Shown: positions 1 through 12,458 of the stretch, piece by piece
Numbering within the stretch: position 1 is the first letter of the stretch
How the letters are laid out: each line of letters opens with the position of its first letter
IMG/VR virus record: IMGVR_UViG_3300045988_163868
Location: 1-12,458 of that record
DNA length: 12,458 nucleotides
Strand: one strand, 5' to 3'
From: a virus
The notes under the pieces: generated by a model
Database searches by the model: none
Told to the model about the DNA's origin: nothing
The model's input: only the letters and a program-made list of their open reading frames with translations
Made by a program: the position numbers and the translations under genes

Positions 1-6
1 AAAGTA

Positions 7-24
7 TTGTTAAACTTTTAACAA
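7..24. promoter_or_regulatory. 18-bp palindrome TTGTTAAA-CT-TTTAACAA, 6 nt from the terminus (mirror copy at 12435-12452)
   Basis: The 8-bp arms are exact reverse complements with a 2-bp centre. The same arms recur at 12295-12312 outside the ITR. Candidate protein-binding site at the origin. Confidence 0.6.
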
Positions 25-48
25 ACTTTGCTGATCCCCGCTTTAGTG

Positions 49-104
49 TGCTAAAGTGCTAAAGTGCTAAAGTGTTAAAGTGGTAATGCTTTAAAGTGCT
101 AAAG
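49..104. repeat. 8-bp periodic repeat block inside the ITR (TGCTAAAG family); mirror copy at 12355-12410
   Basis: Seven consecutive 8-mers kept in register: TGCTAAAG x3 (49-72), TGTTAAAG, TGGTAATG, CTTTAAAG, TGCTAAAG. A 9-bp-arm hairpin is embedded (AATGCTTTA 85-93 / TAAAGCATT 100-108). CTTTAG(41-46)/CTAAAG(51-56) form a further dyad. More CTAAAG(C/T)(G/A) motifs follow at 139-154 and 187-194. Confidence 0.8.
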
Positions 105-115
105 CATTAAAACAT

Positions 116-166
116 ATTAAAAAGGTAGGTTTATTATGCTAAAGCGCTAAAGCATAAAACCTACCT
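116..166 (-). terminator. Rho-independent terminator ending the minus-strand gene array
   Basis: On the minus strand, AGGTAGGTTTTATGCT (151-166) pairs with AGCATAATAAACCTACCT (123-140). This gives 10 + 6 bp with a 2-nt bulge and a 10-nt loop. It is followed immediately by TTTTTAATATGTTTT. The hairpin starts 40 nt downstream of the ATPase stop codon (206-208). Confidence 0.8.
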
Positions 167-205
167 ATATAATATATTTTAGTGTATTAAAGTGTTAAAA
201 CGGTA

Positions 206-1291
206 TCAACTCAAAAATATTTGTTGTGTTTTTGATTGCTCTAAAATCCAATTGCGGAAGAGTTCGCCGACTTCGTTTGTTGAATAAAAAACTTTTTGTT
301 TGTTTATTAAATTTCTAATCAGCAATCCGATTTTGTTATCGCAACTATTCAGATTTATAAAATAATTTGTTTTAGTGCTTGGTGTAAAATCAAAAATGAT
401 GTTATCTGCATTAAACTCTTTTGTTTGCATATGTACAGTTAAAAATACTTCGGAGTTTTTTTCACAAATGTTTATACACATAAATTTATGATTAAAAAAT
501 ACAAACGCTTTATATATAATATTATCAGAAGTAACATTTTTTGGAATATGTGCATAGTTTTTAATCTCCCACTTTCCCTCGGTTATCATTTTTGTACGTG
601 GATTGGTAAACGCAAAATATTTACTTACTTTTTTGGTGTTCTCTGTATCTGAACAGTACTCAACAGCTATCTGTAATTTTTCGTTGCCATATCCGAACGG
701 ATAAACTTTGATTTCGCCTTGTTGCATATTCTCAACATCGCTGATACCCATTTCGGAAAAATAAATGCAATATTTGTTAACAGTATTAGCAATCATATAT
801 ATTTTTGTGCCGTCACGGTCACGCAATAATGACGAGAGTACATTACAAAATATAATAAATTCGTCTGCTAAATAATGACCTCTGGTGATAAATTCGTCAA
901 ACAGAATATAATCAAAATATCCGTTATCTGCACCTTTTGCGCTCTCCCATACATTCAACGCAAAAGTTTGACAAAACGGATCTACTTCACAATCAACAAT
1001 TTTATTATCTTCTATTTTAGCAAAATAAAATCCTCTGTTATAATATCGGATGTAATTCCACTGCCCTGCCGTGATAGTTTCAATATCGTGCGGTGCAAAC
1101 AGATTTTTTATAAATTTTGGTGTTATATCTTCGGCGTATCTTCTTATATACGCCAATCGTTTACCGCTTTTGTAATGTTCTCTGACTGCTTTATTACACA
1201 CTGAATATGTTTTTCCGTTACTTCTTTTTCCGATTATTACATTATAATCGGCTTGCTTTTTATCAATATTTTTAAGGCTGTAATACTTCAT
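206..1291 (-). CDS. DNA encapsidation (packaging) ATPase, phi29 gp16-like
   Basis: 361 aa. Walker A region YNVIIGKRSNGKTYS...AYIRRY parallels phi29 gp16 LNFVIGARGIGKSYA...IYVRRY. Walker B YILFDEFI parallels TIVFDEFI. SD TGGAGT lies 7 nt before the ATG, which starts 3 nt after the polymerase stop. Confidence 0.92.
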   Translation of the reverse strand: MKYYSLKNIDKKQADYNVIIGKRSNGKTYSVCNKAVREHYKSGKRLAYIRRYAEDITPKFIKNLFAPHDIETITAGQWNYIRYYNRGFYFAKIEDNKIVDCEVDPFCQTFALNVWESAKGADNGYFDYILFDEFITRGHYLADEFIIFCNVLSSLLRDRDGTKIYMIANTVNKYCIYFSEMGISDVENMQQGEIKVYPFGYGNEKLQIAVEYCSDTENTKKVSKYFAFTNPRTKMITEGKWEIKNYAHIPKNVTSDNIIYKAFVFFNHKFMCINICEKNSEVFLTVHMQTKEFNADNIIFDFTPSTKTNYFINLNSCDNKIGLLIRNLINKQKVFYSTNEVGELFRNWILEQSKTQQIFLS

Positions 1292-1294
1292 TGT

Positions 1295-3463
1295 TTATAC
1301 TCCATTTCTAAAATTATCAAAAAAAGTGATTGCAAGTTCGTCACGCTTTATACCAAGCGAAAAATTATTTCCGAGTTCGTCAAAAACAAAATCACACAAA
1401 AATGACATAAATTCGGATGACATCTGCATAGTAAACTCTGTTTCTTCTAAGTGAATACAACTTTTAATGTGTTCAATCTCTGAATTTCCGTTATAGTCAA
1501 TCAGAGTAACATTAATTTCATCATCAATGTATGTATGTGTCAATTTTCCTGTTCTGCCTTTTGGTATTTTCAAGTTTGAATTGAACATATTAAAAAACTT
1601 GTTAACATTATTGTTGCATACTGACATCATATAAGGTACTGCATATTTTTTGTTAATACCCGATACGGTAAAGTTTACACTACCGTCATCATATTGATAA
1701 CAATATCTTTTCGCTCCGAGTGTTTTAAACTTCGAGTAGTTTTTTTCAATATCCCAAACCCCGAGTGGATATTTTTTATCGTTTTTTGTAGGTTGCGTTA
1801 ACTCAAAATCAATATTGTAAAAATCACAACATTGTTTTAACTCTTTTGCAACACGCTTGTTGTAAGTATTTATGTATTCTTTGTGTTGTTCAAAATTTAA
1901 AAATTTAATACTGTCAGTATCAGAGTAGATGACATCTTCATTGATGTTTTTAATACCATCAAAAAGTTCATACCTCGCCCACGAAGTTACCCAAACGCCC
2001 CAAGAATATAAAAGAAATTGATTGTAGTTATATTTGTTATCTTTTAAACAATCTTCAATGCTCTTGCGTTCTTTCTGCCATTCGCCGCCGTATAAGATTT
2101 CATCATTGCACGGATTTGTTACGCACATACCATACGCACTATTTAACATACCCTTTTTTATTAAGTATTCTTTTTCATATCCTGCAACACCTTTTAACAT
2201 TGTTTTATCGTTATATAACTTTAATATACATTCAATAATTGTTTTAGGTAAATACTCATATTTGCTGTACCAAAAATTTTTAATTGTGATACTGTCATAT
2301 GTATAAAAATCTTGAATACATTTAAAATCAACATCATTACAGTAAGTTATAATATTGTCAGCTTGCATTATTCTCCCGTTATCGAAAACACCATTTGTGC
2401 AGACAGAGCATTTGGCTCGTTGTATGATGTGATGTGATGTTTTTGCTTTTAAATTAGTAAACATAATTTCAAAAATGCAAGGAAATTTATTTATAAATTC
2501 TGTAAAAGTATCATAATCTATAACATCAATTTTCTTAAATTTTTTCATAGGAAATTTATGTCTAATCATTACTGACGGATAACTACTTGTAAAGTCAATG
2601 CTACTTACATCATTTAGTGTTAAACCAACATAGTTACAATTTGCGTGAGTGTAACCGCCCTGAAAAATTTTGTTAAGCAAAATAAATTCATCGGTTTCGG
2701 GTGAGTTATCTTTGATAAACATACGATACTTTTTATAATTGTTTTCTTTTAAAGCGTTGCGGCAAAATCGTCTAACATATCCTGTTTTGGTAAGCGGTAT
2801 GTTCAAAATATTGTTTTCATTCAAAGCTATTTCTTCATTGATATAGTATTGCAAAATTTTTATATCATATTCGCAGTAGCCGAGTTCGGCGGGGGTCAAC
2901 GGTGTACTTGAATTACGATATAATCTATAATCCAAGTCACCGATTTTTTTGTTTATTTTTACACTTGTTAGATTTTTTGCTATTGTTTCAAGACTTGAAC
3001 AACTTAGCATAAAACTACATTTAAACTCAAAAACTTCGTCTAATGTGAAGTATATCGGCTTTCGCTCTTGTCGAGCAAACATATTTGTAATTTTAAATTC
3101 TTTTCTTAAGAATTGAAATTCATACGCTAAATTCTGTACATAAATTATAATTTTTCTATTGCTGTTTAGTTTGAAATACTCTTTTAACATCATTAGAAAA
3201 TCTTTTAAGTCCTGCCAAGTACGACCAAAATAAACATCTTGACCTACACCGAATTGCCAAATATACATAACTGCTGCTTTGTTATATTTTTCTGTTTCAT
3301 TCGCCTTTGGAATTATTGAGCAACCGTTTTCATAATAAAAACTTGTTGTCTCAATATCAAAAGAAAATGCAGTGTTATAATATTCAATTTTTTGTTTTTT
3401 TGTTTTCTTAGTAACAATATCAAATTTATAATTCTGTACAGGGAAAACAGAAAAATTTAGCAT
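1295..3463 (-). CDS. Protein-primed family-B DNA polymerase (phi29 gp2-like)
   Basis: 722 aa. Motifs seen: ExoI FDIETT; ExoII-like QNLAYEF; SSLETIAK; ExoIII YCEYD; motif A DFTSSYPS; motif B KKGMLNSAYG; WVTSWARYE (phi29 FITAWARYT); motif C YSDTDS; KxY as GAKRYCY. The segment between motifs A and B aligns in length with phi29 TPR1. SD GAGGA lies 7 nt before the ATG. Confidence 0.97.
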   Translation of the reverse strand: MLNFSVFPVQNYKFDIVTKKTKKQKIEYYNTAFSFDIETTSFYYENGCSIIPKANETEKYNKAAVMYIWQFGVGQDVYFGRTWQDLKDFLMMLKEYFKLNSNRKIIIYVQNLAYEFQFLRKEFKITNMFARQERKPIYFTLDEVFEFKCSFMLSCSSLETIAKNLTSVKINKKIGDLDYRLYRNSSTPLTPAELGYCEYDIKILQYYINEEIALNENNILNIPLTKTGYVRRFCRNALKENNYKKYRMFIKDNSPETDEFILLNKIFQGGYTHANCNYVGLTLNDVSSIDFTSSYPSVMIRHKFPMKKFKKIDVIDYDTFTEFINKFPCIFEIMFTNLKAKTSHHIIQRAKCSVCTNGVFDNGRIMQADNIITYCNDVDFKCIQDFYTYDSITIKNFWYSKYEYLPKTIIECILKLYNDKTMLKGVAGYEKEYLIKKGMLNSAYGMCVTNPCNDEILYGGEWQKERKSIEDCLKDNKYNYNQFLLYSWGVWVTSWARYELFDGIKNINEDVIYSDTDSIKFLNFEQHKEYINTYNKRVAKELKQCCDFYNIDFELTQPTKNDKKYPLGVWDIEKNYSKFKTLGAKRYCYQYDDGSVNFTVSGINKKYAVPYMMSVCNNNVNKFFNMFNSNLKIPKGRTGKLTHTYIDDEINVTLIDYNGNSEIEHIKSCIHLEETEFTMQMSSEFMSFLCDFVFDELGNNFSLGIKRDELAITFFDNFRNGV

Positions 3464-3466
3464 TTG

Positions 3467-4141
3467 TTATTCCTCTTCTCTTTTGAAATCAGTATCTCCG
3501 TATTTGACTAATAACCGTCCGTTTGATGAAAAATCGTTCAAAATTGCTGTTGTATCATAATCGTATGAGTTCATATTATTTGCTAAATTTTCAAGTATGC
3601 TTGAATAGTTTTCGCCGCTTTCAATTCTTGCTTTTGTGATAGCCAAAATGTCAGAGTACAAACTACCTAACACATTTGTATTAAAACCGAGATTTTTCAA
3701 GTCAGTGAACAGATTATCAACAAGTTCAAAAGTCTTTTTGATTGAAATTTTTATAGGTCGTGTTCTTTTACTTCGTTGCGCTTTCATTGTTTCAATTCGT
3801 TCAAAACTTGCTTGTCTTGCTTTCTGTTCTTTTTTTACTGCTGTAACTGTAATGTCGCTTGCTAAAAAATTTCTAACTTGCAAAAATTGAGTTACTAATT
3901 GCTGTTTGCTCTTTTCTTTTGTAGCTGACGAAAAGTAACCGCTTTTCGTTCCAAATCCGTTCGTATTATGTAATAGTGCTGAAAATTCTTGATTATATTG
4001 TTCGCTTTGATTTTGCAAATTTGCGTTATATAATCGGCGCAAACGCTTATTTGCAATAGATACTTCTTTTTTTATAAGCTGTTGCAAGTCTGCAACTGTT
4101 AAATCTTTAACAAGTGAATAATCTAATTTTGCATAACTCAT
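3467..4141 (-). CDS. Candidate terminal (priming) protein
   Basis: 224 aa, basic and predicted helical (KRSKRTRPIKISIKK), with an acidic C-terminal tip. It sits immediately upstream of the polymerase and is translationally coupled to it (3-nt gap), as gp3-gp2 are in phi29. The size is comparable to the phi29 TP, which I recall as about 266 aa. I can see no reliable sequence similarity by eye, so the call rests on synteny and on the ITR/PolB context requiring a TP. Confidence 0.45.
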   Translation of the reverse strand: MSYAKLDYSLVKDLTVADLQQLIKKEVSIANKRLRRLYNANLQNQSEQYNQEFSALLHNTNGFGTKSGYFSSATKEKSKQQLVTQFLQVRNFLASDITVTAVKKEQKARQASFERIETMKAQRSKRTRPIKISIKKTFELVDNLFTDLKNLGFNTNVLGSLYSDILAITKARIESGENYSSILENLANNMNSYDYDTTAILNDFSSNGRLLVKYGDTDFKREEE

Positions 4142-4154
4142 TTAGCACACCTCA

Positions 4155-6281
4155 TTAAATATAAAAACCGTTTTGCAAAATTCTTTTTATCTCGTTTTTT
4201 TCGGCGCTTGAGCAATTAAACAAAATTTGCGGATTGCTCACTACTGTATATCCGCTTAAATTTTGCAATTTTTCTTTAAAGCTACACGCATACCCTACAG
4301 TTGTACCGTAATTTTCGGGAACATTTGTTTGTGGTGATTTAATTATCAAGTAACATTTTTGCGGTAAATAAGTATTTACACTTGATGAATTATTGCCGAC
4401 GGATTGATAATAGGACGGCTGTAAAAACCCGCTTGCAAGATTATTTGCGATATTCAATGAACTTTGAACGGGTGTATTTTCTATATTAGAAACATTAGGC
4501 ACAGCGGCAGTTATTGCATTGATATATGACTTTGCATACTCTGTCGAGATGTTTCCTGTCATATTTATATCAACAGCGCAATTTCCTGTTTTGGTAAAAA
4601 TTGGTAAATTATCAGCAAAAACGACCGCCGAGCAAGAACCTGTTACTAAATCAATAATCATTTTTACTTTCAGCGTTTTGCCTAAAAAATCCTCTGGATT
4701 TAGTACAATTTTACCGCAATATGGGATTACAAGTTCACATTCCGAGAACGGTGCAAAATCTAAAAAATTATTGAAAAATGACGGATAATTACATTGACCT
4801 AAATCGAAAATGCAGTCAATTTCATTTGGAATTTTTAAACCCGAAACGGTTGTTTGTTGCCGTCCGAGTGTGATAATCTCATTGTCAATCGCTTTCAGTT
4901 TTTTTGAAACATCAAACGGAAATAATCTTAAGTCTATTAACGCATTCATAGGATTTTCACCCATTAATTTTAAGCTTTCGATTATTTGATTAAATATATC
5001 GCTGTCGCTGTTCCATAAATATTTGGAAAGTTCAGATACATTTTTTGCGTTAATTGCATAACATCTATTAAAAACTCCCAATGTTGTTAACTTCGGGTGA
5101 TTTAATTCAATTCCTTTTACATAATTGTTTGTGTCTGGATTTTCTTTTACACCGTTATCTTTTTGCCATTTATCAGGTGTTTGCATTTCGGGTGTTATAT
5201 TTTCAGATATTTTTTTTCCTCTGACATAATCACCGATAAAAAAACCCTCTTCTGTTTTTATCGGAAAATAAATTTTGTCTGTTGCGTTTGAATAATCGCT
5301 ATTTATTCCGCCGCTGATTTCTGATATAGCATTTCTGCTTTCAGCCCAAATCATACCGAAACACGAAATCATTTTCCGAAATTCATTTAATATATCTTCG
5401 TCATCTGAAATTCCTGCAATAAGAGCATAATTTCCGCTAGCTTCATCAACAATAGCCGAAAACGGCTTAGGGCAATATGCTATTGTTGAATAGTTTTTAA
5501 TAGTGCCCTGTTCGGTAACCCAGCTATAAAAATCATTCAAATTAACTTGACTTCTTGTTATTAATAAGTTACTGTACGCATCAACTTTTTTTAATGCGCT
5601 ATTTTCAAAAACATATCTTTCAGCATCTTTAATATTTAATATGTTTTGAAAAACAGAAGTGTCCGGGTCACTAGGAAAATTAGTACCATATCGATTTACT
5701 AATGAAATTGAAAATCCGGTACAGTATTTATAATCAATCCACTGACCTTTGCCGAACTCGTCGATTGTGAGTGTTGCTCTTACAGAAGTGTCGTTTTTAA
5801 TTGCGTCTTTTAATGTTTTATAACAGAAAAATTCTACAGTAAGTATAACATCTGCATAAATAAATTTTATATAAGGTCGCCAATATTGTGCAATATAACG
5901 AGCGTTTTGATAACTTTCAGCAACATTGTACCCATATTCGTGATAATCTGTTCCGTCAAGATAAATTTGTCCTACATTTTCAAGCTCATTAATGCAATAA
6001 TATGTATAGTCTTGACGAACAAAACTTGTATCATATAAAATCTTGCCTGTAATCGCTAAATCTTTTTGAACTGTAATATTAACAAGTCTGCAAAGACTGT
6101 AATCACCTTTTGACATACCGATACAAAAAGAAATATCAAAAAGTTTGTTTAAAGGCTGTAAATATCGGTAGCTTTGGTCGCTTGATTTATATGTTGTAAA
6201 TGATTTATCTACTACAGTAATGTTATTAGAAGATAAATTCCTAAAATTTTCTTCTTTATATATGTTAGTATTAAGTTGCAT
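4155..6281 (-). CDS. Tail knob / distal tail protein, phi29 gp9-like (large C-terminal part)
   Basis: 708 aa. FSECELVIPYCGKIVLNPEDFLGKTLKVKMIIDLVTGSCSAVVF resembles gp9 [47 protein letters not shown]. The extreme C-terminus SSAEKNEIKRILQNGFYI resembles gp9 NNNDLQEIRTIFDNGITLW. The ATG overlaps the previous ORF by 11 nt, with GGAGG 11 nt upstream. Confidence 0.7.
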   Translation of the reverse strand: MQLNTNIYKEENFRNLSSNNITVVDKSFTTYKSSDQSYRYLQPLNKLFDISFCIGMSKGDYSLCRLVNITVQKDLAITGKILYDTSFVRQDYTYYCINELENVGQIYLDGTDYHEYGYNVAESYQNARYIAQYWRPYIKFIYADVILTVEFFCYKTLKDAIKNDTSVRATLTIDEFGKGQWIDYKYCTGFSISLVNRYGTNFPSDPDTSVFQNILNIKDAERYVFENSALKKVDAYSNLLITRSQVNLNDFYSWVTEQGTIKNYSTIAYCPKPFSAIVDEASGNYALIAGISDDEDILNEFRKMISCFGMIWAESRNAISEISGGINSDYSNATDKIYFPIKTEEGFFIGDYVRGKKISENITPEMQTPDKWQKDNGVKENPDTNNYVKGIELNHPKLTTLGVFNRCYAINAKNVSELSKYLWNSDSDIFNQIIESLKLMGENPMNALIDLRLFPFDVSKKLKAIDNEIITLGRQQTTVSGLKIPNEIDCIFDLGQCNYPSFFNNFLDFAPFSECELVIPYCGKIVLNPEDFLGKTLKVKMIIDLVTGSCSAVVFADNLPIFTKTGNCAVDINMTGNISTEYAKSYINAITAAVPNVSNIENTPVQSSLNIANNLASGFLQPSYYQSVGNNSSSVNTYLPQKCYLIIKSPQTNVPENYGTTVGYACSFKEKLQNLSGYTVVSNPQILFNCSSAEKNEIKRILQNGFYI

Positions 6282-6774
6282 TACCTGTTCCGCCTCCGCT
6301 CACATTTAAAATAAAGTTATATGAATTTTCGTCAGCTGAATTTAAGTTAAATTCATTGTCTGAAAACTCAATAATTTTCATTGTTTTTTCGTTTTTTAAG
6401 GGGAGTAAATCGTCACGGACAAAATTTGGTTTTATATTTTCTTGTCTTGATATTAAACACTCAAGATTTAAAATTTGTGATTGATATGTCATTAACACAT
6501 CAAGCGCTAAATTTAATTTAATTCTTTCTGCTGACATTAATTCAAAACTTTCAATGAAATAATATCTTGTCACTTCGTTTGAATTAAACGATATTGACAT
6601 ATAATTAACTTGAGCAAAATTTGATATGAAATTAGGATAATTTAGAATAACTTCACAACTTAAAGAATTAAATTTACAACTTATTATATATTTACCATTA
6701 ATTATTCCCTGTTGAGATAAAGTTTTTTGAATTTTGTTAGGCAAGTCATTTGTTTTATATGTTATAATATCCAT
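6271..6774 (-). CDS. Tail knob N-terminal-domain-like protein (separate ORF)
   Basis: 167 aa. VNYMSISFNSNEVTRYYFIESFELMSAERIKLNLALDVLMTY....LISRQENI resembles the gp9 N-terminus [45 protein letters not shown]....FIVREHV. SD GAAAGG lies 9 nt before the ATG. Confidence 0.6.
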   Translation of the reverse strand: MDIITYKTNDLPNKIQKTLSQQGIINGKYIISCKFNSLSCEVILNYPNFISNFAQVNYMSISFNSNEVTRYYFIESFELMSAERIKLNLALDVLMTYQSQILNLECLISRQENIKPNFVRDDLLPLKNEKTMKIIEFSDNEFNLNSADENSYNFILNVSGGGTGNAT

Positions 6775-6796
6775 AATTTTTAACCTTTCTTATTAT

Positions 6797-6842
6797 AAAG
6801 TGTTTCACGTGAAACATTAAAAAGTGTTTCACGTGAAACATT
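6797..6842. promoter_or_regulatory. Twin perfect 16-bp palindromes TGTTTCACGTGAAACA (6801-6816 and 6825-6840) inside a 22-bp direct repeat with a 24-bp period
   Basis: AAAGTGTTTCACGTGAAACATT occurs twice, at 6797-6818 and 6821-6842. It lies in the 75-nt gap between the capsid stop (6850) and the next start (6774). In minus-strand RNA each copy can hairpin and the first is followed by CUUUUU. Alternatively the two self-complementary copies pair with each other into a 16-bp perfect stem with an 8-nt loop. Confidence 0.75.
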
Positions 6843-6849
6843 GATTTAA

Positions 6850-7995
6850 TTATGGTTTGCCTGTAACATCTGCGACAACAAAAACAATACAGTTTTCGTT
6901 AGTATCATTGATATATGAGCAATCCCATTTATGAAAATAGTTGATAAACTCGCCTTTGGCGTTGTACTGACTTGTTGTTCTAGGATTTTCATTACATACA
7001 GCGCATGCATTTTCATCAAAGATTACACCGATAATACCTGTTTTTTCAACATCTGAACCGCTCGCAGTTTTTACAGAAATCTTGCTTATTTCATTAAAAT
7101 CGAAGTTGTCACCTGCTCCGCTACCCTGCCAATACGGTACAGTAGTATAACCAGCAAGCTGCACAAAATTGTTATGATATGTATCAGAGTAAAGATACAC
7201 CTCCGCTGACTTGTCAAACTCAGACAACATAACAATTTTTTGATTTTCTTTTGGTGTAAAGGTTACATAACCTTTATCATTAAAGAGCATTGACGCTCTT
7301 GTCAGATAATCGCTGTAAAGACTAATCTGCTTGCAAGCATAACGCAAAAATTCTTTGTCGCTTAATGCTTTAGCCGCTGCCAGTGTTGTTCCCTTTTCAG
7401 TATTATAATTTGCAAGCAAATTAATAACATTGTTGTTAGCCGCAAACTTTTCAGCAATCAAGTTGTTAATAGTGCGCATTATCATATTGTCAGTGCAAAG
7501 TGTCATTTTCATAATAACACGATTTTCAATCATAGCGAAAAATCTTGACATCTCGCTTGGTGATGTGAACGCTGACTTTATCTGCTCTTCAACAAATGAT
7601 ATTGGTATCTCAAATGTTGTCTTACTGTTGAAAAATTTTGCTTTTACGGTCGGTGGATTGAAAATAAAAGGGTCGTAACTCTGACCTTTTGTCAATTTCC
7701 ATGACGGATTTTCTTCGACGTCTGGGAGTTCACAACGGATTTTTTCCATAATAGAACCAAATTCCCAACTATCTTTGAGAATGTTCGGCGCTGTTGAATT
7801 GTAAGTCCTGTCCCAAAATACAACTCTACCGATACGGTCAATTAATGATCTTGTGTAATTCTCAATGTCAACCGCACCGAGAACCTCACGACCTACATCA
7901 ACGATATTCGTCAAGTCCTCTTTAACTACTGCGCTTTCGCCGATAATTTCTGCGTTAATTGTGTTTAAAATCGCCGCAATTTGTGTAACTTTCAT
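6850..7995 (-). CDS. Major capsid protein, phi29 gp8-like
   Basis: 381 aa. ENYTRSLIDRIGRVVFWD parallels phi29 gp8 NDFITSLVDRIGLVVIRQ at a comparable N-terminal position. The size fits an HK97-fold capsid lacking the C-terminal Ig domain. A structured element follows the gene. Confidence 0.8.
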   Translation of the reverse strand: MKVTQIAAILNTINAEIIGESAVVKEDLTNIVDVGREVLGAVDIENYTRSLIDRIGRVVFWDRTYNSTAPNILKDSWEFGSIMEKIRCELPDVEENPSWKLTKGQSYDPFIFNPPTVKAKFFNSKTTFEIPISFVEEQIKSAFTSPSEMSRFFAMIENRVIMKMTLCTDNMIMRTINNLIAEKFAANNNVINLLANYNTEKGTTLAAAKALSDKEFLRYACKQISLYSDYLTRASMLFNDKGYVTFTPKENQKIVMLSEFDKSAEVYLYSDTYHNNFVQLAGYTTVPYWQGSGAGDNFDFNEISKISVKTASGSDVEKTGIIGVIFDENACAVCNENPRTTSQYNAKGEFINYFHKWDCSYINDTNENCIVFVVADVTGKP

Positions 7996-8015
7996 TTTTT
8001 CAAAAGTCCTTTCTT

Positions 8016-8738
8016 TTATAAATTTAGAATATCAAAAAACAGCAATTTTGCGACATCTTCAAAAAATATTTTAATTGTTGAAAAGTCCGCAATTGCTCTT
8101 TCTTGTTCGAGCATTTGTTGTGTTGTAGTAACTCCGATATTGCCTTTTCGAGTTAGCTCATTTATTGTTTGCTCTGTTCCTGTTTCCTTGTTAGTAACTG
8201 TCGAGTTGCTTTTAGCTGTATTTTCGCCTGTTATGTTTGAATTTCCTGTTAATTCATTTTTAGAATTATTAACAAAAGCTGTACTATCAAAACTTGTGTT
8301 GCTGTCTGTTGATGTATTGCTTGTTGTGTTATTAGCGCTATTAGTGCCGCTTTCGCTTGCTGTTCCCTCTGACGTTCGTGTCAAATTCGGTGTTCTTGTT
8401 TCGTTTCCATTTTCAGTCATTGAATAATTCTCAATCGGATTATACTCAACTGTTTCAGTAGCAACAAGTTTGATATATTTGTTTTTGTTAAGATTATATA
8501 CAACTTTCGCTCTTTTGTAATATGTGTTATAATCAGCAATTTTGTTGCAATCAATAATCATATATCTATACTTGTATAACTCCAAAAACATATCTGATAA
8601 ATCCGATGTTGAAAAATTAAACGGAGTTGCTATATCTGTTGCGTAATCAAAAAAATTAGCAAAATTAGCTTTGTTTTTTTCTGCAAAATCTTCAAGTGTT
8701 TCAAGTTCAACTCCGCCATATCCGCATAATAAACTCAA
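8016..8738 (-). CDS. Putative lower collar / head-tail adaptor protein with an S/T/N-rich central region
   Basis: 240 aa. TTG start with SD GGAGTGA 7 nt upstream. It directly follows the connector gene (4-nt gap), as gp11 follows gp10 in phi29. The conserved-looking C-terminus is RKGNIGVTTTQQMLEQERAIADF. The function is assigned by position only. Confidence 0.4.
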   Translation of the reverse strand: MSLLCGYGGVELETLEDFAEKNKANFANFFDYATDIATPFNFSTSDLSDMFLELYKYRYMIIDCNKIADYNTYYKRAKVVYNLNKNKYIKLVATETVEYNPIENYSMTENGNETRTPNLTRTSEGTASESGTNSANNTTSNTSTDSNTSFDSTAFVNNSKNELTGNSNITGENTAKSNSTVTNKETGTEQTINELTRKGNIGVTTTQQMLEQERAIADFSTIKIFFEDVAKLLFFDILNL

Positions 8739-8742
8739 AATA

Positions 8743-9654
8743 TCACTCCGTTTCTTCTGTTTCTTCTGATTTTTCTATTGTTTTTTGTTTCCAAATATCA
8801 GACAAAACAACATCACAATTAAGATTAAAAAGATTATTAAGTGATTGTACATTGTTTTTCCTCATTTCCAACATTGCATTGATATTAACTTCTGTTGTTG
8901 TATCATTAACTGCAATTTCGTCACTAACGAGCCTTTCTTTTTTCATATTGAAATTAGAATTTACGCCGATTGCGTGATAAAATTGTGCCAAAAAATATTG
9001 CTGAATATCAATTAATGTTTGCAGTGTGGGACTAACAGAGCCGCCACCTGTTGCGAGCGGTGATATTTCAATAGTGCTTGCTATATCGCTTTTTGCTATT
9101 GCAAACCCGTCACCGTTATAAATTTTTTTAAACACTTCTGAAACACTTTTATAAGCGTTTTCAGTATCAGCTGACGCAAAAGCAAAAAATCTTGAATTTT
9201 TTTGAGCAACATTTATAGAGCACTCATTATCAGATAATAAAATAGCTGTTCGATAAATCAGAGAATATAAGCCGCCTTTTTTAACTGACAAAAGCGGAAA
9301 GTCGTTATACTGTATATCTTTAGCTGAATTATACAAAATAACACAATCTTTGTTAATTGTAAATGTATGACTGCCCAAAACGGGATTGGCTATTATATAC
9401 TGCGATGGCATATAATACTCGTTCGGCTCACCTGCAAACCCACCGCTTGCTACATAAAAATCACCATTTAATTTAAAAAAAGCACAATGACCTTTTAAAA
9501 ATAAACATCTGTTCAAATAGTTGACATCAACGCTTTTTGGTAAATTTTCCCATACAAACATATTTGATACTTTATCATACAACATATTAAAGTAATGAAC
9601 GAACCCATCAGCCGAGGTTAAACCTCGACTGACATCATTAGTAATTTTTGCCAT
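8743..9654 (-). CDS. Head-tail connector (portal / upper collar), phi29 gp10-like
   Basis: 303 aa; phi29 gp10 is about 309 aa as I recall. [30 protein letters not shown] parallels gp10 [54 protein letters not shown] parallels [26 protein letters not shown] AGGAG is upstream and the ATG abuts the holin stop. Confidence 0.92.
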   Translation of the reverse strand: [303 protein letters not shown]

Positions 9655-10059
9655 TTATTCCCCACTCCTTTTATTAATTTGTGAAAGAATTTTTTTCAAC
9701 TTTTTCGGAATAGGCAAACCAAGTTTTGCCGAATTTTCAAGAATAGATATTCCCTCATTTGCAAGATAAAAGAAAATAACTGCTGTTCTAATAGCTGTTC
9801 CCTCTTGCAAAATAAATAAATCAATTAAATGAGCAACACCTACTAAAATGAAAATCATCACTTTTTTACAAATTCCCTTAAAGCCAATTTCACTCGAAAG
9901 CTCTTTTGAAATTATTGCATTAATAACACCTGTCAAATAATCAATAATTACAAATGCAATCAACGCATATAAAAAACCGTCACCGCCACCGAAAAACCAA
10001 CCGAGAAATGCCCCGAGCAGAGAAAAAACAACTTGCATTTGTAGTAAAAACTCTCTCAT
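9655..10059 (-). CDS. Holin, phage phiLC3 / TcdE family (Phage_holin_4_1-like)
   Basis: 134 aa with three hydrophobic segments. Family-typical strings: LIAFVIIDYLTGVINAI, SSEIGFKGICKKVMIFILVGVAHLID, RTAVIFFYLANEGISILENSAKLGLPIPKKLKKIL. The start overlaps the previous stop (TAATG). Confidence 0.93.
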   Translation of the reverse strand: MREFLLQMQVVFSLLGAFLGWFFGGGDGFLYALIAFVIIDYLTGVINAIISKELSSEIGFKGICKKVMIFILVGVAHLIDLFILQEGTAIRTAVIFFYLANEGISILENSAKLGLPIPKKLKKILSQINKRSGE

Positions 10060-10466
10060 TATTTTACTTTAACTGCTAAGTAGCTGTTGCCTGTTTTACT
10101 TACACCATATGAAAAATAAAAAACAAATTCCTGCAACACGCTTTCGTCTTCTGCAACATCTGCTATAATGTCTGAAATAGTATCAATAACTACTTTAGAG
10201 CTTGCCAAATAAAACTCCGTTTCGTCATTAGCGTTTACTGTTTCAAAAATTGCAATTTCTGCTACCTCTTTGCTGTCAGCGCCTGCGTTCTTTATTTTCT
10301 CTGCTTTTTCTGTATCTGTAATAATAGTGATTGACTTCACATTACCGATACAAAAGCCGTTTTCGCTGTTCTTTGTGAGTTCTGCAATTGATAAAGCGTC
10401 AATGTTCTTTAACTTAATTTTTTCAACTGTTGTAAGTTCGTGTGTTGATGTGAATACCTTTGCCAT
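10059..10466 (-). CDS. Acidic hypothetical protein, first gene of the late block (candidate scaffold / SSB / other)
   Basis: The ORF track starts at a TTG (10544) with no SD. The ATG at 10466 (MAKVFTS..., 135 aa) has SD AAAGGA about 11 nt upstream, so I prefer it. My count is about 22 D/E against 14 K. I recognised no motif. Confidence 0.6.
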   Translation of the reverse strand: MAKVFTSTHELTTVEKIKLKNIDALSIAELTKNSENGFCIGNVKSITIITDTEKAEKIKNAGADSKEVAEIAIFETVNANDETEFYLASSKVVIDTISDIIADVAEDESVLQEFVFYFSYGVSKTGNSYLAVKVK

Positions 10467-10560
10467 AATTTTTTGTTTCCTTTCTTTTTTGAAAATTTTG
10501 AATTGTGTGTTTTTGTTACTTTTTTGAATTTGAGTAACCAACAAATCCGCTTGAACATTT

Positions 10561-10578
10561 AGAATTTTTAAAAATTCT
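10561..10578. promoter_or_regulatory. 18-bp perfect palindrome AGAATTTTTAAAAATTCT
   Basis: An exact reverse-complement palindrome, 1 nt from 38-bp element B. It overlaps a -10-like TAAAAAT on the minus strand. Confidence 0.5.
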
Positions 10579-10579
10579 A

Positions 10580-10617
10580 TGGTAGTAGTTTTATTTTAAT
10601 TTGCAACTACCAAACAA
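10580..10617 (-). promoter_or_regulatory. Conserved 38-bp intergenic element, copy B
   Basis: TGGTAGTAGTTTTATTTTAATTTGCAACTACCAAACAA matches copy A (11632-11669) at 35 of 38 positions. It contains the dyad TGGTAGT/ACTACCA. It lies between the 94-aa ORF and the late block. Confidence 0.7.
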
Positions 10618-10640
10618 ATTTTTATTTAAACTAATTGCAA

Positions 10641-10925
10641 TTAAGTTGATTTTGTTTCAATCTGCAATGCTCTAGTGATTAAAAATTCTTGTATTTCTAC
10701 TAAGTCATTTAAAATTCTGTAGTATTGTTGTTTTTTTGTTTTATACCTTTCGTAATTTGTCTCTCTCAAAGTATCAACAGTTTTTTCTATTTGTAATATG
10801 TCTGTTGAATATTCATTTGCCCATTGCAAATATTTTTTCGCATATTCATTTTCAAAAAGCGACAAATACAAATTGATTTTTAATTGATTAGTTTTGCCTT
10901 TAAAAATTGATTTACAATTATACAT
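10641..10925 (-). CDS. Hypothetical protein (94 aa, helical, slightly basic)
   Basis: ATG with SD GGTGA upstream, 4 nt after the stop of the HTH gene. No motif recognised. Confidence 0.6.
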   Translation of the reverse strand: MYNCKSIFKGKTNQLKINLYLSLFENEYAKKYLQWANEYSTDILQIEKTVDTLRETNYERYKTKKQQYYRILNDLVEIQEFLITRALQIETKST

Positions 10926-10929
10926 ATTA

Positions 10930-11241
10930 TCACCGATAGAAATATTTGACTACTGCATATATTATTTCCTTTCCTTTTTGCAAATGTCTACTAACTGTAC
11001 TTTGTGCAATATTCAGCTTTTGCGCAATATCTTTATTTTTCAAACCTTTCACATGCAACTCAATAATTTGTTTCTGTCGCTCTGTCAAATTCTCTGATAT
11101 TACATTATTTACAATATCGTCAAAAGTTCTGCGATATTTGTAATTGTTAGCATTTGAATTTTGTTTCAAATATTGCATATATTCAATTTTGTTAGTGTTT
11201 TCTTCACTCAAGTATATTTTTACTGAATGATTAGTAATCAA
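10930..11241 (-). CDS. Sigma-70 region-4-like / LuxR-GerE-type HTH DNA-binding protein
   Basis: 103 aa. LTERQKQIIELHVKGLKNKDIAQKLNIAQSTVSRHLQKGKEII fits the sigma r4_2 / GerE pattern (L..RQ..+..L...G....+IA..L.I...TV..+L). TTG start with SD GAGGTGA about 6 nt upstream. The start overlaps the upstream stop (TTGA). No sigma region 2 is present. Confidence 0.75.
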   Translation of the reverse strand: MITNHSVKIYLSEENTNKIEYMQYLKQNSNANNYKYRRTFDDIVNNVISENLTERQKQIIELHVKGLKNKDIAQKLNIAQSTVSRHLQKGKEIIYAVVKYFYR

Positions 11242-11597
11242 GTTTTATCACCTCGCAAGCGCTGATTAACTTTCTTTAGCATTGTTACATTATGCTTTAT
11301 AACTTCATTAGCTATCTTATATTTTAGTTCAAAGTCAACTATTATAAAGATATGCGCTTTCCGTAAAATTAAGTCACACACCCACGGTACATCTTCAAAA
11401 CTCATTTCATTTGTATGTGCTACAATGTCAATTGCTATGTCAATAATATCATCTGTTGTGATATTATCTTTCTGCGCTTTAGTCAATAAATTGCTAACAT
11501 CTTCGCTATCGCCTAATCTATACCATTTCTGACTGCTGCATAACTTTTCTAACTCTGCTGCCGAAATCTTAATATTAAATTCACAATCATACTTCAT
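11238..11597 (-). CDS. Hypothetical protein (119 aa)
   Basis: ATG with SD AAGAGGT 8 nt upstream. Translationally coupled to the HTH gene. No motif recognised. Confidence 0.6.
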   Translation of the reverse strand: MKYDCEFNIKISAAELEKLCSSQKWYRLGDSEDVSNLLTKAQKDNITTDDIIDIAIDIVAHTNEMSFEDVPWVCDLILRKAHIFIIVDFELKYKIANEVIKHNVTMLKKVNQRLRGDKT

Positions 11598-11631
11598 AAA
11601 GTAGTACCTCTTTTCTATATTAAAACTGTTT

Positions 11632-11669
11632 TGGTAGTAGTCTTATTTTAACTTGCGACTACCAAACAA
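11632..11669 (-). promoter_or_regulatory. Conserved 38-bp intergenic element, copy A
   Basis: TGGTAGTAGTCTTATTTTAACTTGCGACTACCAAACAA lies in the 80-nt gap between the 83-aa and 119-aa ORFs. On the minus strand a -10-like TAATAT begins 9 nt after the element. Copy B has TAAAAAT at almost the same offset. Confidence 0.7.
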
Positions 11670-11677
11670 GTGTTAGT

Positions 11678-11929
11678 TTAACAACTATACTTTAATACCT
11701 CATTTTCCATTTCCTGTTCACGACATACAAAATCATCAATCATTTCTTTTGCTTCGTCAATGTTGTTAGCGGAAGCAATCAAATTATATGTGTTATTATA
11801 ACATATGCCGTATTTTTCGCCGTTGTGAGCATAAGGCTTTATAATTCTTTTTGTGTTGACAAAAAAGAAAACATCATCGTAATTTTTGAGTTGGTTATCT
11901 GCGTATTTTTTTAATTGTTTTGTTGTCAT
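11678..11929 (-). CDS. Hypothetical early protein (83 aa)
   Basis: ATG with strong SD AAGGAGA 9 nt upstream. No motif recognised. Confidence 0.65.
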   Translation of the reverse strand: MTTKQLKKYADNQLKNYDDVFFFVNTKRIIKPYAHNGEKYGICYNNTYNLIASANNIDEAKEMIDDFVCREQEMENEVLKYSC

Positions 11930-11942
11930 AATAAAAATCTCC

Positions 11943-12080
11943 TTAATTTAATTCTATACACACTGTTCGCCATTCGGGGTGTTTTATTAGTATTTCATCA
12001 ATTACATTCTCTGTTAAATCTTCACACCACTGAATAATCTCACCTAGTTCATTGACAATAGCAGTTTTAAATTTTAACAT
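11943..12080 (-). CDS. Small acidic early protein (45 aa from the SD-preceded ATG; 60 aa if the ATG at 12125 is used)
   Basis: The ATG at 12080 has SD AGAGGTGG 5 nt upstream. The upstream ATG (12123-12125) has no SD and sits 7 nt after the -10 box, so it could only be used on a leaderless mRNA. Confidence 0.6.
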   Translation of the reverse strand: MLKFKTAIVNELGEIIQWCEDLTENVIDEILIKHPEWRTVCIELN

Positions 12081-12132
12081 AATTTCCACCTCTTTCCGCA
12101 CTGTAAGTGCTGTAACTTCTTTCATTGTCTAT

Positions 12133-12161
12133 ATTATACTACAAAATTCTAAAAAAAGCAA
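12133..12161 (-). promoter_or_regulatory. Early sigma-A-type promoter
   Basis: On the minus strand: TTGCTT (12156-12161), a 17-nt spacer, then a perfect TATAAT (12133-12138). It is the only consensus -10 with correct spacing that I found upstream of the first gene. Confidence 0.7.
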
Positions 12162-12177
12162 GTTACAATTTTGTAAC
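12162..12177. promoter_or_regulatory. Dyad GTTACAA-TT-TTGTAAC abutting the -35 box (candidate operator)
   Basis: The 7-bp arms are exact reverse complements. The dyad lies immediately upstream of the -35 hexamer. A related GTTAC(T)...(A)GTAAC dyad occurs at 10515-10538. Confidence 0.5.
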
Positions 12178-12183
12178 CAAATA

Positions 12184-12293
12184 GATCAGGAATGGATCAG
12201 GAATGGATCAGGAATGGATCAGGAATGGATCAGGAATGGATCAGGAATGGATCAGGAATGGATCAGGAATGGATCAGGAATGGATCATGAATG
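12184..12293. repeat. Tandem array: 10 copies of the 11-bp unit GATCAGGAATG (9 perfect, last copy GATCATGAATG)
   Basis: Counted directly from the sequence. There are no spacers. The array lies between the early promoter/operator and the inner edge of the right ITR, and has no counterpart at the left end. Confidence 0.97.
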
Positions 12294-12294
12294 G

Positions 12295-12312
12295 TTGTTA
12301 AAAATTTAACAA
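12295..12312. promoter_or_regulatory. Third copy of the terminal 18-bp palindrome (TTGTTAAA-AA-TTTAACAA), internal to the right ITR
   Basis: It has the same 8-bp arms as 7-24 and 12435-12452 and differs only in the 2-bp centre. It lies between the 11-bp array and the ITR boundary (12317). Confidence 0.6.
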
Positions 12313-12316
12313 TATA

Positions 12317-12458
12317 TTAGCATAATAAACCTACCTTTTTAATATGTTTTAATGCTTTAGCACTTTAAAGCATTACCACTTTAACACTTTAGCACTTTAG
12401 CACTTTAGCACACTAAAGCGGGGATCAGCAAAGTTTGTTAAAAGTTTAACAATACTTT
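12317..12458. repeat. Right inverted terminal repeat (142 bp)
   Basis: A perfect reverse complement of 1-142. The window ends exactly at ...TACTTT-3', which is 5'-AAAGTA on the other strand. Confidence 0.95.

Follow-up and report, generated by a model that had tools for sequence, protein, structure and literature searches.

Phi29-like phages with genomes of 11-14 kb have already been described, and phi29-like protein-primed podophages have the hallmark set p2, p8, p9, p10, p11 and p16 (PMC11476376). The Astrithrvirus-like phages, which fall into major capsid protein (MCP) cluster 23, are Salmonella astrithr, Astrid and assan, Pectobacterium DU_PP_III, Acinetobacter Phanie and Vibrio K58 g2 (PMC11476376). 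They infect Gram-negative Gammaproteobacteria and have linear genomes of 11-12 kb with 13-15 genes, in which the block of terminal protein (TP), polymerase and ATPase comes first, 2-4 small genes lie on the opposite strand, and a CHAP or amidase endolysin is encoded after the tail genes. The cultured Ruminococcus podophages phiRa02 and phiRa04, from rumen R. albus, have 12.98 kb, 35% GC and 15-16 ORFs (PMC5723332). Phi29 (Salasmaviridae) has 19.3 kb, 27 genes, a 6-nt inverted terminal repeat (ITR), divergent early and late operons and a pRNA.

The DNA analysed here (the window, 12,458 nt, GC 0.31) is very likely the complete linear dsDNA genome of a small phi29-like podophage of Ruminococcus intestinalis, or of a very close relative, from the human gut. 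Like the Astrithrvirus-like phages, it has a small N-part and a large C-part knob gene with Ig-like additions, a TP candidate of the same family, no appendage genes, and ITRs (171 nt in Phanie). Unlike them, it would infect a Clostridia species, its TP-polymerase-ATPase block comes last with all genes on one strand, and a phi29-type holin is present instead of an endolysin, none of which was found. The predicted lower collar has 240 aa, compared with 184 aa in astrithr.

Among cultured phages, the best matches come from the 11-12 kb Astrithrvirus/Phanie group, with 39-43% identity for the polymerase and 39-46% for the MCP. In neighbor-joining (NJ) trees of 13-14 taxa, astrithr and Phanie form the sister group of the window clade (bootstrap 100 for MCP, 100 for polymerase, 97 for ATPase and 58 for connector). 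The window shares with the wider Astrithrvirus-like cluster (Phanie, DU_PP_III) the size range of 11-14 kb, the split knob, and the monophyly of MCP, polymerase and ATPase in these trees. The genus threshold of ICTV is about 70% nucleotide-level similarity. The window lies outside the genus Astrithrvirus, as the proteins are 28-46% identical, nucleotide similarity is absent, and the whole window had no megablast match among 50,697 phage records. A Salasmaviridae/Picovirinae-like placement, suggested in the preliminary description, is not supported either: phi29 and GA-1 lie at a great distance from the window in the trees, the genes occupy a single strand, and neither a pRNA nor an appendage or lysin was found. 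To our knowledge, pRNA is known only in Bacillus relatives.

With phi29 the window shares the AAAGTA end, the family B DNA polymerase (PolB), the MCP, the connector, the lower collar, the knob N-domain, the gp16 ATPase and the gp14-type holin. However, the two have very little sequence identity (for the polymerase, a match emerges only at 6e-5), the phi29 knob is a single gene, and the phi29 scaffold, head fibre, gp12 appendages, gp13 tail lysin and gp15 endolysin are absent or undetected in the window. As judged from their description only, phiRa02 and phiRa04 have the connector, the family B polymerase and the gp16-type ATPase in common with the window, with the polymerase directly before the ATPase, and differ in their host and in an extra ORF with a transmembrane helix after the ATPase (PMC5723332). 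Amedibacillus AD70P2 and AD70P3 and the human faecal MT836125 and MT836155 are likewise gut phi29-like phages of 12.2-12.7 kb with hosts in or near the Bacillota. AD70P2 is almost unidirectional, and the lower collar, TP-candidate and 135-aa protein families occur both in this group and in the window. All four are more distant (MCP 29-36%, polymerase 31-35%) and have another gene order, and the knob is unsplit in AD70P2 and MT836155.

Much closer are uncultivated genomes in IMG/VR, ENA, Logan and NCBI, which have ITRs and the same gene order and of which none is classified or host-assigned in the records examined. The genomes of about 90% identity in IMG/VR, ENA and NCBI are all unclassified. 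IMGVR_UViG_3300045988_167490 (L007) is about 90% identical to the window over about 9.4 kb of 12.5 kb and, like L006 (_169488), has the same 15-gene plan. Most proteins of the close relatives are about 90% or more identical (range 77-96%), whereas the tail-knob pair of L006 and L007 has 40-45% identity and some early genes differ. L008 (_151080) and about 18 further contigs (12.4-13.3 kb) have the window layout at 61-63% MCP identity, and the group of L008 and L025 has a CHAP protein in place of the 135-aa protein and holin pair. At least 530 IMG/VR contigs encode a related MCP, and 1240 lower-collar homologues were found, most on contigs of 11-14 kb. The idea of a distinct, very reduced new lineage therefore does not hold, since phi29-like phages of this size and these contigs are on record. 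By these sequence comparisons, neither the lineage nor the layout is unique, and the genome is of a numerous miniature phi29-like type already in public data.

Genome ends, gene layout and transcription signals

The perfect 142-bp inverted repeats reported in the preliminary description lie exactly at the window ends, and arm identity drops to background directly past position 142 (Table 1). A chance origin is ruled out because the repeats are perfect and sit exactly at both ends. The left ITR opens with 5'-AAAGTA, followed by the palindrome TTGTTAAAcTTTTAACAA (7-25). The terminal sequences compared were AAAGTATTG in the window, AAAGTAAG in phi29 and AAAGCATG in Cp-1, with the terminal hexamers AAAGTA in phi29 and AAAGCA in Cp-1. 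The window therefore has the ITRs and the reiterated terminal base of a phi29-like linear genome. The same-layout relatives L024 and L031 open with AAAGTACCCC, and L024, L027 and L031 all open with AAAGT(A). Adapter sequence abuts the start of L027, and Illumina adapter tails abut phage ends in the IMG/VR contigs L007, L027, L057 and L061.

All 15 ORFs, which fill the window, are on the minus strand, and an independent gene call on an identical contig gave the same 15 genes on one strand. ORFs on the plus strand are short, antisense and without family match, and no tRNA was found in the window. Two genes (for the 240-aa and 103-aa proteins) start with TTG. The genes are ordered as early genes, regulator, holin, connector, collar, capsid, tail, TP candidate, polymerase and ATPase. 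Thus, the 15 genes in about two thirds of the phi29 length (12458/19282 = 0.65), the single coding strand, unlike phi29, and the rearranged module order were all correctly described before, with the TP as a candidate only. The unidirectional permuted layout was found in 22 of the 86 related loci examined.

Table 1. Features of the 12,458-nt window, in order of position
Feature	Position	Strand	Evidence or remark
Left ITR	1..142		100% complementary to 12317-12458
8-nt reiteration GTGCTAAA, ~7 copies, also 16-/24-nt periods	48..111, mirrored 12348-12419		TRF
Strong stem-loop then U run, directly after last gene	105..184	-	MFE -30.1 kcal/mol
DNA packaging ATPase, phi29 gp16 type, 361 aa	206..1291	-	PF05894 2.8e-11; phrog_2150 1.6e-23
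Protein-primed family B DNA polymerase, 722 aa	1295..3463	-	phrog_1907 3e-62
Terminal protein candidate, 224 aa	3467..4141	-	Directly upstream of polymerase; family of Astrithrvirus gp02
Tail-knob large subunit, 708 aa	4155..6281	-	C-terminal ~300 aa, gp9 C-part; N-terminal ~400 aa variable
Tail-knob small subunit (gp9 N-part), 167 aa	6271..6774	-	phrog_2248 tail protein N-terminus 2.4e-7
Palindrome TGTTTCACGTGAAACA x2 between capsid and tail genes	6792..6842		TRF period 24, 96% match
Major capsid protein, 381 aa	6850..7995	-	PF25622 Phi29_MCP 3e-54, entire profile length
Predicted lower collar/tail tube (phi29 gp11 type), 240 aa, TTG start	8016..8738	-	Structure prediction
Connector/upper collar (gp10), 303 aa	8743..9654	-	PF05352 3.9e-23; phrog_2038 5e-34
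Holin (phi29 gp14 family), 134 aa	9655..10059	-	PF05105 3.4e-45
135-aa protein (161 aa if TTG at 10544 used)	10059..10466	-	Called as 135 aa on L004; homologue AD70P2_00009
94-aa protein	10641..10925	-	No family match
103-aa HTH regulator (sigma-70 region 4/GerE-LuxR type), TTG start	10930..11241	-	PF00196 1.5e-11; PF08281 6.4e-11
Three small early genes, 119, 83 and 60 aa	11238-11597, 11678-11929, 11943-12125	-	No family match
Promoter-like site TTGCTT-17-TATAAT, 7 nt before first ATG	12133..12161	-	Read from sequence
Tandem array, 11-nt unit AATGGATCAGG x10.5, between right ITR and first promoter	12180..12294		TRF score 216, 98% match
Right ITR	12317..12458		100% complementary to 1-142

A reiteration like that of the window is found in the ITRs of the uncultivated relatives L006, L007, L021 and L030 and of the distant MT836125, and may be a binding array for an origin protein. 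The hairpin after the last gene (z = -7.5; 0 of 200 shuffles fold as well) is probably the terminator of the single transcription direction. An Rfam scan of the window for pRNA or another RNA family gave only chance-level hairpin matches at 102-188. The palindromes between the capsid and tail genes, where a terminator scan found a stem of 16-20 bp, could form an attenuator hairpin downstream of the capsid gene, or else a pair of operators. The site before the first ATG is promoter-like; a consensus scan misses it because the -35 hexamer matches at only 3 of 6 positions, and the 77 sites that the scan reported in the window are not above expectation (64 +/- 8 in shuffled sequence). The 11-nt array contains 10 of the 14 GATC sites of the genome and has 4 copies in L007.

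Virion, replication and lysis genes

The gp2, gp8, gp10 and gp16 homologues named in the preliminary description (PolB, capsid, connector and ATPase) were confirmed by profile searches, while gp9 stood only in part, as two genes rather than one. The phrog_2150 match spans the full length of the gp16-type ATPase, which has no nuclease large-terminase domain. The AF2 model of the 240-aa protein (mean pLDDT 68) has helical ends and long beta-hairpins, and its top three Foldseek matches were phi29 gp11 (6qz9, 3.3e-5), Andhra 8egr_I (2.1e-4) and P68 6iac_B (2.7e-3). A PDB profile search with this protein gave 6qz9 as the only match. On the strength of the model, the 240-aa protein is the lower collar, so that the connector (p10), the lower collar (p11) and the MCP are all represented.

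The 167-aa protein matches astrithr gp09 (4.6e-8) and Phanie gp9 (1.6e-5), and a second search round reached residues 91-133 of phi29 gp9 (3e-5) and the N-termini of unsplit knob proteins. The C-part of the 708-aa protein matches those of astrithr gp10, Phanie gp10 and the unsplit knob proteins of AD70P2 and MT836155. Directly, hhalign ties it only weakly to phi29 gp9 (P = 0.0011), and the connection otherwise runs transitively through the unsplit homologues. By these matches, the tail knob (p9) is divided between two genes, of 167 aa and 708 aa, like that of the Astrithrvirus-like phages. The N-part of the 708-aa protein has 8 relatives among 1.8e9 representatives, and its residues 79-121 match Ig_7 repeats. 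The whole protein is only 39-40% identical in L006 and L007, two genomes in which identity is about 90% or more for most other proteins, and its variable N-part is likely the host-binding part. Single-sequence and profile searches with the 708-aa protein gave no match among PDB sequences, and its AF2 model, built from 10 sequences, was unusable (pLDDT 36).

The 722-aa protein supplies the protein-primed family B polymerase that is a hallmark of phi29-like podophages. Its best PDB match is phi29 DNA polymerase (1xhx, 6.4e-5), and motifs A, B and C are present (DxxSxYP, KxxxNSxYG and YxDTDS). Pfam gave no match for the window polymerase itself and PF03175 for that of the related contig L100. The 224-aa protein is a putative TP from synteny and from the family shared with Astrithrvirus gp02: the family members Astrithrvirus gp02, Phanie gp2 and AD70P2_00013 each lie directly upstream of their own polymerase. 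No link was found between the 224-aa protein and the TPs of phi29, GA-1 and Cp-1 (hhalign) or PDB entries (profile search). Transcription in its single direction would reach the replication genes last, and these have no obvious promoter of their own. The 135-aa protein is possibly a single-strand DNA-binding protein (SSB), as phi29 gene 5 SSB was the best of 85 hhalign templates (P = 0.0022, weak). The early block (11238..12125) differs between close relatives, and Pfam at E up to 10 gave nothing credible for the proteins without family.

The 134-aa holin belongs to the same family as the holins of phi29, GA-1, Cp-1 and P68. Pfam (E up to 10) and PHROG searches found no peptidoglycan hydrolase, endolysin or tail lysin among the window proteins, and Pfam and PHROG gave no match to an appendage, tail fibre or head fibre, nor to an integrase or lysogeny gene. 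The earlier remark that a gp12-like appendage, head fibre, gp13/gp15-type lysin and integrase are missing agrees with these searches. That no hydrolase was found is unexpected in a phage whose host is Gram-positive, and the lytic cycle is accounted for only in part.

Host and alternative readings of the genome

The CRISPR repeat CTATAAATCTATCCATATTGGATTTTAAAT occurs in arrays of R. intestinalis NSJ-71 and two gut Clostridia MAGs, and the R. intestinalis arrays are of type I-B with dozens of matching spacers. When up to 5 mismatches are allowed, the phage group is matched by 46 of the 122 spacers in NSJ-71 and by 14 of the 24 in UMGS1995, so that a large share of host CRISPR memory is aimed at a 12-kb phage group. 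Seventeen of the NSJ-71 spacers hit the window itself at 2 mismatches or fewer, one of them at 37/37 positions, and the 5' flank is CCN in 22 of 34 cases. From these spacers, the host is R. intestinalis or a close relative, an assignment that is new here; the Firmicute host proposed earlier is directly borne out, as R. intestinalis is of the class Clostridia.

It is very improbable that the ITRs were made by the assembler or are the inner part of longer repeats, with a molecule that is circular, longer or incomplete. The largest default k of MEGAHIT is 141, and an ITR of 142 nt is about k+1; the MEGAHIT contigs of two relatives (ENA k141_94510, L021, and k141_522458, L100) also break within the ITR. 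However, the window has the AAAGTA end of phi29, ends within 7 nt of the adapter-flanked ends of L007, and lacks the direct terminal repeat that a circle would give. Relatives assembled elsewhere open with AAAG and have ITRs of varying length (55-617 nt), and therefore the ITRs are not a k-mer artefact. The probability that the phage is an integrated prophage, or an element resident beside the CRISPR locus, is close to nil, even though metagenome contig L004 (36 kb) has phage sequence contiguous with cas2-cas1-cas4-cas3 in a cas region 99.3% identical to that of NSJ-71. In L004 the CRISPR leader and first repeat are joined to window position 40. This junction is a spacer, because it lies exactly at the end of the first repeat after the leader, inside the ITR, with a CCC 5' flank, and integration was rejected. 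Moreover, ordinary spacers occupy the same place in NSJ-71, the other phage end is the L004 contig end within a tandem repeat, and the window has no integrase. A freshly acquired spacer was caught in the same sample, which makes this an active phage-host pair in the gut.

A further reading is that the virion cannot infect alone and takes a tail or the means of lysis from a second phage that shares its host. Phanie is reported to depend on a helper myophage, whose contractile tail it requires, and relatives with a Phanie-like knob architecture have been suggested to need a helper likewise (PMC11476376). In favour of this reading, the clade of the window and that of Astrithrvirus and Phanie are sisters and have the Ig-decorated split knob in common, and neither an appendage or tail fibre nor a tail lysin or endolysin was found in the window. 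Yet the set of head, connector, collar and knob is complete and comes with its own holin, the lower collar is longer than in the Gram-negative group, nothing resembles an adaptor for a foreign tail, and no candidate helper was identified. In addition, near-identical genomes have exchanged the variable knob N-part, which is how an ordinary receptor-binding module behaves. We consider such helper dependence unlikely. Given the sister position, the Ig-decorated split knob and the lack of a peptidoglycan hydrolase and a receptor-binding appendage, one can also imagine a clade that depends on outside help in a broader sense (the tail or lysin of a co-resident phage, or host autolysins triggered by the holin) as a trait ancestral to the whole miniature phi29 branch; this, too, has a small probability.

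Proposed infection cycle and significance

We propose that the phage, probably strictly lytic, binds its host through the Ig-like variable N-terminal part of the 708-aa knob protein. By analogy with phi29, the 224-aa protein encoded ahead of the polymerase would act as TP, and the TP-polymerase complex would initiate within the 3'-TTT end of each ITR, at an internal T, and then slide back, which is possible because the terminal AAA is reiterated. The 8-nt reiterations may bind an origin-organising protein. Transcription would run from a host-type promoter beside the right ITR through the early genes, the HTH regulator, the holin, the structural genes and the TP/polymerase/ATPase genes, and would end at the strong hairpin overlapping the left ITR. 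The gp16-type ATPase would then package the TP-capped DNA through the connector, again as in phi29, and by our scaling from phi29, 12.5 kb may fit an isometric T=3 head.

Among tailed phages, this genome plan is one of the smallest, and the window shows it cleanly and in full, with a named human-gut host assigned through direct CRISPR evidence. The absence of a recognisable cell-wall hydrolase is a point worth follow-up; if dependence on outside help were true, it would be an ancestral trait of the miniature phi29 branch, including phages of Gram-positive hosts. Of the phages found so far that infect Gram-positive bacteria, those of this clade are the closest to the Gram-negative Astrithrvirus/Phanie group, and the position of the clade is informative on how phi29-like phages moved between types of cell envelope.

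Genome ends and terminal repeats

Both extremes of the window consist of an inverted terminal repeat (ITR) of 142 nt without a mismatch, and inside position 142 the identity of the two arms falls at once to background. Three lines of sequence evidence indicate that these ends are real termini. The window starts with AAAGTATTG, as compared with AAAGTAAG in phi29 (ITR also given in PMC11476376) and AAAGCATG in Cp-1, and the relatives L024 and L031, which have the same layout, begin with AAAGTACCCC, while L032, L035 and L037 are short of it by 2-3 nt. Illumina adapter tails (..CTTCCGATCT), which are expected where many library fragments stop at a physical terminus, adjoin the phage ends in four IMG/VR contigs (L007, L027, L057 and L061); in L007 they lie at 1-10 and 12425-12434, and the terminus of this genome is 7 nt inward of the window terminus. 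The ITR length among the relatives ranges from 55 to 617 nt and is thus not set by the k of the assembler. The adapter tails contaminate those IMG/VR records, yet they are useful as a sign of physical DNA ends.

Much of the ITR is occupied by short reiterations (see the table), and reiterations of a similar kind were found in the related contigs L006, L007, L021 and L030 and in the distant human faecal contig MT836125. Over 33 nt, the internal palindrome next to the right ITR and the copy at the terminus (7-25 / 12434-12452) agree at 85% of positions. The adjoining 11-nt array has only 4 copies in L007. GATC occurs 14 times in the window, of which 10 lie in the array and 2 in the ITRs, leaving 2 for the rest of the genome, while about 35 are expected from the base composition, and this depletion is common to the clade among the relatives examined.

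Features of the window, with the match or observation on which each assignment rests
Feature	Position	Strand	Basis or observation
Inverted terminal repeat	1-142 and 12317-12458		142 nt, perfect
8-nt reiteration GTGCTAAA, also 16- and 24-nt periods	48-111 and 12348-12419		occupies much of ITR
Hairpin with U run, terminator candidate	overlaps left ITR		-30 kcal/mol
gp16-type packaging ATPase	206-1291	minus	PF05894, 2.8e-11
Polymerase (protein-primed PolB)	1295-3463	minus	PHROG 1907, 3e-62
Two tail knob genes	4155-6774	minus	iterative profile search
Palindrome TGTTTCACGTGAAACA, two copies	6792-6842		after capsid gene; can form 16-20 bp stem
Major capsid protein (MCP)	6850-7995	minus	PF25622, 3e-54
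Lower collar, 240 aa	8016-8738	minus	predicted structure and PDB profile match
Connector	8743-9654	minus	PF05352, 3.9e-23
Holin	9655-10059	minus	PF05105, 3.4e-45
HTH regulator (sigma-70 region 4 / GerE type)	10930-11241	minus	PF00196, 1.5e-11
Promoter-like TTGCTT-17-TATAAT	12133-12161		read from sequence; 7 nt ahead of first ATG
Tandem array, 10.5 copies of 11-nt unit AATGGATCAGG	12180-12294		between right ITR and first promoter
Degenerate internal copy of terminal palindrome TTGTTAAAnTTTTAACAA	12294-12312		just inside right ITR, adjoins tandem array

Gene content and the divided tail knob

Fifteen ORFs follow one another closely along the minus strand, giving a transcription direction from 12458 to 1, with short gaps between them, and a separate gene call on a metagenome contig of identical sequence returned the same 15 genes on one strand. 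The GC content is 0.31, and no tRNAs were found in the window. The repeat, the tiling and the independent call show that the preliminary description, made from the sequence alone, was correct in reporting terminal ITRs and 15 genes on a single strand.

Searches of Pfam and PHROG identified five proteins: the ATPase, the MCP, the connector, the holin and the HTH regulator. The polymerase had no match in Pfam, PF03175 included, even at E = 10. Nevertheless its top match across all PDB sequences was the DNA polymerase of phi29, in an alignment covering motifs A, B and C, and the polymerase of the related MEGAHIT contig L100 bears PF03175 in precomputed annotation. Screens relying on Pfam alone would overlook the polymerase of the window. 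Together, the Pfam, PHROG and PDB matches support the phi29-type ATPase, MCP, connector and PolB that had been claimed. The AF2 model of the 240-aa protein (pLDDT 68) shows helices at the ends and long beta-hairpins; in the PDB, the three structures most similar to it are lower-collar proteins, from phi29, Andhra and P68, and the sole match of the protein's profile to PDB sequences is phi29 gp11. The modelled fold and the profile thus identify this protein as the lower collar. It has 1240 homologues in a large protein collection, nearly all from 11-14 kb contigs.

The 708-aa protein was not recognized by any family library. An iterative profile search was run over 593 ORFs collected locally from 13 phi29-like genomes. 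The 167-aa protein directly matched gp09 of astrithr and gp9 of Phanie, both Astrithrvirus-like phages, and in round 2 it matched residues 91-133 of the phi29 gp9 N-terminal domain (E = 3e-5 for the 593-ORF database) and the N-terminal ends of the unsplit knobs in the Amedibacillus phage AD70P2 and the human faecal contig MT836155. The last 300 residues of the 708-aa protein matched the C-terminal parts of these unsplit knobs, astrithr gp10 and Phanie gp10. By these profile matches, the tail knob is the product of two genes, as described for the Astrithrvirus-like group in PMC11476376. The gp9-type knob of the preliminary description is thus present, but it is split, and a direct profile-profile comparison ties the 708-aa C-terminal part only weakly to phi29 gp9 (P = 0.0011).

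Among 1.8 billion representative proteins, only eight are related to the N-terminal 400 residues of the 708-aa protein, and residues 79-121 resemble Ig-like (Ig_7) repeats in large adhesins. The two knob genes are 40-45% identical to those of L006 (4920-7716) and L007 (5667-8301), while the other proteins are mostly about 90% identical or more (range 77-96%); L021 and L100 retain the 708-aa version of the window type. The divergence pattern of the 708-aa N-terminal part and the 167-aa protein looks like that of a swapped host-recognition cassette.

The 224-aa protein encoded directly upstream of the polymerase forms one family with the same-position proteins of astrithr, Phanie, AD70P2, HM2 and MT836155, and the Astrithrvirus member of this family was handled as a p3 counterpart in PMC11476376. 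Because no similarity to the terminal proteins (TPs) of phi29, GA-1 and Cp-1 was found, we infer only that it is a candidate TP. The gene upstream of that for the holin encodes a 135-aa protein; its top hhalign match of 85 small templates was phi29 SSB, a weak match (P = 0.0022). Five small proteins gave no credible Pfam match even at E up to 10. No endolysin or tail lysin was detectable among the window proteins with Pfam (also at E up to 10) or PHROG, in agreement with the earlier reading that a gp13/gp15-type lysin is absent. In L025, a member of the sister group that shares this layout, a 222-aa CHAP-domain protein is encoded upstream of the connector (1691-2359; E = 4e-5, narrowly below the Pfam cut-off), where the window has the 135-aa protein and the holin.

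Relatives, layout and a proposed mode of working

No nucleotide-level match was found among phage records. Among cultured phages, the closest proteins are those of the Astrithrvirus-like phages, which infect Gammaproteobacteria (polymerase 39-43%, MCP 39-46%), followed by those of the Amedibacillus phages at about 30%. In neighbour-joining trees with small sampling, astrithr and Phanie together formed the sister group of the window clade, with bootstrap values of 100 for MCP, 100 for polymerase, 97 for ATPase and 58 for connector. The preliminary description had raised the possibility of a distinct, very reduced lineage. The lineage is not newly distinct: a related MCP is present on at least 530 IMG/VR contigs, most of 11-13.4 kb; genomes about 90% identical to the window occur in IMG/VR, ENA, Logan and NCBI; a 2024 review catalogued more than 2000 phi29-like entries, 11-14 kb clusters included (PMC11476376); and the R. 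albus phages phiRa02 and phiRa04 (13 kb, 15-16 ORFs, polymerase then ATPase) were sequenced in 2017 (PMC5723332; JGI projects 1035884 and 1035887, with NZ_JUGR01000007.1 as an identical contig). The window is a real, complete genome that was correctly read in most respects, and it probably represents a new species in an uncultivated genus of known miniature phi29-like phages.

The unidirectional, rearranged layout is present as claimed but is not singular. Among 86 related loci (L006-L008, L023-L099 and reference phages), the structural order connector-collar-MCP-knobN-knobC is constant, while the TP-polymerase-ATPase block takes three positions: before the structural genes in the same direction (about 35 loci), after them without a change of direction, the arrangement of the window (22 loci), or after them and inverted (about 20 loci). 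The layout of the window is thus a recurrent variant.

At 12125-12138, a perfect TATAAT and the ATG of the first gene are 7 nt apart; this gene has either a leaderless mRNA or translation from Met16 with the Shine-Dalgarno sequence AAAGGAAG. The palindromes after the capsid gene could serve as a terminator; however, a repeat with TGTTTCACGTGA also lies among the early genes of L007 (698-767), which points to a regulator site rather than a terminator alone and suggests that the TGTTTCACGTGAAACA palindromes are a candidate regulator binding site. No promoter was visible for the TP and polymerase genes, which are distal in the single transcription direction, and no pRNA was found in the window.

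Apart from the sequence features themselves, the following steps are drawn by analogy with phi29. A TP-polymerase complex would start at each ITR end, sliding back on the terminal AAA, and the 8-, 16- and 24-nt reiterations, which persist as far away as MT836125, are probably the binding sites of an origin-organising protein. Transcription would begin at TTGCTT-17-TATAAT and finish at the hairpin overlapping the left ITR, and the double palindrome may attenuate read-through or be an operator to which the HTH protein binds. The gp16-type ATPase would package the DNA. The phi29 head has T=3, Q=5, and by our own scaling from it, 12.5 kb would suit an isometric T=3 head.

CRISPR evidence for the host

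The 36-kb ENA contig L004 passes from an identical phage copy at window position 40 into a cas2-cas1-cas4-cas3 locus, with the junction at the end of a 30-nt sequence placed where the first CRISPR repeat would be. At 12255-12470 of L004, a Ruminococcus intestinalis type I-B leader and first repeat abut window 40-75, with the 5' flank CCC, followed by 12.2 kb of phage. In a scan of one genome per species, the 30-nt repeat formed arrays in three genomes: R. intestinalis NSJ-71, uncultured Clostridium sp. UMGS1995 and Clostridia bacterium HGM12926. At ≤5 mismatches, 46 of the 122 spacers in NSJ-71 (L012, L013; about 38%) and 14 of the 24 in UMGS1995 (L009; 58%) match the 12-kb phage group (window, L006 or L007); 17 and 2, respectively, match the window at ≤2 mismatches. 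One NSJ-71 spacer matches window 163-199 at 37/37 positions, and CCN is the 5' flank in 22 of 34 good spacer matches. Such targeting of the phage group by these arrays is unusually concentrated, with several spacers in the ITR.

L004 and NSJ-71 share 99.3% identity in the cas region. Since the junction falls at the repeat end, the flank is CCC and the spacers match, L004 is a chimeric assembly through the newest spacer, freshly acquired from the phage ITR in the same sample. The CRISPR arrays firmly point to R. intestinalis or a close relative (Bacillota, Clostridia) as the host, independent evidence that bears out the Firmicute host proposed earlier. This firm host assignment is what the analysis adds.

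What the first reader, a model, noticed from the sequence alone, without database searches (positions are those of the whole stretch)
10580..11669. Two copies of a 38-bp element bracket a three-gene cassette encoding a sigma region-4-only protein
- Elements A (11632-11669) and B (10580-10617) are 35/38 identical. They are the only long repeats outside the ITRs that I found.
- They sit at the two boundaries of the tightly coupled 119-aa / 103-aa / 94-aa block. These positions are the early-to-middle and middle-to-late junctions.
- Each contains the dyad TGGTAGT/ACTACCA.
- Two of the three substitutions are complementary: C11:G26 in A against T11:A26 in B, on the plus strand. This preserves an alternative 6-bp stem (GTAGTC/GACTAC versus GTAGTT/AACTAC).
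- On the coding strand each element is followed, after about 9 nt, by a -10-like box (TAATAT or TAAAAAT) with no recognisable -35.
- The 103-aa protein has only a sigma-70 region-4 / GerE-type HTH, which is the module that normally reads -35 elements.

Hypothesis: the element is the recognition site through which this protein activates -35-less middle/late promoters. This would be functionally analogous to phi29 p4 at the late A3 promoter, but with an unrelated protein. Alternatively the element is an RNA structure acting as an attenuator or processing site.
Basis: partly seen in the sequence, partly recalled or inferred. Interest (0 to 1): 0.65.

Follow-up and report, generated by a model that had tools for sequence, protein, structure and literature searches.

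The report
Portable folded intergenic element in gut phages
The two 38-bp repeats are real, but they are copies of a small base-paired (probably RNA pseudoknot) element that also sits at gene-block boundaries in unrelated gut phages, so they look like a portable punctuation signal and not the private binding site of this phage's small sigma-like protein.

Summary
The window is a complete 12.46-kb phi29-like podophage genome with all genes on the minus strand. Elements A and B are confirmed as 35/38 identical, with none expected by chance. They flank the 119/103/94-aa block.

New findings:
- On the coding strand the element has two interleaved helices, S1 (5 bp) and S2 (7-8 bp), in the arm order of an H-type pseudoknot.
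- All A/B differences in the core are compensatory.
- Across 16 distinct copies, 98.6% of pair cells are paired and 5 of 13 pairs show double changes. All wobble pairs fall on the coding strand.
- The element also occurs in 33-91-kb phage contigs. These contigs share a CRISPR-defined host with the podophage but encode no detectable homologue of the 103-aa protein.
- In those contigs it sits after stop codons, next to canonical promoters or terminators, and at mosaic joints.
- Relatives that keep the 103/94 genes replace A with a terminator plus promoter, or with terminator-like hairpins. B is always kept.
- The -10-like boxes are not conserved in sequence or spacing.

Verdict: this is a structured, portable intercistronic element. 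It most likely acts on the transcript (3'-end, attenuation or processing) and serves as a recombination joint. The activator-site hypothesis is not supported, though it is not excluded for B. Function is inferred, not shown.

The parts
11628..11676 (-). Element A, full 49-nt model match. On the minus strand: S1 5' arm 11671-11667 (ACTTG), L1 11666-11665 (TT), S2 5' arm 11664-11657 (TGGTAGTC), L2 11656 (G), S1 3' arm 11655-11651 (CAAGT), A-rich L3 11650-11643 (TAAAATAA), S2 3' arm 11642-11635 (GACTACTA). An alternative S2 register pairs 11664-11658 with 11638-11632 (TGGTAGT/ACTACCA).
   Evidence: Covariance-model hit of 73.1 bits, E 2e-17. Sequence. Pair counts.
10576..10624 (-). Element B, same architecture. 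S1 5' arm 10619-10615 (ATTTG, extendable to 10620), S2 5' arm 10612-10605 (TGGTAGTT), S1 3' arm 10603-10599 (CAAAT), L3 10598-10591, S2 3' arm 10590-10583 (AACTACTA). Alternative S2 register: 10612-10606 with 10586-10580.
   Evidence: Covariance-model hit of 72.2 bits, E 4e-17. Its core is conserved, with at most two 3'-arm substitutions, in all 14 relatives that carry the 103-aa gene.
10560..10579 (-). The outer pair covaries (C-G in L120). The central A/T run varies in length among relatives. In several relatives the same palindrome also lies in the spacer of the early promoter.
   Evidence: two copies per genome in L040, L122, L124 and L132, against 0.13 expected.
10515..10538 (-). Hairpin in the leader of the first late gene. 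The stem covaries (GTTAC/GTAAC, GCTACT/AGTAG, TTAT/ATAA, TTGC/GCAA) and the loop TCAAATTCAAAAAA is conserved. It is preceded by the conserved block GTTCAAGCGGATTTGTT (10540-10556). The whole module is duplicated in L120.
10930..11241 (-). 103-aa protein. Stand-alone LuxR/GerE / sigma-70 region-4 HTH at residues 50-92. It aligns to the C-terminal half of ECF sigma factors.
   Evidence: Pfam GerE 1.5e-11 and Sigma70_r4_2 6.4e-11. TIGR02937, residues 14-93 onto profile positions 81-160 of 165. Best PDB matches are the C-terminal HTH domains of NarL, StyR and VpsT.
10641..10925 (-). 94-aa protein of unknown function. It is always found with the 103-aa gene.
   Evidence: No family hit. Present in all relatives.
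11238..11597 (-). 119-aa accessory gene in a variable slot just after A. In relatives the slot is empty, holds a truncated remnant, or holds a Sequestin-domain (anti-defence sponge) gene.
10059..10466 (-). First gene after B (135 aa from ATG 10466). It starts the roughly 10-kb block of lysis, structural, replication and packaging genes.
12133..12161 (-). Early promoter: TTGCTT (12161-12156), 17-nt spacer, TATAAT (12138-12133), ahead of the 60-aa gene. Relatives have TTGAAT/TTGATT-17-TGaTATAAT. The palindrome TTACAAAATTGTAA (12176-12163) lies just upstream.
6789..6842 (-). Tandem 24-bp units containing GTTTCACGTGAAAC, followed by T runs. This is a terminator-like feature after the major capsid gene. 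The same motif occupies A's position in the L002/L124 relatives.

Best explanation
A and B are two copies of a roughly 45-nt structured element that folds on the coding strand, most likely as RNA.

**Structure.** Two helices are interleaved in the order S1(5')-S2(5')-S1(3')-S2(3'). This is the topology of an H-type pseudoknot, with a 2-nt loop 1 and an A-rich loop 3.

**Distribution.** The element is a portable module shared among several different phages of one gut Firmicute host.

**Proposed function (inferred).**
- It sits just after a stop codon, at the border between gene blocks.
- I propose it acts in cis on the transcript as punctuation. It would define or protect a 3' end, attenuate read-through, or direct processing, and so set how much transcription from the right-end early promoter reaches the next block.
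- In this phage that means A gates entry into the 119/103/94 block, and B gates entry into the late genes.
- Its conserved sequence also makes it a crossover point where gene cassettes are exchanged.
- It does not need the 103-aa protein.

**Shown:** the repeat, the pairing and covariation, the coding-strand bias, the wider distribution, the boundary and mosaic-joint positions, and the replacement by terminator-type elements in relatives.

**Inferred:** that the folded molecule is RNA, that both helices form at once, and the punctuation mechanism itself.
For: **1. Pairing.**
- In 16 distinct copies, S1 is 98.8% paired and 3 of its 5 pairs show double changes: AU/CG/GC, CG/UA and UA/CG.
- S2 is 98.2-98.4% paired in either register, with double changes at 16-39 (or 16-42) and at 20-35.
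- No shuffle in 500 reaches the observed covariation score. Only 3 of 500 reach 5 covarying pairs.
- Slid-partner controls give 17-75% paired (also 53, 54, 76, 77, and RNAalifold).

**2. Strand.** The one-sided changes are mostly A-to-G on the 3' arm opposite U, giving U.G (5 cells at 13-42, 2 cells at 19-39); the diverged L109 copy adds two on the 5' arm, one of which creates a further G.U. On the other strand these would be A.C mismatches. Every copy points the same way as its flanking genes.

**3. Distribution.**
- The same element occurs in IMG/VR and ENA contigs of 33-91 kb (L021/L109, L135/L137, L029/L057/L160, L154, L158, L159, L152) and in an Anaerofustis MAG contig (L142).
- Two protein scans find the 103-aa family only in the 12-kb podophages.
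- One CRISPR array (L151) carries dozens of spacers against both phage groups. They therefore share a host.

**4. Position.**
- The element lies 6-23 nt after a stop codon.
- In L109, L159 and L160 a canonical promoter follows it.
- In L160 it ends a roughly 360-nt unit with no convincing ORF, lying between two duplicated promoters.
- In L109 two copies bracket a promoter-gene-terminator unit.

**5. Positional equivalence.**
- A's place holds a GC hairpin with a T run plus TTTACA-17-TGaTATAAT in L120.
- It holds hairpin-plus-T-run CACGTG repeats in L002/L124.
- The same CACGTG motif follows the capsid gene in the window.

**6. Mosaic joints.**
- The left flank of L158 matches L021/L109 (90-91%). 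Its right flank matches L137/L135 (89-90%), starting about 20 nt after the element.
- A in L127 looks like a left/right chimera of two S1 types.
- The gene slot after A is variable.
Against: - Neither transcript ends nor RNA folding are observed.
- **Not a canonical terminator.** The stems are AU-rich, the loop is 14-19 nt, and no U tract abuts the stem.
- **Modest folding energies.** Values are -8 to -12 kcal/mol, with z-scores of -1.2 to -2.4.
- **Closely related copies.** All copies are at least about 80% identical. Conservation partly reflects recent transfer, and the covariation rests on few independent events.
- **Exceptions exist.** Three pair cells are unpaired under each S2 register: L127 A at 6-26 (C.U) under both, two in L135 under the 13-20/35-42 register, and two at 14-44 (L127 B, the second L109 copy) under the 13-19/39-45 register. 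One CRISPR protospacer variant would have a U.U outer pair.
- **Other routes to compensatory change.** Template switching within a DNA quasi-palindrome could produce compensatory changes without any RNA function.
- **A weak promoter-like pattern.** Four large-phage copies share [T/G]T[A/G]AAA-17-[T/C]AGAAT in a fixed register.
- **B tracks the 103-aa gene.** B co-occurs with that gene in every relative.
Confidence: 0.4

Rival explanations
1. The element is a duplex-DNA operator. The 103-aa sigma-region-4/GerE-type protein binds it and recruits host RNA polymerase to -35-less middle (A) and late (B) promoters.
For: - The 103-aa protein is a bona fide stand-alone region-4/LuxR HTH.
- B is present in all 14 loci that carry the gene, and both are absent from the more distant relative L133.
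- -10-like hexamers follow both copies. L120 has a perfect TATAAT after B with no -35.
- No canonical promoter is visible in the intergenic DNA directly ahead of the late genes.
Against: - The element is found in phages with no detectable 103-aa relative.
- It lies at variable distances upstream of complete promoters, or after a terminator.
- A is dispensable in relatives that keep the gene.
- Arm variation is compensatory and strand-biased, not symmetric half-site conservation.
- Distance from B to the -10-like box varies by up to 4 nt.
- A's box is not conserved and sits 19 nt from the ATG.
- The half-sites lie 20-26 bp apart centre to centre. LuxR-type dimers usually bind half-sites about 10 bp apart (established knowledge).
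Confidence: 0.13
2. A composite terminator/promoter cassette of the PeSL type. The hairpin part ends upstream transcripts. A weak host sigma-A promoter is embedded in the element, with its -35 in loop 3 and a TAGAAT -10 just after the element. The whole module is shuffled between phages by homologous recombination.
For: - A fixed-register [T/G]T[A/G]AAA-17-[T/C]AGAAT is present in L154, L158, L159 and the second L109 copy. In L109 a canonical terminator lies immediately upstream and the next gene has no other promoter.
- Copies bracket cassettes in both the window and L109.
- Mosaic joints lie at the element.
- PeSLs are described as small composite terminator/promoter motifs that mediate modular shuffling (PMC4122927, PMC2839356).
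Against: - The register is lost in window A and B. TAGAAT is 3 nt closer in B and absent in A.
- Matches of 8-9 out of 12 are common in this AT-rich DNA: 77 found against 64 expected.
- The hairpin lacks terminator features.
Confidence: 0.15
3. A protein-independent antitermination RNA of the put or nut kind. The nascent pseudoknot modifies the polymerase that transcribed it. Transcription then runs through downstream terminators such as the hairpins after the capsid gene.
For: - The element sits in early operons 0.5-1.7 kb downstream of a divergent repressor-like gene in the large phages, and after the first two early genes here. This is a nutR/putR-like position.
- S2 and loop 3 are sequence-conserved, which suggests specific recognition.
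- An internal terminator-like site exists in the late block.
Against: - No sequence or structural similarity to put or nut. Nothing was found in Rfam.
- In L109 and L160 a promoter lies downstream of the element, so the element is not part of that promoter's transcript.
Confidence: 0.1
4. A DNA-level recombination or mobility sequence with no role in expression, for example a quasi-palindrome that folds in single-stranded DNA during replication or recombination. Compensatory changes would arise by intrastrand template switching.
For: - Mosaic joints and a chimeric copy in L127.
- Direct repeats flank cassettes.
- Near-identical copies occur in otherwise different phages.
Against: - The orientation relative to transcription is constant.
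- Placement after stop codons is strict.
- The G.U pattern is confined to one strand.
- Loops as well as stems are conserved.
Confidence: 0.1

Closest known systems
PeSL mobile regulatory cassettes of T4-type phages (PMC2839356, PMC4122927)
   Same: Both are short conserved intergenic motifs that flank variable genes, lie at mosaic joints, and combine transcript-boundary signals. Copies on both sides of a cassette are seen here in the window and in L109.
   Different: PeSLs are a defined early promoter plus a simple stem-loop in Gram-negative myoviruses. This element has two interleaved helices, no clear terminator or promoter consensus, and no sequence similarity. It occurs in Firmicute gut phages, including a 12-kb podophage.
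RNase III processing sites between early genes of T7, and of SP82/SPO1 in Bacillus (own knowledge)
   Same: Both are repeated, mutually similar structured elements in intercistronic gaps of one long early transcript, a few nucleotides after stop codons and ahead of the next ribosome-binding site. The T7 sites leave a protective 3' structure on the upstream mRNA.
   Different: RNase III sites are roughly 20-bp interrupted hairpins. Here the helices are 5 and 7-8 bp and interleaved. Cleavage was not tested.
HK022 put and lambda nut RNA sites (own knowledge)
   Same: Both are cis-acting RNA structures, present in two copies per genome in early transcripts after the first genes. The put and nut sites control passage of polymerase into later genes.
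   Different: No sequence or structural match. The put site is two tandem stem-loops of about 70 nt, and nut needs the N protein. Some copies here lie upstream of the next promoter.
phi29 p4 at the A3 late promoter; Mu Mor/C at -35-less promoters (own knowledge)
   Same: A small phage regulator, and an element with dyad symmetry ahead of late genes that lack a -35.
   Different: In those systems the dyad is a duplex-DNA site at a fixed distance from the -10, and it co-occurs with its protein. Here spacing varies, the variation is compensatory and strand-biased, and the element occurs without the protein.
Classical H-type pseudoknots with an A-rich loop 3: T4 gene 32 leader, preQ1-I riboswitch (own knowledge)
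   Same: Arm order, a short loop 1 (2 nt), a short loop 2 (1-2 nt) and an A-rich loop 3 of 8-12 nt. Like the gene 32 case, B lies at the 5' end of a long A/U-rich leader.
   Different: No Rfam model matches. S2 is longer than in preQ1-I. The downstream genes share no common function, so a ligand or autoregulatory role is not indicated.

Membership tests
Activator-dependent -35-less promoter (phi29 p4/A3 or Mu Mor/C type) | A -10 element conserved at a fixed distance from the activator site | tested here: not met
   A: TAATAT becomes TAAATA in L040, L122, L123 and L131. B: the central A/T run varies from 8 to 11 nt. The TAGAAT box is 0 or 3 nt from the element depending on the copy.
Activator-dependent -35-less promoter (phi29 p4/A3 or Mu Mor/C type) | The site co-occurs with the gene of its binding protein | tested here: not met
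   B is present with the gene in 14 of 14 loci. A is absent from 6 loci that carry the gene. The element is present in at least 10 contigs of larger phages with no detectable relative of the protein. Caveat: only parts of the large contigs were held.
Activator-dependent -35-less promoter (phi29 p4/A3 or Mu Mor/C type) | The protein binds the duplex site and stimulates transcription | not testable with these tools
   Needs EMSA or footprinting, and in vitro transcription.
Intrinsic (Rho-independent) terminator | A G+C-rich hairpin with a short loop, immediately followed by a U tract | tested here: not met
   Not reported by the terminator scan. The stem is 7-8 bp with 3 G-C pairs, the loop is 14-19 nt, and the nearest U run starts 4-9 nt after the stem.
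H-type RNA pseudoknot | Arm order S1-S2-S1'-S2' with sterically allowed loop lengths | tested here: met
   S1 5 bp, L1 2 nt, S2 7-8 bp, L2 1-2 nt, L3 8-12 nt.
H-type RNA pseudoknot | Both helices supported by covariation | tested here: met
   S1 has 3 of 5 pairs with double changes. S2 has 1-2 pairs with double changes, plus wobble pairs created by one-sided changes. Overall 98.4-98.6% paired. No shuffle in 500 reaches the covariation score. The number of independent events is small.
H-type RNA pseudoknot | Both helices form at the same time in the RNA | not testable with these tools
   ViennaRNA predicts no pseudoknots. Needs SHAPE/DMS probing or a solved structure. Mutually exclusive hairpins remain possible.
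PeSL-like mobile regulatory cassette | A conserved intergenic motif that flanks variable genes and lies at mosaic joints | tested here: met
   Variable slot after A. L158 left and right flanks match different phages. Copies bracket a promoter-gene-terminator unit in L109.
PeSL-like mobile regulatory cassette | A composite of a functional promoter and a terminator | tested here: inconclusive
   Only a weak fixed-register promoter-like pattern in 4 copies. No terminator consensus.
Any described RNA family (Rfam 15, including phi29 pRNA, preQ1, pistol) | A covariance-model match | tested here: not met
   No hit at A or B, even at E up to 10.
LuxR/GerE / sigma-70 region-4 HTH (the 103-aa protein) | A domain match above the curated cut-off, with no region 2 | tested here: met
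   GerE 44.1 bits (cut-off 23.5) and Sigma70_r4_2 42.2 bits (cut-off 25.7). TIGR02937 matches only profile positions 81-160.

The most novel reading that the evidence does not exclude
A previously undescribed pseudoknot RNA motif is carried as a portable module by unrelated phages of one gut Firmicute: a 12-kb protein-primed podophage and 33-91-kb phages. It would act without any phage protein as a signal to the host transcription or RNA-decay machinery, for example a put-like antiterminator, a non-canonical terminator, or a nuclease-blocking or processing structure. At the same time it would serve as the crossover point for cassette exchange.
Probability: 0.3. Interest if true: 0.7.

Novelty: new member of a known kind. 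Interest (0 to 1): 0.5.

Why it matters
Gene regulation in the tiny phi29-like phages of gut anaerobes is essentially unknown, and their hosts are hard to grow.

- A short element with covariation support, shared by very different phages of one host, is a concrete handle on how these phages divide a single long transcript into early, middle and late doses.
- It is also a handle on how regulatory and anti-defence cassettes move between phages.
- If it is a protein-independent RNA signal, it would add a new motif to the small set of phage RNAs that act directly on host polymerase or nucleases. It could also be used as an annotation marker for operon boundaries.
- The practical lesson is that the adjacent sigma-region-4 protein should not be assumed to read this element. 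Better candidates for its operator are the palindromes at the early promoter and after B.

Tried and rejected
- **phi29-type packaging RNA (pRNA).** The B-to-ATG gap is 174 nt and a gp16-type ATPase is present. However, Rfam gives no hit, A is only 80 nt, and the element occurs in large non-phi29 phages. Rejected.
- **Canonical terminator.** Not called by the scan.
- **Known riboswitch or ribozyme** (preQ1-I, pistol and others). No Rfam match.
- **L093/L140 'copy' with CATGC/GCATG.** It lies antisense inside a T7-like primase ORF. This is a chance match and was excluded.
- **L151 'copy'.** It is a CRISPR spacer, not an element. Excluded from the alignment and used only as a host link.
- **Genome-collection hits L141 and L143-L146.** These fall in coding DNA of unrelated MAGs and are chance matches.
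- **L147/L150, L148/L155, L153/L161.** These match only the 5' part. They were left out as unproven.
- **A large environmental family, GAGttTGGTAGTtCTC...ACTACCA.** It has a similar arm order, but its S2 identity was imposed by my search pattern. Not pursued.
- **Megablast of the genome against GenBank phages.** No match.
- **Idea that the gene after B is an SSB regulated like T4 gene 32.** No family hit and no similarity to the L133 counterpart. Left as speculation.
- **Split-sigma idea** (the 94- or 119-aa protein supplying region 2). No region-2 signal.
- **Third copy in the window.** None was found with the covariance model and filters off. The next best hit scores 14.7 bits.
Full report
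**What the window is.**
- The 12,458-bp window has perfect 142-bp inverted terminal repeats. Every long ORF is on the minus strand.
- It encodes a gp16-type packaging ATPase (206-1291), a family-B DNA polymerase (1295-3463), a phi29-type capsid protein (6850-7995), an upper collar connector (8743-9654) and a holin (9655-10059).
- It is therefore a complete genome of a very small phi29-like podophage, read from right to left.
- GenBank phages hold nothing similar.
- Human-gut metagenome contigs of 11.7-12.4 kb are close relatives.

- A (11632-11669) and B (10580-10617) are the only two matches to a 38-nt pattern. No match appeared in 200 shuffles.
- Similarity runs over 62 nt.
- The repeats occupy two of only three internal non-coding gaps longer than 25 nt. 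A lies between the 83-aa and 119-aa genes. B lies between the 94-aa gene and the first gene of the long lysis/structural/replication block.
- The 103-aa protein is a stand-alone LuxR/GerE / sigma-region-4 HTH.

**Anatomy on the coding strand.** Read on the minus strand, the two copies are:
- A: 5'-[ACTTG]TT[TGGTAGTC]G[CAAGT]TAAAATAA[GACTACTA]CCA
- B: 5'-[ATTTG]TT[TGGTAGTT]G[CAAAT]TAAAATAA[AACTACTA]CCA

Two helices are interleaved. S1 is the first and third brackets. S2 is the second and fourth. This is the arm order of an H-type pseudoknot, with loop 1 of 2 nt, loop 2 of 1 nt, and an A-rich loop 3 of 8 nt.

That register gives a 12-nt loop 3.

All differences between A and B within this core form two compensatory pairs.

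**The element is not private to this phage.**
- Pattern scans of IMG/VR, of metagenome contigs and of species-representative genomes found the same element in contigs of 33-91 kb (L021/L109, L135/L137/L149, L029/L057/L160, L152, L154, L158, L159). They also found it in a 32-kb contig of an Anaerofustis MAG (L142).
- These are different phages. Their neighbourhoods are arrays of small early-type genes next to a divergent repressor-like gene. In L160 a RelE/RHH toxin-antitoxin pair is present.
- They do share individual early genes with the podophage. The 60-aa protein is 76-82% identical in L137 and L021. The 83-aa gene is 78% identical at the DNA level in L159.
- A covariance model built from the copies found a second, diverged copy in L109/L021 at 43.6 bits.
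- Several apparent copies were discarded:
  - one pair lies antisense inside a primase gene;
  - five genome hits fall in coding DNA;
  - one is a CRISPR spacer.

**Pairing is under selection, on the coding strand.** Statistics for 16 distinct sequences:

| Measure | Result |
|---|---|
| S1, cells paired | 98.8% |
| S1, pair types | AU/CG/GC, CG/UA, UA/CG at three of five positions |
| S2, cells paired | 98.2-98.4% in either register |
| S2, double changes | the diverged L109 copy at 16-39 (or 16-42), and the B copies and that copy at 20-35 |
| Shuffles reaching the covariation score | 0 of 500 |
| Shuffles reaching five covarying pairs | 3 of 500 |
| Paired cells when partners are slid 1-3 columns | 17-75% |

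- Most one-sided changes are A-to-G on the 3' arm opposite a U, and these arose in at least three lineages; the diverged L109 copy also has two on the 5' arm (G14 to A, A17 to G). All of them keep a standard pair, and the G.U pairs they create are good pairs only on the coding strand.
- The 5' arm of S2 is invariant in 15 of 16 copies.
- This is the signature of a folded single strand. It is not the signature of two half-sites read by a protein dimer.
- Caveats:
  - The copies are closely related, so the number of independent events is small.
  - Three pair cells are unpaired under each S2 register: L127 A at 6-26 under both, two in L135 under the 13-20/35-42 register, and two at 14-44 (L127 B, the second L109 copy) under the 13-19/39-45 register.
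  - Folding energies are modest.
  - Whether both helices form together cannot be computed here.

**Where it sits.** Every copy points the same way as its flanking genes. Where a same-strand gene lies upstream, the element starts 6-23 nt after that gene's stop codon. What follows differs by context:
- the next ribosome-binding site, 20-40 nt on (window A, L040, L127, L154, L158, L135, L137);
- a complete TTGAC-17-TATAAT promoter starting about 35-45 nt on (L109, L159, L160);
- in window B, a palindrome and a structured 115-nt leader.

Two contexts are especially informative:
- In L160 the element closes a roughly 360-nt unit with no convincing ORF. That unit starts at one promoter and is followed by a near-duplicate of the same promoter.
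- In L109 two copies bracket a promoter, a 64-aa gene and a canonical terminator. This parallels the way A and B bracket the three-gene block here.

**What relatives do at A and B.**
- B's core is conserved, with at most two substitutions in the 3' arm, in all 14 loci that carry the 103-aa gene. This includes L120, whose 103-aa protein is only 65% identical.
- A is present in nine of these loci. In the others it is replaced:
  - In L120/L121 by a canonical GC hairpin with a T run, followed by TTTACA-17-TGaTATAAT.
  - In the L002/L124 group by two terminator-like GTTTCACGTGAAAC hairpins with T runs, followed directly by a Sequestin-domain anti-defence gene.
- The same CACGTG motif follows the capsid gene in the window.
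- The more distant relative L133 has neither the 103-aa gene nor A/B. It punctuates its genome with about nine copies of GTTGCAACGTTGCAAC.
- By position, then, A is interchangeable with terminator-type punctuation.

**Recombination.**
- The left flank of L158 matches L021/L109. Its right flank matches L137/L135, starting about 20 nt past the element.
- The A copy in L127 pairs a CC-type left arm with an A-type right arm, producing its single mismatch.
- The gene slot after A varies among a 119-aa gene, nothing, a remnant, and Sequestin.
- The element is therefore a mosaic joint, as described for the PeSL terminator/promoter motifs of T4-type phages (PMC4122927, PMC2839356).

**The activator-site hypothesis.**
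- The protein family is confined to the 12-kb podophages, whereas the element is not.
- A is dispensable.
- The -10-like boxes are not conserved. A's TAATAT becomes TAAATA in relatives and sits 19 nt from the ATG, which would leave a leader of only 11-13 nt.
- The A/T run between B and its box varies by up to 4 nt.
- A weak fixed-register promoter-like pattern exists in four large-phage copies. It is lost in the window.
- A better candidate operator for a phage regulator is the palindrome GAATTTT(n)AAAATTC. In L040, L122, L124 and L132 it occurs exactly twice: in the spacer of the early promoter and directly after B (0.13 expected). In the window only the copy after B is intact.
- A 103-aa-dependent late promoter somewhere in the B region cannot be excluded.

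**Most likely mechanism, and how sure.**
- Well supported, at about 0.8: the element folds on the coding strand.
- Moderately supported, at about 0.6: the element works independently of the 103-aa protein.
- Inference from position and from what replaces it, giving about 0.4 for the whole statement: the element acts as transcript punctuation. That could mean forming or protecting a 3' end, attenuating read-through, or directing processing.
- Variants remain open: put-like antitermination, a PeSL-like embedded promoter, and a purely DNA-level recombination role.
- No Rfam family matches, so this is a new motif of a familiar kind.

**Host.**
- L151 is a CRISPR array with a 30-nt repeat and at least 137 spacers.
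- Dozens of its spacers match the podophage family, and dozens match the large phages.
- Two spacers fall on the element itself. One matches window 11670-11636 at 35 of 35 positions.
- Both phage groups therefore infect the organism that carries this array. The Anaerofustis MAG hit suggests, but does not prove, its identity.

Noticed in passing
L151 (metagenome contig ERZ773188 NODE-284), about 4637-13700: A large CRISPR array with repeat CTATAAATCTATCCATATTGGATTTTAAAT and at least 137 spacers. Many spacers match the window and its relatives, and many others match the 33-91-kb phages that carry the element. Two spacers overlap the element; one is 35/35 identical to window 11670-11636. This links both phage groups to one host.
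   Followed up: partly
window 6789-6842 (minus strand); L002 about 700-770; L133 at 74, 610, 2578, 4209, 5713, 8107, 8880, 10735, 12467: A second kind of punctuation. In the window, tandem palindromes GTTTCACGTGAAAC followed by T runs lie after the capsid gene, and the same motif sits at A's position in the L002/L124 relatives. The more distant relative L133 has about nine copies of GTTGCAACGTTGCAAC at gene boundaries.
   Followed up: partly
window 10560-10579; L040 191-206 and 1264-1280; L122, L124, L132 likewise: The palindrome GAATTTT(n)AAAATTC occurs twice per genome in several relatives: in the spacer of the early promoter and right after B (0.13 expected). It is a candidate operator for a phage regulator, perhaps the 103-aa protein. 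In the window the promoter copy is degenerate.
   Followed up: partly
window 12163-12176 (minus strand): The palindrome TTACAAAATTGTAA lies immediately upstream of the -35 of the early promoter. It is conserved in L040, L122 and L132.
   Followed up: no
window 12158-12300: About ten tandem 11-bp units (GGATCAGGAAT on the plus strand) lie between the right ITR and the early promoter. Copy number differs among relatives: 3-4 in L002, about one in L040.
   Followed up: no
window 10515-10556; L120 1262-1345: The late-gene leader holds a hairpin with a covarying stem and a conserved loop, TCAAATTCAAAAAA. It is preceded by the conserved block GTTCAAGCGGATTTGTT. The whole module is duplicated in L120.
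   Followed up: partly
window 11238-11597; L124 771-1226; L127 208-360: The slot just after A is a variable accessory position. It holds a 119-aa gene of unknown function here, nothing in L040/L122, a 50-aa remnant in L127, and a Sequestin-domain gene (a sponge for immune-signalling nucleotides) in L002/L124.
   Followed up: partly
L109 6380-6960 (minus strand); L021 1048-1096: A second, diverged copy of the element (43.6 bits) lies 448 nt after the first. Together the two copies bracket a canonical promoter, a 64-aa gene and a canonical terminator. This is a moron-like unit flanked by two copies.
   Followed up: yes
L142 (Anaerofustis sp. MAG contig) and L160 4677-6036: In these contigs the element lies between two near-duplicate TTGACT-17-TATAAT promoters. 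It is downstream of a divergent ribbon-helix-helix-like gene and upstream of a RelE/ParE-like toxin with an RHH-type partner.
   Followed up: partly
window 109-180: A long imperfect hairpin, AAAACATATTAAAAAGGTAGG...CCTACCTATATAATATATTTT, lies after the packaging ATPase gene. It is partly inside the left ITR, and its function is unknown. Rfam gives only chance-level miRNA-like hits.
   Followed up: no
window 10059-10544: The 161-aa TTG ORF listed mechanically most likely starts at ATG 10466 (135 aa), behind a GAAAGGAAAC ribosome-binding site. This start is conserved in relatives.
   Followed up: yes

Follow-up and report, generated by a model that had tools for sequence, protein, structure and literature searches.

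A GATC-bearing 11-bp tandem array at the right end of a phi29-like gut phage genome reads best as a lineage-specific variable-number repeat

The window analyzed here is the whole 12,458-nucleotide stretch of IMG/VR record IMGVR_UViG_3300045988_163868 and constitutes a complete 12.5-kb phi29-like genome of a human-gut phage; all of its genes are encoded on the minus strand. Pfam matches include Phi29_MCP (3e-54), the connector (4e-23), and Gp16 (3e-11), while a 722-aa open reading frame (ORF), whose homologues give weak PF03175 matches, holds the sequence YSDTDS, corresponding to the YxDTDS motif of PolB. With capsid, connector, ATPase, PolB motif, and ITRs all present, the genome is, as judged from its sequence, that of a phi29-like protein-primed podovirus. 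Its ITR is a perfect repeat of 142 bp with one GATC per copy, and the window ends carry the same terminal 5'-AAAGTA as phi29 (quoted in PMC11476376). The number of 8-bp repeats within the ITR differs widely among relatives, and the end region is generally repeat-prone. A megablast search of the whole window against GenBank phages gave no match, and tblastn with the MCP recovered only distant cultured relatives, the best being astrithr-like phages of Shigella, Acinetobacter, Vibrio, and Salmonella at 39-46%, with Amedibacillus phages at 29%.

Among the 15 minus-strand ORFs, Pfam detected no methyltransferase family and no family like the histone-like p6 of phi29, though a divergent p6 analogue is possible; the sole DNA-binding domain found is that of a GerE/sigma-region-4 HTH protein at 10930-11241, which array-less genomes encode as well. 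The genome also has a holin of family PF05105, which we take to be typical of phages with Gram-positive hosts; together with the Rex-box match described below, it makes the host look Clostridia-like. Two scans of genome contigs for a host, with the 45/60-aa and the 83-aa early-protein families, returned no match. The features that bear on the array are as follows.

1..142, no strand: left ITR, with P1 at 7-24 and GATC at 33-36
979..982: GATC site, one of only two in unique coding sequence
7847..7850: GATC site, the second of only two in the unique coding part
11943..12080, minus strand: first gene downstream of the promoter, likely a 45-aa form with ATG at 12080 and Shine-Dalgarno GGAAAGAGGTG
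12133..12161, minus strand: putative early promoter, with -35 TTGCTT at 12161-12156, a 17-nt spacer, and -10 TATAAT at 12138-12133
12162..12177, no strand: P2 palindrome GTTACAA-NN-TTGTAAC, directly abutting the -35 hexamer and forming the promoter-proximal border of the variable spacer
12184..12294, no strand: 11-bp tandem array holding 10 of the 14 GATC sites, its unit register taken from comparison with relatives
12295..12312, no strand: P1 palindrome TTGTTAAAAATTTAACAA, an internal copy of the genome-terminal palindrome, abutting the ITR-proximal side of the array
12317..12458, no strand: right ITR, with terminal 5'-AAAGTA, a P1 copy at 12435-12452, 8-bp GYGYTAAA repeats, and GATC at 12423-12426

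The array fills the spacer between a terminus-like palindrome (P1) on one side and a second palindrome (P2) at the early-promoter -35 on the other. P1 is an exact match to the clostridial Rex-box consensus TTGTTAANNNNTTAACAA as quoted in PMC5367854. A search of the window for the P1 motif gave five matches at two or fewer mismatches against 0.16 expected; P1 copies sit 7 nt from each genome end, and repeat I7 (12282-12314) is 85% like the terminus. P1 is found in all relatives, in some of them with one or two changes or a 1-nt longer center. P2 looks operator-like, with its center ~43 nt upstream of the predicted transcription start, and the 18-mer composed of P2 and TTG also stands upstream of promoter-like sequences in the larger viral contigs L016, L018, and L020.

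The putative early promoter reads leftward, away from the array, which would lie ~58 to 167 nt upstream of the transcription start, predicted near 12126. A consensus promoter scanner did not list it, the -35 matching at 3/6 positions only; in relatives, the corresponding promoter has TTGATT or TTGAAT, a spacing of 16-17 nt, and TATAAT preceded by TG. The scanner listed a plus-strand TTGACA-17-TAACAT at 12052-12080, inside the first gene, which was put down to conservation of the coding sequence there. The longest ORF of the first gene is 60 aa and starts at 12125, 8 nt past the -10; the encoded protein has an acidic pI of 4.5. Of the lineages compared, 6/6 with the array and 0/5 without it have this gene, an association that could reflect co-function rather than mere linkage.

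On the plus strand, the array proper occupies 110 bp (12184-12293) and is made up of nine identical copies of GATCAGGAATG and one variant, GATCATGAATG, as the tenth unit (12283-12293). On the gene (minus) strand, it reads CCATTCATGAT, then nine copies of CCATTCCTGAT, then C. TRF placed it at 12180-12294 with a period of 11, 10.5 copies, and 98% matches, and the units are arranged head-to-tail, perfect or near-perfect. The window has 14 GATC sites in total, at 33, 979, and 7847, at ten positions in 11-bp steps from 12184 to 12283, and at 12423; 12 of them are located within untranscribed end regions. A preliminary description, made from the sequence alone, had counted 14 sites with ten in the array, and the exact counts and positions agree. 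Its account of the array as non-coding and restricted to the right end was borne out too: the array is located directly inward of the right ITR and ~23 nt upstream of the early-promoter -35, and there is none at the left end. It had also placed all sites on the same face of the helix, which is correct insofar as the 11-bp spacing is near one turn, but the alignment is approximate: at 10.5 bp per turn, ~17 degrees are gained with each unit, and the first and last GATC stand ~154 degrees apart.

The copy number of ten is a short-read assembly figure, the best available but not certain. In another assembly of the same phage (L008), a 100-N gap falls inside the array, and contig L009 ends inside it. 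Elsewhere in the window genome, the unit motif has one match at two mismatches against 2.1 expected by chance, and no single copies were found at other promoters in the genome. Single-strand folding of the array was no better than that of shuffles on either strand (z = -0.9); in this test, the flanking palindromes alone fold. An Rfam search of the whole window gave no match, and an informal comparison of the unit with the GerE, WalR, PhoP, Spo0A, CcpA, and CodY consensus sites showed no convincing likeness. A scan of IMG/VR with the 15-mer CATTCNTGATCCATT, equal to 1.4 units, returned at least 120 matches, none of which had P1/P2 motifs or units in tandem; with a pattern that is too short, these are probably random hits.

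GATC is scarce in the rest of the genome. Base composition alone predicts 35.8 sites for the window and dinucleotide frequencies 26.0; a maximal-order Markov model gives 28.4, and dinucleotide shuffling yields 24.4 ± 4.7, so that the earlier estimate of about 30 sites by chance was reasonable (24.4-35.8 across the models). With the array removed, four sites are observed against 24.7-26.0 expected, and 0/300 second-order Markov simulations gave a count as low as four. The claim that GATC is strongly counter-selected stands, with an observed/expected ratio of ~0.15 outside the array, and it extends across the clade and to unrelated phage contigs sharing early genes. The depletion is not specific to GATC: other words are depleted as much or more in the window, namely GANTC (0 observed vs. 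24.6 expected), CATG (3 vs. 22.5), CCGG (2 vs. 18.3), CGCG (0 vs. 14.9), and ACGT (5 vs. 19.4). The strong depletion of GATC, GANTC, CATG, CGCG, CCGG, and ACGT resembles restriction-site avoidance in phages, from which the array departs as a local exception, with as many as ten amplified copies of a single avoided word.

Distant relatives avoid GATC similarly, with 2 sites vs. 17-24 expected in L003 and 0 vs. 22-31 in L006. Unrelated phage contigs with common early genes, which probably share a common host, have 0-3 sites vs. 22-46 expected, and most of the short palindromes depleted in the window are depleted in relatives and co-occurring phage contigs too. Since the same avoidance fingerprint recurs in unrelated contigs with these early genes, host restriction is the likely cause of the word depletion. 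The relatives carry 0-6 scattered GATC each; in the array-less ones, there are 1-6 per genome, mostly at differing places, which indicates that a few sites per genome are tolerated. L022 and L024 have 0 GATC in ~10.4 kb outside the array (~22 expected) and two and four, respectively, inside it, while L001 has three in the array and, outside it, only two that belong to Illumina-adapter remnants at the contig ends. The array accounts for 71-100% of the GATC in array-bearing sequences and, in several relatives, for every GATC in the available sequence. A random 11-nt unit would contain GATC with a chance of ~2% at the background frequency and ~0.4% at the observed depleted frequency.

The comparison with relatives covered eleven related lineages from human-gut metagenomes. 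Conservation extends to both sides of the spacer and takes in P1, P2, the 5'UTR, and the -35 and -10 hexamers; the spacer itself is either 4 nt long without a unit or 8+11n nt long with n = 1, 2, 4, 5, or 10. The 4-nt spacer is found in L010, L011, L014, and L158; 19 nt, equal to a single unit, in L002 (without GATC) and L023 (with one GATC); 30 nt in L022; 52 nt in L001, with the same array in L005; 63 nt in L024, L027, and L036, with the same array in L025 and L026; and 118 nt in the window. The six lineages with homologous GATC-bearing units hold 1, 2, 3, 4, 4, and 10 GATC, and the copy-number variation that the preliminary description suggested looking for in related genomes does exist, in whole-unit steps. 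It had also counted relatives lacking the array, or GATC in its units, against its proposals: five of the eleven lineages have the same flanks and no GATC-bearing array (L010, L011, L014, and L158 are unitless, and L002 has one GATC-less proto-unit), while the other six keep GATC units. Its idea of a dedicated conserved platform, be it an iteron, a methylation switch, or a decoy, fails on conservation, as 5/11 lineages do without a GATC array.

The distribution of the array is patchy: genomes with and without it are intermixed in a tree of the MCP gene, whose sequences share 87-96% nucleotide identity. Unit variants include CCATTCATGAT and CCATTCTTGAT, together with decayed promoter-proximal units such as CCATTCCTGTT, CCATTCCTGCT, and CCATTTCTGTT, and to judge by their sequences they resemble ordinary repeat decay. 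Every complete interior unit retains GATC; the three interior substitutions all spare it, which is weak evidence, the chance being (7/11)^3 = 0.26. Copy number is the same across samples and assemblies of the same or near-identical strain (L001 = L005; L024 = L025 = L026 = L027), so the repeat does not appear to be hypermutable.

Variable-number tandem repeats (VNTRs) and simple-sequence repeats in intergenic or promoter regions of bacteria and phages arise by slipped-strand mispairing. We consider it somewhat better than even (probability roughly 0.55) that the array is a lineage-specific, slippage-type VNTR without a sequence-specific conserved function, serving at most as a length-variable spacer. 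It resembles known VNTRs in its near-identical head-to-tail units, its whole-unit differences between close relatives, its conserved flanks, its decayed edge units, and its position upstream of a promoter, and it differs from them in a copy number that is stable within a strain, with no sign of high-frequency switching, and in a unit that carries a restriction-type palindrome avoided by the rest of the genome. The most likely source would be slipped-strand mispairing during protein-primed replication. The repeat may have arisen in the short spacer between the conserved P1 and P2 palindromes of the right-end control region, from an ancestral insert of ~15 nt like the L002 spacer (A ACATTCCTATT TCATTTG), in which CATT recurs 11 nt apart; this insert would have gained the junction TGAT/CC and then grown and shrunk by whole 11-nt units. 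As every GATC straddles a boundary between neighboring units, ten phased sites follow automatically from the amplification of one unit. The array shifts P1 and the ITR origin region by 11n bp from P2 and the promoter and may thereby weakly tune early transcription; it is otherwise presumably neutral. Its GATC sites may be tolerated if a tight cluster acts more like one restriction target than ten.

Some observations sit uneasily with the VNTR reading. GATC is kept in the array while lost elsewhere, though slippage could easily delete sites there, and both the stability within strains and the 6/6 vs. 0/5 association with the first gene also count against it. The array may yet have a lineage-specific role, since GATC is kept in genomes otherwise without it.

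One such role would be that of a protein-binding platform, in which each 11-bp unit is bound, head-to-tail, by an early protein of the phage or a DNA-binding protein of the host; the bound protein would activate or repress the early promoter or organize the right-end origin as p6 does in phi29. Such an arrangement would resemble iterons or the 11-bp-spaced direct repeats of OmpR/PhoB-type regulators. The distance of the array from the predicted transcription start is where upstream activators act, the period is near one helical turn, homologous units are retained in six lineages, the HTH protein is encoded nearby, and the array is linked to the small first gene. Nevertheless, five lineages keep the promoter, P1, and P2 without the GATC array, their phi29-like gene sets being conserved all the same, copy number varies between 1 and 10, and no other promoter has a single motif copy; the HTH protein also occurs in array-less genomes, and the linked 45-aa protein is acidic, unlike a DNA binder. 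Iterons are usually ~17-22 bp long; the array shares with those of plasmids and phages the direct repeats beside a replication-origin region and a promoter and differs in its 11-bp unit, the lack of a cognate Rep-type initiator, protein-primed replication from the ends, and the lack of conservation. In phi29, a p6 nucleoprotein complex at the right end represses the C2 early promoter, and p6 binds with 24-bp periodicity, recognizing DNA bendability rather than a repeated sequence. The likeness drawn earlier to this region extends to a small phi29-like genome in which an early promoter adjoins the right terminus and is separated from the origin by periodic DNA; it falls short in that no p6-like family is found among the ORFs and the array is dispensable in relatives. 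Binding by a dedicated protein thus appears unlikely. Another role, which we hold to be rather less likely again, is that whole-unit changes set the distance from P1 to P2 and the promoter at a roughly constant helical phase, so that the strength of control linked to redox or to a P1 binder would differ by lineage, as with the repeats of bacterial contingency promoters. The perfect Rex-box match of P1, its place 4 nt from P2 in array-less genomes, and the preservation of helical phase by 11-bp steps for small n are in keeping with this, as is the coincidence in the window of the largest array with the weakest promoter (-35 at 3/6, no TG before the -10). However, P1 is a putative Rex site by motif match and, lying 7 nt from each end, could equally be part of the replication origin; at n = 10, helical phase is lost by roughly half a turn, and the stable within-strain copy number is unlike contingency loci, in which high-frequency switching of repeat number is expected.

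Alternatively, the array could be kept by selection for GATC itself, engaging host GATC-specific restriction-modification enzymes or methylation, either by sensing methylation state and so timing the early promoter or as a sink or recruitment site that captures a methyltransferase or endonuclease on the right end, which probably enters the cell first. The strong clade-wide avoidance of GATC, reaching distant relatives and unrelated contigs with common early genes, the concentration of the remaining sites in the array, the retention of GATC in all complete interior units, and the location of 12/14 window sites in untranscribed end regions all speak for it. Clusters of GATC read via Dam are known from E. 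coli oriC/SeqA, the phage P1 pac site, Mu mom, and pap regulatory regions, and SeqA prefers GATC spaced near one helical turn; the array likewise packs several GATC into a short non-coding control region at such a spacing. Those clusters require Dam and specific readers, and SeqA/Dam-type readers are, to our knowledge, gammaproteobacterial, whereas the Rex box and PF05105 point to a Clostridia-like host; moreover, the array sites are exact copies of one unit, and the spacers of L002, L010, L011, L014, and L158 have no GATC. Array-less relatives with the same avoidance pattern, and presumably the same hosts, cope without the array, and no methyltransferase gene was found by Pfam among the 15 ORFs. 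From phi29-type replication, a cut in the array would be expected to remove the right ITR and origin, which would be lethal rather than protective and makes a sink or restriction-enzyme decoy unlikely. Overall, we regard selection for GATC as improbable. Less credible by far is a trivial origin in assembly error, human satellite contamination (GGAAT motif), or an 85-aa plus-strand ORF (12052-12309). Short-read assemblers do struggle here, as the gap in L008 and the end of L009 attest, and the ORF formally spans the array; homologous arrays with identical flanks nonetheless recur in independent IMG/VR, ENA, and Logan assemblies, which effectively refutes assembly error and contamination. The ORF has a TTG start and runs antisense through the first gene and promoter, and relatives without the array cannot encode it.

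Should the array be no more than a variable repeat, it would be of limited practical value, as a strain marker for a clade of ~12-kb phi29-like human-gut phages and as a warning for assembly, since contigs break or gap inside it; it also illustrates how amplification of a unit can by itself produce a conspicuous phased motif. Of greater use are the findings around it. The sharp avoidance fingerprint of the clade (GANTC, GATC, CATG, CGCG, CCGG, and ACGT) could aid host identification. Perfect Rex-box-like palindromes occur at either end of the genome as well as next to the early promoter, which hints at a possible coupling of early transcription or replication to the host redox state. If the array GATC proved to be selected after all, the phage would have retained an otherwise avoided restriction word at just one control locus, which would be unusual, and the array would constitute a cis element linked to restriction-modification in a phi29-like phage whose gut host is of Gram-positive type.

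The genome is that of a phi29-like podovirus and is complete at 12,458 bp, with all ORFs taken as genes on the minus strand. Pfam matches assign the following genes:

206-1291, minus strand: gp16 packaging ATPase
6850-7995, minus strand: Phi29-type major capsid protein (MCP; E = 3e-54)
8743-9654, minus strand: connector
9655-10059, minus strand: holin
10930-11241, minus strand: GerE/sigma-region-4 HTH protein

A 722-aa ORF carries the PolB motif YSDTDS, with weak DNA_pol_B_2 matches in its homologues, and the genome ends read 5'-AAAGTA, identical to the phi29 terminal repeat quoted in a review (PMC11476376). The sources of the related contigs are human-gut or faecal metagenomes, and 11-14-kb genomes of such kind have already been described from human faeces (PMC11476376). 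The gap separating the capsid gene from the next one holds a 24-bp tandem repeat (6792-6842; 2.1 copies, 96% matches), each copy with the palindrome GTTTCACGTGAAAC. This repeat may act at a module boundary, as a terminator or as an operator pair.

The right-end control region is ordered on the gene strand as ITR, P1, array, P2, inferred promoter, 5'UTR and first gene, with these elements:

12295-12312: P1, an internal copy of the terminal palindrome, TTGTTAAAAATTTAACAA
between P1 and P2: the 11-bp array, (CCATTCCTGAT)n on the gene strand
12162-12177: P2, the palindrome GTTACAA-NN-TTGTAAC
12161-12133, minus strand: inferred early promoter (TTGCTT, 17 nt, TATAAT), directly after P2

The promoter was assigned by reading, as the consensus scanner passed over it (its -35 has only 3/6 matches); relatives have TTGATT or TTGAAT at this position, then 16-17 nt and TG-n-TATAAT. 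Such a promoter would start transcription ~58 to 167 nt downstream of the array, leaving the array itself untranscribed from it; the non-coding location beside the early promoter proposed in the preliminary description holds up. A plus-strand ORF formally spanning the array was rejected, being impossible in relatives.

The array (12180-12294) was scored by TRF with a period of 11, 10.5 copies and 98% matches; it consists of nine units of GATCAGGAATG and an ITR-proximal unit of GATCATGAATG. GATC occurs 14 times in the window, at 33, 979, 7847 and 12423 and at ten array positions spaced 11 bp apart (12184 to 12283), in exact agreement with the earlier tally of ten sites in the array, one per ITR and two elsewhere. 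The word straddles the unit junction (…CCTGAT|CCATT…), so amplification of a single unit by itself yields phased GATCs. The regular spacing had been taken to place all sites on the same helical face, which is only approximately true: at 10.5 bp/turn, 17 degrees per unit accumulate to 154 degrees over the array. A motif search found no recurrence of the unit elsewhere in the window genome, folding gave no significant single-strand structure for the array, and it had no RNA-family match.

Eleven lineages, found by MCP in IMG/VR and metagenome contigs, were compared, and homologues of two early proteins (83 aa and 45/60 aa) brought in further contigs. In 11/11 lineages P1 and P2 are kept, as are the promoter and 5'UTR; the P1-P2 spacer is variable.

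P1-P2 spacer, repeat units and spacer GATC count in the window and related gut-phage contigs
L010, L011, L014, L158: 4 nt; no units; GATC 0
L002 (= L004): 19 nt; one proto-unit, ACATTCCTATT; GATC 0
L023: 19 nt; one unit; GATC 1
L022: 30 nt; two units (variant CCATTCTTGAT); GATC 2
L001 (L005 identical over the array): 52 nt; three units and one decayed; GATC 3
L024-L027, L036: 63 nt; four units and one decayed; GATC 4
Window: 118 nt; ten units; GATC 10

Unit-bearing spacer lengths fit 8+11n, and the copy-number variation that had been suggested as a check was found in relatives as whole-unit differences, from none to ten units. Array-bearing and array-less genomes are interleaved in the MCP gene tree (87-96% nucleotide identity). 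Contigs of one strain, or of near-identical strains, carry the same array in different samples or assemblies (L001/L005; L024-L027); repeat number varies between lineages and is not hypermutable. In two further assemblies of the window strain, the sequence gaps or breaks inside the array.

Variable integral copies, conserved flanks and the lack of recurrence, structure or RNA family classify the array as a slippage-type variable-number tandem repeat, inserted between the conserved P1 and P2 plus promoter, whose likeliest role is that of a spacer of variable length, with sequence-specific function minor or absent (probability roughly 0.55). The earlier proposal of a conserved functional platform, such as an iteron or regulator site, fails the conservation test among the eleven lineages, nearly half of which have no array, and such a platform is an unlikely, lineage-specific possibility only. 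That the array tunes the spacing between P1 and the promoter is more doubtful still.

The array could also have a real restriction-modification or methylation role, which is regarded as quite improbable. A near-eliminated word persists amplified at one locus, and slippage could easily remove it, yet GATC stays, which is an unexplained oddity; the chance of GATC in a random 11-nt unit is ~2%, or ~0.4% at its depleted frequency. The oddity is softened by the scattered GATC of relatives (1-6), and a tight cluster would arguably be nearer one restriction target than ten. Interior unit variants spare GATC in 3/3 cases, which is not significant, (7/11)^3 = 0.26.

The depletion of GATC outside the array is real. 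The window is expected to hold 35.8 sites by base composition, 26.0 by dinucleotides, 28.4 by maximal-order Markov model and 24.4 +/- 4.7 by dinucleotide shuffles; with the array excluded, four are observed against ~25 expected (O/E 0.15), and 0/300 second-order Markov simulations were as low. The counter-selection first claimed from a visual estimate of composition is thereby upheld by an exact, Markov-corrected count. GATC is not singled out, and the window shows general short-palindrome avoidance: GANTC is the most strongly avoided of all words (0 observed vs 24.6 expected, z = -5.1), together with CATG (3 vs 22.5), CCGG (2 vs 18.3), CGCG (0 vs 14.9), ACGT (5 vs 19.4) and GGCC (0 vs 3.7), with no depletion of GCGC, GTAC or TGCA in the window. 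This fingerprint (GANTC, GATC, CATG, CCGG, CGCG, ACGT, GGCC) might identify the host, and presumably overlaps the Fusobacterium nucleatum enzyme set FnuAI, FnuCI/EI, FnuDII and FnuDI.

Relatives, with the spacer excluded (~10.3-12.4 kb each), have 0-6 GATC vs 21-28 expected, at positions that mostly differ between them; L022 and L024 have none outside the spacer, and in several sequences all GATC sit in the array. The two outside the spacer of L001 (IMG/VR contig 3300045988_167490) are spurious, lying in Illumina-adapter remnants (CTTCCGATCT / AGATCGGAAG, at 1-10 and 12425-12434) that replace the first few genome bases at both contig ends. The same avoidance pattern is found in unrelated contigs (~31% GC, some with integrase) sharing the 45/60-aa and 83-aa genes (GATC 0-3 vs 22-46 expected, CATG 1-5 vs 31-61, ACGT 0-3 vs 19-35, CGCG 0-1 vs 9-11), and GATC is likewise scarce in L003 and L006, podophages more distantly related. 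Counter-selection against GATC is borne out across the clade and beyond it; host restriction is its natural explanation, in line with PMC6286503.

The ITR is perfect over 142 bp and contains the terminal palindrome and 8-bp GYGYTAAA repeats (48-111 and 12348-12419). TRF scored these repeats at periods 16 and 24 as well, and their number differs greatly between relatives; in L022 (1-235) they cover more than 230 nt. The 24-bp higher-order period resembles the spacing, also 24 bp, with which phi29 p6 binds DNA. The ITR GATC (CTGATCC; 33-36, 12423-12426) belongs to the window strain only, relatives having CCGCTCC, CCGTTCC or CCATTCC; both differences from L001 are toward the array unit, hence a possible gene conversion by the paralogous internal terminus-like copy beside the array. 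P1 plus the first unit (12282-12314) shares 85% identity with the genome terminus, making part of the array region a diverged paralogue of subterminal sequence.

The first gene (11943-12125, minus strand; acidic product, pI 4.5) probably starts at ATG 12080 (45 aa), behind the strong Shine-Dalgarno sequence of its 5'UTR, and not at 12125, only 8 nt past the -10. Its homologues (74-82% identity) occur in contigs of different gene content, some with integrase. It is present in 6/6 array-bearing vs 0/5 array-less lineages (Fisher p = 0.002, uncorrected for phylogeny), the shared 5'UTR of the latter being joined directly to the 83-aa gene; this co-occurrence may reflect no more than linkage in a common module. 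As a module, the early region is prone to swaps. In some relatives, the place of the window's 119-aa gene is taken by an early gene of 146-151 aa carrying a 'Sequestin' domain by Pfam (L024 1071-1511, L036 681-1136).

P1 matches the clostridial Rex-box consensus TTGTTAANNNNTTAACAA (TTGTTAA-NNNN-TTAACAA), which PMC5367854 credits to Ravcheev et al. 2012. A search of the window gave five matches vs 0.16 expected: perfect palindromes at 7-24 and 12435-12452 (7 nt from each end) and 12295-12312 (beside the array), a one-mismatch copy at 4096-4113, at the start of a 224-aa gene upstream of the polymerase, and a two-mismatch copy at 1886-1903. These copies may tie replication, or early transcription, to the host redox state; they may instead be just an origin element. 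Furthermore, the P2-plus-TTG 18-mer TTACAAAATTGTAACTTG stands upstream of promoter-like sequences in three larger viral contigs of 45-183 kb (L016, L018, L020), and in L020 it is preceded by GCGTTAAA/GTGCTAA 8-mers and the CTTTAGCACACTAAA motif, as in the window's ITR. The P2-promoter stretch looks like a regulatory module common to unrelated phages. The shared P1 and P2 sites suggest that host or common regulators act on the right-end region, and they merit more attention than the array itself.
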